Assembly: GCA_043228905.1 (NCBI GenBank)
Contig: JBHGNT010000016.1
Location: 9,982,001 to 10,046,000, forward strand
Length of the DNA stretch: 64,000 bases
Reading direction: 5' to 3'
Source: Azolla caroliniana
Lineage: Eukaryota; Plantae; Polypodiophyta
In this document: positions 1 through 64,000 of the stretch, piece by piece
How the letters are laid out: the number at the start of each line of letters is the position of its first letter
Numbering within the stretch: position 1 is the first letter of the stretch
Notes under the pieces: generated by a model
Database searches by the model: none
Told to the model about the DNA's origin: nothing
Seen by the model: the letters and a program-made list of their open reading frames with translations, nothing else
Made by a program: the position numbers and the translations under genes

Positions 1-1480
1 TAATTTCTTTTGACCATACATTGGCTCAATCAACAAAAATCTTGCCACTATGGTAGGAGTGGTTCCATCTGCCCACACAACATAGGGTATCAATGCTAAA
101 CTCTTACTTTTCCCACACAAACATTGACAATAGCTTTATCGATTGGGTTATGCTCATGTTCCACCTTCTCCTTGGCTTTTGGATTATATAAACTATGGTA
201 AAGGAACTCTTAATACCTAATCACACAAAGTTCTCTACATTTGTTTGCGTCCAAGTCTCCTATATATGCTACTCTTTTTTCCATGCACCCATATGAACAT
301 ATGACATCCCTAACAGAAACTGCACATCGTCATCATCATTTTATTTCTTAAGACCCTTTCACTTTATTCATAAGATCCTCACTTGTTAACAAGTACTTCA
401 TTTGCCCCGCTCTCATAGGCATAACCATATATTACCATCCAATTGTAATGTTCCCGTCTTCTTCTAGTTGGATGTTTCAACAAATAATGTCATTGTAGAA
501 GATACTTATATGCCCTTCTTTCAGATCTTTTGTGCTTCTATATAACATGAAGAGTATCTTGTCATTGAGCTTAAGAATCTCTCTATGTGCAACCATTCTC
601 CTACATAAGTGCTAGTACTTATGAAGGAGAATGGTACTTATGATCCTTGTTGAAAGCATTGAGTGTTAGTACTTTTCGTTTCATCAATAGTTGTATGATT
701 TGCTTCAAATAAATCAAGATCCACATCTTCGTCATCCAATTGCATTTCACCTTTTCCTTTATATCTAGCTCTAAACAACAATTTTGCCTTGAAATTATGC
801 TTCCCCGCCATGCGATAAGTTTCAAGCTCATTGTATATGCTAACCACCTTAGCATAGGCAATGCCACAAGTAGTGCACCTTGATATCATCTAAAGAATTG
901 GAAGAAAATCTTTTTCGGATATGAACATTGTGACTCTTAAGTAGTGCTTGTCTGCATTTTTGCATATATGCTGCCCCATACATCCCGCTTTACTTGGGCA
1001 TAATCCCTTTATCTTTCACTTAACTTTGCCCTCGAATCAGACTACTTATTGGGCCCTTTTTCTATTTCCCTAATGGATGACACGAATAATTCTAGTAGGG
1101 CTCCTATATATGGTCACGTAGACAAGCACCCCTTATACATGACCTTCCTTAATCTTGGAGTCTCTAGAAACATTCCTTTCAACCTCTCTATGGATTTTGT
1201 ATGCTTTTGTTATATCTGTATTGCCCACAACTAGCTGAAACTAGTCATACCATGATTATAGATCCTCAATCAAATAAATTGACCTTCTCACAAAAGTTTC
1301 AACAAACTCGACAATATTTGGCTCTACCTTTGCATTGTGAATCATTACCTTGTTGTTAGGTTGAAGGTCTTGACTGAAGCACAAGGACCAATTCTTCTTC
1401 AGTACTATGAATTACCTATTCAAATAAGGAGCATTTGATGGCTCATGAATTCCCATATTCATTACTCTTGGCACTAAAAT
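1..1480 (-). pseudogene. Highly decayed Ty3/gypsy pol remnant (RNase H to integrase), related to the elements at 6452-11234 and 13808-16995
   Basis: Minus-strand fragments MLRWLAY (cf. MLRWIAY in ORF 10504), RARY..EDVDLDLFE (cf. SRPQF..EEVDVDFFE) and IPYVVWADGTT near 60-90 (cf. LPYVLRANRTT). AT-rich with many stops. Confidence 0.6.
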
Positions 1481-1521
1481 TGGCTTGTAACACCATGGTA
1501 CATGGGGAATATAAAAATAAT

Positions 1522-1822
1522 TGTAAAAGAATACGTGCAGAAGCGTTAGACAAAGCACAGAATTCACAGTCGGTTATCCGAAAATACAATAGTTAGGTAA
1601 AAACACAGAGAATGGAAATACATAGTGAGAGAGAGAGAGAGACAAAGATAGAGCAAATAACAAAAAGAAACTTCTATAAGAAAAATTCTGTGTGTATACA
1701 ATGTGCTCAATGAGCATTCTTTATACAAGTCCTTATAAGGATTGACAAGTACTTACAAGTACTTGACTGCTCATAAATGAGCTACTAACACTAACTCCCA
1801 AAAATATTCCTTCGAGGAATAT
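1522..1822 (-). repeat. Truncated copia LTR (3' portion)
   Basis: Reverse complement resembles the LTR at 21850-22137 (gggagttagtg..agctcatttatgagca..cttgtataaa..gcacat, CT tract, ends ..tttaca). Confidence 0.75.
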
Positions 1823-3810
1823 GGGTCCCTCATTTGGCCCACTTAGCTGAAATGAGATCAGACTCTCCTCTAGAGTGCCGATCTCGTCCTCAACCATGAG
1901 GTCGGCCTCACTAGCCCAAAATTCGGTATGGAGTCCATGGGGGGTTGGACTGGTCGGAGGTTGGTACCATGAAGCTGATTCATCGAACATGACATCTTGG
2001 TTTACTTCAACCTCTTAGGTTCAGGAAAACACTTAGCTGACCAATATACATTTCTCGGCTCTGGTTTCCAGCTTCCTCCGCTTCTCCTTTGGCACGTGCA
2101 CATATACTATGTTGCTAAACACCCTCAAGAGTGCCAAATTCAGCTTCTTCCCGAAATACAACTCGTGTGGTGACACTTTTCCTCCAGCTACAAATACATG
2201 TCTGATTATGAAGGTACATGACTGTTCTGACGGTTTTGGCCCAATAGAACTTGGGCATGCTCTTCCCCTCGAGCATTTCCCTTGCCACTTCTTCGATTGT
2301 TCAGTTCTTGCTCTCAGCCACGACGTTCTGTTGCGGCGTGTATCTACAGGAGAATTCGCACCAAATTCCTTCCTTCCACAGATAACTAAAGAACTGGTTG
2401 GAAAAGTACTCTTTTCTGCCATTGGACCTGAGGCACTTGATCTTTCTGCTTGTCTCCCATTCTGCAAGGCTTTTTACCTTGAAGAAATAGCAGAAGACTT
2501 CACTCTTCTTCTCAATCAAGCATGCCTAGGTAAGCCGAGCGTAGTCATCAATGAAGGTGATGAAATATCGACTCCCGCCGATGCTCATGTTCTGTGTCGG
2601 TCCCCACACATCCGAATGGATTAAATTGAGCTTGTTTCGGCTTCGATTTCACTCATTGGGGAATGGAAGTCGATGATGCTTCTCGAGTTGACAAGTTTCA
2701 CATAATTGGTCCTTTTGGCCATTGAACTTCTACAAGCCAAACACTATTTGTTATGACCGCATCTCTTGAAGCTTTGGGATGTTGACATGGCCGAAACGCT
2801 TGTGCCACAGGTCGATGTCCGGCTCGACCTTTTGCCCTATGGCGAACATAGCGGTGCCGATGTTGTTCGTTTCGAGGATAAACATCCTCCCTTCTTGGCG
2901 CCCTTGAGTGATGATTTTGCCTTCTTCTTCAATGAAGCACCCATGATGAGTGAACCAAACCTGCACTCCTTGGTCGATTATCTATCCAACTGGCACCAGG
3001 TTCTTAGTGATTGTCGGGATGTGCAGGACATTCCTCATTATCCCTTCCTGACTGACATGGCTCAATGGGACATCTCCGATGTGTTTGATTGGATGAAGGT
3101 TGTCATCCCTGGTTTCGATGATCCTTGGCTGTTCCGACTTCTCCAGAGTCAAGAACCACTCATTGTAGTTCGTTATGTGGTTGGACGCTCTAGAATCCAC
3201 ATACCACACCTCGTTCGGCTTCAAGGTGCTCATCTTCATTGAATTGACATTGTACTTCATTACAAAGGCAGGGCCTATTTCGGCTTGCCCAGAGCCCTCA
3301 GCGTAGTGAGATCTCTGCCATCTCTCAGAGTTGGCTCTACTTGATCCGACTTTGTCCAAATCAGCCAATTTCTTCTAGCACACACTTTCCTTGTGGCCCT
3401 TTCGACCACAGTACCAGTAGTCGATGGCTTTGTTTTGCTGGTTTCCAACACCACCTTGACTACCCCTAATCGTGGAGGGTCCACTGTTGTCGGCAATTCC
3501 TGTGTGCCTCAGGTTCTGCTCTTGTCGGCTACCTCCATTGTGTGCCAACCCGCCTTGTCCACCACGACCACAGGACAGATCCGCCTCTGTGTACAACATC
3601 TTGCTATTGTCATGTGTGCTTGTTGATGCACCTATGTGGTTCTCCTCTACAAGGAGCATTGATTGCAAGTCAAAAAATGACGGCAGATTCTCTCTCATGC
3701 AAATAGCCATCCAAATCGGCTTGTATTTCTGATCTAACCCACCAAGGTAGTTCTACACCATCTCGTCTTCGTCCACCATCATGCTGATGGAGCCAAGTGC
3801 ATCGGAGATA
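1823..3810 (-). pseudogene. Ty1/copia gag-protease-integrase remnant, RT/RNase H missing
   Basis: Zinc knuckle YWYCGRKGHKESVC, protease WYVDSRASNH, GAG-pre-integrase LWHKRFGH, integrase IKCLRSNG..YTPQQNVVAE. Many stops and frameshifts. Confidence 0.85.
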
Positions 3811-3819
3811 TTTAAGTTT

Positions 3820-4235
3820 CATTAAGCTCTTTAAGTTTTGGAAACAGTCGAAGACATCACTTTTGTTCTCTATGAGTTAGATCTAGGTGTGTCAGCTATA
3901 GTCGTTGATGAAGGTGATGAAAAATCAACTCCTACCTAGACTCACATTTTATGCCGGTCCCCACACATCCGAATGTATTAAGTCAAGCTTATTGCGACTT
4001 TGGTTTCACTCGTTGGGGAAAGGAAGACAATGTTGCTTCCCTAGTTGACAGGCTTCACAAACTTGGGCCTTCCAACCATTGAACTTTGACAAGCCGAACA
4101 CAAGTCGATATCTGATTCCACTTTTTGTCCTTTGGCGAACATTGCGGTGTCGACTTCATTTGTGTTGAGGATGGACAACCTCCCTTCTCGTCACCCTTGC
4201 GCGATGATTTTCCCTTCTTCCTCAATGAAACATCC
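3820..4235 (-). pseudogene. Second copia GAG-pre-integrase/integrase fragment
   Basis: Nucleotide similarity to 2480-2945 (ccacacatccgaatg, tttgtcctttggcgaac, gatgattttcccttcttc). Confidence 0.7.
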
Positions 4236-6450
4236 TGTGAAAGTTAATGTGCGAAAGCTTAGACAAACCGGCTCAGTCAGATAGCAATAGAAAATAGAGA
4301 CAAGGTTTTAACGGAAGCTTTACGAAACACAGAGAGAATACGAGAGAGACAAAGAGAGAGAGAGAGAGAACAGAACAACATAAACTCAAATTTCAAAATA
4401 ATATCACTCTATACATACAATGTGCTCAATGAGCACTTTTATACAAGTCCTTAAAAGGAATGAAAAAAGTATTGACAAGTATTTCAATGCTCGTATCGAG
4501 CGACTGACACTGACTCCCAAAAATATGCCTCCGTACTAGGCTAGGATCGTAGGCCTCTAACGGCCTACCAGTTACACACTAATCCGGTCCTCTGTTCTAG
4601 ACACCAACCTGGACACCGATCCGGCTCTCTGTTCCGAACAACAATCCAGACAGCAATCCGGACACTGATCCACCTCTCGGCTTATTCAGTCGATCCGGAT
4701 CATGTTTAGCTTGCTCGCTCAACGCCCCCTTCAGCTCAACTTGAGGTTGGATTGTGGTGTTAGTGTCTGCCGGTCCTTCCCTCCGGCTCCTCTTGGCGTC
4801 TTTTCGCCTTGCTTGCGGTCCTCAACACGTCCGGTCTTGCTTTCCACGACCCATCCGATTCCGCACACCTCGACCCTTCCGGTTGGCTTGCCTGCTCATA
4901 AGGCCCATCTCAACTCCTTCGCTGCTGTGACTTCGACGCTTCTCGAACCGTCGTTTCCTCCATCTCGGTGTTAACTTCCGCTGCCTTCTCGTCTGTTTGG
5001 CCTTCTATTGATTCGGCTCTTCCGAATTGAACTCCTCTTTTGAATCAGCTGCCTCCGATTCGTTCTAGGTCTTGTCCGAATTGCATGTCTCCAATTCGTC
5101 TTCAATCTATAGGCCCTTTACCACATCAAACCATGTTCGGGTCTTGGTCATCTTCTTCTGGTCGGCTCTGTCCTTGACTCCGCCACCATCGCCGCTTGTT
5201 CCGACTTTCTCGGATGTGCCGATTGCTTCAGTCGACTCGGCTTCCTTTTTCTTCTTGTCTCCCCTTGTTTCGGTCTTTTCCTCATCTCCGGTGCCTTCAC
5301 CTATTCCAATTCTCCCCCTCAAATGCAACATGTCGAGATGTTGTAGCCCAAGCATCTCTGAAAAATGTTGCAACTTGTCCGATCCGAGTGGCTTGGTGAA
5401 GATGTCGGCGGCCTGTTGATCCGTGAGGACATACCGAGTGCGACTTCACTGCTTAGGACCTACTCGCACACAAAGTGGTAATGCTCTTCTATGTGCTTTG
5501 TACGAGCATGGAACACAAAGTTCTTGGCCAGTTCCATGCTACTCATGTTGTCGCAGTAGATCGGGATCGGAGTCGGTACTTTAATTAGGCAGTCTTGCAA
5601 CCGCCACCGAAGTCATATGGCTTCATAGGTGGCGACAATAGCGCCCTGATACTCAACGTTAATGCTCCGGAAGTGGACCAAAGATCCGACGCATCACCGA
5701 CCCAATTGGCATCCATATAACTGACTAGCTTTTCGGTTATACATTGTAGGTACAACAGTCTCCGATCCTCAATAGTCGATGTGCGCACTAAAGGTGCTCA
5801 ACGGTCGGCCTCAGCATAAACTGGTTGATCACTCCAACCGGATAGCTGATGTCAGGTCAGGTGATTGTTAGATATATCAAGCTTCCGACAATTTTTCGGA
5901 ACCGTTTCTTGTTGTAGGCTGGTCCGGAGTCGAGATGTAGCTTGAGGTTCCGGTCCAGGGGTGTCGAGACCAATCAATCGGCATTGGGTCATGCCGAACT
6001 TGTATAGCATATTAAACACATAGTTTCATTGAGATAGCAATATGCTATCGGGGGTATGGATCACTTTGATCCGAAGGAAGTAATGAATGTCCCCCAGATC
6101 CTTCATTTCAAATGCGTTCGACAGTTGGGACATCACTCGGCTAATTTATGTGAGGTCAGGCCCGGTAACGACCAAGTCGTTGACATACAACAAAATGCAT
6201 ACAAGACCTTTTGAACCCTTTCAGATGAACAACGAAGAGTAGGACTTCGATGCCGCAAACCTCGTCCTACACAACCGGTGTGTTATCTTCGAATTCCAAG
6301 CAGGGGGGGGGGGGGCTTGCTTCAAGCCGTAGAGCGACTTCTTGAGTCAGCACATTGCCGACCTGTTCATCTCCGACTGAAAACTGGGGGGGTTGAATCA
6401 TGTATACTTGTTCTTTAAGATCGCCTTGAAGAAATGCATTCTTCAAGTTG
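4236..6450 (-). mobile_element. Ty1/copia 3' portion: 3' LTR (4236-4724), PPT, RNase H and partial RT
   Basis: LTR resembles 56212-56600. Minus-strand PPT gaaggggg at about 4725-4733. Motifs YMDANWVGD..STSG and KNAFLQGDLKEQVYMIQPP. Confidence 0.85.
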
Positions 6451-8585
6451 TTGTGGGGAATTTCGGCTACTAGGAGAAAAGGAGTCGAAGAGCACGGGAA
6501 CAGGGGTGTGCACGGATGCACACAAAGCTGTCTTTATGAATAAACATATGTAAATAAAATAGGACTAGTAAGTACTGGGGATTAGGATTTTAATAGGTAC
6601 TTTAATGTCCCACGAAAGAGAAGAATAAAGCATGTGGGGGAAAGAAACTGAGGGAGAAGATGAGTGTGAGAGAACTAGCAGAGGTGATGACGGTGGCCGT
6701 CGACCATATAGTAAATGCACGGGAGAGCGTAGGTGGCCTCGATAGGGCCATAGAGATGATAGTCGACACTATAGGTCGATTTAATGGGAAGGATGTGACA
6801 AGCTATTTGGAGGCCTACTGGGATGAAATGATAAGAGGGACATCCGGTGGATAGACGGTTGTTTGGATTCCCGCGGGTAGTAACGCCGAGCACCCACATG
6901 GAGGTGCTCAAGATTGAAGCCGGCTGTCAGAATTTTTCAGCGTTCGAGGGACGACTCCTCGAGAGGTATGGTTTCAATGACTCGCTCCGGCTTCTGAAAT
7001 GGGAGTTCATGGAGTGGGTCGAGAGCCCTGGAAAGGTGAGGAATACATCAGTGCTCCTCTAGGAGTTCAAAAAAAGATTTGCTCGACTCTCGGCACTGGA
7101 CCAGATCGTGCTTGATACGAGCAGGGTCCTACTATTTATCAAGTCGGTAGACACGATTGATCGGGAGAAGGTAGGTCTCCTCTTGGAGATGGATAAAGGT
7201 CCCACGACCAACTGGTCTGTTGTCAAAAGAGTATGTCGCCGTTTCGACAAGCAGTGGGAGTGGAACGATGAGGAGGGAAGGAGGCGGCCAATCACGTGAT
7301 CGGCGCGCACTGAACGACCAGAGGTGCATATGGTGCGATGCCGTTGGTCAAATGCGGAGAGAGTGCACTGATTTCGCCGAAGCAGTCAAGAACAATGATG
7401 TGTACCTTTGGAATGGATAGGTTCACGCATGCGACACGTCAAGGCCCCTCGAGGTGAACACCGGACGAGGCAACATGAAGAGGATAAGGGAGGAAGTTGT
7501 GGCCTAGAATGTCGAGGCCATTCACTACTCGGTGTTGGCAGGTATTCGGCTAGGTGGAGTGAAGGGCGTCGGATCTGGTAGCAATACCGGAATCTAGCTG
7601 CGTGCTAGAGGGCCTATCCGGGGTAAGGCTAAGGAACGAAGAGGTAGACCATGTGGAGAGGCCGGTCCAAGAAAGCACCGGATGGAACGATCAGGTAGAA
7701 GAGAAAACCGGCTTTATGGAAGCCCGTGCCAGAACTACAAGGTTCTGGTAGAGGATAAGCGGGCCTGAAAGGCTAGAGGGGCTAGTCCCTCAAACCGGTA
7801 TGAGACCCGGACTGGGCCAAAGAAGAATGACGGAGGCCCAACCAGCTCATAGGAGAAGACGAAGTTGCCGTGCTTCCGGTTGAGCTCAGAGGTAGAGAGA
7901 GTGATCAACTTGGGAAAGGTCTTGGAGGAACCAATCCTTAACAATTGGGCGGAACTCAACCTGAGGGAGGTGCTTGGGATAACAAAGAAGGAGTTCCACG
8001 ATTCTATCATCGACCTAATGAAGAGAAAATGGCTCTCATCGGAGCTGGAGCCGGAGAAGTAGGTTGAATTGAAGGTGGCCCACATTGAAGATGTGACGAT
8101 GGAAGAAGAGTTTCTAGATAGTCTGTTCATGAAGCTGCACTGGGCGAGAGTGACAACGGAGACCCTGGTCTCGATCGGGGATGTGAAGGAGCCGGTAGTA
8201 GCGCTGATTGACCACGGATCAGAAATAAACCTAATGTCGATGGACTTCTATAAGAAGGGTAAGTGGCTGATCAACACCAAGCACGAGTGGAAGATATGCA
8301 TGGTGACTTGTGTCACGAAAGAGGTTAACGGGGCGTGCCCGAATGTCCGTGTGAAGGTCGGTGCTATCGAGATTCCCAACACTTCTTTGTGTAGGAGACA
8401 TCCTCCCATCCGATCATCCTCGGCGAGCCATACATCACAGTGGCTCGGATGGAGACAAAGGTGTTGGACAACGGTTCAGCCTATGCAAGGGTGAAGAATT
8501 ATGAGGGCCGACACATAGTCCAATTTTTGACGGTTCGACCGAACCACGAGCAGAATAGGGATTCTCTACGTGGTGAAGGTGGAGA

Positions 8586-8652
8586 GGATTTTTAGAGAGG
8601 GCTATCAAGGCATGGGGCCTCGATAGTCTGGACAATTGGGAGAAACCCCACA
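8586..8652 (+). promoter_or_regulatory. Putative -1 programmed ribosomal frameshift signal (G GAT TTT, then hairpin/pseudoknot)
   Basis: gag-protease frame ends GAG GAT TTT TAG. After a 7-nt spacer comes stem GGCTATC-A-AGGC/GCCT-C-GATAGTC. The -1 frame is open. Confidence 0.65.
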
Positions 8653-8938
8653 CCTGTACCATAGGTAGGAAATTTTGGCTCTGTGACAATGGAGATTGTA
8701 CCATAACCAGAATTGGTGGCCGGAAGAAAAGACAAGTTCAAAGGCATTTGAAGGCATGTAGAGCCTTGGGCTATCAAGGCATGGGGCCTCGATAGTCCGG
8801 AAAACTGGGAGAAACCCCACACCTGTACCATAGGTAGGAAATTTGGGCTCTCCAACCATGGAGATTGTACCATAACCAGCATTGGTGGCCGGAAGAAAAG
8901 ACAAGTTCAAAGGCGTTTGAAGGCGTGCAGAGCCTTGG
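8600..8938 (+). repeat. Tandem duplication, 2 x ~170 bp
   Basis: ggctatcaaggcatggggcctcgatagtc...agagccttgg begins at about 8600 and again at about 8769. Confidence 0.9.
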
Positions 8939-11234
8939 ACCCCAACCACTCAGTAGACTGCGTTGTGGAGGTGGTCTCATTTGATGACACCCTTGGGGAG
9001 ATCGAGAAGATGATCGAAGAAGGCATAAGCAAAGACCGGATGATTCCGGTCAATTCGCTCAAACTGTATGAAGTCATCGCGGACTTCAGAAAGAAGATCG
9101 GGGCAGGTTGGACCGCCCAGGTGGACACGAAGTATAAGATTGTAGACCGGATGGTGAGTCCAGTCGTGGCACCCTTATTGGAGGACAATTGGGAGCAAAT
9201 GAAAGGGGTTGTGACTAACCCAAGTTTGCGAGATCCGGCCGACATAGGGCACTGGTTCACCGAGGAGACGTTGCGGACACTCAAGATCGGTAAGGGTGGC
9301 TTTCTACTACCGGCAAAGGAAGAATGGTTTTGGAGATCGGCAAAGGCACGACAAAGCCTTTGCATTCTCGCCGGCGGAGATCGGGTGCGTTGACCCGACG
9401 ATTGTAAAACCGATGGTGATCTTCAGGGTACTGCACGTACCATCGAATCTCAAACTGATTTTGGTGCCGAGAGCTCACATCTCGAGGTTGATAGAGACAC
9501 TTAAGGAGAAAGTCGATATGGGGATCTCCAACTGTTGAGTTCCCCATACTCGAATTGGTGGTTCACAGTGCCAAAAAAGAATGGCACACTCTGCTCATCC
9601 AGGACCGGCACCACAACCTATCAATAAGTGAGGATTCGGAATGCAAGGGTTAGGCTGCCAATCGACGAGTTCACAGAGGCCTTCCCCAGAAGGTTGATAT
9701 ACTCAATCGGTGACCTATACTCCTGGTACTTCTAGTTCCAGCTAGCCATGGAGAGTACGGATATCATGACGATGCGAACCCCTCTCGGCAGGGTGGAACA
9801 AATTCGGTGGTGGACATGGTAAATGTGATGAACAAGGTGCTGAGGGATTGCCTTTTTTGGACAACATCCCGATCAAGGCATGTTCAGAGGATGCGAAGGG
9901 CGAATCAGTTAGAGCAGACGTATGTCAAAAGTTTGTTGCGGACCACGTTTTCGATTGCGAGAAGATACTGCAGAGGCTTGAGGGCGGTCGGATTACCTAC
10001 TCCATGGAGAAGGTGACATTCGGGTAATCAGAGGTCCTGGTAGTCGAACACCTATGCGGACCATACGACCGGAGACTATCTCGGAGATGAAGGTAGAGGC
10101 CACCTCGGAGATGAAGGGAGACTGCAGATCGGTTACAGAAGTACGAAGGTTCCTAGGAGTGTGCGCTTTCTACCACATTTGGATTCTGCACTACGCGCAT
10201 ATCGCCAATCTGCTCTATGGCTTGTTGAAGAAAGGGCGGAAATTCAGATGGTGCGAAGAACACACGAAGGTGACCCAGAGACTAAAGGAGATGCCGACGT
10301 TGGCACCGGCTCTATGAAAAGTGGTGTACAAGACAAGCACTCTTATTTTAGTGACGGTTGATACGAGTCCAACCGAAATTGGATGGGTGATCAACTATGA
10401 AGACGAAGCCGAAAAGCAGTTTGCCATCCGATTCAGTGGGAAGGTGTTGAGCAAGCGGCAATGAGGATACGCCCAAGTAAAACGCAAACTGTGGGGTATT
10501 GTTTTGGCAGTGAAGGCTGACAAAGACTACTTGATAGGGACAGAGGTAATTATTGAGGCAGACTGCCTCTCGATTCTCGGGATGGTTTCCGGATACGCAA
10601 CTCCAGACTTGGCGATGCTAAGGTGGATCGCGTACATCAAGCCCCTAAATCCGGAGATACGGCACATCTCCTGTAAAGAGAAGGCCATGGTCAACATGCT
10701 TTCGAGAGCACTATTTGACGACAAGGACGACATGGTATCGAAAGACGAAGAAGTCGGCGTGGACTGCTTTGAGTCGGCTCGGATGTCGGCAAACAGACAA
10801 GGCACTTCGACCTTAAACGAGTTCGACGAGAATGACTACGACAGGGAGTGGCTTCAAATCGGTAGGTTCCTAAGCACGATGGCGCTAGAGGCAACATGGA
10901 CGAAGGACGAGGTGAGACGGATTTGGAAGAAGGCTTACCAGTTCTTATTGTGAGATGGGAAAATCTGGCGGCACCCGAAGAAGAGGGCTGCCACTCCACT
11001 CCAGGTGGTGACAAAGGAGGAAGAACAATCGGTGCTCGTGTCGGAGCTCCACGAAAGTCCCTAGAAGGGACATCAGGGAACATGGGTCACGTTTGAAAAG
11101 CTAAACGAGAAGTACTAGTGATCGGAGATGTACAGAGATGTGCATTACTTAGTGTCAACGTGTGAGAGATGTCAGATGCATTCGGCGATCATGCACTGGG
11201 ATGAGTTGCACCCGACCTACCCACCAACTATCAA

Positions 11235-11235
11235 G

Positions 11236-11287
<52 letters not shown>

Positions 11288-13807
11288 GTAAAAGTATTAT
11301 ATTGCACTATAAGATATCTGATTACAACGAGTAAGCAACAAGGGAGTTCGAGAATGGTGTTGTACCAATTTGGTTTTGAAATGATTACTAGATGCATATA
11401 TATAAGTTCTAATAGGGTATTCTAGAAAGTCCTAGAATATAGAGCACTCTAGAGTATTCTAGAACTTTCTAGAACATAGAGTACTCTAGAATACTTTATA
11501 TATTTTATATGTTTAGCGTATATAATCCTTATATTGTACAAATGAACATATCATTATAATGGTTATGAATTCGACACATATATAACAAGGTTGTGGGATC
11601 AAATCCTTGAAAACCAAAATGCATGTAATCATTAAACTATGTGAGTGGCATCATGACATTATCCCCCTTCTTCATCGACCCGTATCACGGGTCACCTGGC
11701 TTACGAGGATATTGGCGATGAATTTCGATGACCATGTCTGCGGCATTGGCAAGATTTGTTGCAGGTTCCCAAGTTGGATCATTGGGTGTATAGCCTACCC
11801 AATCGACCAAGTAATACAAGTTGTACACGATCTTGGAATCGAGAATGACAACAACCTCAAATTCTGGTCCTTCCAAAAATGCAACAGGTGGTGGGGGAGT
11901 TATAAGAAGATCCCAAATTGAACTTGTGGTGTAAGGTTCCAAAAGGGAGACATGAAACATTGGGTGAAGATGCATGTGAGGAGGGAGGCCAAGGCGAAAT
12001 GCAACATCACTTATCTTACTAGTGATCACGTACGGGCCAAAGCGTTGGTAATCTAATTTACTGCAAGCCCCCGTGGTCTTGATGTGGTGTTGTAGAAGCC
12101 ATACACGCTCCCTGACATGAAACTTTTTGGAGGAGTTGAGGCGATGACGATCCGCAATCCTCTTGTATATATTTTGAGCATCACGTAAATTGTGGAGAAT
12201 GGTTGCGTGAATTTCTCGAAGGCGACTAAGACGATCCTCAATAGCAGGATTGATAGGAACTCCGGGGTGTTTAGTCATCGTCCAATGAGGATGACAACCC
12301 GTATTTGTGAAAATGGAGAATATCCTATAGAAGAATGGACTGAATTGTTATAAGTGAATTCAGCCAAGTGTAGAAAATCAACCCAATCATCTTGTTGATA
12401 GTTGATGAAACAACGAAGATATTGCTCCAAAGTCTGGTTGGTATGCATGCTTGGTTTCGAGGATGATAGCCCAAAGAAAGCTTGGCCAAAACTCGGAGAA
12501 GTTTTAACATGTGCTTCCAAAACTTTGAGATGAATTGTGGACCTCAATCACTAATAATATCGTTCGGAACACCATGATGCTTGAATACCTCCCGCATAAC
12601 TAGATGGACTGTCTCTTGACTAGTAATAGACTTCGTACATGGTAAGAAATGTGCCATTTTGGTAAATCGAATGACCATGGTGAGAATGGTATCAAAGCCT
12701 CTCGAAACTTCCATGGAATTTCAGGAATTAGAAGTGGTTGTAGTAAGCCATATGATCGGTGTGGAGGACTCTTTGATTGACAACATGTATCACAACTGCA
12801 GACATACTCCTCCACAAAAGGACGAAGTCGAGGCCACCAATATTGCCAAGAATCTAATTCTAGAGTTTTGTGGACTCCAAAATGTCCAGCCATGGGTGTG
12901 TCATGGAAACGTTGTAAGAGTGCAATCGTGGGGGACCATCAGGAACATACAATAGGTTTTTTCGAAACAGAAAACCACCATGCCAATAAAACTGATTATA
13001 GTCACTACGGGGGTTTTGCGACTGCGAACAGGAGGCACGATCCGGGACAATATGATCTTAAACATCTTTGGCGAATACATTAGTAGCCATATGATCTCGA
13101 ATGGAATCAAGAAGAGTGAAATCCCCAAGTGTTGTTATGGCATTAGCTGCCATTAATCGTAGTAGATTAGGACCCAAAAATATTTGTTTTTGATGCTCAA
13201 AAGTTGGTTCTCTAGGACGAAGCTCCATATAAGAGCATCAAGAAAGAGCATTTGTTGTTCCTTCCTGCATCCTAGGGCGATATATGATTTCAAAGTCAAA
13301 GTGAGTAAAACATTGTGCCCAACAAGCTTGTCACGGACTCAAGACTCGAGCATTTTGAAAATATGTCAAGTTCTTATGATCATTGCAGACAATGATCTGT
13401 TGAGAAGAACCTTCCAAAAAATGTCACCATTGTTGGAAAGAATCCACAATTGCAACAACCTCTTTATCATGGATCTCGTAGTTAATCTCTATAGCTTCAA
13501 ATTTTGGGGAATGAAAAACAAAGGGCTTTAGGTGCCCGTCATCTCCAGTTTGCGATAGAACGTCCTAGTGCAAAGTCCGATGCATCACCTTCAAGGATGA
13601 GGCGTTTTGTGGGATCGACATGTGCCTAAAATATACGCCATTGTAAATGCTTGTTTTAAACTTTCAAATGCCTCTGTTGCCTCTACACTCCATATAAATG
13701 GTTGATTTTTGTGTGTGAGTCGGGTGAGCGGAAGCACGACCTTGGAATAATTTTTAATGAATTTCCGATAAAAATTTGCAAACCCGAGAAAACATTGTAC
13801 GTCACGC
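11235..13807 (-). mobile_element. Decayed chromovirus (Ty3/gypsy): 3' LTR 11235-11658, chromodomain, integrase, RNase H
   Basis: LTR starts TGTCATG on minus after PPT gaagaagggggataa. ORF 11685-12278 has GPY motif and chromodomain YYLVDWVGY..TWEP. Also GHFGVHKT..CDTCC. Homologous to 42194-45751. Confidence 0.9.
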
Positions 13808-14260
13808 TGTCATGAAAATCTGCGAGGGTATGTTGAAACGGGGCGGGACCCGGGGGTCTCGAACCAAGGAACCGATGAGAGTAGGAAAGTTCTCCTGATC
13901 GGTGTCCGATTGTGTATTTGGTCCGGATTGGATCTCGAATGTTGGACAGTGAACGCATGGGCTAGGGATGCATGCTATTTCGGACCGGTCGGGCAGACGA
14001 CCCATGACTCGGGCAAACGCGAGCAATAAACAAGGGTAGGATGGAGACGTGTACTCAACATAGAGATAACAATCAGATAAAATAAAGATGAAATATATTA
14101 AACAAGAGAAGAATACAATCAGACTTAGCCGGTATAAGAGTCTCGTGCCCTGGAGACACGCGCACACATAGAAACATAGAATGATGAACTTCTGGTCGAG
14201 AGCTTACAGGCTTCCTGCGTGAGGGAAGGCTTCGCCTTCTTCCTCGAATCAGTGCAGAGC

Positions 14261-14302
<42 letters not shown>

Positions 14303-16995
14303 GACACTTAAACCGACAACCCTTCCTCCTCCAAACCGTGGATCCCCAAAATAGTCTCAAACCTCCCCTTTTATAGAAAAAGGGGAGGGCGTTACATCAC
14401 CAATAAAGGCAACCTGCTTTCTGCCCTCCCCCGATTCTCTCCTCGATCTCCTCCCCTCAATCCTCTTTATTCCTCTACTTGTGTGACCATAAAGCACCTG
14501 TCAATCACACCTACCTAGTATTCCTCAACACTTAACTAATATTATGTTATTTACACATGATTGCACAAAAGACATATTTTGATTAATGCCCCTCCCCGTT
14601 CACGCGCATCCGGCCCCTCTCCTCGTAGCCGGAATTTCCCACGACATCCACCCCCACCAAACTGCACATCATCCGGCATGTGCCAAGCAGTGAAGTCGTG
14701 GGGATTCCAGCTCGGTCTTTACTCATCCTCTCTTGATCCATGGCCGGTCCGGTCTTCATCTGACTCCTCGCTCTCGCCGGTGCCGTCTCTGGTGTCTAGA
14801 TTTAGTTCCACTTCATGCCATTTTGTAAAGACCTTGATCCGTTTACCCGCGATCCTTGTCCCATCGAGCTCTGCTAGGTGGTACATGGCATTATCGTTTG
14901 CGCTCGTCACCACATATGGCCCGAACCACCGTTGTGGAAATTTCCGGGTCGACCGATGCTGATTGTCGAGGCTACTATCGTAGACTAGCACCAAGTCGCT
15001 TTCCTCAATCTTCCTCCACCGGAGTCGGTGTGTCCGATCAAACCGAGCCTTGTTCCTCTTCCACACTCCCCTGTTCTCGCCGTCGCTTGCTCGACATCTT
15101 CTAGCCTCCGCTCGAGATGTTGGATCCACGCCGCCAACAACTCCTCACGGCTCATCTCCTCCGTCCAATCGACTGCCCTCCATGATGAGATGGTCCGCTC
15201 GACTGGCATAATCGACTTTTGCCCGAACATAAGTTTAGTCGGCATGTACCTGGTCACCAAATTTTGTGTAGTTCGGTTGGCCCGTAGCACGTAAGGTAGG
15301 AGCTGCGACCAGTTTCCTACCCGTCCATCGGATGCTCGTACTAGCGCTTTCACAATCGGACCGTGCCCTCTCTTGACCTTTCCATTTGCCTTCGAATTGT
15401 AAGCCATCGTGAGGGAAATCTTGACCCCTAGTCGGTCTTATAGCTCCTCGGCTTCTTGCGGATCTTGCTCCCCACGGTCAGCCACGATCTTCCCAACACA
15501 CCCGTATCGGCAAATCACATCTTCGATAAAAAATCAGCATACGGTTGCGGTCGTCTTGTTGGGCAATGCTCGGCCCTCCACATGATTCGTCAGGTCTTCT
15601 CTCACGAGCACTAGGTACCGCATCTATCACTAAACCCCCACCAGCATCGTCACTAAATCGACCATCCACTTGAAGTGAATGGTTGGCGTGTAGATCGGGT
15701 GCAACTCATCGTCATGCCGAATACCGGAATGCATTTGATAGCTTTTGCATGTTGTCACGAAGTGATGCGCGTCGCGATACTTCTCCTTCAGTTTCTCGAA
15801 CGTGGCCCATGTTCCCCGATGTCTAGACTAGGGGCTTTCGTGAAATTCCGATAGGAGCACCGCTTGTTCTTCTTTCTTCGTCACCACCCGGAGTGGTGTG
15901 CCGGTCCGTCTCTTGGGGTGCTTCCATATCTTATTGTTTCGTAGGAAGAACCGGTAAGCCTTCTTTCGGATCCGACTCGCTTCGTCTTTCGTCTATGTTG
16001 CATTCGGCCCCAATGTGCTTAGGAACTTACCAATCTGGGGCCACTCCCCGTCGTAGTCATTCTCGTCGAACTCGTTCATGGCTGGAGCACTTTGTCTATT
16101 CGCCCTCAGTTGGTTCGACTCAAAGAAGTCCACGTCGACCTCTTCGTCTTCCGATACCATGTCGTCCTCGTTCTCGAACTGTGGTCTTGAGAGCATATCG
16201 GCCATGGTGTTGTCCTTTCCGGGGTTGTGTTGTATCTCCAAATTCAAGGACTTGATTTATGCGATCTACCTGAGCATCGCCAGGTCTGGAGTTGTGCATC
16301 CGGAAACCATACTGAGAATTAGTAGGCAGTCCGTCTTGATTATCACTTCTGTCCTAATTAAGTAGTCTTTATCGACCTTCACCACTGAAACGATACCCCA
16401 GAGTTCGCATTTAACCTAGGCGTGTCCTTGTTGCCGCTCGCTTAGCACCTTCACACTGAACCGGATGGGGAACCGTGCACCATCCCCATCTTCCTGATTA
16501 ACCACCCACCCGATTCCGGTTGGACTCATATCCACCGTTACGTAGACTGGAGTATCCACCTTGTACACCACTTTCCGGAGATTCGGTGTTGCCGTTAGCA
16601 TCTCCTTCAGTTTCCGGACCATCTTAGTGTACTCAACACCCCATTCGAATTTCTGGTTTTTCTTCAGCAAGCCATAGAGCAGTTGGGCGATATGCGCGTA
16701 GTGCGGAATCCAAATGTGGTAGATGGCACACACTCCTAGGAACCGCCAGACTTCCGTGACCGACCTACACTCTTCCTTCATTGCCGAGATGGTTTCTATC
16801 GACCATCAGGATCTCTGATTGTCTGAAAGCCGACTTCTCACCGGGGAATGTAAGCCGAGCGTCCTCAAGCCTCTGCAGAATCTTCTTGCAATTAGAGATG
16901 TGGTTTGTGATAAACCTTTGGGACCCATCCACTCCGATTGACTCATCCTTCGCGTCCTCTGGACACCCTTTGATCAGGATGTCATCGAGAAACGA
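13808..16995 (-). mobile_element. Decayed Ty3/gypsy 3' half: LTR 13808-14574, PPT, integrase, RNase H, partial RT
   Basis: tgtc...gaca termini. Purine tract ggggagggg on minus at ~14589-14597. Motifs FLDDILIKG, WRFLGVCAIYHIW, ADMLSR, YNSKANGKVKRGH, RWFGPYVV. Confidence 0.85.
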
Positions 16996-17009
16996 CATGG
17001 TGATGTCAA

Positions 17010-18845
17010 GCGGGAGAGTTCGAAAGGATGATGGTAATTGTCGAACAAATGATGAGATGTCAGGACAATGATGAGAGTGTGGAGAAGGTTGTCGACCGTG
17101 TCGTGGAAATCGAGGGTCAATTTGATGGAAGGAACATTAGGAAGTTCCTTGATGCATACAAAATGGAGATGAATTAGAGGGACGTGTCTGAGGCACCTCA
17201 AATCTCAAGTTTCAAGAGAGTTTTCGCCAACAACATCCAAAGACGGATCATTGAGCTTCAAGCAGGGAAGACAACATGGTCCGAGTTCGAGAGAGCAACA
17301 TTGGTGGAGTTCGCGACCGAGGATTTGTCGAGGATGACTGGACATGACTTGATGAAGTGGATAGACAAGAAGAATAAGAAGATGAGCCCCTCAAGGGTGT
17401 ACAACGAGTTCGACCAGATGTTTGGTCATCTCCCTACCACGGACCAAGTGCTACTTGAGGAGTAAAAGACTTAGTACTTCCTAAAATTTGTGGATATGAA
17501 GAATAGACGAGAACTGGGGACTCTCCTCGAAGATGACACCTAAGCGAACGGGCTCGTGACAAAATGGACTGTGGTGAAGCAAGCATGCAATAGGCTCGAC
17601 GAGCGTCGTCAATGGCTTGATGACATTGACTTGGTAGGGTTGAGTGTAGAAAAAACAAGGGTGTCTAAAGTAGTCGAGCCACCTAAACAAAGCATCCCGG
17701 AAGAGAAAAAGATTGATGATGACTCGAGGATGGCGAAGGCCACTTCGAGAGAGGACGAATGTTTCGGAACACGCGCCGTGTTCAAAACATCGGATGATGA
17801 AGGAGCAAGCCTAATCAAAGCTTGCGTTAAGGGAGTTAAAGAGTTCGAGGTCGATGTGATTGAGGAGATAGCCACGAGAAACGAAATTGAGTCGGAGATG
17901 GCTATGGATGAACCAATGGCGGATGGCCATGTAGAGACTTTCCTAACACTTCATCTAGAGACTTGGGCAGTTGTGGTTCAAAGCTAACTTGAGACCCAAG
18001 AGACAGAAGATGATGGCGAGGAAGCGAAGGTCCAAGCTACTGCAAATAACCATGTCGGGGCATGGCCGACAAATACATATGGATCTCTCCACAATCGTTT
18101 TGGAGACTTGGGCATTAACCGATGTAACACTAAAGAGATAGGTAGTGAGGACGAAGAAGCAAGGGTTGAAGTTGATGTGTGGGAGATAGAGGTCAAGCAA
18201 AGCATAGAGACAAAAGTTGATGCGTGCAACAAAGGGTCCGAGAAAAGTATGACAAGGGATGATGATGGACAAGCGAGCCAAGAGGATCCGAAGGATGTGA
18301 TCAAAACATCTAACAAAGACACTAGTGTGAAGATTGTCAACTCTAACATGAGATTGTACCATGAAAGTGGACAAAGTGAGAAACATAGAGCATGGTCACT
18401 TAAGGATCTTGAAGTGGGCATGCACTTGAAGGTACTACATAAGGTAATCAATGTCATTATTCAGATAAAGGCTTGGGGAGGAAGATACAAAACAAAAATG
18501 CGTGACGGGTCAAAGTGCCTTGAGAAAGGAGACAATCGGGACAAAGGTGGAACATCCATAAAGCCTAAAAGGTTATGTTGGGAAGGAGAACAAGGGGCCA
18601 TGACAACTGGTCATGGTAAAGCAAAGAATGAGTGAATGATATGGTGGATTGGGTGGCGACAATGGTTCAAGTGATAGGAATGAATATGCTTGAAAATGGA
18701 GGAATCGAGGGTGTCATGGAGATTGAGGGTCAATTTGATCGAGGGTTGACTTTCGCGCTTCTCTTACTATTTTTCCTCAACGAGTTATCCCACATATATA
18801 TGTAGCTAATACGACTCTCTCTCTATATATACTAACTTATCTTTT
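17010..18845 (+). pseudogene. gypsy gag-derived segment without pol (possible non-autonomous element)
   Basis: GQFDGRNIRKFLDAYKMEM..ISSFKRV..WTVVKQACNR parallels the gag at 6660-7300, followed by an acidic low-complexity region. Confidence 0.6.
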
Positions 18846-19362
18846 CAGGCGACTTCCATTCAACCGAATCCCATTTCGGGTTTTTTGGTCGATTTTGGCC
18901 AACCGACTCTCATTTCGACTTTTTGGTCGCTTTCAGCCCACCAACTCTTGTTTCGGCTTCCTGACTGATTTTGGCCAACGGACTCTCGTTTCAGCTTTCC
19001 GGTAGACTCCCCCACAAGGAGGGACAATCTTACATAACACAATTGACTTACTAGTAAGCCAAGTCATTTCTTTAAAAGTTGTATTCTCCAATATATTCTT
19101 CACATGTAAATTCTCATACACGAGAGCTTCGATGAGTGACATGGACATCATGCATCACATGTAATGCATGAGCGCCAAGTGACAAACATGAATCGCATGC
19201 ATTACATGCATTGTATGCATGTATTGCACCCTGACATGCATCATATGGATGGGGGCATCTATAAAAGAGAGAGGGGCAATGTACTAAATCAAGAAAATAA
19301 TAAAAAAATCTAGTTATCTTATTGGTGATGTATCGTGTCTCTAAAAATTGAAGTCAAGGGTT

Positions 19363-19396
<34 letters not shown>

Positions 19397-19531
19397 CTGT
19401 TTCAGAATTGGAATCTCCGTCTTTGAATCTCTCTCTACCTATCTTAAATACTTTCTCGCGAAAGCTAATACAAACTTCGAATCCTTCTAGTTCAGGACCC
19501 TAGTGGTCCCACTGTTGTAGTGTAATTCACA

Positions 19532-19845
19532 CACTACGTGAAAAATTACATTTTTGGTCTCTCCGGATAGGACATGGAGTACCCGGTGAGAACCGAAGGA
19601 GGAATCGGTACGGACTGAAACCGGTAAGGAGACCCAGCAAGAGCCGGATGAAGAAGGCCGGTGAGAGTCGGTGAGAAGCGGACGAAGAGGACCGGTAAGG
19701 ATAACCGGATGGAATCGGATGAAGGAGGAATCGGCAAGGAAGACCCGGTAAGGAGACCCGGTGAGAACCGGATGAAGAAGGCCGGTGAGAGTCTCTCACT
19801 AGATGAAGAGACATATTTGTAAATAGGAGAAAGTATAAAAATATA
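19532..19845. mobile_element. Possible CACTA-like terminus with short sub-terminal CCGG-rich repeats
   Basis: CACTACGTGAAAAA followed by repeated ccggtgagaaccg/ccggtaagga units. No partner end found. Confidence 0.3.
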
Positions 19846-20562
19846 TGTTACATGCATAGGGCAAGATTCGAACCTTGTACCTCCATGTTAATAATGTTAA
19901 GCCTTACCACTATACTAGCATATTATAAATTTTAAAGTTATACTAAACTTTATCCCATGTAAATATTCTTGATATGCATGGTACAAAAAGTTACTCATGC
20001 ATACACACTCGAGTTAAAAGAAAAGATTGGATAGAAAGTTAATCATGCACATGCAGTGTGCATGAAAACTAAAGTTAGAAAAAGCATATTCGATAAAGCA
20101 TATAGTCTATAGTTAGAGGAAAAGGTATGGATTGTGAAGACTCTCTCATCACTATATAAGGATGAGGAGCACAATGTAATAGGGTGTGAAATATTTGGGA
20201 AATTGGATATATTTTCCGAAAACACCAACCAATTAATATAATCGTGGGATTCATGAAGATAATATCATCTATACTTGTGGGATTCGCAAGTTTATAATAA
20301 TCTATTCATAATTAAAATCGTCTCAAATTCGCAAGTTTATAGTCTACAGTTAAAGAAAAAGATATGGATTGTGAAGACTCTCTCATCACTATATAAGGAT
20401 GAGGAGCACAATGTAATAGGGTGTGAAATACTTGGGAAATTGGATATATTTTCCGAAAACACCAACCAATTAATATAATCGTGGGATTCATGAAGATAAT
20501 ATCATCTATACTTGTGGGATTCACAAGTTTATAATAATCTATTCATAATTAAAATCGTCACA
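19846..20562 (+). repeat. LTR-like sequence with an internal ~237-bp tandem duplication and an antisense tRNA-like 5' end
   Basis: Starts TGTTAC and ends ..gtcaca. About 20105-20341 is repeated from 20342. TATATAAGG occurs in each unit. Confidence 0.5.
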
Positions 20563-20774
20563 AATTCATCCTCGTCCTAGTCCAAAACCCCATCGGTTCC
20601 CACCCGACTCACGCAAACGATCTGGCGCTGAAAGGCACGCCACCACTTCATTACGCGAACACGCGAGGATTTCCTCGACATCTTTCTTGGTGAACCCGAC
20701 GTGAAGAAGCGGTAGGAAGGATCAAGACGAGGATCGACGGATACTTGGAGATGACACCCTCAAGTAATCAAATG

Positions 20775-21026
20775 GGAGAGTTCGAAAGGATGATGGTAAT
20801 TGTCGAATAAATGATGAGATGTCGGGACAATGATGCGAGCGTGGAGAAGGCTATCGACCGTGTCGTGGAGATCAAGGGTCTATTTGATGGAAGGAACATC
20901 ACGAAGTGGGTCAATTTGATCGAGGGTTCACTTTTGCGCTTCTCTTACTATTTTTCCTCAGTGAGTTATCCCACATATATATGTAGCTAATACGACTCTC
21001 TCTCTATATATATACTAACTTATCTT
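20775..21026 (+). repeat. Internally deleted copy of the 17010-18845 segment
   Basis: 5' part matches 17012-17140 and 3' part matches 18727-18843. Confidence 0.85.
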
Positions 21027-21034
21027 ATATATAT

Positions 21035-21555
21035 TGTGGTGTCCCTTGGATGCAAGTGCATGCCTTCATGTTGGGTGTGCATGTGTTCCTTTGTGCCCCT
21101 TTTAACATACCCTTGTTAGGACGCATGCCTTCATGCTATGGTGTACATGTGTTCCTTTGAGCCACCCTTTTAGCATACCCTTGTTAGGACGCATGTAGCT
21201 AAGTAAAGCCAACCCAAAAGGGTACCTTTGTACGACTATAAATTGAATAGGAAGTAAGAAGCTAAGCAAGCTGGTTTGGATTCCATTTATGTGCATTTCA
21301 CATAATTGGTGGAGATGCGAGGTAAAATTTTAGCCACTATCACCTCTTTATGGCGTCCCAATTCCCTCCCGTCGCCGTCGAAGTCGATACCCCGCAACCT
21401 CCTGAGCGGCCACCCCCCTTCCAAATGGAGCAACTCCTGCAAGTCCTCTCCAACGCCATGCTTCAAATCAGCCACACGAACCAAGCTATGCTCTCCTTCC
21501 TCTTTGCTACGAATGATCGGTCTCCAGATCGGCCAGATTCCAAGGTGAGAACGTC
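21035..21555 (+). mobile_element. 5' fragment of an LTR retrotransposon: LTR 21035-21302, tRNA-Ala-type PBS, gag start
   Basis: TG...CA ends, TATAAA at ~21237. TGGTGGAGATGCG at 21307 is complementary to the plant tRNA-Ala 3' end. Pro-rich ORF from 21350. Confidence 0.65.
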
Positions 21556-21737
21556 TTAGCATGGTTGGATCACTTTGAGATGATCTCCAGTTACCACAAA
21601 TGATCTGACGAGCACAAGGTTTTGGAAGTTCGCACCTTCCCCTTCTCTTTGCGGTGAACCGTCTCCTTGGTTCCTTACGCGAGGAAGGCACAACTGAGTC
21701 TTCACTACTCGCTGACTCATTATCCTACTAGTCTTTC
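21556..21737 (-). pseudogene. Integrase-RT linker of the outer copia, continuing at 53403
   Basis: EPRRRFTAKR matches linker KPRRRFTRK in ORF 25329. Joins ESPISFRLSGPNE at 53403-53450 across the CTTTC TSD. Confidence 0.75.
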
Positions 21738-22008
21738 TGTTGAGATACAAGCTCAACATAGGCCGGACCGGTGTGCAAACCAGGTGCGTAAACCGGTGCG
21801 CAACAAGAAGCCGTAGCGGTGTGTAAACGGTGAGGCCGTTCGAAAGATATTCCGCATAGGAATACTTTTTGGGAGTTAGTGTAGAGCTCATTTATGAGCA
21901 TTGAAGTACGTGTTAGTACTTCTGTCAGTCCGTATGGACTTGTATAAAAGTTCTCACTAAGCACATTCTATGTACAGACTGAGTATTATTTTTGAAAGTG
22001 CTGTGTTT

Positions 22009-22040
<32 letters not shown>

Positions 22041-22137
22041 CCCCCTGCGTACTCTGTGTGTGTGTCCAAGCCCTCCATTAAACCTGTGTTTTCCTAAGTT
22101 CTACTTTGTGTTGCTTCCGCACGTTGTTGTTTTCATA

Positions 22138-22149
22138 TGGTATCAAAGC
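22138..22149 (+). promoter_or_regulatory. Primer-binding site, initiator tRNA-Met type
   Basis: TGGTATCAAAGC immediately after the LTR end. Confidence 0.85.
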
Positions 22150-22843
22150 GCGAGGGTTGAGAACCTCTGTAGCCGACCTTAGCTCAAGAAGAAAACCTAA
22201 CCTTCGTAAAGAACATGAAAACAGAATGGATAAAGGCATGGCTAGCTTGCTTTCGATCGAGAAGCACGACAAAAACAACTACGCATCTTGGTCGTACAAG
22301 ATGCACCAATATCTGCTCGGGCATGGATATTGGAGTTATGTCGATGGAGCAAATGACACAGCACCCAATTCGACACACAGACTTCCCGGCTTGGGAACAG
22401 TCGGCGTGCAAAGTTCTCTACTGCTTCGTGTCTTGTGTGGGTGAACAACTTTTGAGCTATATTCGTGATGCGAAAACGCCGAAGGATGCTTGGGGAAATC
22501 TGAAAAAGATTTTCGCCACAAGCACCACAGCCAAAACGCTCCAACTCTGACCGGAGTTGAGCACCTTGCGACAACGCGATTGTGGCTGATTACACCTCAA
22601 AGATCAAAGAGATATGTGACTCCTTAGCCTCCGTTGATATGAACATCGAGGAAGGCGAAATGGTGCAGATCTATCTCGGGGGACTGGCATCAAAGTTCGG
22701 AGCGTTCCGAATTTCTATGGGCACGCGAGAGAATACGCCGTCGTTTTTTGACCTACAATCGATGCTCCTTATAGAGGAGAACCACGTGGGTGCGTTGACG
22801 AGTATGCATGCCGATAGCAAGATGTTGTACACGGAAGGTGATA

Positions 22844-23760
22844 TGTCGGGAACTTGTCGTTCCTTATGCGCAAGACTCGGCCACAACCGAGATTCTTTTC
22901 ATACACAGAAAAACAGGTAATGAAATGCGACACAAAGAAGAGAAATGGTACACAAGAGGTTTACGTGGAAAACCCCAAACTAGGGGAAAAGCCACGGCAG
23001 CCCACAGGTTGCAAACTGTCACTATGTATGAATGTACAAAACAATGAGTTCACGGAGGCAACGACCTCGGACTCACGATCTTCGCCATAGGCGGTGGTTA
23101 CAACTGAGGCAACGACCTCTTTCTCTCTCTCTCTCTCTGTACAACGTTACGTACTGTCTCTGCTTCTTGCACCAACAAGAAAAATAACGACTACATAATA
23201 TTAGTTTGCCCTAAGTCATATTTATACTAATATGACTTTTCGGCTATTTACAAATATAGCCACAATGGGCTCTCAGAAACATATTTACGAATATGTCTCT
23301 TCCTCTGGTTCATACCGGGTCTGCACCATCCGGCTCTCCGTAACCGGGTACTCCTCATCCGGTTCATACCGGGCCTGCACCATCCGGCTCTCCGTAGCCA
23401 GGTACTCCTCATCCGGTTCATACCGGGCCTGCACCATCCGGCTCTCCGTAGCCGGGTACTCCTCATCCGGTTCATACCGGGCCTGCACCATCCGGCTCTC
23501 CGTAGCCGGGTACTCCTCATCCGGTTCATACCGGGCCTGCACCATCCGGCTCTCCGTAGCCGGGTACTCCTCATCCGGTTCATACCGGGCCTGCACCATC
23601 CGGCTCTCCGTAGCTGGGTACTCCTCATCTGGTTCATACCGGGCCTGCACCATCCGGCTCTCCGTAGCCGGGTACTCCTCATACGGTTTCGGCCGAGGCC
23701 GAGTTTGTTCATCGTCACTGATCTTCTCCCTTCCCATCCGGAGGGACCTGTCTCCCAACA
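22844..23760. mobile_element. Solo LTR (917 bp) inserted in copia gag
   Basis: Termini tgtcggga/tcccaaca and near-TSD TGATA/TAATA. gag resumes across it. Confidence 0.8.
23307..23684. repeat. Tandem array, 7 x 54 bp
   Basis: Unit ggttcataccgggcctgcaccatccggctctccgtagccgggtactcctcatcc. Confidence 0.95.
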
Positions 23761-26700
23761 TAATAGGCCCCGTGGTTGTGGTGGATGAGGCAAGTCGGTG
23801 CACAATGGAGGCGGCCGACAGGATCAAGGAAGAAGGCACCGAAGTGATAGCCAGAGTAATTCCGGACCCTTCGGAAACAGGGGGAGTCAAGGTGATGAGA
23901 ACTGTCAAGGGAAATCCGTCGCAGAATGCTGGTACTATGGCAAGAAAGGACACAAGGAGAGCGAGTGTTGGAAGAAGCATGCCGATTCGAAGAAAACCGG
24001 ATCCGGATTTGGACAAACCGACAAAGGAAATCGGCAGCAATCGCACTACGCCAAAGGATCTGGAAAAGTCGGAGAGGGGGCAGCCTTCGTGACGAGACAT
24101 GAAGCGAACTCAATGAAGAAGACCACCCTGAAATCAGACGAGGTGTGGTATGTTGACTCCGGCGTGTCAAACCAGAGAAACCGATGCAATCAGGAGTAGT
24201 CGCAACAGGAGACGACACTCCGCATCCGATTGAGAATGTTGGTGAAGTTCCCTTGAGCCATGTCAAGCAAAAAGGGAAACTCATGAACGTGCTACACGTC
24301 TCGACAATCACGAAGAATCTGGTGTCGGTCGGGCAGATTGTCGACTAGGGGATGCAAGTCCGGTTCACGGATCTTGGGTGCTTCATCGAGGAGGAAGGCC
24401 AAGTTATTACGCAAGGGTGCAAAAACGGGAGGATGTTTATCCTCGACACCAATGACGTCGGCACCGCAATGTTCGCAAAAGGACAAAAAGTCGAGTTGGA
24501 CATTGACTCGTGGCACAAGCGGATAGGCCACGTCAACTATCAAAGGCTTCAAGACTTGTAGTCGAAACAAGTTGTGTTCGGATTGCCCAAATTTAGTGGC
24601 CAGAAGGCCCAAATTTGTGAAGCCTTCCAGCTAGGGAAGCAACACTCACTTCCTTTCCCCAAAGAGCATAATCGGAGCCGGAACAAGCTGGACTTGATAC
24701 ATTCGGATGTATGGGGGCTAGCATAGAACGTTAATCTTGGCGGGAGTCAATATTTTGTCTCCTTCATCGACGACTACACGCGACACACGTGGATCTATCT
24801 CATTGAAAAGAAGAGTGAAGTCTTTGACTGTTTTCGGGACCTCCAAAGCTTTGTAGAAAGGGAGACAGGGAGAAAGATCATGTGCCTGTGGTCGGATGGC
24901 CGAAAAGAGTACTTTTCCGGCCAATTCAACAGTTATCTGCAACAAATGGGAATTCAACGTGAATTCAGTTGCAGGTATGTACGCCGGAGCAAAATGGCGT
25001 AGACGAAAGCAAACATTGGTCGGTTGTGGAAGCGGCGTGGGCAATGCTGGAAGAAAAGAGGTTGCCCAAGTTCTATTGGGCCGAAGCGGTACAAACCGCA
25101 GTCTACATCCAGAATCGGATCAGAGACAAAGTGTCGGCGCATGAGTTGTACTTCGGAAGAAAGTTGAATCTACGACACTTGAGAGTTTTCGGTAGCATTG
25201 TGTATGTGCATGTGCCGAAGGAGAAACAGAGGAAGTTGGACGCGAAAGCCGAGAAGTGTATCTTGGTCGGCTATTCGGATGAACAAAAGGGTTATAAGTG
25301 TTATAACCCTCGAACCAAATAAGCTCACGTGAGCCACAATGTTGTGTTTGACGAGTCCACGTCCTGTTACTTGCCTCCGACTTCAGACCTCAACTCCAAC
25401 TTCAGATCTCTGAACCCGAGTTCTGACAATGAGGTCAGCGAGGCTGAAATGCCTCCAGATGACAGCGAAATCAAGACCCTTGATGAGAGTCCGATTTCAT
25501 TTTGGCTAAGTGGACCGAACGAGCGACTGGGTTGGTTTGACCAGTCCGAAGAAGAGCCGGCGAATACTGGAGACTCAGCCATGCATTCCCCGTGCAGAAA
25601 GCCGAGGAGACGGTTTACGCGCAAGGAAAAAAGGGAAGAAGAAGATGCCGGAGTACGGCACGGATAAGGGCAAGTCAGATTGACGCGAATCCGACTCCGA
25701 GAAGAGCGATGACGGGCCTTCGAGAGCAAAGTTCGCGTCACCCAAGAAGGCCTCAACATCAGCTAGTGAGCAATTACGCCGATCTACCCGCTAGAAGAAC
25801 CCTGTTGTGCGGTTCAGATACAACGAGTACATGGCGCATCACTATGCGTAAATGACACATGTAGCGGAAGTGCGTGAGCCGGAGAGCTACACAGAAGTGG
25901 CGAAGGACGCAAATTGGCATGCCGCAATGGAGGAAGAGATTTGCGCATTGGCGGAGAATGAAACCTGGGACCTGGTTGACTCATCGAAGGGTGTGAAGCC
26001 AATCGGATGTAGGTGGGTGTACAAGGTCAAGTACAACACCGATGGCTCGGTCAACTGATACAAGGCCCAGTTAGTAGCGAAAGGCTACGCGTAGAAGCAC
26101 ATCGTGGACTACGGCGAGACCTTTGCGCCTGTCGCGAAGATGACTACCGTGCGTGTGTGTTCTGCTAGCTGTAACAGCGGCGAAGGGGTGGCATTTACAT
26201 CATATGGATGTCAAGAATGCGTTCCTGCAAGGTGAGCTCGAGGAATAGGTGTACATGGTACAACCCCCGGGATTTCACTCCGAAATAAACACTTCGGCGG
26301 TCTGCCGGTTGAAGAAGTCCCTTTACGGACTAAAGCAAGCCCCGGTGTTTGGAACGCGAAAATCACGCAGTGATTGCGTCGGATAGGATTTGCGACGTCC
26401 AAATCGGACTCTTCATTGTTCATTCGGCAAGGTCGACTCGGCCCAGTTAGTATTTTACTTTATGTTGATGATTACTTGGTCATCACCGATGCTGACCTAG
26501 GTGAAATTGACCGCGTAAAGCTCCAGCTCGCAGCATCATTTGACATGGAGGACTTAGGGGATCTTCATTACTTCCTCGGGATCAAAGTGATCTGTACCCC
26601 CGAAGGAGATTGATCAGCCAACGTCATTACACGCTGAATATGCTCTTCAAGTTCGGGATGATAGATTGTAAGCCCATCTCGATGCCTCGGGATAGGACTG

Positions 26701-28563
26701 TGAAGCTTCGCTTAGATTCAGGAAAAGCGTGTGACCCGACACGGTTCCGACAGATTGTCGGAAGCCTCTTCTATTTGACTCTTACTCGGCCGGACCTCAG
26801 TTACCTAGTCGGACTGATTAGTTTCATGTTGCGGCCTACGGCCGAACACTTTTAGTGCGCACAAAGGATACTGCGATATGTTAGCGGCACGAAAGACATG
26901 GCGTTGCTATATCGAGCAGGCATAGTCGAACAGTTAGTCGGCTACACGGATGCCGATTGGGCCAGAAACGCCCACAATCGTAGATCCACATCCAGATACG
27001 CATTCTCTCTAAGAAGTGCGGCGATTGCGTGGAGTAGTAAGAAGCAGCCGACAGTAGCATTGTCGAGCACGGAGGCCGAGTATCGAGGGGCGACTGTCGC
27101 TACGTGCAAAGTCATTTGGGTAAAACGGCTATTACGGGATCTGCATGTAGAGGTGCCTGATCTGACGACGATCTTTTGTGACAACCTCAGCAGTATCCAC
27201 CTTGCAAAAAACCCCATGTTCCACGCCTGGACCAAGCACATTGAGGTGCATTACCACTTTGTCCGTGAGCATGTCCTCTTCGATGGTTGAACTTCAGCAT
27301 GTTCCAACAGATCGACAGACCGCCGAAATTTTCACCAAGCCCCTTGGTCTCGACAAGTTGCGGCAATTCTCGGGTGCACTTGGGTTGCGACACCTCAATG
27401 TGCCAAAATTGAGGGGAAGAGAAGTCCCGGAAGACCACGGAAGGGAGCAGGAAAGGAGCAGAAGTGACCGTGATGCGGAATCGGATGAAGAATTCGATTT
27501 CGGGCCGGCTGAAGAAGCCGAAGAAAAGAGCAAGGGACATAACCATAGGGAAGAGCCGAGGATAGCCAAATCAGGGGGAGATATAGCCAAGAAGGGCGTA
27601 AAGGCCAAGACCAGGACATGGTCTGATGTAGTCAAAGGCCTAAAGACAGGAGACGAATTGGAGACAACCAATTCGGATGAGAGCGGAATTGAATCAGAAG
27701 TGTTCGATTCAATCGTAATGTTCGATTCGGATACGCCGAAACAACTGAAGGCCATGCGGAGGAAAGGGTAGTGAAGGACGCACCGATACCACGACAACAA
27801 GGGAGTTGAGAAGGGCTGGATGGGCAGACAAGCCGTCCGGAAGGGTCGAGGCGCGCAAAAACGAACAAGACGAGGAGCGCGAGCGAGGTGTGAAGCCAGA
27901 AGAAACCGGAGCGGTGATCCGGGAGAACCAGAAGAGCCTCAAGTTGAGCTTGAGGGGGAGTGTTGAAATACAAGCTCAACATAGGCCGGATCGGCTGTGC
28001 AAGCCGAGAAACAAATCGGTTGGGACCGATCGGTTAGGCCAGACCGGTGTGCAAACCGGGTGCGTAAACCAGTGCGTAACAAGAAGCCGTAGCGGTGCGT
28101 AAACCGCGAGGCTGTTGGAAAGATATTCTGCGTAGGAATACATTTTGGGAGTTAGTGTAGAGCTCATTTATGAGCATTGAAGTATGTGTCAGTCCGTATG
28201 GACTTGTATAAAAGTGCTCACTAAGCACATTCTATGTACATAATGAGTATTATTTTTGAAAGTGTTGTGTGTTTTCTCTCTCTCTCTCTCTCTCTCTCTC
28301 AAAGCTCTCTGTAAGTTCATTCTGGCCATCTTTTTCTACGTTCTATATCTCATTGGAAAGCTCTTTGAGAGAGCTTTCTAAAGAATGTTCATTTACTGAA
28401 TTCCGTTACCGTGGCGAGAAGTTATGAGCATTTTCATCCGCAGCCATCTTTGCCCCACGGTTCCTCAAACGGAAGGTAGATTTTGAAGCCCTAAATCGAG
28501 TGAAAGGTACATTCTCTCTCCTTCCCTCTCTGTCTCTCTCTTCCCGTAGGGTTTGTCCCTACA

Positions 28564-29445
28564 ATGGCAAATACTCGTAAAACCGCCGCAAAGTTCAGGG
28601 GTATGATTGATAATGAGCCGAGATCACCAACAAATCTTGATTCTAATGCAATGGACAAAATGTTTATGAGTCACTTGATTTCTCTTCAAGAAACCATAAA
28701 CAAGCAAGGTGAAGAGATTAGGACGTTAATGAAAGAGAATACTAAGCTCCAAAGTGTTGTCATTGAGAATGAAAGTCTTAAACAAGTGGTTGCAAAACTT
28801 CAAGAAGAGATTCAAGAATGTAAAAGAGCTTCTTTTGAAACAAATGAGCGCCTTAACAAGATTGAGTTAATGCTTCAGTTAAAGGAAGCATTAAAAGAAG
28901 AAAAATTGGACACGATGAGGCGGGATGTAAGTGAGATGAAAAATGTATGTACAACGAAATCATGGGCCGATGTATGTGGTGGGGATGTGCTATCAAACTC
29001 ATCTAATATGCATGTGATGCATCAAGAGAAGAATATAGAAAGCATAGATGTCCGAGAATTGAAAGAACGTGAACGACGATCAAAGAACATTGTCATCCGT
29101 GGGATTAAAGAAGAGAGTATGGAAACACCCGCATCCCTTGCAAAGGCCATTGGTGAATTTTTTAGCATGCATTATGGGATGTTAGATGTGAATGTATATG
29201 GGGCACACCAAGTTGGGAAACATGGTGTTGCTTGCTCCGGAGAAAGGCTTATTGTATGCACAATGACAGATGATACAAAGCGGCGGATCATACTCGAAAA
29301 TAGTTGGGTATACCTCAAAGGTACACAATGCTTTGTGAGTGAAGATCATACTATCTCACAACAAAATGCTTGTCGTAAAGCATATGAGGAAAGATTGAAA
29401 AATAAGGTTAAGGATGTGCCTAAAGATGGAAATGTAGGCAAATAG
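28564..29445 (+). CDS. LINE-B ORF1 (coiled coil plus RRM-like)
   Basis: Heptad-rich N-terminus, ERERRSKNIVIRGIKE and LKGTQCFVSEDHT, typical of LINE ORF1. Confidence 0.85.
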   Translation: MANTRKTAAKFRGMIDNEPRSPTNLDSNAMDKMFMSHLISLQETINKQGEEIRTLMKENTKLQSVVIENESLKQVVAKLQEEIQECKRASFETNERLNKIELMLQLKEALKEEKLDTMRRDVSEMKNVCTTKSWADVCGGDVLSNSSNMHVMHQEKNIESIDVRELKERERRSKNIVIRGIKEESMETPASLAKAIGEFFSMHYGMLDVNVYGAHQVGKHGVACSGERLIVCTMTDDTKRRIILENSWVYLKGTQCFVSEDHTISQQNACRKAYEERLKNKVKDVPKDGNVGK

Positions 29446-29451
29446 GGACAC

Positions 29452-30591
29452 ATGATCTATGAGACTAACCCACGCCTTTTACGACTATGCTTTTGGAATT
29501 GCAATGGATACCCATGGAATGCGAGATTTGGCATAGAGGAGTTCACCGATGACTCGGATATTACACTTCTTGTTGAAACATGGGAGCATGATACTCAAAG
29601 GATTCAAGGTTTAGGAAACTATAATGTACACTCTTTGATATGGAAGAAAAATCCAAGACAAAGAAGAGGACAAGGAGGGGTGCATTTTTTATTAAGAAGG
29701 AAATAGAGAAATATGTGTCAATCATAAAAAATGATGAAAATAAATGCTACATATGGATCAAAATAGAAACACCTAATGATTTGCCCACTTTTGTAGTTGG
29801 ATGTTACATTCCTCATCAAGGTTCTAACTTTTATGCTTGTTTGGATAAAGATCAACCGTTTGCCAATCTACAAGATGATATTGCTTATTTCAAATCCAAA
29901 GGGCAAGTTATTGTCTTTGGTGATATGAATGCTCGTACAAGAAGTTTCCAACTTGATTCACAAGAATCTTTCATGCCACATATCTCAAGGATGCAAGAGG
30001 ATATGCAAATGTATAACCGCTCTTCTAACGATACAAAAGATCCGGAGGAATTTGGGAAGTTACTCCTACAAATGTGCAATAGTACCGGATTGCTTATTGC
30101 AAATGGTATTTCCTTATGGCCCAACACTAATGGTTTTACATGTAGAAAACACAACGGAAATAGTGTGATTGACTATGTGCTACTTTCCGAAAGTATTTTG
30201 GATCGTATACCTAAATTCTCACTTGGTGAATGGACACCGGAATCTGATCATAGGCCTTTATGTATTGATCTCAAATGTATGCATAAGTTTGATTGTGAGA
30301 AGGCTATTGAAGATAATAAACAACTGCACTTGAGCATGAACCTTAAGTGAGCACCCATGTATTCCAAGATGGTTGAGGATATGTTACAAATGACAAAGAT
30401 ACAACATGGTGCCACACTAGAATGCAAATGGGAAGCTTTCAAGAAAGTCATTCTCTCATGTACAAACAAATGTTTTTCGACCAACCGCATATCTTGGAAA
30501 TGCACCAAGAAACTTAGGAAAAAATGGTTTGATAAAGAATGTCGTGAAGCTCGAAAGTGCCTTATGGTTTTGGATGTAGTTAAGGATAAAA
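29452..30591 (+). pseudogene. LINE-B ORF2 N-terminus (AP endonuclease)
   Basis: WNCNG, LVETW, GQGG, GDMNAR, SVIDYVL, SDHRPL, KWFDKEC. One frameshift and one stop. Confidence 0.9.
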
Positions 30592-31114
30592 GCATGCGAG
30601 TGGAAACACTATTATAGCTAATTAGCTACTAAAATGGCCATAGCTAATTAGCTATTTGTTTAGCTAGTCTTTTTTGTGGGAAAATCAAATATTTGAAAAA
30701 CTAATTTATGAAAAAACTCAAATATTTGAACTTCTGTTTCAGACGTAGTGGAACTTGGGGAATAACACCATCATCTAAGGTCGACTTCAATGTCATCAAT
30801 TGCCTGTTTAGCCTAAGTTTGATTTTGAACGTAGATGTAGCTCCTGCAACAGTAGAAAATCGACATTGCAGATTGAGAGCTACAACACCGAACCCGCTCG
30901 ATCATCGTCTAGGTATGTTTCAGTTACAAAAACCCCAAACATTTGTTTTTTCTTTTTGACTACTGTCTGAACTTTGGTGCCGATTCATATTTCCCCAAAA
31001 TCAAATAGGGCGAAGTCCTTGGAGTCCCATACAAGGATGTCTCGCAGATCAGGGAGTAGCAGCAGGTGTGTTTATATTACTTTTTTTGTGTTTAATCCTG
31101 TCTTTAGTGATAAT

Positions 31115-31620
31115 TGGGGTTTTTGATTACGGTTTTTGTTTATAAATTTCTTATTAGAATTTTTTATTAGGGTTTGTGATTGAAATTTCTGATTAGGGTT
31201 TTTGATTGAAATTTCTGATTAGGGTTTTTTATTATAAATTTCTGATTAGAATTTCTGAATAGGGTTTCTGGTTACAAATTTTGATTACAGATTAGAATTT
31301 CTGATTAGAATTTCTGAATAGGGTTTTTGTTTATAAATTTCTGTTTAGAATTTTTTATTAGGGTTTGTGATTGAAATTTTTGATTAGGGTTTCTGATTGA
31401 AATTTCTGATTAGGGTTTTTGATTATAAATTTTTGATTAGAATTTCTGAATAGGGTTTCTGGTTACAAACTTCTGATTACAAATTTTGATTAGGGTTTCT
31501 GATTTCAAACTTTTGATTACAGATTTTGATTAGGGTTTTTGATTTCAAATTTCTGAATACAAATTATGATTAGGGCTTCTAATTTGTTAAGTTAAAGATT
31601 TTGCACTATTTCTGATTTCT
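31115..31620. repeat. Intronic degenerate array of 11-13-bp units rich in TTAGGGTTT (telo-box)
   Basis: Alternating gattagggttt / gattgaaatttc / gattagaatttc units inside intron 31066-31635. Confidence 0.85.
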
Positions 31621-32973
31621 GAAATTATATTTCAGGTGGTTCGTTCCTCCGTATCCGAGAGTGCTAAACTTTGCAAAATTTTGTGAGACAAAGGAGGACT
31701 TCCACAACACCTATGGTCTGTCACTCGAGGGTGTTGACCCTACTGTCCTAAGTGATAAATTGATCAGTGATGTAGACTGGATGACAGTATATACAGTGCC
31801 TAGAGTCAAAGGCAAGGTCAAGTTGAAGCATGTACGAGCTGACTTGTACGATGACTGCATGAGGCTGCACCAGAAAGTTCATCAGGAGATCCTAGTCAAC
31901 AATGAGTTGTCAGTTTCATTTGCTAGAGCATTTGCATATGAGTACTGCAAAACAACGAAGGAATCCAGAGAGCCTGAAATGTATAGGGTAGCTTGGGCAG
32001 TCTATGGTGAGGCATCGGTAAAAAGATGCCGAAAGATGGGAACCTTGGCAAAAAAAAAAGACAGATTTTGGAGCATGGCAGCTGTTGATGCAACTGCCGA
32101 CTCCCAACAAAACCAGGGGCATACACCAAACCGACACCCAAGGAAAGCCAATGTCGATGATACAGGTGAGACATTGGTTAGTTATATGCTAAAAAATGTC
32201 CATGAAGCCTGTGAGACATTGGCATTTTTTAAGACTGATTTAGAGAAAGCCACAATGGCTTCTGCAATGGAGAGCAAAGTTACTTCCGTTGTTACAACGA
32301 TTAGAAATAAGATTCAGGTAACTATTGTTTTGCTGGTATGTGATTGTGTTATAAATAACTTTAAGGGTAAAATGTGCTAATCAAGAATTATCTGGAATAG
32401 GTTGCGCAACAGGATCTTGAATTAGAGGGGACATTGGATCCCCAGCGTAAAATACAACTGCAAATAGAGATCTAGGTTCTTTCAATGAACTTGGACCTTC
32501 TAGGTGTAAATACTGTTGCAGATTACAATTTGGAAAAGCTTCAAGTAAGTTAACGATTCCTAAGCAAAGTTGGTGTATCTTTCTCAGACAGGAATAATTA
32601 ATCGGTAAATTTCTCTGTTGCTTGAAGGAACAATAGATTCATCAAGAACAGGTAGTTAGTTGCCTTAAGAAGCAGCTACATTTTGTGGAGGGAATGGTAA
32701 GGACCAGACAAGATTTGGACTTGAACATTCTTGCTCCCTTACCAAATGAAGGAGAACCAGAAAATGATTTATTGACAGTTCAAGCACGTTGCATTGCTTG
32801 CGGGTTAGGTGTGGAGGACAAAACTGTGTCTTTGTTGGTTCACCTACAACCATGCAACCACACATACCATCTGCTTTGTTTTCAACATGCCTGTTGAATT
32901 GCTGCATTCTGTTTGGGAGATTGCAATACAACTCTACCAAATGACTGGAGAAAACTAACAGGTATACCATACT

Positions 32974-34014
32974 GTAGCTAATAAGCTTAGTCTTTTCTAA
33001 TTAGCTAAGCCGTAAAAAGTATGGAAACTATTTTGCTGCTATCGTTGTAGCTAATTAGCTACTACCATAGTTGATTAAAGCAGCTAATAGCTATCCTTTT
33101 AGCTAATTAGCTACTGCCATAGTTTACTACATTAGTTAATTAGCTAAGTGGCAGCTAGTTAGCTACTAGCTAATTAGCTATCCTACTGACATCTAATTAG
33201 CTACTGGTAGCTAGTTAGCTACTCATAGCTAATTAGCTAGTACCATAGTTGTGTAAAGTAGCTAATTAGCTATCCTACTAGCTAATTAGCTACTGGCAGC
33301 TAATGAGCTACTAGCTAATTAGCAATCCTAGTAGCTAATTAGCTATGATACTAGCTAATTCGCTAGTGCCATAGTTGTGTAAAAAAGCTAATTAGGTATC
33401 CTACTAGCTAATTAGCTACTGGCAACTAATTAGTTATCCTAGTAGCTAATCAGCTATCCTATTAGCTAATTAGCTATCCTACTAGCTAATTAGTTACTGC
33501 CATAGTTGTGTAAAGTAGCTAATAAGCTATCCTAGTAGCTAATTACCTATCCTACTAGCTAATTAGTTACTGCCATAGTTGTGTAAAGTAGCTAATAAGC
33601 TATCCTAGTAGCTAATTAGCTATTGGCAGCTAATTAGCTATCCTAGTAGCTAATAAGCTATCCTAGCTACTACATAGTTGAGAAAGTAGCTCATTAGCTA
33701 TCATTGTAGCTAATTAGCTATCCTACTAGCTAATTAGCTACTGCCATAGTTGTGTAAAGTAGCTAATAAGCTATCCTAGTAGCTAATTAGCTACTGGCAG
33801 CTAATTAGCTATCCTACTAGCTAATTAGCTATTGCCATAGTTGTGTAAAGTAGCTAATAAGCTATCCTAGCTACTACCATAGTTGAGTAAAGTAGCTAAT
33901 TAGCTATCGTACTAGCTAATTAGCTATCCTAATTAGCTATCGTACTAGCTAATTAGCTATCCTAGCTTCTACCATAGTTTAGTAAAGTAGCTAATTAGCT
34001 ATCCTAAATAGCTG
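32974..34014. repeat. Intronic array of palindromic TAGCTAATTAGCTA motifs
   Basis: Dozens of copies with atcctac/actgccatagttgtgtaaag spacers, inside intron 32962-34028. Confidence 0.95.
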
Positions 34015-36212
34015 CCATGTTATTGTAGAATCTTGTGGATTAAGGACGGCACATGATGTGTCTGGTGCTGATGACGCTGCAATAGATGAGGATACTGCTG
34101 CCAACGTGGCTGAAAGTAAGAGTCCTGCTATCACATCTCCTTCAGATCAGCTCCACCCTATTCTTTTGAAACAGTGTACTGAATTAGGCAACGATGTGAA
34201 ATGCCATGAAATAGTGGAAACAAGTAAAATTGAGTTCACCACAACAATGTTTATGAACACTTGATGCAACATTTCTTTGAATCTCAAGACCTTGATTCCA
34301 ACCCACCGAGCCCAACTACTGAAAATGTCCAAACAGATCCCTCTGTACTTCAAAAGCTAGTTCAAGAAATGACTGATGTGCAATTAGCTGCTGAGGCGAT
34401 GGGAAGGTTGTCGGAGGAGGACACACTTGCACATTGGGTGAAAGAAGCAAGGCTAAATGGAGAACCGACCAGAAAAAGGCTGAAGAACGGGCCACGATCG
34501 GGAACAAGACCAATTACTCGGTCAAGGGGCCCAGACGTAGTGGAGCAAAATACTGTTTAGTTGGATATGATTGTTAGCTTAGGGATTTTGCTAGGGTTTT
34601 ATGAAGTTTTACTATCCTGTTGGACAAGTAAAACCTCATATTGGTTGTTGCTTGATCCACATTATGTAATGGAACTCTATGATGTTTTTCCAAGATAATT
34701 TGAAGAGTGTTGTTCTATGACTGAAACTCTTTGGTGTTCAGGATGTTGTTTTGTGAGTCTGTTAGTTACTTTGTGAGTGTGAATATGTTGGTGTTTTCTG
34801 ATGTTGCAGAGTCTAAAGGGTTTGATTCTATTGCTCGTAAGGCCAATGGCAGTGTGGATACTGTTGATGTTGCAACGTGTTTAAAGGGCCCCATCTTGAA
34901 AGTAGATGTAGCAATTGACACAAGTGATCTGGTCACACAAGTTGATGAAGCATGTTGCACGGATGACTTGGTGTTGCGGGTAGATGTAGCATGTGATACT
35001 AGTGGACTGATATCGAGCAGATCAATAGCTACATGCACTGAGGTAATCCAAGGATTGATAACTAAGTCGACAAAACAAGAGCACCAGAATGTGAAGCCAG
35101 GCCCAACACAGTCGACTAGGGGTTTGAAGAGGAAAGGGACGCCAGTTGTGTTGGCCGAACCTGAGCTGATTGAGATTGATCGTGTCCTACTAGAAAATGG
35201 TGTAACAGCGGCTCAGTTTCAGGAATGGAAACCTAAACCACTAGAAGTCGAAAGAAGAGCCTTGATCTTGGAGCTTGATAAAGTCTTGATGAGTGTGAGA
35301 TATATGCAGCCAAGGAGGGACGCGAATTAGTTTCTAGAGTGGGCTGTGCAATACTTTGATTTGTTTATTTGGAGTGAAAAACCAAAATCAGATGTGTGGA
35401 AGTGTTTAGCAAGATTCTTCCCAAAATGGCGAAGTCGTTTTAAAGGTCAATGGGCACGAGAAAATTGTGAGCAAATGGAAGCTGCAACATTCAAGAGACT
35501 TTCTAATTTTTGGGCTACTTGGCCTGAATATAATGCCGACAACACATTGATTTTAGATACAGAACATTTCCGGCACTACTTCAATATTCGGAGATGCTGT
35601 CTCATTCTACCCGAGGAAATGCATGAACGGTACCTAGTGCAAACAATGAGCTGCCAACTAGGTGCATGGTTGTGGACTCCATACCGAGCTCGATATGCAG
35701 ATAATATATGTAGACTCGTTCCACTGACTAGCAAGAGCTTAATTGTTTATAGGAGATTTGTAGACATTTCCAATGGTAATTTATAAATATGTAAAGAGAT
35801 GACATTATTCAATGAAGAATTTAATTACTTGTTCCCACTGTACTTATCTACTGTGTAATTTGAGGAATATGTTGCAGATTGTTGATTTCATGCTATTGAT
35901 GACTATTTAGCTATTGACAGCTAATTAACTACATTTGTACAGCTAATTAGCTACTGATGACTATTTCGCTATAACTTATAACTTAAAACTTAACAAAAAA
36001 GACATGATTTTATTGAGAAAGAAGCACAGAAAGCAGACTGTATACAAGAAATTGATTCTCAAACGAATTTATTTAATTGTTTTCGCGAAATACATGTTTG
36101 TTTTACAAGAGAACATGGTAATTGCTACTTGTAGCTACAAATTCCATGTCATACTATTGTAAATACATTCATACACATTAGCACCAACAATGTATAAACC
36201 TGAGCAGCTCTT

Positions 36213-39200
36213 CTATTCTGACATTGGGACGTTGATGCACCTGACCAAATGAGAGTACATGTACGCCGCTGGTTTGTCTTCTAGCAGCCTGCACACATAT
36301 TCGTAGTCATCTAGTTTTGCATAAAAAATGCCTTCGATGTAGAATGTCCCGGCAGATACAAAATTTCCCCATACATCTACAATATTCTGCCTTGCACATT
36401 GTTTACTAACCGTGCACTTCAATATATAGAAATCATCACCCTCTGAATTTCCTTCTTCAGCATTTACATCTAAGTTATCCCCAACGTTCAAGACATCACT
36501 CAAAGTATCTCCAAGTCCCTCATATGTGAAGTCAACATTCTGCCCTGTTTCTCCATCAACTGCTTCCTTATCATTCAAAGTGTGATGCTCCCAATTCTGA
36601 ATGTATGCTTTGTTTAGACAATATCTCCAATTTCCCTGCACACAATGGAAGCAAAAACAAGTCAATTCTCTAACCGCAATACAATGACCATCCAACCTGG
36701 AATAACCGCGAACAGCATGCAGAGATCGCAATTCGGGAATTCCTTGGCACTCCCAGGTCTTCTCCCTATTTACTTCATCTATCTTCACTTCCCAAAATTC
36801 ACGTTTGATATCTTGGACTTGTGAGGAATAAACACCTGTTGCACTCGTTGACATATTTGTTCTTAAAAATTCAACTACATGTGATGCACAATTCATGTGC
36901 ACACCATCTGTCTTTAGTTGTTCATGGGTAAGTGCCCGCTTTATAACAGCCCTTGCACCATCATGTTCACCTTTACCATGGCCAGACCCAAAAAAATTCC
37001 ATCTCATCTCCAAACTTGTTATAGCAGGATACCTCCCCACAAAATAAAATGGACGTCGAGCCTTGAATTGTGACGCAGCTCCGTCAGACTAGACCCAATG
37101 TTGAGTAAGCTCCAAACGTTGAGCTAATAACCACTGCCAATGTAACTTAAAACAATGTTGGACGAACAAGGTATCATGCTTCTTATCATCAGAAATAAAG
37201 AAATGAATTACTTTTTTAACATCACCTGAAACTCGAAAATATGTTATGTGCACAAAAATGGTTACCTGAACTGAACACCAATGCATAGATTGAATTTCAT
37301 TCTACTGCTTGAAAGTATAATTCTCTGCGAAATCTACTACTGAGACTACTACATCATCTGGGAAATCAGATATGCAAGTCTTAAACTGATGAGCCTGCCA
37401 TGAATAAATGAAGTTGTGTTTAATGAACTTTCGTAGAGATACTACAAACAGAGACACCAAATCCCTTGGTTTAAGCATCTTCCGAACTAGATCCTTTCTT
37501 TTACACACCTTTCCTTCAAAATTGGTGTTCACTGACTCAAATAACTTCACAGAGATCAATATTTCACTACTCAATTCATTTGGACACCACCTAAATCTAG
37601 TAGGGCCACAATCTTGACATAAACCCATGGCACATTTATGAATATGGAAGATAGGGTCAGTTTCTCTCGGACACAATATTGAATCTAATAAATAACTCAT
37701 GGAAGAGATAACGTGCTCAGATGATTTACACTCCTCTTGTGGGCTTGATCGACAGATTGGGCACCCACATGTGCAAACTGTATTAGTTAGGGATGCGTCA
37801 TGGTGACGTAGTAGATTAACAGAGTCCTTCAGAAAACCCATCTGTACATGGTAAATGCAACAACATGTGTATCAATCCTTTAAGCGTCTCACAAAGTGTG
37901 GCTTCAGAGACTCGAATGTTCGTAGTTGAACTTTGATATTTGGATGCATTCGTTTGAACCTAATAAATAAATCGACCTGCGTAATAAAGGGGAATTAGTT
38001 ATTCTCGTAACTAGCTAACTATCCTAGTAGCTAATTAGCTCTTCTAGTAGCTTATTAGCTATTCTAGTAGCTAATTAGCTATCATGGTAGCTAATTAGCT
38101 GTCCTAGTAGCTAATTAGATGTCCTAGTAGCTAATTACCTATCATGGTAGCTAATTAGCTATTCTAGTAGCTAATTAGCTACTCTAGTAGCTAATTAGCT
38201 GTCATGGTAGCTAATTAGATGTCCTAGTAGCTAATTAGCTTTCCGCTTTCCTAGTAACTAATTAACTATCATGGTAGCTAATTAGCTAGTCTAGTAGCTA
38301 ATTAGCTACATGGTGGCTAATTAGCTGTCCTAGTAGCTAATTAGCTATCATGGTGGCTAATTAGTTGTCCTAGTAGTTAATTAGCTATAATGGTAGCTAA
38401 TTAGCTTTCCTAGTAGCTAATTAGCTGGTAATAATGAAATTAGCTATCCTAGTAGCTAATTAGTTGTCGTGGTAGGTAGTTAGCTATTTGGTAGCTAATT
38501 ATCTGGTAGTAACTAAAATAGCTATTGAGAATAGCTAATTAGCTATCATGGTAGTAGCTATTGAGAGTAGCCAGTTACCTATGTAGTAGTTATCCTAGTA
38601 GCTAACTAAGGTAAATGTAACTGATAAGCTAATTAGCTTTTCTGCTAACTGAGCTAATTAACTTTCCGTGTAGAGTCAACAAATGTTGAGATAAATGTAA
38701 ATACCTGAGGTAAATCAAGAAGATGAATGGGATGCTCCTCATATTGATTTCTTCCAACACGTTTCCTGCATAAATCCTTTTTATTGGGTGAAACCCTACT
38801 CTCATTAGTCCAAAACATTGTGATTACATCCTTGATTTTTCAAATGTTATGGGTGTCATTGGCTTACATCTTGTAGTTAGCTTTAGTAGATTAGTTCCTT
38901 CACCCGAGGAAATTATATGGTTCATTGTATTGTACACTGTTTTTCTACTAACACCAATTACCTTAGATAGCTCACTGATGTTTATATCGTCAACATCACT
39001 ATTAAGTAACATCATTAGACTAGACCTTTTTAAGACAAGATCATCTTCTGACCTGCTCATGGATACGAAACTATTACGAAGATTATTTACTAAAACAGAT
39101 GATATGTTTGCATTAAGACCATCACAATCAACTAAGTCCTTTATCGATGGATCATTACATATTCCATAAAGTACTACCTTCTTTTCTTCATTGCTGATGT

Positions 39201-39456
39201 GCTTGGTTTGAACATGGAAATAGTCTACAACCTTTTTCTGTATGATGGTAGTCGCATTACTTACATTCTCAGCTAAACTATCCTTACCTTTACTGAGTGT
39301 GGCTTTCGTATCCTTCAACAATTGACGATGTTTCCTTTTTTTTTCTGCCCAATAGTTTCGTATGGCTTGTTGTGTCCTGATAGCATCATCCCTATCCTTA
39401 TGATCATTGAGGGGTAATTCTAAACACCCTTCTTCCCCTTCCATTTGGCTGGACAT
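36213..39456 (-). pseudogene. Spliced Sola2-like transposase, inactivated
   Basis: Exons 39456-38705 and 37976-36213. Motifs FESLKPHFV..TCCCIYH, CAMGLCQDC, VDFAENY..QSMHW..FISDDKKHD, SDGAASQFK, FFGSGHGKGEHDG, C-terminal CFCFHC. Three in-frame stops plus a frameshift near 38840. Confidence 0.85.
38010..38660. repeat. Second intronic TAGCTAATTAGCTA array (about 19-bp period)
   Basis: Units such as ctagtagctaattagctat/gtc, inside transposase intron 37977-38704. Confidence 0.95.
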
Positions 39457-39749
39457 ATTAAAACCCTAAATTTCTAGAAAAAAAACAAGTATTTAAGATG
39501 GCTATGGGCTACAACAATACACAAAAATTTTCCACAATACACAAGATTAGACACAACAATACACAAGATAATCAATAGACAAAAAAGTTATTGCAATCCA
39601 AGACCGAACAGTAGAGGAGTTCACTCCGTTGGATCGAACAGTTGAGGAGGCGATCCAGGACCTACCAATGGCGACAACTGAATGTAGAATGTTGTCGTTG
39701 GATGAGTGAACTCCGTCAAATCGAAATGTGGAAGCAATCCAGGATTGGA

Positions 39750-40022
39750 CAGTAGCGGCCCCTGAGTGTAGAGTGGCATAGAGAAGAGAACCCCGTCAGA
39801 TTGAACAACTCTTTGATGATGCTTGGAACGCACAATAGCAGCCCCTGAGTGTAGAGTGGCACAGAGAAGAGAACCCCGTCAGATTGAACAGCTCTTTGAT
39901 GATGCTTGGAACGCACAGTAGCGGCCCCTGAGTGTAGAGTGGCACAGAGAAGAGAACCCCGTCAGATTGAACAACTCTTTGATGATGCTTGGAAAGCATA
40001 GTAGCGGCCCTTGAGTGTAGAT
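39750..40022. repeat. Tandem array, about 3.3 x 83 bp, upstream of the transposase
   Basis: Unit cagtagcggcccctgagtgtagagtggca..agaaccccgtcagattgaaca..gatgatgcttggaacgca. Confidence 0.9.
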
Positions 40023-40730
40023 TGGCGGCAGGTGGACTCGATAGGGTTTAGCAACAGTGGTAGCAACTAACCCACAATACTCAACTAGAGATGGCCTACG
40101 TGATGTGGCAAAGGATCATGCATAATGGACCTAGGAATTTGATATATAATTTATGGTACACATTTATGGTGCACATATCAATTTATGTTGCACATTTATG
40201 GCACTTATTTACATATATAATTAAAACACTCTAGTATTTTCAATGGTAGTTTTTTGCATAGTTAATTTATTAATGATGGCTTTTTACTAAAATGACTATT
40301 TATCAATGGTAGCTTTTTGCATAGCTAATTAGCTATGTCAAGGACATAGCTAATTGTTTCCACTCGCATGCTTTCACCCAATTACCAAAAGCATTTGCAT
40401 GAGTATAAAAGTCTTATTCAAAGAAAGAGAAGAATATGGGTGTCATAACTAGACTCGAACCCATAACCTTTTGTTACACGGGTCGAGACTTTACCATTAG
40501 GTTATGAGTTGTAATTTGAAGGATATTATTTTCATTTAGGTTTTATTAGGAAATTGATGTATATTCCAGATTTCTCTGGAACATTCTAGAAACTTCAGGA
40601 GTATTCCTGAAGACACTATAAAAGGAGGCGCAAGGCATTAGTTCGAACCAAATCGGTTCAACGCCAGTCTTAAGCCTTCTAACTACTGTTGTATATCTTC
40701 CGTCATATAATACATATATCTTTCGCATCA

Positions 40731-40776
<46 letters not shown>

Positions 40777-40911
40777 ACTCATTCCTTCTCTCAAAGTTCG
40801 ACACCTCTCATAGTACTAATCCTTCTCTGTCTTAGTACTATTCCCCAACAATAGTACTAATCCTTCTTTTAGTACTAATTCCTTCTCTGCCTTAATAGAG
40901 TTCCTGACAGT

Positions 40912-40923
40912 TTGAACCGATTT
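40912..40923 (+). promoter_or_regulatory. Self-priming PBS
   Basis: TTGAACCGATTT is the exact reverse complement of AAATCGGTTCAA at 40650-40661, 33 nt downstream of TATAAAA (40617). Confidence 0.8.
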
Positions 40924-40997
40924 TCCCTACTAGTCTCCCTCTTCCTTCTGTCTCTCTCCTTTCCTACTAGTCTCTTATTTCCCTTTTCCTTCATCCC

Positions 40998-42167
40998 ATG
41001 GCCACCGTTAGCGCTGAAGAGTATCAATCCGTTTTCTCGGAATTTCAATGCTTGAAAGAGAAGTTTCATGCTTTGGAACAAGAAAATCAACGCTTGTTGG
41101 GGGATCTTCAGCAAATTTCCTTAGAAAAGCAGCAAACGCAACAACAGCATGGGGAACTTGCGTTACGCGTGCAACAACTCGAAGCAACCATCGTAGCAAT
41201 GCAACAACAAGGGCACGGAGCACAAGGGATTCATAAAGAACCCAAGATTGGCCTTCCCACGAAGTTCGATGGAACGCGATCGCAGTTTAGAGGGTTTCTT
41301 AACCAGGTACGGTTAGTTATTCAAATGCATCCGTCCCGATATCCCACCGATGCATCACGAGTGGGTTTAGTAGGCACGTTGTTAAATGGCTCAGCATTAG
41401 CATGGTTCGCTCCGCTACTAGAAAAGGAATCTCCAGTACTAAATAATTTTGAAGAATTCATAAGTGAGTTTAAAGCATGTTTTGGAGATACTGACAGCAT
41501 AAGGACTGCAATCAACAAAATCCGGCGATTACGCCAAGGTGACCGTCCAGCCTCCGCATATGCTGCAGATTTCCGCCTACTCGCCGCCGATATCCCCTGG
41601 GATGATCAAGCATTGATGGAGCAGTTCCGCTATGGTCTACGCAACGATGTCAAGGATTTACTCTTGACTTTCCCTGAAGAGCCAAAATCATTAACAGAAG
41701 CAATCAGTCGAGCGGTCAGATGTGACAACCGCCTCTTCGAGCGACGTTCGGAACGACAATTTCAGATGCCGAGGGCAAGATCCGAGCCTACCTATGCCTC
41801 AATGGTAGCGAAACCTTTTCAAAGGGAGTCACATAATGCGCCTCCAGTAAGTACTCCAACTCCAATGGAAATTGACACTACACGTCGTCGTGGGCCGCTA
41901 TCGGAGGAGGAAAAGCAACGACGCCGAACAAACCGATTATGCCTTTATTGCGGTGGACCAGGGCATATCGCGATAAACTGTCCCCATAGACCAAGAAGGC
42001 AGGTAAACCAAGTCATTGTTAGTTCTGACTATACTAAACCCGAGTCTATGTCAGTAGGAATCTCTGATAATCCTCATAGTCATAATAGTCCTAATAGTAC
42101 TAATAGTCCGAATCTCGCAAACAAATTTGATGTCCTTAGCCAATTAGAAGAAGAGTTAAACGACTAA
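40998..42167 (+). CDS. gag: Chromovirus Gag (capsid plus CCHC zinc knuckle)
   Basis: EPKIGLPTKFDG, LRQG..ASAYAADF, PTPMEID, CLYCGGPGHIAINC. Confidence 0.95.
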   Translation: MATVSAEEYQSVFSEFQCLKEKFHALEQENQRLLGDLQQISLEKQQTQQQHGELALRVQQLEATIVAMQQQGHGAQGIHKEPKIGLPTKFDGTRSQFRGFLNQVRLVIQMHPSRYPTDASRVGLVGTLLNGSALAWFAPLLEKESPVLNNFEEFISEFKACFGDTDSIRTAINKIRRLRQGDRPASAYAADFRLLAADIPWDDQALMEQFRYGLRNDVKDLLLTFPEEPKSLTEAISRAVRCDNRLFERRSERQFQMPRARSEPTYASMVAKPFQRESHNAPPVSTPTPMEIDTTRRRGPLSEEEKQRRRTNRLCLYCGGPGHIAINCPHRPRRQVNQVIVSSDYTKPESMSVGISDNPHSHNSPNSTNSPNLANKFDVLSQLEEELND

Positions 42168-42207
42168 GTCCAGCCAAAATAGGAGCCGTTTGGTTGGACA
42201 GCCCTAG
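42155..42207 (+). promoter_or_regulatory. -1 frameshift signal: G TTA AAC plus stem-loop/pseudoknot
   Basis: Slippery heptamer 42155-42161, 6-nt spacer, 11-bp stem GTCCAGCCAAA/TTTGGTTGGAC. pol is in the -1 frame. Confidence 0.8.
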
Positions 42208-45200
42208 ATCTGTGCAGCCCATTAGTGGTTCCATTCCCTCTAAGCAAGTTAGTGATGTGTTCGTAGTCCAAGTAGCAGTTAGTACTAAAAGTACCCCTCC
42301 AGTACATACCTTAGCCCTTCTAGATTCCGGAGCTAATTCTTGCTTCATGGATAGGAATTTTGCCCGAGCTCATCAGATATCTCTCAGAAAGCTCCCATGT
42401 CCAGCCTCAGTAGTAGTCATTGATGGTCGTCCCATTGCTTCTGGTAATATCATAGAAGAGTCGGAACCCGTTAATATTGTCCTAGATAACTTAACATGTG
42501 TAGTATCATTTAATATTATTAGTATTCCAGAACATCCCATAGTTTTAGGATTACCATGGTTCGAGTTACATGACCCAGACATAGATTGGAGGACAAGGGA
42601 AATCCGGTTGCGACAAACCCAAGGATCTACCCAGAAGGTTGCAACCATTTCGCTACGTCAGTTGCGTGAGGAAGGGCGCAAGGAGGAAATGTTTCTCTTT
42701 GCAATATCAGTACAACCCTCCAGCACCACCAAAGAGGAGTCCACCGTTCAACTTCCCGAGAAGTATCGTCAGTATGCTGATGTGTTCGATAAAGTACAAG
42801 CCAACACACTTCCTCATCATCGGCCGTACGACTGCGCCATCGACTTACAACCGGGAAAAGAGCCGCCATGGGGGCCGATCTACAATTTGTCACCAACCGA
42901 GCTAGAAGTCCTTCGAGCCTATATAGAGGAGAATTTGGAGAACGGTTTCATTCGGCATTCGAAATCTCCAGCCGGCGCACCCATTTTCTTCGTCAAGAAA
43001 AAAGATGGCTCGCTTCGACTCGTTGTAGATTACCGTGGCTTGAATAAGGTCACAGTAAGAAATAGGTATGCTCTTCCCCTTATCTCAAGTCTTTTAGAAC
43101 GGATCAACGGTGCCAGGTTCTTCACGAAGATCGACTTACGAGGAGCCTATAACCTCGTACGGATCCGACCAGGAGATGAATGGAAGACCGCGTTTCGCAC
43201 CAGATATGGGCACTTCGAGTATACGGTCATGCCGTTCGGACTCACTAATGCGCCGGCAGTCTTCCAGCACATGGCGAATGATATATTTCGAGACCTCTTG
43301 GATGATTTTTTGATCATCTATTTGGATGATCTACTGGTTTATTCAAAGACCCAAGAAGAACATGATTCTCATGTACTATTAGTACTAAAACGACTTCGAG
43401 AACATGGTCTGTATGCAAAGTTAGAGAAATGTAGTTTCGGGTGCAACCAAGTGGAGTTTCTCGGCTATGTCATCTCCTCAGAAGGCATATCTATGGACCC
43501 AGCCAAGGTCAAAACGGTGATAGAATGGCACACTCCGCGTTCGGTGCGGGATGTGCAATGCTTCCTAGGCTTTGCAAATTTCTACCGGAAGTTCATACAA
43601 AATTACTCAAAAATTGTGCTGCCTCTCACACAGCTCACCAGGAAGGGACAATCATTCATTTGGTCTAAAGAGACGGACATGGCTTTCGAGAGTCTTAAGA
43701 AGGCGTTTACATCAGCTCCAATTTTAGGTCATGTGGATCCGGAAAAACCATTCATTATCGAAGCTGATGCATCGGATTTCGCATTGGGGAGCATTCTGTC
43801 ACAACAGGGTAACGACGAGAAGCTACATCCTGTGGCTTTCCACTCCCGTAAGTTTGACGCCGCCGAAATCAACTACGAAATTCATGATAAAGAGCTATTA
43901 GCAATAGTTGATTCTTTTATGCAATGGAGGCATTTCCTGGAGGGATCTCCTCATCAGGTCACTGTATTCAGTGACCACAAGAACCTTGCCTACTTTCAAG
44001 ATGCTCGTGTACTGAATCGACGTCAAGCTCGGTGGGCCCATTTCCTCACACGCTTCGACTTCAAAATTACATATCGTCCGGGGAAGCACCAAGGGAAGGC
44101 AGATGCATTATCACGGCGTTCGTATCTAACACCACGTCCCGGTGAGCCAGCTTTCGATAACCAGAAGCAAGTAATCTTGGGTCCAGCACGACTGCAAGCA
44201 GCACAGATCTTTGACATGCCCGTGGATTCCGACATTACCAATACTATACGTGAGGACTTGAAGACTGACGCTTTCGCCCAAGCTATACTAGCACAAATTG
44301 ACCCCTCTCGAGCGTCATGTTCACAATCACAATCACCAGGTACGGATTATCGGCAATTCAAATACTGTGATGGATTACTCTTCTTTAAAGAACTTTTGTA
44401 TGTTCCTAATGGTTCTTGCCGCCTTCGAGTAGTACAAAACTGCCATGACACATATACAGCAGGACATTTTGGTAGTACTAAAACATTAGATTTAGTACAA
44501 CGATCATTCTGGTGGCCCCGTATGCGACAATTTGTCGAAGATTTTGTTCGGACTTGCGATACATGCTGCAGAGCGAAAATGCCAAGACATCATCCATATG
44601 GTTTATTAGAACCATTACCAATTCCAAGCAAGCCATGGCAATCCATTGCTCTTGACTTCATTACAGATCTTCCAGTCTCTAAGGGATTCAGTGCGATTCT
44701 CACAGTGGTGGATCGATATACGAAGATGGCTCATTTCTTACCATGTACTAAAGAAATATCTAGTGAAGACACCGCCGAAATTGTCATGCGGGAAGTATGT
44801 CGGCATCATGGACTCCCTGATAATATCATCAGCGATCGTGGACCCCAGTTTGTGTCAAAATTCTGGAAGCACCTTTTTAAAATGCTGAAGGTCACTTGTA
44901 ACCTCTCCTCCGGCTACCACCCACAAACCGACGGTCAAGCCGAACGAACAAATCAAACACTGGAGCAGTATCTGCGGTGCTTTCTCAACTATCATCAGAA
45001 TGACTGGGCAGATATTCTTCCGTTCGCCGAATTTGCCTATAATAACGCTATCCACGCATCGACTAAAGTCACGCCATTCTACGCTTATACGGGATATCAT
45101 CCCCGGTGGTGTGTCCTTGAAACCCCAGAAGTGTCCACAAATCCTTGCGCGGAGGATCGTTTGGAGCGGTTACGCAAGATACAAGCGGATTTATCTACTC

Positions 45201-45751
45201 AACTCCAGCAAGCTCAACAATCACACAAGGACTACGCAGATCGTCATCGACTTCCATCCAGTTTTAACATTGGAGATCGGGTGTGGCTGCTACGACGACA
45301 CATCAAGACTACTCGCCCATGTGAGAAGTTGGATTATCGACGATTAGGTCCTTTCCGTATTATCGGGAAGATTAATGATGTCGCTTTTCGTCTCGAGCTA
45401 CCTCCGCAACTTCGGATACACCCGGTGTTTCATAGTTCTCTCCTCGAACCCTATCACGAGAGCACTATCCCAGGACGTACTATACAACCTCCACCTCCTA
45501 TCGAGCTCGAAGATGGACCTGAGTATGAGGTCGCTGCCATCCTCGATTCCAAGATTGTTCGCAACAAGCTCTACTATCTAGTCGATTGGCTAGGATATAG
45601 TCCCAGCGAGCGTACTTGGGAACCGATCGAGAATGTGACCAATGCTCGTGCTCTTCTAGAAGACTTCCATCGACGATATCCCGAGAAACCGGGTCCTCAA
45701 TCCAAAACGACTCGTGAAACTCGTCGTTTTAAAGGGGGGATAGTGTCATAA
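42155..45751 (+). CDS. pol: Chromovirus Pol (PR-RT-RNase H-INT-chromodomain), probably expressed as a Gag-Pol fusion
   Basis: LLDSGA, YLDD, EADASD, H..GHFG..CDTC, DFITDL/SDRG/TDGQAE, GPF, YLVDWLGY..TWEP. The ORF runs a few codons into the 3' LTR. Confidence 0.97.
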   Translation, partial: VKRLSPAKIGAVWLDSPRSVQPISGSIPSKQVSDVFVVQVAVSTKSTPPVHTLALLDSGANSCFMDRNFARAHQISLRKLPCPASVVVIDGRPIASGNIIEESEPVNIVLDNLTCVVSFNIISIPEHPIVLGLPWFELHDPDIDWRTREIRLRQTQGSTQKVATISLRQLREEGRKEEMFLFAISVQPSSTTKEESTVQLPEKYRQYADVFDKVQANTLPHHRPYDCAIDLQPGKEPPWGPIYNLSPTELEVLRAYIEENLENGFIRHSKSPAGAPIFFVKKKDGSLRLVVDYRGLNKVTVRNRYALPLISSLLERINGARFFTKIDLRGAYNLVRIRPGDEWKTAFRTRYGHFEYTVMPFGLTNAPAVFQHMANDIFRDLLDDFLIIYLDDLLVYSKTQEEHDSHVLLVLKRLREHGLYAKLEKCSFGCNQVEFLGYVISSEGISMDPAKVKTVIEWHTPRSVRDVQCFLGFANFYRKFIQNYSKIVLPLTQLTRKGQSFIWSKETDMAFESLKKAFTSAPILGHVDPEKPFIIEADASDFALGSILSQQGNDEKLHPVAFHSRKFDAAEINYEIHDKELLAIVDSFMQWRHFLEGSPHQVTVFSDHKNLAYFQDARVLNRRQARWAHFLTRFDFKITYRPGKHQGKADALSRRSYLTPRPGEPAFDNQKQVILGPARLQAAQIFDMPVDSDITNTIREDLKTDAFAQAILAQIDPSRASCSQSQSPGTDYRQFKYCDGLLFFKELLYVPNGSCRLRVVQNCHDTYTAGHFGSTKTLDLVQRSFWWPRMRQFVEDFVRTCDTCCRAKMPRHHPYGLLEPLPIPSKPWQSIALDFITDLPVSKGFSAILTVVDRYTKMAHFLPCTKEISSEDTAEIVMREVCRHHGLPDNIISDRGPQFVSKFWKHLFKMLKVTCNLSSGYHPQTDGQAERTNQTLEQYLRCFLNYHQNDWADILPFAEFAYNNAIHASTKVTPFYAYTGYHPRWCVLETPEVSTNPCAEDRLERLRKIQADLSTQLQQAQQSHKDYADRHRLPSSFNIGDRVWLLRRHIKTTRPCEKLDYRRLGPFRIIGKINDVAFRLELPPQLRIHPVFHSSLLEPYHESTIPGRTIQPPPPIELEDGPEYEVAAILDSKIVRNKLYYLVDWLGYSPSERTWEPIENVTNARALLEDFHRRYPEKPGPQSKTTRETRRFKGGIVS

Positions 45752-46033
45752 CTAGACTCGAACCCATAACCTTTTGTTACACGGGTCGAGACTTTACCAT
45801 TAGGTTATGAGTTGTAATTTGAAGGATATTATTTTCATTTAGGTTTTATTAGGAAATTGATGTATATTCCAGATTTCTCTGGAACATTCTAGAAACTTCA
45901 GGAGTATTCCTGAAGACACTATAAAAGGAGGCGCAAGGCATTAGTTCGAACCAAATCGGTTCAACGCCAGTCTTAAGCCTTCTAACTACTGTTGTATATC
46001 TTCCGTCATATAATACATATATCTTTCGCATCA

Positions 46034-46087
<54 letters not shown>

Positions 46088-46220
46088 ACTCATTCCTTCT
46101 CTCAAAGTTCGACACCTCTCATAGTACTAATCCTTCTCTGTCTTAGTACTATTCCCCAACAATAGTACTAATCCTTCTTTTAGTACTAATTCCTTCTCTG
46201 CCTTAATAGAGTTCCTGACA

Positions 46221-47935
46221 ATGGGAAGCTACTCAACAATTTATCCAAACGCAAGAGAAAGAACATGCATGTGCTAAATTTTGGGGAAATCTAAAGGGAA
46301 AACGTGTTAAGAGTTATGGTGACTTAACTCTTCACGACTTGTCTATGCATTGTAAGAATTTATATGAGTTATCTCTTGCTGGAAAGATGATGTGTTATGG
46401 TTCTCTTTCACATATGCCTCCTTTCTTTACAATTGAAGATATATGCATAGGACTTAAGAAATTGGCCTCTCGAAAGGCAAGCGATCTTTAATGTATAAAG
46501 GCTAAAATGCTCAAATGGACAGGAAAGGAAGCACATATATGGATAAGTGATATGTTTATGATGCATTGCAACATGGTATGCCATACGATTGGACTACAAA
46601 TTGGATCAAACCTTTACATAAAGGTGGAGATATAAATAATGTAAACAACTATCGAACCATCATGGTTGGCTTATTAATGGCAAAACTATTTGGATGTATA
46701 ATGGAATCAAAGATAAGTGTATGGGCTAAAAAAAGTGGTAAGAGAACCTATGGACAAGCTGGCTTTCGGAAACACCATAGCACCATTGATCACCTTATCA
46801 CCCTTCGAGTATTAATGGAGGAAAGTCGCCTTAGAGGTAAAGGTTTATATTGTTGCTTTGTAGACTTCAAGAAAGCTTTTGATATGGTACCTCGTGAGCA
46901 TCTTTGGAGGTGAATGGAAGAACTTGAGGTGCCAAGTGAATATATGCTTGCAATTTCCCGAATTTATGAGAAGGTTATATGTTGTGTGCGCATGAGAGAT
47001 AAACTTTCAGATTTTTTCAAAAGCACTATTGGTGTTAAGCAAGGATGCCCACTCTCACCAACACTATTTGGTCTATGCATTGATGAATTGGAAGACATGG
47101 TTACCAAGTTTGCAAAGGAAGAATGTGTTGAAGTAGTTGATGTAGTGCTTTTTGCAAATACTTTAGGAGATGCACAAAAGCTTATGAAGGCATTGGAAAA
47201 TTTTTGCATGCATACTAAATTAAGTGTCAATAGCTCTAAAACAAAGATTATGCTTGTGAAGAGCCAAAAAAGAGATAAACCATGCATTATGTACAACAAT
47301 GAGCCACTTGAATGTGTGGAAAGCTTCAAATATCTTGGCCTTGAAGTTCCTTCAAATCATAGATGGAATGAATGTGCTACACGCCGCTTAGAGGTGGGTA
47401 AGTGAGCATATTATGCATTTGAGAACACATGCAATCTTGGAGATATTAAGTGTTGGGTCCTCAAGAAATATCTTTTCGACACTTTGGTTACACTGGTCTT
47501 CTCTATGGGGTGGAAGTATGGGGCGGTAGCATCCCTAAATCTATGTGGAAAGAGTTTGAAAATGTCCAAAAACATTTTCTTACCAAGCTTCTACAAGTTA
47601 AGAAACAAACGTCGTACACCCTCCTCCTCCTTGAGACGGGATCGCTGCCATTGAGATCATGGCCATGGAAAGGGTTGTTGAATACATGCTTAAGGTTCAA
47701 AAAAGTCCCTCNNNNNNNNNNNNNNNNNNNNNNNNNNNNNNNNNNNNNNNNNNNNNNNNNNNNNNNNNNNNNNNNNNNNNNNNNNNNNNNNNNNNNNNNN
47801 NNNNNNNNNNNAGCAGTGGTATCACGCAGAGTACTTCACAACTACAATGTGCACTCTCGATTGCAACATTCATTGGTAAAGTTCTTGAACATCGAGAGTC
47901 ACTACTCACTTTCACACGTATCACGTGAAATGTAA
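46221..47935 (+). pseudogene. LINE-B ORF2 RT and C-terminus (decayed, contains gap)
   Basis: NYRTIMVG, QAGFRK, FVDFKKAFD, GVKQGCPLSPTLF, FKYLG. YADD region partly deleted. Confidence 0.85.
47712..47811. other. Assembly gap (100 N)
   Basis: Run of N. Confidence 1.
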
Positions 47936-48509
47936 TATTTTTGGTCTCATACGTCATATTTGATCTATCTATCTATCTCTCTCTCTCTGTTTTGACCGTT
48001 ACGCGGCCGTCATCTGCTGCCGCCGTCGTCTGCAAGCCGCGCCGCCCTGCCTGTCGCCGCCGTCTGCTGCTGTCGACGACGCCCGCCTGTTGTCGCTGCT
48101 GCTGCTGACGCCGCCGTCGCCTGCTGCCGTCGTCGCCGTCGTCTGCCGGACTGTTTGCCGCCGTCTGCTGCCGCCGTCTCTGTCGTCTGTCGACGGTCGT
48201 CGTCGTCTGCTGCCGCCGTCTGCCGTCTGCCGTCTGCCGACTGTCGCTGTCTGCCGTCACCGTCACCGTTGCCATCTTCTTTCGTCCTACCGTCGTTCTT
48301 GGCGTGTTGTTTGCCGATTGTCGCCGTCCTCGATTCTTGGCGACTTTTATCGTGTGTAGTCGTTGCCCTTCATCGTGGTACTTCACTTACCGGACGACGT
48401 CACCGGCTGAAACAAGCATACATGTGCTTCTACACTCATATCTAGCGCGAAAGACGTCGATGCTCGGCTAAGTTTTTTCTGTCCTTTTGTCTTTTTCTTT
48501 CTTTATCTT

Positions 48510-49313
48510 TTGAATTACAAGATGACTTCTCGACGAAACCATAAGGAAACAAACGAAGAAATTATAAGTAAGGAAGATTTTTTAGATGTCCTTAACCGGT
48601 TCATTAAAATGGAAAAATGGGTGAAAGAAATTGAAGCTGAAAAACAAAAAGACAAGGAAGAAAGAGAATTGCTTATTGCTGAAGTAGCGAAACTTAAGGT
48701 AGATAACGTAAACCTTCGAAAACGAATTAAGGACCTTGAAACATCTAGGGAAGATGGTGAAATATCTTCTCTAGAGGATATTAAGGACGAGATAAAAAAA
48801 GTTAAAGAAGAGGTTAAAAGTGATATGGAACTAACAAAAACTGGGTGGGTTGATGTAGTAAAACGTAATATTAAAAAAGAACTAAAGGACGAAAATATTG
48901 TAAACACTACCCTCGAGGAGGAAAAAATGTGTCAAGCTCGACGCCTAAATGTACGAGTTACTGGGCTCAAGGAAGGGGCATCTCCCGACGAAGATACACA
49001 AACCTTGGGTAAAATGTTGGGATATGAAGCCCTACCAATCACTAAAACTTGGAGGGTAGGGCGTGACACCACTAGGAAAAGAGCTTTAGTTCTTCAATTT
49101 AAGGACTCGGAATCTAGAATCGCCTTTTTTAAAAAGAGACCAATTCTTCGAGGATTGGGCGGGGAGCCCATCTACCTCGATGAAGACTTGACCAAGATGC
49201 AAATTGAGCATCGTAAAACTTGTATGCCGCGAGTCATACAAGCTCGTAAAGAGGGGCATCGTGCCTTCTACCGAGACGGACGGGTCATAATAAATGATCG
49301 CGCTGCCAATTGA
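48510..49313 (+). CDS. LINE-A ORF1 (coiled coil plus RRM-like)
   Basis: RRLNVRVTGLKEG..RALVLQF..IYLDEDLT. First ATG is at 48522. Confidence 0.85.
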   Translation: MNYKMTSRRNHKETNEEIISKEDFLDVLNRFIKMEKWVKEIEAEKQKDKEERELLIAEVAKLKVDNVNLRKRIKDLETSREDGEISSLEDIKDEIKKVKEEVKSDMELTKTGWVDVVKRNIKKELKDENIVNTTLEEEKMCQARRLNVRVTGLKEGASPDEDTQTLGKMLGYEALPITKTWRVGRDTTRKRALVLQFKDSESRIAFFKKRPILRGLGGEPIYLDEDLTKMQIEHRKTCMPRVIQARKEGHRAFYRDGRVIINDRAAN

Positions 49314-49319
49314 CGGCGT

Positions 49320-52300
49320 GTGGCCCATGTGACAAATAATAGACTTAGGATGAGTTTATGGAATTGTAACGGTGCACTTTGGACACACCCTGGCCGTCTA
49401 GAGGAGATTTTGAGGGTATCTGATATACTTTTTTTGGTAGAAACACATCAAAGTCCAAACCGAGGATTACCACGAGTTGATGGTTTTCGTTGGGAATCTG
49501 TCTTTAGACAAACCTCACGTCGACACACTACTAGAGGGTCTGGAGGGGTTGCGATATTATTTCGGAGAGAGATACATAGTAGGATAGAAATACTAAAGAA
49601 AGACCAGAAGCCCGTTTTATGTGGGTGAAAGTACTCACTAGCAAAGATCAGGTGATATTTATTGCCATTTCTTACTTCCCCCCGAAAGGATCTCGGTATA
49701 ATATGGCCGGAGTGGCGAGTATAGTTGATGAAGGAACGCCACATGGGCCTTCTCCATACGAACCTTTATCGGATGACATAATCCGATATTCTTCTCAAGG
49801 GGAAGTCTTCCTTGTAGGAGATTTCAATGCGAGAACCCAATCTCGCCAATGCACAATATTTCAGATGGATAGAAACCTAGAAATGGTGAATGTCGACCCT
49901 TTAGCCTTAGGCATAACACGTACATCAAAAGATCAAGGTGCGGACGCCACAAGCTTTGGCCATCATCTGCTTGAACTTGGAAGCCGACACCAGATGATCC
50001 TATATAATGGCTTAGCCAAGTGGCCGGGCTCGGAAGAGCTCACATGTTTCCCACATGGAGGAGGGGAAAGCACAGTTGATTACCTAATAGGACGCCCTGA
50101 AGCTACCCACATGGTTAGCTCCTTCCGGGTGGCCCCATGCCCCATTGGCGCAGACCATAGCTTCCTATACTTTGAGCTAAAATGTGACGCCTCCCACGCC
50201 ACCAACTCTAGTAAACCAACCCATCGCACTATAATACATTTCACGCATGAGCTCGCTGACATCTATTCTCGACATGTTCAAGCGCATCTCTCCTCTTTTG
50301 ATTCTTCCTTGCCTTTAGAGCACCTCACTACAGAACTCACACACATCCTCCACTCAGCAGCAACTAGTAGCTTCCCATATACGAAAGACTCCAATCATAG
50401 TAGAGTTGGGTCTATGCCACAGAACAAGTGGTATGATGAGGATTGTAGAGAGTTGTATAGACAACTTAAAGTATCGCGGCTTAGTGGTACTATTTCCTCA
50501 GTACAGGCTCGCAAAGAGATGCGCAAGATGACACGTCGTAAAAGACGGGCTTGGGAAGCATCTCAATATTGGGAACTCTACCATATGCTCATGAGTAGGG
50601 ATTGTGCCCTCGCATGGAAGAGGCTACGGGAACCGAGACCACAAACACCCATCGAGGATCCCAATATTTGGCACACATATATTGAGAGACTCTACCATGT
50701 CCCGAACCAACCACCCATTCCAATGCCCTCCACACCTCGACCTACCATGGGGACACTTTTCACGACCTCTAGGGTCACGAAGGTCATCAAAAAATTACAA
50801 CATAGGAAATCCATGGACCACACAGGATTGTGTGCCGAGCACATCATATATGCTCGAGAGTGCCTAGCCCCCCTTCTCGCTCTAATCTTCAACTGCGCCC
50901 TCGCCGAGGGTTTTCCACCACAATGGGCCATGAACACAGTGGCCCCTATACATAAAGGAGGGGACTCAATGGACCCAAATACATATAGGACCGTTATGAT
51001 AGGTCATATGCTCGCTAAACTATATGGTGCAGTAATGGAAGCGGAGCTCAGTGATTATATGGAAACATTAAGTCTTCGAGCACCTGAGCAAGCTGGCTTT
51101 AGACGAGCCTTCTCCACTATTGACCATATCTTCACACTCAGGTGCTTAATTGACCAGACAAAGGCTCGTAAGAAGAAACTATATTGTTGCTTTGTGGACT
51201 TTCGCAAGGCCTTTGACACGGTTCCTAGGGAAAGGTTGTTTGATAGACTTAAGAGCTTGGAGATACCAGATGACATGATCTGGGCCATTTATGCCCTATA
51301 TGAGCAAGTCTCTGGGTGTGTAAGATGCCCAGGTGGCCTATCCGATTGTTTCACTAGCACCATTGGTGTAAAACAGGGTTGCCCCCTATCACCGACTCTT
51401 TTTGGGATCTACATTGATGAGATCACTGATTTTATTGCTCGTAAGGGAGGCAAGGGAGTAGCTATTGGGGAGACGCAAGTTAGTCTCTTACTCTACGCAG
51501 ACGACATTGTCTTGCTCTCAGAGTCGGAACACGACCTACAAAAGCATCTTAATGCCCTGGATGACTTTTGTACACAACGAGGACTGGTAGTGAATTTAGC
51601 GAAAACTAAAGTCCTTATCTTTCATACATCGTCCCGAGTTAGGAGTCAATGTCACCTAATCCTCTCTCATAAACCAGTTGAGGTAGTGGGATCGTATGTA
51701 TACTTGGGAGTCACCTTTAGTGCTCGCTCAGGTAAATTCTTGATGACCCAGGCAGCCAAAGATAGGCTAACGAGAGGGTATGCATCCCTCTCACTCTTAG
51801 AGAGACAATGCCATCAGGCATACTTTCAAGAGCCACGGACTAAGGGATGGCTTTTTGACTCATTAGTGACCCCGTCCCTCATGTATGCATCAGTAGTATG
51901 GGCTCCAGGTTTACCATCTTTCATGTGGACGCAATTAGAGAGACCTTTAGTGACGATGTTATCACGTCAACTCCGAAGCAAATCGACAGTACCACATGAC
52001 ATTATTAGAGCTGAGTTCAGTCTACCCCCGATGTTAGTAGAAGCACTCTTTCAAGTGGTAGTTTTTATTCATCGGATACATAGCCAACCACAAGATAGGA
52101 TATCCCGTCGAGCCTTTGAGGCGTCTCGATCTTTATATGTGTCTGGCGACACTAGCTCTTGGTATAGCATCGTGGTGAGTTGGCTCCGTGCGAACGGCAT
52201 AGACATTAATAACCTACCTCCCCTTAAGTACAACCATGGGACTGATCAAACTTTAATCTCTCACGAAGATCGTAATAAAGTGATACGCCAAGAAATATGG

Positions 52301-53062
52301 CAAATTTACACTCGATACAAATGGATCACCCCACGAGAACCACTCCCATCTAAAATGGTGTACTATAAGGAACACTTCTTGCGCTTCTCTACGCTAGGTT
52401 TTATTACACGACCAAGATATTTAGATACATTCTTATCAAATGCACTAAGGGTGGCCATTGGACAACTTAGGATATCATCTCACCAACTTGAGATTGAGAA
52501 TGGTCGGGCTAATAGAGTCCCTAGAGAGGAAAGGTTATGTAGGTTATGCCACATAGAGATAGAGGATGAGTATCACTTCACATGCAAATGCCCAACTTAT
52601 GCCGAGATACGAGCGGAATACCAAGACATACTAGGACCCTCTCCCACCCTCTCCAAACTATTAGATACCCCGAATGTAAAGAGACTAGGTAGATATATCT
52701 TAGACCTAAAACAACATAGGGAGAATAAATTACAAAGTGCTAACGATAACCCTCTTAGTATTCATCACCATGTAACTAGTGTAATTTTTCAGGAACAAGG
52801 GGAGACGATGAATGTGGATACACTTACGCCGCTCGGCCTCTCCCTTGAGGAAGCAGAAATGCAAAGAACAACGAAACGCCCTCGAATGTTGGGCTTCAAA
52901 ACAAGTCAACGTGGAGTAGACAAGATTAAGAAGATAAGGGAACGTGAGCTACGTCGACTAGAAGCTATGGTTGGGGTACCTCTTACATGGGGACCACGGG
53001 CCACATCCACATCGCAACCCTTTGACCTTCCGCTTCTCTTCGAGAGACTTGGATGGAAATGA
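49320..53062 (+). CDS. LINE-A ORF2: AP endonuclease, RT, C-terminal zinc-binding motif (one frameshift near 49610)
   Basis: WNCNG, GDFNAR, VDY, ADH, QAGFR, DFRKAFD, QGCPLSP, YADD, YLG, SSHQLEIENGR..CRLC..EDEYHF..C. Confidence 0.9.
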
Positions 53063-53402
53063 AAATAACAATTGTATAACACCATTTTCATTGTAGTAGA
53101 ACATGTTTCTATATAAAACATGTTTGTTATTTTTTAGAACTATTTAGCTTAAACTCTATTTTTCATCTTATTTTTATTTTTACTTCGATGAATGGGTAAA
53201 TATCCCATTTTTGTTGTAAACCATTTGTCTCATGGGCCAACTTTGGCCTTAGAAGACGTTAATATTTCTTTCTTTCTTTCTTTCTTTATCTCTCTCTCTC
53301 TCGCTCCTGCGTACTGTGTGTGTGCCCAAGCTCTCCATTAAACCTGTGTTTTCTTACGTTCTTCTTTCTGTTGCTTCCGCACGTTGTTCTTTTCACACTT
53401 TC

Positions 53403-56400
53403 TGATTCAGCTCTTCATTCGGCCCACTCAGTCGGAATGAGATAGGACTCTCATCTAGGCTACCAAGATATTTTTCTTCTTCTTCCCGGATCATTTCGGG
53501 CTCACTAGCCTCATTTTTGTTGATCGGGTAGTTGGAATTGTTGGGGGTCAAAGTTGGAGTCGGTAAGGAGTACCATGATGTTGACTCATCAAACTCGACA
53601 TCTTGGCTTACTCAAACTTGTTTTGTTTGGGGGTTATAACACTTATAACCCTTATGTTCGTATGAGTAGCCGACCAAAATGCACTTCTCTGACTTTGAGT
53701 CTAGCTTCCTCCACTTCTCGTCCGGTACATCAACATAGGCTATGATACCGAATACCCTGAGGTGTCTTAAGTTCGGCTTTCGTCTGAAATACAGCTCATG
53801 TGCTAACATCTTCTCCCTGATCCGGTTTTGGATGTAGATGGCCACCCGGACCGTGTCAGCCTAGTAGAACTCGGGCATGTTCTTCTCCTCTAGCATTGCC
53901 TGTGCCGCTTCCACAACTGATTGATTCTTCCGCTTGGCTACGTTGTTTTATTTCACCGTATATCTGTAACTGAATTCTCGTCGAATTCCCTTCTATTGAA
54001 GATAGTTGTTGAATTGGCCAGAAAAATACTCTTTCCCACCATCTGACCGTAGGCACTTGATGTTTCCCTCTGTTACCCGTTCAACAAGACTTTGCAGGTT
54101 CTGGAAACAGTCGAAGACCTCAATGAGATAGATCCACGTATGCCAGTTGTAGTCGTCAATGAAGGAGACGAAGTATCGACTCCCGCCAAGAATAACACTT
54201 TGTGATGGTCCCCATACATCTGATTGTATTAAGTCTAGCATGTTCCGGCTCCGGTTTCTTCCGATGGGGAACGGAAGCCGATGTTGCTTCCCGTGCTAGC
54301 AGGCTTCACAAATTTGGGCTTCCAACCACTAAATTTCGGCAATCCGAAAACCACCTGTTTTGATTGCAGAACCTGAAGCCTCTGGTAGGTGATGTGGCCT
54401 ATTCTCTTGTGCCATAAGTCGATGTCCGACTCGACTTTTTGTCCTTTGGCGAATAGAGTGGTGCGAACGTCGTTGGTGTCAAGAATAAACATCCTCTCGT
54501 CCCAACGCACTTGCATTAGTTTCTGGCATTCTTCCTCGATGAAGCACCCAAGATGTGTGAATTGAGTTTACATCCCTTATTTAACCGACACCAAGTTCTT
54601 CGTAATTGTCAGAACATGTAATACTTTCATCAACTTCCCTTTTTGTCCGACATGTTCGATTGAGTGAGGCATGTTGTCTCTAGTTTCAACAACTCCCAGT
54701 TGTTGTGGTTTCTCCATATTCGAGAACTACTCTTCATGGCTCATCATATGGTTCAACGTCCCAGAGTCAACATACCACACTTCTTTTGACTTGTAGGTGG
54801 AATTCTTCATCGAGTTCTCCTTTTGCTTCATCACAAAGGGTGATCCCGATTTATTTCTGGTCTTTCCGGTTCCGGATCCGTCTGATCTTGTGATGTAATG
54901 CGAGCGTTGCCGACTCCCTTCTTCACCCTTGCTGGATCCGGATTTTTCCAAAGTGGTGCGCTTCTTCCAACACTCAGTCTCCTGGTGGCCTTTTTTTACC
55001 ACAATACCAACATTCTATTGAATCGGTTTTCGATTGCCGGTTCTCGAGGCCGTCTTGATTCCCACTATTCATGGAGGGTCCAGAACTACTGTCGGCACTA
55101 TCTTTGTGCTTCCGATTCTGATCTTGTCGGCCGTCACTATTCTATGTTGATCCGCCTCTGTGTACAACATGCGGTTGACTGATTGAGTGGTCCTCGACCC
55201 ACTCGCGTGGTTTTCTTCGGCCATGAACATTGATTGTAGGTCGAAGAAAGATAGTTGCTTCTCCCAAGTACAAATTGCCGTCCGAATAGGCTCGTACCTT
55301 TGCGCTAAACCACCAAGGCAAATCTGAACCATGTCATCTTTGTCCACTGTCACGTTGATGGACCCCAGTGCATCGCAGATCTCCTTTATTTCAGTGGTAT
55401 AGTCGGTAACCGACATATTCTGTTGTCGGATGTTGAGCTCTTGTCGGAGTTGCAATTTCCGGGCCGTGGTTCTTGACACGAAAATCTTCTTTAGATTTTC
55501 CCAGGCTTCTTTCGACGCTTGTGCATCCTTGATGTAGCCGAGCATCTGATTGTGCACATAGGATGCAACGCAGTGGTTTTCTTCGACTATGAAACATCGA
55601 TTGTAGGTCGAAGAAAGACGGTTGCTTCTCCCAGGTACTAATTGCCGTCCGAATATGCTCGTACCTTTGGGCTAAACCACCGAGGCAGATCTGAACCATG
55701 TCGTCTTTGACCACCATCACGTTGATGGACCCTAGTGTGTCGCAAATCTCCTTTATTTTAGTGGTATAGTCGGTAACCGACATATTCTGTTGTCGGATGT
55801 TGTTGAGCTCTTGTGGGAGTTGCAATTTCTAGGCTGTGGTTCTTGACGCGAAAATCTTCTTTAGATTTTCCCAAGTTTCTTTTGACGCTTTTGCATCCTT
55901 GATGTAGCCGAGCATCTGATCGTGCACACAAGACGCAACGCAGTACAACACTTTGCTTTCTCCTTGCTCCCATACCGGGAAGTCCTTATATGCTGGCTCT
56001 AGCGATAGTTCGTTTCCTCATTCAACATAACTCCAGTAATCGTGCCTCCAATATGCATAGTTGCTTCTGTCGAGCTTCTACATTGGAAGCGAGCTAGCCA
56101 TTCCTCTGTCCATCTCCTCTTCTATTTGTTCTTTACCGAAAGTTAGGTTTTCGTCTATTTAGTGCTTTCTATCGACAACAGAGGATTTTCAACCCTTGCA
56201 CTTTGATACCATGTAAAAATTAATGTGGGGAAGCTGAGACAAACGAGCTCAGCTGGATAGCAATAGAAAACAGAGACAATGTTTTAACGGAAGCTTTATG
56301 AAACACAGAGTATATGGGAGAGAGAGAGTAGAATATAAAGTCAAATTTCAAAATATATCACTCTATAGATACAATGTGCTCAGTGAGCACTTTTATACAA

Positions 56401-56615
56401 GTCCAAGGACTGATAGAAGTATTGACAAGTACTTCAATGCTCGTATCGTGCGACTAACACTGACTCCCAAAATATATGCCTACGTACTAGGCTAGATTTG
56501 TAGGCCTCTAATGGCCTACCGGTTCATCCTAATCCGTCTCTCTGATCCGGCTCTTGGTTCCAGACACCGATCCGGCGCTTGGCTTATAAGGCGGATCCGG
56601 ATCATGTTGACCTTG
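53403..56615 (-). mobile_element. Outer decayed copia: 5' LTR (~56212-56615), PBS, gag-PR-INT
   Basis: PBS TGGTATCAAAG on minus at 56201-56211. Motifs KGHQETEC, WYVDSG, LWHKRIGH, SDVWGP..FIDDY..LRSDGG. Confidence 0.85.
55207..55940. repeat. Tandem duplication (~367 bp) within copia gag
   Basis: QQNMSVTDYTT..DDMVQICLGGLAQRYE is encoded twice. Confidence 0.9.
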
Positions 56616-56619
56616 TGTG

Positions 56620-57480
56620 CTCAACAAAACCAAACTTGCATTCCATGTTGTCAAAAAATCCCTAACATGTGCTTCTGCATCAACACCTTCCCGAAATTTA
56701 GAATACGGGTAAGGCATATCGTCTTCACTCTAGATATCGTAAAATGATATCTCCTCATCCTGATTTTCGTTCCACTGACTATCAGTTATATCGGGGAGCG
56801 CAAACCACCTTCTACGTGTTTCTGGCTGTATCTCTGTAGCCGAATGTTTTTCTAGTGTCTTCATAATTGATCGTGTACGAGGACGTTTACAACTGACTTG
56901 TGTATCTAGACCAGACGACATCCATTCGACTTGTTCTCTGCTAATTGCAGATGTAACCGGGCGTGCCAAAATTATACTGTGTTGTTCGGTCGACAATAAC
57001 TATTGCCAACACAATATACGTCGAACGTTGCTCACCGAACATTCTATCAATGAATTGTGGTTTAGACGAATAGATACTAAAAATGGTTTTAAACTTATCG
57101 ATGTCCAGCAGTCATCGAGATCGCTATTTACGTAATAAGTTATAACAGAAAGGAAATAGATTGACAGAGTGTTTCGTACACAGAGATTTCCTAAAACCAA
57201 CTTTATATTACTAAATAAAACGATAGCTCTTTACACTGCCTTCAGTTCCTTTTATAGGCAACCAGAAGGACTTTCTCATCAAGAAAACATATTGCCAAAC
57301 ATGGCAAGAACTACAAAATCTTTAACTAACTTATAATTTCAATTTTAATTTACTTCGGCCAGATGCTGACTCATCGATCCTCTATACCGATCTGAATCTG
57401 ACTCCGACTCCAAGAACCTTCTTCATTTCCAACTCCGATTCCAAGAACCTTCTTCATTTCCGACTCCGACACTTCCCCAC
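56620..57480 (-). pseudogene. gypsy gag/leader fragment
   Basis: MPYPYSKFREGVDAEAHVRDFLTTWNA is homologous to MPFQYSKYRDDPDVEAHVHAFQQTWEA at ~59480. Confidence 0.6.
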
Positions 57481-57489
57481 TTGTCCGGG

Positions 57490-58408
57490 TAACACTTGCC
57501 TATAAAAAGGAACCAACGGCATTGTAAAATCTATCATTTTAGTTTTAGTAATATAAGTTTAGTTGTAGGAAATCTTAGTGTGCAACTGTTTATTTTCCAT
57601 CAATCTATCCTACTATAACTGTATTACGTAAGTAACGATCTCGATGTTTGTGTAACATCGATAAGTTTACAGTAACTTAGTATCTATTCGCACAACCACA
57701 ATTCTTTGATAGAACGTTCAGTATGAAACGTTCGAACTCCCTTGTGTGTCGGCGACAAAGTCTGTTGTCGGCCGAACAACATGAAGACTGGAAGATCAAG
57801 ATGGAAGATCTTCTTATCGTAAAAGATCTGTACGAGCCCATCGACAGAGAACAAATACCCACGAGGGTATTAGAGTCTAAATGGAAAACCCTCAATAGGA
57901 AGGCAATGGCCACCATGATACTATGCATAGATGTCAGTGTCCTTCAACATGTGATGGCAGAAGTTGATAGAGTTGTACAAACGAAAGAATCACCTGAACA
58001 AGACATCTTTGATGAGGACGATAGTAAGGCTGAAATATGGGGATGGAGAAAGCATAGTGGAACACATCAAGGTATTCATGGGGTTAGTAAATGAACTTGC
58101 GATAGCCAAGTTTCCCCGCGATGATGCAATGCAGGCCTCGTTGCTGATGTGTACCCTGCCAGATAGCTGGGAGAACCCAGTGATAACTCTCAGCATCTCA
58201 TTTCAAGAAGAAAACATGTCTTTACAAGTGGTAAAGACAAGTATCTTGAACGAGGAAATGAGAAGGAAGGACAAGGGTATCCTATCCCTGTCAAAGTCAA
58301 ATACGGTTCAACATACCAGTAGAGGAAGGAACAGACAGAGAAGTCCACAAAGGAGAGAAAAGTCCCATGCCAGATCCAAGTCCAGAAGTAAGCTTACATG
58401 CTTTTATT
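57490..58408 (+). pseudogene. Different copia lineage gag fragment, cut at the zinc knuckle
   Basis: WKIKMEDLL..LNRKAMATM..LMCTLPDSWE..ILNEEMRRK..LTCFY. Confidence 0.75.
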
Positions 58409-61400
58409 TGTTACCCGGCCGGCAAGAAGGCTTAAGGATGTCCACACCAGAGTGTGAAAGGAATAGTTTATTCGGAAACTGTTGTAATTATTTTATTAAT
58501 TCGGACGGACGGACCGGAATCGGTATGCGATCCGGATTCGGACCGATTTGGAATAGGTGCCGGTTGGCACCGTTTTGTACTTCGCACCAGAGACCTATAT
58601 AAAGGCCCGGTTACAATGTAATTGACAGCGGATAATTAATAGAACTTATTGCCTTAACCTTTCAGTATTGATTACCGTTCTGTACTCATTGTTATATCTT
58701 ACGCGTGTAATGACGTATTGCTAAGTAACCACTTAAGGTCTAATTAAGCGTTGTGTCGTAAGTCATCTTGCCGTAACACCCTTTGGTGAAGTGTCTTAAG
58801 TGGACACCCTGTGTTAGGCTATTGTCTGGCCCTAAGGATTAACACAGTTTTTGGCGACCATGATTCCTGCACAATCGCAGTGAACAACGACGGGAATGGA
58901 TGACTAGGCTAACAGACGACCCGGTTATGGAGAGAGCACGAAGATTTGTTGAACGACGAAGGCGGCGAGAGGCTTTCCAGCAAGCAGCGGAAGAAATCCG
59001 ATTGGATCGATCATTTTCCAAAGTGATCCAAAAAGTGGCGGAGGAGTCGCTCCGTCTGGAACAAAACGCCTACCCGGACGAAGGAAGCAGCTTAAGCAGT
59101 CTCCGGGAAGCGGAATCCCTTCTCTAGGCCTTGGCCGGAAGAGACGTCGAATCCGAAGCATTTTCGGTGCTGGAATCGGATTCGGAAGGGGGTTACAGCG
59201 CGCACACGAACTATCGCAACAGTAACGACACCCCAGGAGGACCGGAGGAGGAGGAGTCAGATACATTACCGACACCGGAACCAGAATTGTCAGACCGGGA
59301 ACCTCCGACACTAGATGTGGAGCAACCTCCGGAGACGGAAGAAGACAAAGAAAGACCTCTGACACCGGAAGTCGAGCCGGCAACACCAAAGGAAGACTGG
59401 CAAAGACCTCCGACGCCGACGGAACCACAGGAAAGGCCACCGACACGGCCAGCCCGCGTACCGACACCGGACGACAACATGCCGTTCCAGTACTCCAAGT
59501 ATAGGGATGACCCGGACGTGGAGGCTCATGTTCACGCGTTTCAACAAACATGGGAGGCGAACCATGTGTCACAACGGTTAACCGCGACCGAAGAGGAACG
59601 ATCTAAGATAGCCGAATTCGGCGTGACATTGGAAGGACCGGCCGCAAGATGGCACCGGACGCAGGACCCTAGCACCATCACCACCTTTGGGGACCTGAAA
59701 GATAAATTCTTGCACTTCTTTCAAAAGGAGGTGGACCAGAGAGAAATGGTGGGCCTATTTTATACCATCCGGCAGGACCCTGGGGAGAGCATTCCGCAGT
59801 TTGTCATCCAGTTTCAACGGATGCACAATCAACTTACCCGAACACCTCCGGACGAAGAAACACGGGCTATATTCTTAGCCGCGCTCCGGGAACCTCTACG
59901 AACGGTATGCATGGTCATCGACTTTCGCACAAGCACCGCCGACCAGGTCATTGACCGGGTTAGAGAAATGGGAGCCCTGCAACGAGCTCTTGGCTAACAA
60001 TGGGAGCCCTCCAACGAGCTCTTGGCTAACAATGGGAGCCCTCCAACGAGCGTTACCAATCGATGAGGATCTCCAGGTTCCAGCAAGCAATCCAATGCAT
60101 GACCTGCTTGAATTCTGGACACTCGGCACTGGAGTGCACCATGCGGACACACTGCTTACTCTGCCAATCTACGAGCCACACGATGGACCAGTGCGAATAT
60201 AACTTATTGAATCGGCAAGCACCACCAGTCCGGCAAATCGAGCCACGAAGCAGCCGAGACGAAGAAGACGAACACTAGCGGCGAGAGGAGCGATATCGAC
60301 CAGCACAAGATGTCCGGTACGGTGATCGGCGAGACAACTATGACCGATACGAGAGATATGACAGATACCAAAATTACAACGGACGGTACGAGCATTACAA
60401 CCGGGATCACTCGGGCCCCGGGTATCACCAACGAGGGGAAGATTACAGGAAATATGACGAACAACCCCGTCAAGGGTACTGCAACAAAAAGAACTTTAAT
60501 AAAAAATGGCATTTCAAAAAAGGGAGCCACCCACGTGAACCGGAAAAAGGCGCCTCAAGCAGCCAACCGGACCAAAGCCCTACGGTTACCACAAGTCCTC
60601 CACTGGGTACAGGAAACAATGCCGAATCCAGCAATACCCGGAAAGCATATTGCTATTATTGCCGACAAGAAGAACATTATAGTAATCAATGTCCGCCAAA
60701 GAGCTATGACAAGCGACCGACAGTAAACATGGTAGTCGCCGAAGTCGCAGATCTGTAGTAGGTTACCACAAGGTCGAAGGGTAGGGCGACAGAATGGGAG
60801 ACACAAGAGGCCATCTGGAAGCAGGCAACGGAATGGGTGAAAAAGGCAAATGAGCGAAACGTAGCAGAACTTGCACAGCAAAAGGAGAACACCAAAGAGC
60901 TCGCCGGCGGCAGTCAGACCGAAAATGCGACATGGCAGGCATTGCAGGAGTGCCAAATCATGTTGCCATTAGGACGGCTCCTGCAACTAGTGCCTAGATT
61001 CATAGAAGGACTCAAGACAGGCATGACGGCAGGAGAAACACCACCGGCACCAACATTCTTCTCAAATCCGGAGGAGGGACCGGCGGTGGTAGACACAAAC
61101 AGTCCGGCGATCACAGCCATCATGAAGGGAAAGGAGTTACCCGGAACAGTAATAGATGGAGGATCAGGCGTCAATGTGATTAGCCTCCGAACATGCACAA
61201 CCTTGGGAATCCAAGAGTGGGAACCATGCCCGTTCTGGCTACGGATGGCGGATACAAGCTCAGTGCGACCGACCGGCTTGATACGAGATTTGGAAGTAAC
61301 AATCGGCGGCCACACATTTCGCATCTCGGCAGTAGTGCTACAATTACAGGCACAAGGAGCTTACCCGCTATTGTTGGGGCGGCCATGGCTAAAAACGGCG

Positions 61401-64000
61401 CACATTAAACAAAACTGGAGGAAGAATATAATCACCTTCCGGCGGGGAAAAGCAAAAGTACGGGTACCGACACAACCACGGACGGGTACCGGGAAGGAAT
61501 TGACATCCCTATATGCCGAATGTGTCAATATGCTGGACGGATTAGCAGATGAAGAGGTGGATCAATACTTGCAAGATAATCCAAAGATAGTACCTCTGGC
61601 AAGCACAAGAAGCGCTGGAAAGATAAATGGCCGTATCACAACGGGTTAAAGCATCCCAACTAGAGGAGGTAAATCTAGGAACTACGGAAGAGGCGAGACC
61701 GGTGTAGATAGCCAAGGAAATGACTACGGAGAACAGAATAGTGATGATTACACTTCTCAAAGAGTTTCAGGACGTATTTGCTTGGTCCTACGAGGATATG
61801 AGAGGGCTCGATCCTCAGCTATATTAGCATCAGATACATTTGAGCAAAAATGCCAAACCGGTAGCATAACGACGGTACCGGATGAATCCAAACTACGCCG
61901 CCAAAGTCAAGGAGGAAATCGACAAGTTGCTGAGGGTTGGCTTTATCCGTCCCGTAAAATAATCTACATGGCTGATCCCGATAGTAGTCATACCAAAGAA
62001 AAACGGAAAAATTAGAGTATGTGTCGACTACCGGAAGCTTAATGCGGCGATGGTAACTGATGCATTTTCACTTCCATTTACGGATGGAGTTTTGGACGCA
62101 GTCACTGGCCATGAGGTATATAGTGTTTTAGACAGATTCAGCGGATACAACCAGATCCGGATGCACCCCGATGACCAGGAGAAAAGGGCTTTCGTCACTG
62201 AATGGGGAGTGTTTGTTACCGTAGTGATGATGTTCGGACTAAAAACGGCGCCGGCAACGTTCCAGAGGATCATCATGGAAATGTTCGGAGAATTCATACC
62301 GGCATTCATGCAGGTGTTCCTCGACGACTTCACCGTTTACAGTCGGGAAGGAGACCACCTTCAGCACCTCCGATTGTGTCTAGAAAAGTGTAGGGCTTAC
62401 CGGCTAAGCCTGAATCCGGCGAAGTGTGTATTCGGCGTGTCCAGCGGAACACTACTGGGGCACATTGTGAGCAAGGAAGGCATCGCCGTGGATCCGGACA
62501 AAGTAAAAGCAATCCTGGAGGCACCGGCACCAACAATGGCAAAGGCATTGAGCCGTTTCTTAGGCTAAATCCATTGGCATAGCCGAATGCTCCGGTATTT
62601 GGCAAACCTAGCTACACCACTGCATGTTACGGTACACCGAACACCATTCCAGTGGACCGACAACGAAGACAAGACTTATCGGGCACTCAAAGTTCTATTG
62701 TCACAAGCGTCGGTAGTGCAACCCCCGGATTGGGCGAAGGAATTTCATGTGTTTGTGGATGCGTCCGACATTGCAATTGGGAGTGCGCTGATATAACTTA
62801 CGGAGCCAACATGGTATCGGCCCGTATATTATGCAAGCCTGAAGTTATCCCAAGCCGAACAAAATTATTCCACCACGGAAAGGGAAGCTTTAGGCATGAT
62901 CTACAGCGTAACAAAATTCAGGCATTATTTATTGGGAAGAAAGTTTTCCTTCCATGTAGATCGTTCGGCACTCCTCTACCTAGTGTCCAAAGCGTCACTT
63001 ACCGGTAAGTTGGCCCGGTGGACTTTGCTATTACAGGAATTCAAATTCGAGATATTCCACCGACCCGGCATACAGCATGTGGTAGCAAATTATTTAAGCC
63101 GGTTAGATTCTGGCGAAACCGGCGATGGAGTACCGGACGAGTTTCCGGATGCTGAGCTCTTTCGAGTCACCGCAGAAACGGCAACAGATGAAACGGTGGG
63201 ACCCGAAAATAAGTGGCTAACAAATATGCACCAATTTCTGAGCACCGGATTGCCTCCGGAGGAGATGAACCGGGACGAGAGGAAACACCTGGCGGTACAA
63301 AGCCGACGCTTCTGTTTATAACGGGACACACTATACCACAAAGGTGCGGACGGTATATGGCGATGGGCGGTGCGCAGCGACGAGAAGGATATAATACTAC
63401 GGGAAGCACATTGCGGACTCGCCGGAGGCCATTATGCCGGGGATGATACGGCAAGGAAGATATGGCAAAGTGGCCTATGGTGGCCGACTACATTGAAAGA
63501 CGCAGTCCGGTACGTGAAAGAGTGTGATCTATGCCAGCCAATGGGCCAGCCAACGGAACAAGCTAGGATGCCGCACCAGCCAATACTACCGCTAGAACCA
63601 TTTCAGAAATGGGGACTAGATTTTGTCGGACCATTTAAACCACCGGCAATGAGAACTGGCAACCGGTATGTGATCATCGCGACGGACTACTGCACTAAAT
63701 GGGTGGAAGCCAAAGCCATACGAGACAACACCACGGCGTCGATGGCAAAATTCTTATATGAATACATTTGGTGCCCCATAGAGCTGATAAGCGACCAAGG
63801 AGGGCACTTTCTTGGACAGGTAGTGGAGAGCTTGACGTCATTTTATGCGGTAGTACATAAACGGAGCACCCCGTACTACCCACAAGCCAACGGATTAGCT
63901 GAGTCAACAAACAAAACGCTACAGAATATCCTGCGCAAGATCGTCAATGAGAATCAGACAGATTGGGACACGAAGCTGCACAGTGCGCTCTGGGCTTACC
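58409..64000 (+). mobile_element. Non-chromoviral Ty3/gypsy element (5' LTR 58409-~58845, gag, PR, RT, RNase H, INT), decayed, runs off the window
   Basis: tgtta..taaca LTR, TGGCGACC PBS-like at ~58852. Motifs VIDGGSGVNVI, FLDDF, VDASD, GGHY..ECDLCQ, WGLDFVGP, SDQG, YYPQANG. Confidence 0.9.
59967..60051. repeat. Tandem repeat, about 2.6 x 32 bp, disrupting gag
   Basis: Unit aatgggagccct(g/c)caacgagctcttggctaac. Confidence 0.9.

Follow-up and report, generated by a model that had tools for sequence, protein, structure and literature searches.

The window, by which we mean the whole 64,000-nucleotide stretch of Azolla caroliniana DNA analysed here, holds a nest of transposons whose outermost member is a copia element at 21738-53397, with CTTTC on both sides. 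Its 5′ LTR (21738-22137, + strand) is preceded by CTTTC, followed by the primer-binding-site-like TGGTATCA, and contains an unbroken (CT)13 at 22014-22039, which is the empty-site counterpart of the occupied tract in the 3′ LTR. The left part of the 3′ LTR (27961-28300, + strand) ends in (CT)12 at 28276-28299, and the remainder (53289-53397, + strand) carries (CT)6 at its left end (53290-53301) and is followed by CTTTC at 53398-53402. A first-pass annotation of the sequence had this LTR breaking in one CT tract and resuming after another, which is what we see, with CTTTC bracketing the whole. The two copia LTRs align with 30 substitutions in 385 columns. Between the LTR parts the same annotation had placed LINE-B, a CT tract and LINE-A, co-oriented and with (ATCT)n and (CTTT)n tails, and all of these were found in those places.

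LINE-B has been split by later insertions. Its 5′ part (28301-30590, + strand; 96.9% identity to the intact copy L116) holds the 5′ UTR, ORF1 (ATG at 28568, stop at 29445) and a decayed APE endonuclease region of ORF2. It is followed by a nested DNA transposon of 9.8 kb (30591-40379, − strand) with terminal inverted repeats, long subterminal arrays of TAGCTAAT and decayed minus-strand ORFs, with a decayed transposase; a motif makes the transposon putatively Sola-like, and a probable 4-bp AATT duplication at its ends is blurred by a small deletion. A short LINE-B piece (40380-40440, + strand) separates it from a nested intact chromodomain gypsy element (40441-46220, + strand) with an ATGGG duplication. 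The gypsy LTRs show 0 substitutions in 468 columns and differ only in the length of their CT tracts, (CT)18 and (CT)22, neither of which holds a LINE. The element is intact and very young, and the start of its LTR has 557 exact matches genome-wide.

The decayed reverse transcriptase region of LINE-B (46221-47711, + strand) runs up to a 100-N scaffold gap and a primer-like stretch of 23 nt foreign to LINE-B (47712-47834 together; stretch at 47812-47834). Judged from intact copies, the gap hides about 540 bp, and LINE-B is colinear on both sides of it. The stretch after the gap resembles what is presumably a library-amplification primer; it has 13 exact copies in the assembly, in unrelated contexts (L378-L383), which points to leftover adapter or chimeric joins. 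The LINE-B 3′ end (47835-47978, + strand) carries a hairpin arm and an (ATCT)4 tail at 47963-47978, and has lost about 20 bp with the GAAGACG motif of other copies. This tail runs into (CT)6 (47977-47988, + strand), where LINE-A starts. LINE-A is full-length (47989-53288, + strand), with a GCC/GTC-rich 5′ UTR, ORF1 at 48522-49313, ORF2 at 49350-53062 with APE, RT and a C-terminal Cys/His motif, a 3′ hairpin with GAAGACGTTAAT, and a (CTTT)5 tail at 53268-53287 followed by AT; one frameshift interrupts ORF2 near 49600. Poly(A) reads under the same species label were sparse, fell on both strands and shared neither a start nor an end.

The two LINEs are different elements that arrived separately, as had been proposed from their divergence. 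Intact copies of A and B encode ORF2 proteins with 31% identity, and the A and B reference DNAs gave no alignment at E<1e-10. LINE-A differs from its nearest copies at 16-17 of 3,914 bases (0.4%), and LINE-B from young copies at 59/2,291 and 37/1,536 (about 2.5%), so that A and B lie sixfold apart in divergence; the copia LTRs stand at 7.8% and the gypsy LTRs at 0%. From the unequal divergences of copia LTRs, B and A, the order of insertion was likely copia, then LINE-B, then LINE-A, with LINE-A entering CT left at the tail of LINE-B. A misjoin at the gap or an amplification chimera was considered as the source of the stack and rejected, given that the copia duplication and the colinear LINE-B bridge the gap and that A and B are so unequally diverged.

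CT tracts at insertion sites across the genome

Exact 3′-end patterns located at least 720 A ends and at least 638 B ends in the genome, and similarity searches returned 1,631 (A) and 1,726 (B) candidates. We took 158 copies with full flanks, made up of the best 39+39 matches plus 40+40 in chromosome order; because the queries ended where the tail starts, this selection was blind to the flanks. Copies were excluded if unaligned to the reference (7), duplicated (3), gapped at a junction (5), rearranged (17), below 90% identity (13) or below 40 bp (6), which left 107 copies, 90 of them 5′-truncated. A truncated copy starts inside the element, and the bases on its left are therefore target. A junction was scored when an alternating CT run of 8 nt or longer stopped within 8 nt of it. 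This rule-based set replaced an all-against-all extension of 5′ junctions, in which shared CT runs interfered. The background was taken from 20 evenly chosen 10-kb stretches, and a local rate from further upstream in the same loci.

Among truncated copies, CT runs lay at the 5′ junction in 12/37 (32%) for A and 25/53 (47%) for B. The background rate was 123 in 56,600 positions (0.22%) and the local rate 85 in 11,610 (0.7%), and the enrichment at junctions was 150-200-fold. AG, AC, GT or AT runs were at none of the 90 truncated 5′ junctions. The position-ordered second sample replicated the bias (5/12 for A, 14/32 for B), and it was still present with diverged and rearranged copies retained (17/61 and 27/63). 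Full-length copies adjoined CT in 3/6 cases for A and 9/11 for B, and the youngest copies, 99% identical, showed the bias in a single orientation. In a control with the gypsy family of the window, 0/15 insertions lay beside CT or AG runs, and 0/30 young LTR tracts of that family held a LINE. The count of exact tail-plus-CT patterns (34/388) is uninformative because most tails continue.

The preference has limits. A CT run was present on at least one side of 54/88 scored truncated copies, and 34/88 (about 40%) had no long run on either side, lying at short pyrimidine sites or at sites of no evident motif. In the 53 scored copies that lack a CT run, pyrimidines still make up 68-77% at five of the final six positions of the flank. 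CT on the 5′ side and CT on the 3′ side were weakly coupled (19/17/18/34, P=0.12), as expected if one cut with little duplication divides a tract. In the excerpted text of PMC4494074, specificity is recognised when a single repeat type occupies over 20% of flanks, a level that both A (32%) and B (47%) exceed. The CT preference of A and B is thus real, strong and strand-specific yet relaxed, and falls short of strict specificity. The earlier proposal of (CT)n targeting stands in its genome-wide enrichment and has to be loosened to a preference; it had named random flanks, or CT runs belonging to the LINE itself, as findings that would speak against it, and neither was found across the genomic copies.

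Whether the tract is target or tail can be read from sites where the LINE is absent. Both flanks matched one other place in 27/143 copies. Once 8 very short copies that matched themselves are set aside, 19 copies have a paralogous empty site, in some cases a weak one. In the clear cases (L067, L082, L068, L261, L282, L288, L289) the CT tract is already there in the uninterrupted repeat. As paralogues, these sites vary in tract length, and no true pre-insertion allele was seen. Because sister repeats without the LINE carry the tract, the tract is target and not tail, and the two operational signs of targeting, a repeat that pre-exists at the empty site and a fixed orientation, are both present (paralogous sites carry CT; AG in 0/90). 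The 3′ CT of some B copies may be tail-derived, as 11/75 parsed B copies end directly in (TC)n without an ATCT unit. Target duplications were about 0-3 bp. At short sites they were bounded at 0-2 bp (L073, empty site CTCTC), 0-3 bp (L088), 0-1 bp (L068) and 0-5 bp (L296), and at L131 the duplication was about 0 and the target, TCTATC, reads like tail; tail and target overlap at L073, L088, L131 and L296.

The first-pass annotation had further proposed that the lineage, by targeting (CT)n, homes to the LTRs of other retroelements. Many of the LTR families here contain (CT)n, which is why LTRs are hit, and both the apparent homing and the head-to-tail stacks are likely by-products of CT targeting. 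Downstream flanks matched LTR-type repeats of the window in 15/148 copies, and 10/148 showed a primer-binding-site-like motif, with one copy common to both groups. Twelve distinct head-to-tail A/B-type junctions were found among the 148 copies, all co-oriented (B-A 4, A-B 4, B-B 3, A into a B-type fragment 1); the only opposite-strand neighbour, at L066, was not joined through CT. Roughly 5-6 tandems would be expected, a rough estimate from about 136,000 extrapolated (CT)4 tracts and about 3,400 copies, and an extra homing to LTRs or other LINEs beyond CT targeting was rejected on comparing this with the 12 observed. Template jumps may add some tandems, such as L297, which is joined by a bare tail, and L260.

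Several host loci deserve separate mention. A solo-LTR-like insert in the window (TG...CA, 22844-23768) carries a 54-bp array and a (CT)8 tract, and among the hosts that can be recognised, its repeat family holds A and B most often (10/148 copies). At L085 and L104 (also L281 and L286), A and B occupy an identical CT position within a single family of host repeats, with TTTTCGTAAAT... downstream. L260 is an A/B chimera, and among L064, L220 and L252 are two copies with a 5′ inversion and one A nested in another A; together they suggest template switching during reverse transcription.

Clade, protein architecture and known systems

The first-pass annotation had called the lineage plant and RTEX-like, to be placed by a reverse transcriptase/APE phylogeny. 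We built a tree of 162 proteins by a quick method, with SH-aLRT support only and with no named RTEX, RTE or Tx1 row; it placed A and B in one plant clade, which bears out the first half of that label. A and B are sister sub-lineages (SH-aLRT 99 and 96) of a clade (97) with Riccia, Adiantum and Psilotum proteins, and the closest named proteins are from Riccia, Adiantum, Psilotum and Coleochaete. The named fern and liverwort homologues would by themselves suggest a moss or other seed-free plant as host. Fern and liverwort proteins fall within the sub-lineage of B, and the A/B split is therefore likely older than those plant groups. L1-type rows bearing zf-RVT, CR1 rows and rows bearing RNase H fall outside the A/B clade, and the A and B proteins have no zf-RVT domain. 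A grouping with the L1/Tx1 branch was thus not seen, as A and B stand apart from the zf-RVT-bearing L1-type rows in a tree without a named Tx1.

Both elements encode a full ORF1 (263 and 289 aa) and an APE-RT ORF2, an architecture that fits RTEX, and the C-terminal motif SxHxLxxExGR...CxxC...H...C, which may be typical of RTEX, is present in A and B. The parts of PMC3905857 available describe a rudimentary ORF1 for RTE and a full ORF1 with APE-RT ORF2 for RTEX. The 3′ ends are short tandem repeats, (TTTC)n and (TATC)n, rather than poly(A), an RTEX trait in Table 3 of PMC3747384 that is also found in RTE, L2 and CR1 and is not diagnostic of RTEX. From their sequences, and against a tree without a named RTEX reference, A and B likely belong to an RTEX-like fern/liverwort clade. 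The endonuclease is predicted to adopt an APE fold (alignment-based model, pLDDT 93, used in place of a single-sequence fold that reached only pLDDT 39), with the L1 endonuclease as top fold match; its sequence had no match in the PDB. The hairpin loop associated with target choice, given as 9 residues in L1 and 11 in TRAS1/Tx1L in the excerpts of PMC1950540, has 8 residues between anchors in A and 7 in B. The two loop sequences are unrelated, and each resembles that of distant relatives and not the other.

Microsatellite-targeting LINEs are known from a few animal families, and their mechanism is termed poorly understood in the review text available (PMC3812793). Kibi, a teleost Tx1-clade element, is found in (TC)n, and Koshi and crocodilian Tx1 families in (TTC)n and (TTCC)n/(TTTC)n (excerpts of PMC3812793, PMC4494074). 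Kibi resembles A and B as an APE-type LINE inserted in (TC)n. As far as those excerpts describe the Tx1 families, A and B differ from them in their plant host, their position outside the L1-type branch, the absence of zf-RVT, the relaxed preference and their own tetranucleotide tails; a strict, Kibi-like insertion into (TC)n was not observed, as 34/88 copies had no long CT run on either side. Waldo, Mino and Dong are likewise microsatellite-associated non-LTR elements, from other clades, with other repeats and in animals, and the Drosophila elements Waldo-A/B illustrate passive accumulation as an alternative (PMC3812793, in part).

RTEX/RTE-X elements of Marchantia and of green and brown algae share with A and B a long ORF1, an APE-RT ORF2 and microsatellite tails (10.1101/827881, PMC3747384 Table 3, PMC12477816). 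The accessible portions of these sources mention no microsatellite target for them, and the algal tail units listed there differ from those of A and B; the Marchantia RTE-X is described as centromere-enriched (bioRxiv 10.1101/827881). RTE-clade LINEs and SINEs show tail-target overlap, and their 3′ repeat has been proposed to act in site choice or priming; in the excerpts of PMC6007223 they have long duplications (many >13 bp) and a T-stretch signature, in contrast to the dinucleotide tract and duplications of about 0-3 bp of A and B. No plant or RTEX case of microsatellite targeting was found among the full texts searched; Repbase/Dfam and subscription papers, which lie outside that scope, may note one. 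As far as the literature was searched, this is a known behaviour in a new clade and kingdom.

Endonuclease, tail and host in site choice

We consider it probable that a relaxed APE nick of the GA strand combined with pairing of a (CUUU)n or (AUCU)n RNA tail explains the insertions into CT. A loosely specific APE endonuclease, with a modest preference for the purine strand, would nick the GA strand of a (CT)n tract or of a shorter CT-rich site, and the tail would pair with the freed GA end and prime reverse transcription. Each insertion would leave the site usable because the cut keeps CT on one or both sides. In the window, LINE-B likely entered the LTR tract first, and LINE-A later the CT at the tail of B. 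CT targeting of this kind accounts for nested LINE stacks in LTRs, and under it the (CT)n markers and CT-rich 5′ regions of these plants are expected to be hot spots for insertion.

The share of the tail can be judged from relatives. We compared the 3′ ends of 79 related loci from metagenome contigs; those that reach the 3′ end share the hairpin and GACG(T/A)(T/A)AA and end in varied repeats. Tails containing TC, namely (CAAAT)n, (TCATT)n, (ATCT)n and (TCTT)n, are followed by CT at L300, L303, L306, L314 and L319, and no CT follows the TC-containing tails of L307 and L312. In a relative family with (AAAG)n/(AATAG)n tails, (AG)4 followed the tail in 0/12 distinct loci, which argues against tail pairing being sufficient; such tracts are about four times scarcer in the host of that family (6 per 101 kb vs 52 per 200 kb). 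The overlap of tail and target is usually 1-4 nt, which alone seems too little for a 150-200-fold enrichment, and a share of the endonuclease or of tethering is therefore needed.

A rival explanation is an endonuclease that is itself (GA)n-specific, as proposed for Kibi, with the TC-containing tails a consequence and not a cause. We regard this as possible though unlikely. It would explain the strength and strand bias of the enrichment as well as the AAAG-tailed relative without (AG)n flanks (0/12), and endonuclease specificity is the accepted main determinant in the available text of PMC4494074 and PMC3812793; however, about 40% of copies lie outside long tracts, some match the tail instead (L131, TCTATC), and the short recognition loop is not the same in A and B. 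Attraction of the complex by host factors or unusual DNA structure, such as open GAGA chromatin or triplex-prone DNA, with tail pairing setting the orientation, appears improbable. GAGA-binding factors and triplex formation are known at (CT)n/(GA)n, many of the tracts hit lie in LTRs just upstream of the primer-binding site, and full-length B copies adjoin CT more often than truncated ones (9/11 vs 25/53, P=0.049), but the junctions fall within the tract itself and not merely near it, and the young gypsy family shows no bias (0/15). The remaining account, in which the element itself produces the CT runs by tail slippage or by template jumps onto other LINE RNAs, copies collect passively in tracts or the stack is an amplification chimera, is largely refuted and very improbable: it would cover the 11/75 B copies ending in bare (TC)n, the bare-tail tandem L297, the A/B chimera L260 and the 13 primer copies, but sister repeats without a LINE have the tract, the youngest, 99%-identical copies are biased in one orientation, and the window stack is spanned by the copia duplication and colinear LINE-B, with A and B sixfold apart in divergence.

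The young, intact families A and B share the target and the 3′ hairpin motif and differ in tail unit and loop, and with the varied tails of their relatives they form a ready comparative set for asking whether site choice lies with the tail or with the endonuclease; their plant group includes models that can be transformed. For RTE elements, the tail repeats have been proposed to guide cleavage or priming (PMC6007223, in part). A bolder version, which we hold to be doubtful, is that (CT)n targeting in this ancient LINE clade of seed-free plants predates the split of mosses and ferns and has been retained since, with site choice largely programmed by the RNA tail. If so, TC tails would lead to (CT)n and other tails elsewhere, and exchanging the 4-5-nt repeat would send the element to other targets.

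Compared with shuffled sequences the 3′ hairpins are weak (z -2.0, -0.7, -0.2), and the hairpin shared by A and B is retained only as a conserved motif. ORF2 lies in frame behind the ORF1 stop, which is TAG in B, where there is no early ATG, and TGA-CGG in A. Just past this stop, 18 nt are complementary (16-17 of 18) to an arm of the 3′ UTR hairpin in both elements, pairing 29443-29470 with 47940-47960 in LINE-B and 49311-49337 with 53220-53240 in LINE-A, and the complementarity is kept with changed sequence in the relatives L303, L314 and L324.

What the first reader, a model, noticed from the sequence alone, without database searches (positions are those of the whole stretch)
30592..40371. 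Two-gene Sola2-like DNA transposon carrying a RING-finger / CTD-phosphatase-like accessory gene
Seen: perfect TIRs enclose a spliced transposase (minus) and a convergent multi-exon gene (plus) whose splice phases all fit. That gene encodes an unrecognised N-terminal domain (..NNELSVSFARAFAYE..RVAWAVYG), a RING-H2-like finger, and an FCP1/NIF-like HAD domain whose DxDxT motif reads ELDKV. Established: RING fingers are usually E3 ligases, FCP1-family enzymes act on the Pol II CTD or other phosphoproteins, and some plant DNA transposons encode anti-silencing factors (VANC of VANDAL). Inference: this may be a transposon-borne ubiquitin-ligase/pseudophosphatase module that manipulates host silencing or transcription. 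I know of no described Sola element with this cargo. This copy is inactivated by stops.
Basis: partly seen in the sequence, partly recalled or inferred. Interest (0 to 1): 0.85.

Follow-up and report, generated by a model that had tools for sequence, protein, structure and literature searches.

The report
Fern transposon with RING-pseudophosphatase cargo
This is a broken copy of an abundant cut-and-paste jumping gene, likely from a fern, that carries a conserved second gene (an unknown domain, a RING-type zinc finger and a likely inactive phosphatase) plus rows of one DNA palindrome, which that protein likely binds and would use to keep its own element active.

Summary
The element is real. It is a dead copy of a young, high-copy Sola2-type DNA transposon: 552 exact TIR matches, 4-bp target duplications in 22 of 22 TIR-picked copies, and 7 of 52 copies intact in both genes (99.2-99.6% alike). 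The cargo is fixed, not incidental: its first domain is in 22 of 22 TIR-picked copies, and dN/dS is 0.34-0.41 against older subfamilies (transposase 0.25-0.37). The same order (unknown domain, coiled coil, RING-H2-like finger, NIF domain) recurs in a dispersed repeat of Adiantum. Corrections: the family TIR is 25 bp; this copy ends at 40379 and has lost its left tip. The join to the NIF exon does not fit with the full fifth exon, so NIF is a splice variant or a separate gene. New: a 14-bp palindrome forms arrays in both genes' introns and sits beside both TIRs (28 exact copies inside, 0 in the other 54 kb), as in VANDAL/VANC. Binding, ubiquitin-ligase activity and anti-silencing are untested, and the mutation record shows no demethylation near the arrays. 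The scan noted this family before on other DNA of this genome (e1-10618503).

The parts
30591..40379 (.). Whole element (dead copy; 97.6% to the family majority over coding exons), inserted in a LINE
30591..30608 (+). Left TIR remnant; the first 7 bases and the left target duplication are lost (boundary uncertain by 4 bases of microhomology)
40355..40379 (-). Right TIR, 25 bp, intact
40380..40383 (+). Surviving copy of the 4-bp target duplication (AATT)
   Evidence: empty LINE site in 7 of 7 copies
30615..30654 (.). Two subterminal copies of the 14-bp palindrome TAGCTAATTAGCTA
31037..31065 (+). Cargo exon 1 (predicted start)
31636..32317 (+). Cargo exon 2: unnamed helical domain (about residues 12-146) with two basic segments, then the start of a coiled coil
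32401..32544 (+). Cargo exon 3 (coiled-coil region), one stop in this copy
32628..32961 (+). Cargo exon 4 with the C3H2C3 RING-H2-like finger, two stops in this copy
33048..34001 (.). Palindrome array in cargo intron 4 (18 exact copies; 34 with at most one mismatch)
34029..34560 (+). Cargo exon 5: acidic linker with a basic, NLS-like end; likely terminal exon of a 567-575 aa product; conserved internal phase-1 donor at 34116; frameshifted in this copy
34785..35786 (+). NIF/FCP1-like frame: in-frame ATG at 34785, acceptor before 34810, ELDKV at 35271; one stop in this copy; either spliced to the upstream exons or a separate gene
36135..37976 (-). Transposase exon 2 with the DDD triad (DFAENY ~37334, SDG ~37085, HDG ~36962), four stops
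38028..38545 (.). Palindrome array in the transposase intron (7 exact copies; 16 with at most one mismatch)
38705..39456 (-). Transposase exon 1 with a weak HTH match (HTH_11, E 1e-4, below cut-off), frameshifted
40322..40335 (.). Subterminal palindrome beside the right TIR

Best explanation
A Sola2-type transposon carries a fixed, selected second gene whose protein likely binds the element's own 14-bp palindrome and would thereby keep the element transcribed and mobile. Shown: the element, its TIRs and target duplications, the cargo's presence and conservation, its domain order, the degenerate NIF motif and the arrays. Inferred: the basic N-terminal domain reads the palindrome as a coiled-coil dimer; this tethers the RING finger, and a catalytically dead NIF domain (fused by alternative splicing or made separately), to the large introns of both genes and to both ends; there the RING would ubiquitinate or displace a host chromatin factor and the NIF would act as a phosphoprotein-binding decoy or scaffold, possibly for the Pol II tail.
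For: Cargo exon 2 is in 22 of 22 TIR-picked elements, and at least 4 of 5 main exons are in 14 of 22; the rest are internal deletions. NG86 dN/dS against three older subfamilies: exon 2 0.21-0.26, whole cargo 0.34-0.41, transposase 0.25-0.37; 0 of 1000 shuffles reach the observed amino-acid identity for exon 2, the NIF exon or the whole cargo; singleton baseline about 0.6. 136 homologues of the first domain; 4 of 35 that are 400 aa or longer hold all three domains and 9 more hold two. The 15 of 29 looked-up homologues that carry a species name are all Adiantum. The model is confident (pLDDT 90); two segments are net basic in 47 of 47 and 46 of 47 homologues. The palindrome has 28 exact copies in the element and 0 in the other 54,204 bases; full-length TIR-picked copies hold 35-65; the commonest spacing is 20 bp. 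VANC targets likewise lie in tandem repeats in introns and ends (PMC5735166).
Against: No binding, expression or methylome data. C-to-T decay at CG/CHG is 4-5 times that at CHH and is no lower within 300 bp of the arrays (CG 17.2 vs 15.7, CHG 16.4 vs 16.5 per 1000), so there is no trace of VANC-like local demethylation; most copies are dead and probably silent, so the test is weak. Palindromes also abut both TIRs, the usual place for transposase or cofactor sites (recalled). The finger scores below Pfam cut-offs and lacks the usual E2-contact Trp and the basic residue after the last Cys (recalled features). The NIF exon is only moderately constrained (0.27-0.53). For the Adiantum cargo no link to a Sola2 transposase or to arrays could be seen (no transposase hit among 198 protein ids scanned).
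Confidence: 0.4

Rival explanations
1. The cargo is a cofactor of the cut-and-paste reaction: it binds the subterminal palindromes and/or the transposase, like the Harbinger Myb protein, En/Spm TnpA or MURB, and the internal arrays are amplified loading sites or by-products.
For: Palindromes lie 6 bp inside the left TIR and about 20 bp inside the right one. The cargo is always with the element. MURA-MURB contact is reported in PMC12973397 (passages). TnpA and Myb roles are recalled.
Against: Animal and amoebozoan Sola2 transposases share the same catalytic core, and no cofactor is mentioned in the passages read. RING and NIF have no evident role in strand transfer. 25 of the 28 exact palindromes are in introns, far from the ends.
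Confidence: 0.25
2. The palindromes are transposase sites or mere tandem expansions, and the cargo acts in trans on host proteins (a general E3 ligase or phosphatase decoy against silencing), with no DNA address. This is.
For: The transposase has its own HTH-like segment. No local methylation footprint. The first domain has no match to a known DNA-binding family.
Against: Conserved basic segments in the first domain. PMC12973397 states that broad anti-silencing is rare in plants (passage). The E2-binding face is non-canonical (recalled).
Confidence: 0.25
3. The second gene is a neutrally carried host fragment (Pack-type capture).
For: The NIF domain is nearest to a DLNG-type host gene of this genome. 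Exon 5 is weakly constrained in one comparison (0.91).
Against: Purifying selection on all other exons, kept splice sites, fixed presence, and the same multi-domain order in a dispersed Adiantum repeat at about 30% identity.
Confidence: 0.03

Closest known systems
Sola2 DNA transposons (Repbase; alignment in PMC3627910 Additional file 10, part 1 of 2 read)
   Same: DFAENY..QxEIQSxHW, ISDD..HD, SDGAAxQFK and WNFF..xHGKG..DG motifs; 4-bp target duplications; short TIRs.
   Different: Carries a selected, spliced RING/NIF cargo and internal palindrome arrays. The only Sola2 cargo seen in the papers read is Fanzor1 (PMC3627910, passages).
VANDAL/VANC of Arabidopsis (PMC5735166; abstract and two results sections read)
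   Same: Transposon-encoded accessory protein, and a private motif amplified as dynamic tandem repeats in introns and terminal regions.
   Different: MULE, not Sola. VANC has DUF1985/DUF287, which were not hit here. VANC motifs are 9-bp and non-palindromic. Binding and hypomethylation are shown for VANC and untested here.
Sola1-1_Ec32 of Ectocarpus (PMC12477816, passages) and Plavaka accessory genes PAG1-3 (bioRxiv 10.1101/2025.02.11.637652, passages)
   Same: [quoted passage not shown]
   Different: Their cargo is ParB-like plus methyltransferase, SET or dioxygenase. Here it is an unnamed domain, RING and a NIF pseudophosphatase, with no DNA-modifying domain.
NIF-domain pseudophosphatases with DxNxT-type motif, and Tim50 (PMC13216928, passages)
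   Same: NIF/FCP1 fold family with a broken DxDx(T/V) motif. Adiantum homologues and the nearest host gene read DLNGV.
   Different: Here the motif is ELDKV (nucleophile Asp replaced by Glu), the second acidic motif reads DTEH, the cap insertion is nearly gone, and the domain is transposon-borne.
En/Spm TnpA and Harbinger Myb-like protein (recalled, no paper read)
   Same: Second protein of a two-gene DNA transposon that binds repeated subterminal motifs.
   Different: No sequence or family match; those proteins lack RING and NIF.

Membership tests
Sola2 DNA transposon | DDD transposase with Sola2 motifs | tested here: met
   Motifs compared by eye with the Sola2 alignment; triad located. No profile score was computed.
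Sola2 DNA transposon | 4-bp target site duplication | tested here: met
   22 of 22 TIR-picked copies; 19 of 23 NIF-picked copies with both ends, window included. Criterion from PMC3627910 and PMC10741241.
Sola2 DNA transposon | Short TIRs with 5'-GRG termini (criterion recalled; the original paper is not held) | tested here: met
   25-bp TIR starting GGG.
Sola2 DNA transposon | Placement inside Sola2 on a tree with Repbase members | not testable with these tools
   No Repbase sequences were available as data.
NIF/FCP1 (PF03031) domain | Profile match above the curated cut-off | tested here: met
   29.2 and 34.1 bits vs 21.8.
Active FCP/SCP phosphatase | DxDx(T/V) catalytic motif | tested here: not met
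   ELDKV in 44 of 46 copies and in the 65-70% relative; DLNGV in 42 of 45 motif matches in Adiantum homologues.
NIF/FCP1 (PF03031) domain | HAD fold by structure | tested here: inconclusive
   The model from a 7-sequence alignment had pLDDT 37; it was not searched.
RING-H2 finger | Eight ligands in C3H2C3 order and spacing | tested here: met
   All eight kept in 40 of 47 copies; same pattern in homologues, with 3-4 residues between the last pair.
RING-H2 finger | Pfam RING score above cut-off | tested here: not met
   Best E 0.036 here and 8e-4 in a homologue, both under the curated score.
RING E3 ligase | E2 binding and ubiquitin transfer | not testable with these tools
   Needs an assay; the usual Trp and linchpin residue are absent (recalled features).
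VANC-type anti-silencing system | DUF1985/DUF287 domains in a MULE | tested here: not met
   No such Pfam hit in the cargo exons or among the families listed for 48 aligned homologues; the transposase is Sola2.
VANC-type anti-silencing system | Private motif in tandem arrays in non-coding parts of the element | tested here: met
VANC-type anti-silencing system | Accessory protein binds the motif | not testable with these tools
   No protein-DNA test is available.
VANC-type anti-silencing system | Hypomethylation of the element | tested here: inconclusive
   The mutation spectrum shows no relief near arrays, but it reflects mostly dead copies; no methylome.

The most novel reading that the evidence does not exclude
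Ferns have a widespread, ancient transposon-encoded regulator of a new build: an undescribed DNA-binding domain that reads a palindrome amplified in the element's own introns and delivers a RING ligase and a dead CTD-phosphatase domain there. It would counter silencing through ubiquitin and Pol II phosphorylation state rather than DNA methylation, a convergent alternative to VANC, with alternative splicing switching the pseudophosphatase on or off.
Probability: 0.2. Interest if true: 0.85.

Novelty: new variant of a known kind. Interest (0 to 1): 0.6.

Why it matters
Few transposon accessory proteins are known to defend their own element; one paper read calls VANDAL the only transposon known to bind and modify its own sequence (bioRxiv 10.1101/2025.02.11.637652). 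This family gives a second, unrelated candidate with intact young copies, a defined 14-bp target and a compact domain that models well and has no family, so the test is direct. It also shows that Sola, counted as very rare among active plant transposons (with Ginger, 9 of 3203 clusters; PMC12973397), is abundant and recently active in this genome. Dozens of Adiantum 'hypothetical' NIF gene models are repeat-borne, not host phosphatases.

Tried and rejected
Expression: no RNA holder was listed. Two runs guessed to be RNA gave only short transposase pieces and no splice joints on the window or on an older copy; this is no evidence either way. Dimer prediction for the N-terminal domain plus coil returned 'no answer'. 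Fold searches of the N-domain model found no match with E<=0.001 in PDB or BFVD; the wide search returned only coiled-coil hits to residues 168-227 and barely tested the domain; this does not show a new fold. PDB sequence searches gave nothing useful. The ESM Atlas gave no usable hit twice. The NIF-exon model was too poor to use. A '449-aa open frame' over exons 2-4 was checked and rejected, since introns 2 and 3 hold stops. An early idea of a 6-bp GCATGC duplication was dropped: those bases belong to the TIR. Genome searches with distant queries returned only this family and its older subfamilies, so a cargo-free Sola2 family was not found for comparison. A Plant Mobile Domain identity for the first domain was considered from memory and got no Pfam support. 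The 'shared mutation' dN/dS within young copies is confounded by recurrent CG/CHG hits and is not relied on. The original Sola paper is not held.
Full report
Element and ends. The window lies in a 523-Mb genome, likely of a fern, since every species-named homologue of the cargo is from Adiantum. A 601-bp piece of the NIF exon found 493 candidate places, of which the 40 scored were 97-100% identical. The transposase found 1164 candidates, and most of the 134 scored had a 619-codon open frame. I fetched 30 of the 40 NIF matches. They show a 25-bp TIR starting GGG and a 4-bp duplication in 19 of 23 elements with both ends, the window included. The TIR has 552 exact matches in the genome and the reversed control has 0. 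For a sample not chosen by cargo I took, from the first 100 listed TIR matches, the opposed pairs within 13 kb: 26 pairs, 4 already held, 22 fetched. All 22 have a 4-bp duplication. In the window the right end is 40379. The left tip is damaged: 7 of 7 other copies of the surrounding LINE show the empty site, and 14 bases are missing between two look-alike heptamers, taking the left duplication and 7 TIR bases.

Transposase. Two exons on minus give 863 aa in the family majority. Its motifs match the Sola2 alignment of PMC3627910 Additional file 10 (part 1 of 2 read, compared by eye), and 4-bp duplications are stated for Sola2 and Sola in PMC3627910 and PMC10741241 (passages). The GRG terminus rule is recalled. 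Homologues at 25-93% include a Klebsormidium model. Both genes are open in 4 of 30 plus 3 of 22 copies, and these 7 are 99.2-99.6% alike over 5,240 coding bases, so the family was active recently. The window copy is 97.6% from the majority and has 8 stops and 2 frameshifts.

Cargo gene structure. Exons 1-5 join in phase with conserved GT..AG ends. Introns 2 and 3 are real, as they hold stops and vary in length. The last junction is open. Exon 5 is coding to its end (65% amino-acid identity and dN/dS 0.46-0.47 against metagenome relatives), but it ends in phase 0 while the NIF acceptor is phase 1, and in 7 of 7 older relatives a stop follows at once. A phase-1 donor 87 bases into exon 5 is kept in 7 of 7 relatives and 27 of 28 copies, and a second one at +198 in 5 of 7; an in-frame ATG before the acceptor is also kept. 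So there is likely a 570-aa product without NIF, plus either a spliced isoform with NIF or a separate NIF gene. Adiantum gene models show both read-through and fused predictions at the same spot. No RNA evidence was obtained.

The cargo is fixed and selected. Exon 2 is present in 22 of 22 TIR-picked elements and at least 4 of 5 main exons in 14 of 22; the others are internal deletions. Against three older subfamilies of this genome NG86 dN/dS is 0.21-0.26 (exon 2), 0.17-0.23 (exon 3), 0.30-0.55 (RING exon), 0.57-0.91 (exon 5), 0.27-0.53 (NIF exon) and 0.34-0.41 overall, against 0.25-0.37 for the transposase. 0 of 1000 base-matched shuffles reach the observed identity for exon 2, the NIF exon or the whole cargo. 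Singleton changes give about 0.6 for both genes. The older copies are themselves decayed, which pushes these ratios up.

Domains. The first domain has no Pfam family but 136 homologues at E<=0.001, with a conserved W..VF, VYQ..P.N.E, FA..F and VAWA pattern. It models confidently as a compact helical domain followed by a long helix (pLDDT 90). Two segments are net basic in 47 of 47 and 46 of 47 homologues. The finger has eight C3H2C3 ligands in 40 of 47 copies and is hit at E 1e-18 by a profile of five homologous fingers, but it stays under Pfam's cut-offs and lacks the usual E2-contact residues (recalled). The NIF domain passes Pfam's cut-off. Its motif is ELDKV in 44 of 46 copies and DLNGV in 42 of 45 motif matches in Adiantum. 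Of the two host NIF genes compared from this genome it resembles the DLNG-type one (E 9e-7) and not the canonical DLDETL one. PMC13216928 (passages) classes DxNxT NIF proteins as pseudophosphatases but also notes that human TIMM50 has reported activity despite a broken motif, so 'dead' is likely, not certain.

Range. Of 35 homologues of 400 aa or more, 4 hold all three domains, 7 the first domain and RING, 2 the first domain and NIF, 21 the first domain alone and 1 none at my threshold. A search with one Adiantum NIF region returned 51 A. nelumboides gene models on separate contigs, mostly 90-98% identical, as expected of a dispersed repeat; 8 of 51 match exons 2, 4 and 6 together. Whether those repeats are Sola2 elements could not be seen.

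Palindrome arrays. TAGCTAATTAGCTA occurs 28 times exactly in the element and 0 times in the other 54,204 bases: 18 in cargo intron 4, 7 in the transposase intron, 2 by the left TIR and 1 by the right. Full-length TIR-picked copies have 35-65, the commonest spacing is 20 bp, and array length varies between copies. Older subfamilies and metagenome relatives have the same core. The arrays are poor in CG and CHG (9-11% of C against 25-29% in exons). VANC proteins bind motifs amplified as tandem repeats in introns and ends of their own element (PMC5735166; abstract and two sections), which is the layout seen here. Against an anti-methylation role: C-to-T change at CG/CHG is 4-5 times that at CHH and is no lower within 300 bp of the arrays.

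Mechanism. I commit (0.4) to a self-addressed regulator: the basic first domain, dimerised by the coil, likely binds the palindrome and would bring the RING and a dead NIF domain to the element's introns and ends to keep it transcribed. Each of these steps is inferred. The main rivals are a transposition cofactor (0.25) and a factor that acts in trans with the palindromes serving the transposase (0.25); neutral capture is very unlikely (0.03).

Novelty. Ten full-text searches (seen as listings) showed no paper describing a transposon with this cargo. Sola elements with other cargo are known: ParB-methyltransferase in Sola1-1_Ec32 (PMC12477816, passages) and Fanzor1 in Sola2. I rate this a new variant of a known kind.

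Noticed in passing
window 28880-30590, 40380-40440, 46221-47610: The element sits in a high-copy young LINE (endonuclease frame 29625-30350; 741 candidates, many near-identical over 204 bp), which is split again by an LTR retrotransposon.
   Followed up: partly
window 40441-46220 and 48411-53062: A gag-like frame (40971-42167) and a 1203-aa frame (42140-45751) lie between the LINE halves, likely a Ty3/gypsy element; a similar pair of frames follows at 48411-53062.
   Followed up: no
window 31105-31635 and 39742-40026: Two further tandem arrays inside the element: a 13-bp-period T-rich repeat in cargo intron 1 and three 83-bp units upstream of the transposase.
   Followed up: no
   Followed up: no
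window 34560-34810: The non-coding gap between exon 5 and the NIF exon holds blocks that are better conserved between families than the exons, which suggests a regulatory or splicing signal.
   Followed up: partly
L078:3686-4270: A DLNG-type NIF gene with no transposase or cargo domain within 7 kb, present twice 27 kb apart on C15; likely the host clade from which the cargo domain came.
   Followed up: partly
G000, other pieces (earlier notes): The same genome is noted to hold a Sola1-like family with ParB-methyltransferase cargo and its own palindrome array, so two Sola groups may have separately acquired a protein-plus-array design.
   Followed up: no

Follow-up and report, generated by a model that had tools for sequence, protein, structure and literature searches.

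Why does a transposon carry the same 14-bp palindrome at its ends and in long intronic arrays? The question is raised by an element in a 64,000-nucleotide window of the Azolla caroliniana genome (contig JBHGNT010000016.1; positions refer to the window, i.e., the whole stretch of DNA that was analyzed). The original prediction proposed that the arrays could be amplified binding sites for an element-encoded protein, as are VANC target motifs in VANDAL elements, or alternatively that they form self-complementary intronic RNA yielding hairpin small RNAs. We analyzed the element together with its sister copies and related families.

Architecture and identity of the element

The following features were placed in the window.

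30584-40379, no strand: whole Sola2-type DNA transposon, 9796 bp, ends set by sister copies
30584-30608, plus strand: left terminal inverted repeat (TIR), 25 bp, G residues at its start
30615-30654, no strand: two exact subterminal palindromes of the left end, starting at 30615 and 30641
31037-35786, plus strand: predicted accessory gene, from ORFs and homologues, exon joins predicted; broken in the window copy
31113-31584, no strand: second tandem array, filling part of accessory-gene intron 1; 13/26-bp unit, without the palindrome
31637-32101, plus strand: unnamed N-domain of the accessory protein
Up to 32961, plus strand: accessory coiled coil, then RING-like exon ending here
32962-34028, plus strand: accessory intron after the RING exon, palindrome-filled; 40 units, mostly of period 20, also 18, 33 and 42
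34029-34560, plus strand: acidic exon of the accessory gene
34810-35786, plus strand: NIF-like exon of the accessory gene
35900-35953, no strand: two to three imperfect palindromes in the gap separating the 3′ ends of the two convergent genes, with sites at 35918 and 35940
36135-39456, minus strand: transposase gene from ORFs, two exons (39456-38705 and 37976-36135), N-terminal helix-turn-helix (HTH)
37977-38704, minus strand: transposase intron, palindrome-filled; 24 units of period 20
39749-40026, no strand: tandem repeat upstream of the transposase, 83-bp unit, without the palindrome
40322-40352, no strand: exact subterminal palindrome (40322) and half site (~40347) adjoining the right TIR
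40355-40379, minus strand: right TIR, 25 bp

The features of its ends and transposase identify the element, which is young and abundant, as a Sola2-type cut-and-paste transposon. Sola2 elements are defined by short TIRs with G-R-G ends, and the element has such ends on its 25-bp TIRs, which are alike at 23 of 25 positions in the window copy; all 18 two-ended sisters have TIRs of 25 bp with three G at the start. The 4-bp target duplication, a Sola2 feature according to the accessible part of PMC3627910, was found in 18 of 19 two-ended copies, the sole exception being the window copy, whose duplication is mismatched. The sister copies ruled out that the element stops further inward, at a G-A-G flanked by a duplication of 6 bp. 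The genome contains ~450 left ends of this family (family A), and a 297-bp miniature element has retained the ends and the motif. The sisters are 99.6% alike mutually; the window copy, at 97.6% to the sisters, is decayed. Its insertion site is a LINE (endonuclease Pfam match at 29625-30347), and an empty-site test with this LINE left three of five joins open.

In the window copy, exon 1 of the transposase gene contains a frameshift, and exon 2 is interrupted by four premature stops. The main transposase exon is open in 12 of 19 sampled copies, and in silico splicing of an intact sister gave a protein of 863 aa without stops. Every block seen in the accessible part of the published Sola2 alignment was matched by eye in the intact ORF, and the acidic catalytic residues D215, D298 and D339, together with H-G-K-G, are invariant across 42 homologues. 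The N terminus was modeled poorly (pLDDT 50) and gave weak matches in a PDB sequence search (E of 0.04 or worse); its HTH_11 match (E of 6.5e-5) is under the Pfam cut-off, a score that speaks against docking by the transposase.

The accessory exons matched Pfam NIF above the cut-off, RING weakly and no other family. They were joined on the basis of homologues that hold N-domain, RING and NIF in one protein, the splicing of both genes being predicted from sequence and homologues alone. The N-domain is conserved across 148 representatives and was modeled at a pLDDT of 94; it contains a family-variable basic stretch and is followed by a coiled-coil-like segment. Its model had no Foldseek match at an E of ≤0.001, the best Z among 48,161 chains was 2.5, its Atlas matches were all under 0.9, and a PDB sequence search with the accessory protein matched the coiled coil only. 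Such failed matching of a predicted model is no proof of a new fold.

Distribution of the palindrome

Within the window, all 28 exact copies of the 14-mer lie inside the element, compared with none in 100 shuffles. With up to two mismatches, 69 copies were counted (two at the left end, 40 and 24 in the two introns, two in the 3′ gap and one at the right end), and none in the remaining 54 kb of the window. The palindromes predicted just inside both TIRs were recovered as exact sites at 30615 and 30641 on the left and at 40322 on the right, with the additional right half site; in 19 of 19 two-ended copies the left pair lies at offsets 31 and 57. Copies were likewise located at 35918 and 35940 in the 3′ gap, but they are imperfect, none being exact, and the intron arrays, described as made of the perfect palindrome, do hold 40 and 24 units but only 18 and 7 exact ones. 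In five of the six older-subfamily loci in which this stretch was located, no 3′ cluster was seen in the 330 bp next to the end of the transposase. Both intron intervals start with GT and end with AG, and the arrays stop 13 to 65 bp short of the splice sites.

The arrays are no peculiarity of the window copy, a concern attached to the original prediction: sister copies carry them in the same two introns (1.0 to 2.5 kb in the accessory gene, 1.0 to 1.8 kb in the transposase gene), and near-identical copies differ two- to three-fold in array copy number. When units were anchored on the left half of the palindrome, the right half was kept in ~80 to 90% or more of them and the flanks mostly in 30 to 80%. 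The commonest spacers are unlike between the two introns and unlike those of the older subfamily, with the core retained. CG is low in the arrays (0.014 to 0.067 of C, versus ~0.10 to 0.12 in the rest of the element), and distinct spacings favor whole helical turns (p 0.011, a weak effect among non-independent spacings).

Genome-wide, the exact 14-mer has 19,622 sites, versus 11 for the reversed control. Of the 79 exact sites at the head of the listing for contig C1, 74 lie in the transposon family or its derivatives; five lie in LTRs of one Copia family, a share based on these 79 sites, and none lies elsewhere. The transposon thus shares its motif with an unrelated element, the Copia family, whose LTR carries a variable array of it; the claim that the motif is confined to the element is true of the window but not of the genome, and the objection that it occurs in other elements applies in part, to a minority of sites. 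The assignment to Ty1/Copia follows from the gag-integrase-RT order, RVT_2, two LTRs and a primer site. In 20 of 20 sampled copies (85 to 100% identity) the units lie directly upstream of a TATA-like stretch, and the array likely sits in the LTR promoter. It is old and found across subfamilies; in two further loci of the Copia family (L205 and L206) the LTR is interrupted. The 3′ cluster of the transposon and the Copia LTR, between which an exchange may have run either way, align over 90 bp extending beyond the motif, but this cluster was the best-scoring match for only four of six LTR pieces, in one case by a single point.

Related families and candidate readers of the palindrome

Related families, with transposase identities of 44 to 60%, have the same layout, each with its own motif. 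In four of five families tested, the motif of a family's end was that of its own intron array (p 0.0005 to 0.006 versus 2000 shuffles of the end), and one of 20 off-diagonal end/array cells matched, due to a common core; L115, which lacks a clear array, failed this test. The end-motif swaps are not independent events because the five families are related. The outer ~13 nt are alike in every family and the first family-specific site lies ~14 to 45 nt from the end; in families B, L105 and L115 this site overlaps the outermost 25 nt. In family C, locus L071 shows a motif of its own at five equivalent places, i.e., both ends, the transposase intron, the 3′ gap and the accessory side, and in family B the equivalent post-RING intron is array-filled. 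The position of the transposase intron is without an intron in 13 related loci and holds one of 96 to 99 bp in family B. Palindromes are clustered upstream of the transposase in intron-less relatives (L125/L126 and L140-L142), downstream of which no opposite-strand ORF of 180 aa was present in contigs of 4.7 to 7.2 kb, where introns might hide one. The L102 and L106 arrays are built on non-palindromic units, and the L102 family was not found at close identity in this genome (best, 78%). Many more distant loci had no strongly repeated 9-mer, and an automatic TIR/TSD search of 48 metagenome loci of at least 5 kb found none.

That related families repeat the layout with motifs of their own argues that the palindromes are likely landing sites of the element's own protein, and it is probable that some element-encoded protein binds them. 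The original prediction named the accessory protein and the transposase N terminus as candidates; the motif's position at the TIR edge favors the transposase, which may well be the binder. We tentatively regard the palindrome as the docking site of the family, plausibly read by the HTH region of the transposase. Further points for such docking are the kept core amid changing spacers, the miniature element with its retained motif and the low CG of the arrays. Points against it are that the element is slippage-prone in any case, as it holds tandem repeats without the motif, that L115 failed the end/array test and that many more distant loci lack a strongly repeated 9-mer. In this reading, repeat slippage would multiply the site where the coding sequence permits, and selection would retain the palindrome core. 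With sites so dense, many protein dimers could assemble on the element, which might thereby stay transcribed and mobile despite silencing, in a mode of action resembling VANC or TnpA self-activation. The accessory protein would be a possible partner of the transposase.

The accessory protein might instead be the binder, its N-domain reading the palindrome as a coiled-coil dimer in the manner of a VANC-like anti-silencing factor, while the RING and a degenerate CTD-phosphatase-like domain would serve as effectors. Its conserved and confidently modeled N-domain, with the variable basic stretch and the coiled-coil-like segment, speaks for this, as do the family-variable intronic and intergenic tandem arrays that are VANC targets in the accessible part of PMC5735166. 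However, the motif adjoins or enters the TIR, palindromes are clustered also where no accessory ORF was seen, in the intron-less relatives, and the motif remained constant while N-domains diverged to 67 to 78% between family A and older A (transposases of the motif-sharing A subfamilies being 80 to 90% alike) and to 57% between B and C, which leaves this reading doubtful. A host transcription factor site, used as an enhancer by both the DNA transposon and Copia, would fit LTR units placed directly before a TATA-like stretch and would also explain the Copia array, which is old and spread across subfamilies; the AT-rich center of the palindrome presumably resembles homeodomain sites. This account is nevertheless improbable: the motif at the equivalent TIR-adjoining place differs from one Sola2 family to the next, so that a new host factor would be required each time, and the first 79 exact sites all fall in these two element types.

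Neutral minisatellites, seeded when repair or slippage brought a copy of a subterminal motif into the introns and tolerated there as they grew, would agree with the several motif-free tandem repeats of the element, with the variable copy number and with a motif that may favor slippage by folding back. Such an origin is unlikely to explain the arrays: the core is retained as spacers are replaced from one intron or subfamily to another, end and intron motifs have changed together in four of five families and, weakly, the spacings favor whole helical turns. Hairpin small RNAs for self-regulation, diced from self-complementary introns, are very improbable. Many inverted pairs do reach 70 to 77% complementarity, and folding energies are slightly under those of spacer-shuffled controls (z of -2.3 and -2.7; 15 shuffles), but the arrays are polar direct repeats whose stems run unbroken for at most 22 and 18 bp, far from a long near-perfect inverted stem; the folding energy does not reach half of the value for a true inverted duplication, reverse-complement partners were found for 2/1176 and 48/857 non-palindromic spacers, and some relatives use the non-palindromic units described above. 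The accessible part of PMC10398659 reports that siRNA can be obtained from tandem repeats without hairpins.

Comparison with known systems

In the parts of the VANDAL/VANC literature accessible to us (PMC5735166, PMC10398659), as here, a short family-specific motif is multiplied into unstable tandem arrays within noncoding DNA, be it intronic, intergenic or terminal, an accessory gene is present, and the motif is common to an unrelated element (AT9TSD1 there; Copia here). VANDAL elements are MULEs with degenerate TIRs (PMC10398659), whereas this element is a Sola2 with a 4-bp duplication and intact TIRs that have the motif at their edge. Here, moreover, the motif is palindromic, the sharer is an LTR retrotransposon, the accessory protein has RING and NIF-like parts and no detected family match in Pfam, PDB-sequence and fold comparisons, and the system is described from sequence. 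The idea of VANC-like binding sites is supported indirectly, by sister arrays, a kept core and joint motif swaps, but in an element that is not a MULE. Self-activation by TnpA and the AtMu1 transposase is directed by clustered motifs (bioRxiv 10.64898/2026.08.24.746577, in whose accessible text a term search did not find the word Sola). Family-specific motifs clustered at the ends and kept in non-autonomous derivatives, with the transposase as candidate regulator, are common to Spm TnpA/AtMu1 and this family; sites and effect are terminal there, whereas 64 of the 69 sites here are intronic. As TnpA and the AtMu1 transposase act at termini and intronic arrays mark VANC, this comparison also holds a point against the transposase reading.

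The element has the transposase motif blocks, short TIRs and 4-bp duplication of the Sola2 superfamily, for which passenger genes (Fanzor) are known in the accessible parts of PMC3627910 and PMC4455052; unlike these, it combines an intron-split transposase with arrays and a convergent N-domain/RING/NIF gene. We found no description of these arrays or of this gene layout in the literature, although subscription papers, Repbase reports and bioRxiv supplements may contain one. Sola1-1_Ec32 of Ectocarpus, in the accessible part of PMC12477816, also has an accessory gene on the opposite strand, whose product has been suggested to bind and alter the element that encodes it. It is, however, a Sola1 with ParB and DNA methyltransferase domains; ParB and amino-methyltransferase were not found in our accessory exons, and "palindrom" is absent from the accessible main text of that paper.

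In a survey of 1007 plant genomes (accessible part of PMC12973397), Ginger and Sola together accounted for 9 of 3203 active clusters, and copy numbers above 50 were found in only 30 clusters, against which ~450 young copies stand out. Several motif/protein pairs in one genome would allow clean swap tests, and the Copia LTR array offers a direct test of whether one element class exploits another's regulator. Sola2 of non-flowering plants might represent a third, independently evolved and sequence-specific anti-silencing system, possibly with a new accessory fold and with a Copia LTR hijacking the regulator, a combination we consider rather unlikely. If true, a VANC-style design would have arisen again in an unrelated superfamily outside flowering plants, and Copia amplifying a transposon's recognition site would amount to parasitism across transposon classes.

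The element, its copies and its palindromes

By its sequence the element is a Sola2 DNA transposon: the motif blocks of its transposase agree by eye with the accessible part of a published Sola2 alignment (PMC3627910), and named homologues of this protein occur in moss, liverwort, ferns, conifers and animals. Azolla is described as rich in Sola elements in the portion of a report available to us (PMC6786969). A DNA search returned 807 candidate copies, 40 of which were scored; 20 of the 39 other copies were examined, and the 18 with both ends fixed the element limits at 30584-40379. The terminal inverted repeats (TIRs) are 25 bp long, and 447 left ends were found genome-wide at ≤1 mismatch. 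A 4-bp target duplication is present in 18 of 19 two-ended copies, the exception being the window copy, whose flanking 4-mers (30580-30583 and 40380-40383) are mismatched, unlike those of the 18 sisters. The main transposase exon is 99.6% alike among sisters (median of 120 equal-length pairs), compared with 97.6% for the window copy, and 12 of the 19 copies have it open. By contrast with these, the copy in the window is dead. Within an older A-type copy (L093, joined stretch), positions 7382-8161 resemble the accessory N-domain of family B at 56%; this piece may be a nested fragment, or the copy a chimera.

The exact 14-bp palindrome (reference site 30615-30628) occurs 28 times in the window and not once in 100 shuffles. 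With up to two mismatches there are 69 sites in the window, none of them in the 54 kb outside the element.

Palindrome sites (≤2 mismatches) within the element
Left end: 2
32962-34028, intron of the accessory gene (+): 40
Gap between the converging 3' ends: 2
37977-38704, intron of the transposase gene (-): 24
Right end: 1

The genome contains 19,622 exact sites, versus 11 for the reversed pattern. Among the first 79 listed on one contig, 74 lie in this family (family A), in older subfamilies of it or in a miniature of 297 bp; the other 5 lie in a Copia family. The original observation, that the motif is not seen outside the element, is correct for the window; in the genome the motif is not exclusive to the element.

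Array-bearing introns and their behavior

Both array-bearing introns are real by sequence criteria. Each starts with GT and ends with AG, and an intact copy spliced at the transposase intron encodes 863 residues with no stop. At the same point, 13 related loci are intronless and family B has an intron of 96-99 bp. In the accessory gene, an unnamed N-domain is followed by a coiled-coil-like part and by exons of RING-like and NIF-like type; this N-domain is conserved across 148 representatives and confidently modeled, and N-domain, RING and NIF parts are fused in homologues. Since one donor after the RING exon (32961) is in frame with both an acidic exon (34029) and the NIF-like exon (34810), alternative last exons directly past the array intron are possible. 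At 35260-35290 the NIF-like domain lacks the canonical aspartate motif that marks CTD phosphatases and is therefore likely a pseudo-phosphatase; no NIF exon was seen in family B. The first accessory intron holds, at 31113-31584, a different tandem array that looks telomere-like and lacks the palindrome. In four predicted proteins (P0199, P0279, P0263 and P0202) the accessory N-domain is linked with parts resembling retrotransposon gag; these may be gene-prediction fusions, or LTR elements may use the domain.

The arrays are not peculiar to the window copy. All 18 sisters carry the transposase-intron array, which in the 17 that were tabulated spans 1024-1798 bp and 35-70 units; the accessory-intron array was located in 17 (L003 lacked the landmark) and measures 1031-2517 bp, with 39-102 units. 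Outside these introns the sisters have palindromes at the ends and in the 3' gap and nowhere else; in the gap, a 233-255-bp unit with two palindromes is repeated in tandem in variable number (e.g., L033). With the left half as anchor, ~80-90% or more of the units keep the remainder of the palindrome, versus mostly 30-80% for the flanks. Each of the two introns has its own commonest spacers, and those of an older subfamily (transposase identity 83-90%) differ again. The main period is 20 bp, and the distinct periods of 12 arrays lean toward whole helical turns (P = 0.011; the periods are non-independent and several are off phase). Arrays are CG-poor and mostly CHG-poor, which may reflect selection or decay.

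Motifs of related families and a Copia family

A degenerate pattern search revealed a second lineage in the genome, family B, with ~46% transposase identity, similar outer TIRs and likewise 4-bp duplications. Its palindrome is unlike that of family A, adjoins its own TIRs and is arrayed in the same post-RING intron; in a relative (L071), the family-B motif occupies both ends, the transposase intron, the 3' gap and the accessory side. Among 80 metagenome loci, L102 (60%), L105 (44%) and L106 (46%) have a first transposase intron filled with arrays of three further motifs. Using 7-mers learned from the intron alone to score the ends, we found that ends matched their own intron array in four of five families (P = 0.0005-0.006), end and intron motifs changing jointly. 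One cross match, of the L102 array on family-A ends, came from a shared core; L115 had no clear array and its own end was unmatched. The design is common among related families and not universal, since many distant loci examined showed no strong repeat. The families also have in common a short inverted repeat (3-nt center) close to the transposase-side end (window 40332-40352, L102 1818-1840, L105 66-90), which in each is flanked by the half site of that family.

Five full Copia elements carry the motif in their LTRs as an 18-bp tandem repeat of 6-10 units and have none in their inner region; in four of the five, one LTR has more units than the other. In 20 further copies, picked to span four sequence variants, all had 2-9 matches at ≤3 mismatches, and in 19 of them one or more matched at ≤2, units being mostly degenerate in the more divergent variants. 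The cluster directly precedes a TATA-like stretch (L054-L058, L181-L200, G000). The family has at least 204 matches to an RNase H pattern; a single relative sharing the LTR start (L204, 55% protein identity) had no motif match. The 3' cluster of young family-A copies aligns with a Copia LTR segment over 90 bp and was not seen in five of six older loci examined. Exchange, in either direction, is possible. The accessible text of PMC5735166 offers a precedent, VANC6 motifs inside the unrelated AT9TSD1.

Candidate readers of the motif

Layout, instability, a kept core and joint motif change are established for the arrays, and we infer that the motif would be read by a protein. The transposase is our leading candidate, at somewhat less than an even chance, because the motif has a fixed place at the TIR edge, and is retained in the miniature (L047 4602-4898, 297 bp, which has the family TIRs, subterminal motifs and a duplication of 4 bp), and because intronless relatives have palindrome clusters. 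The motif also stays constant while the accessory domain diverges, which favors the transposase. Reading by the accessory protein, to which the intronic position of the arrays points, as in VANC, is doubtful. A host factor is less probable still, and on a par with it stands neutral growth of the arrays, with which the element's other, motif-free repeats are consistent. Hairpin RNA from the arrays, the other role originally proposed, is very improbable.

In the parts of the Sola2 literature available to us, neither motif arrays nor this accessory gene were described, though supplements or Repbase reports may describe them. By analogy, the element, though as a Sola2 transposon a member of neither system, would work like VANDAL/VANC and like TnpA/AtMu1 self-activation.
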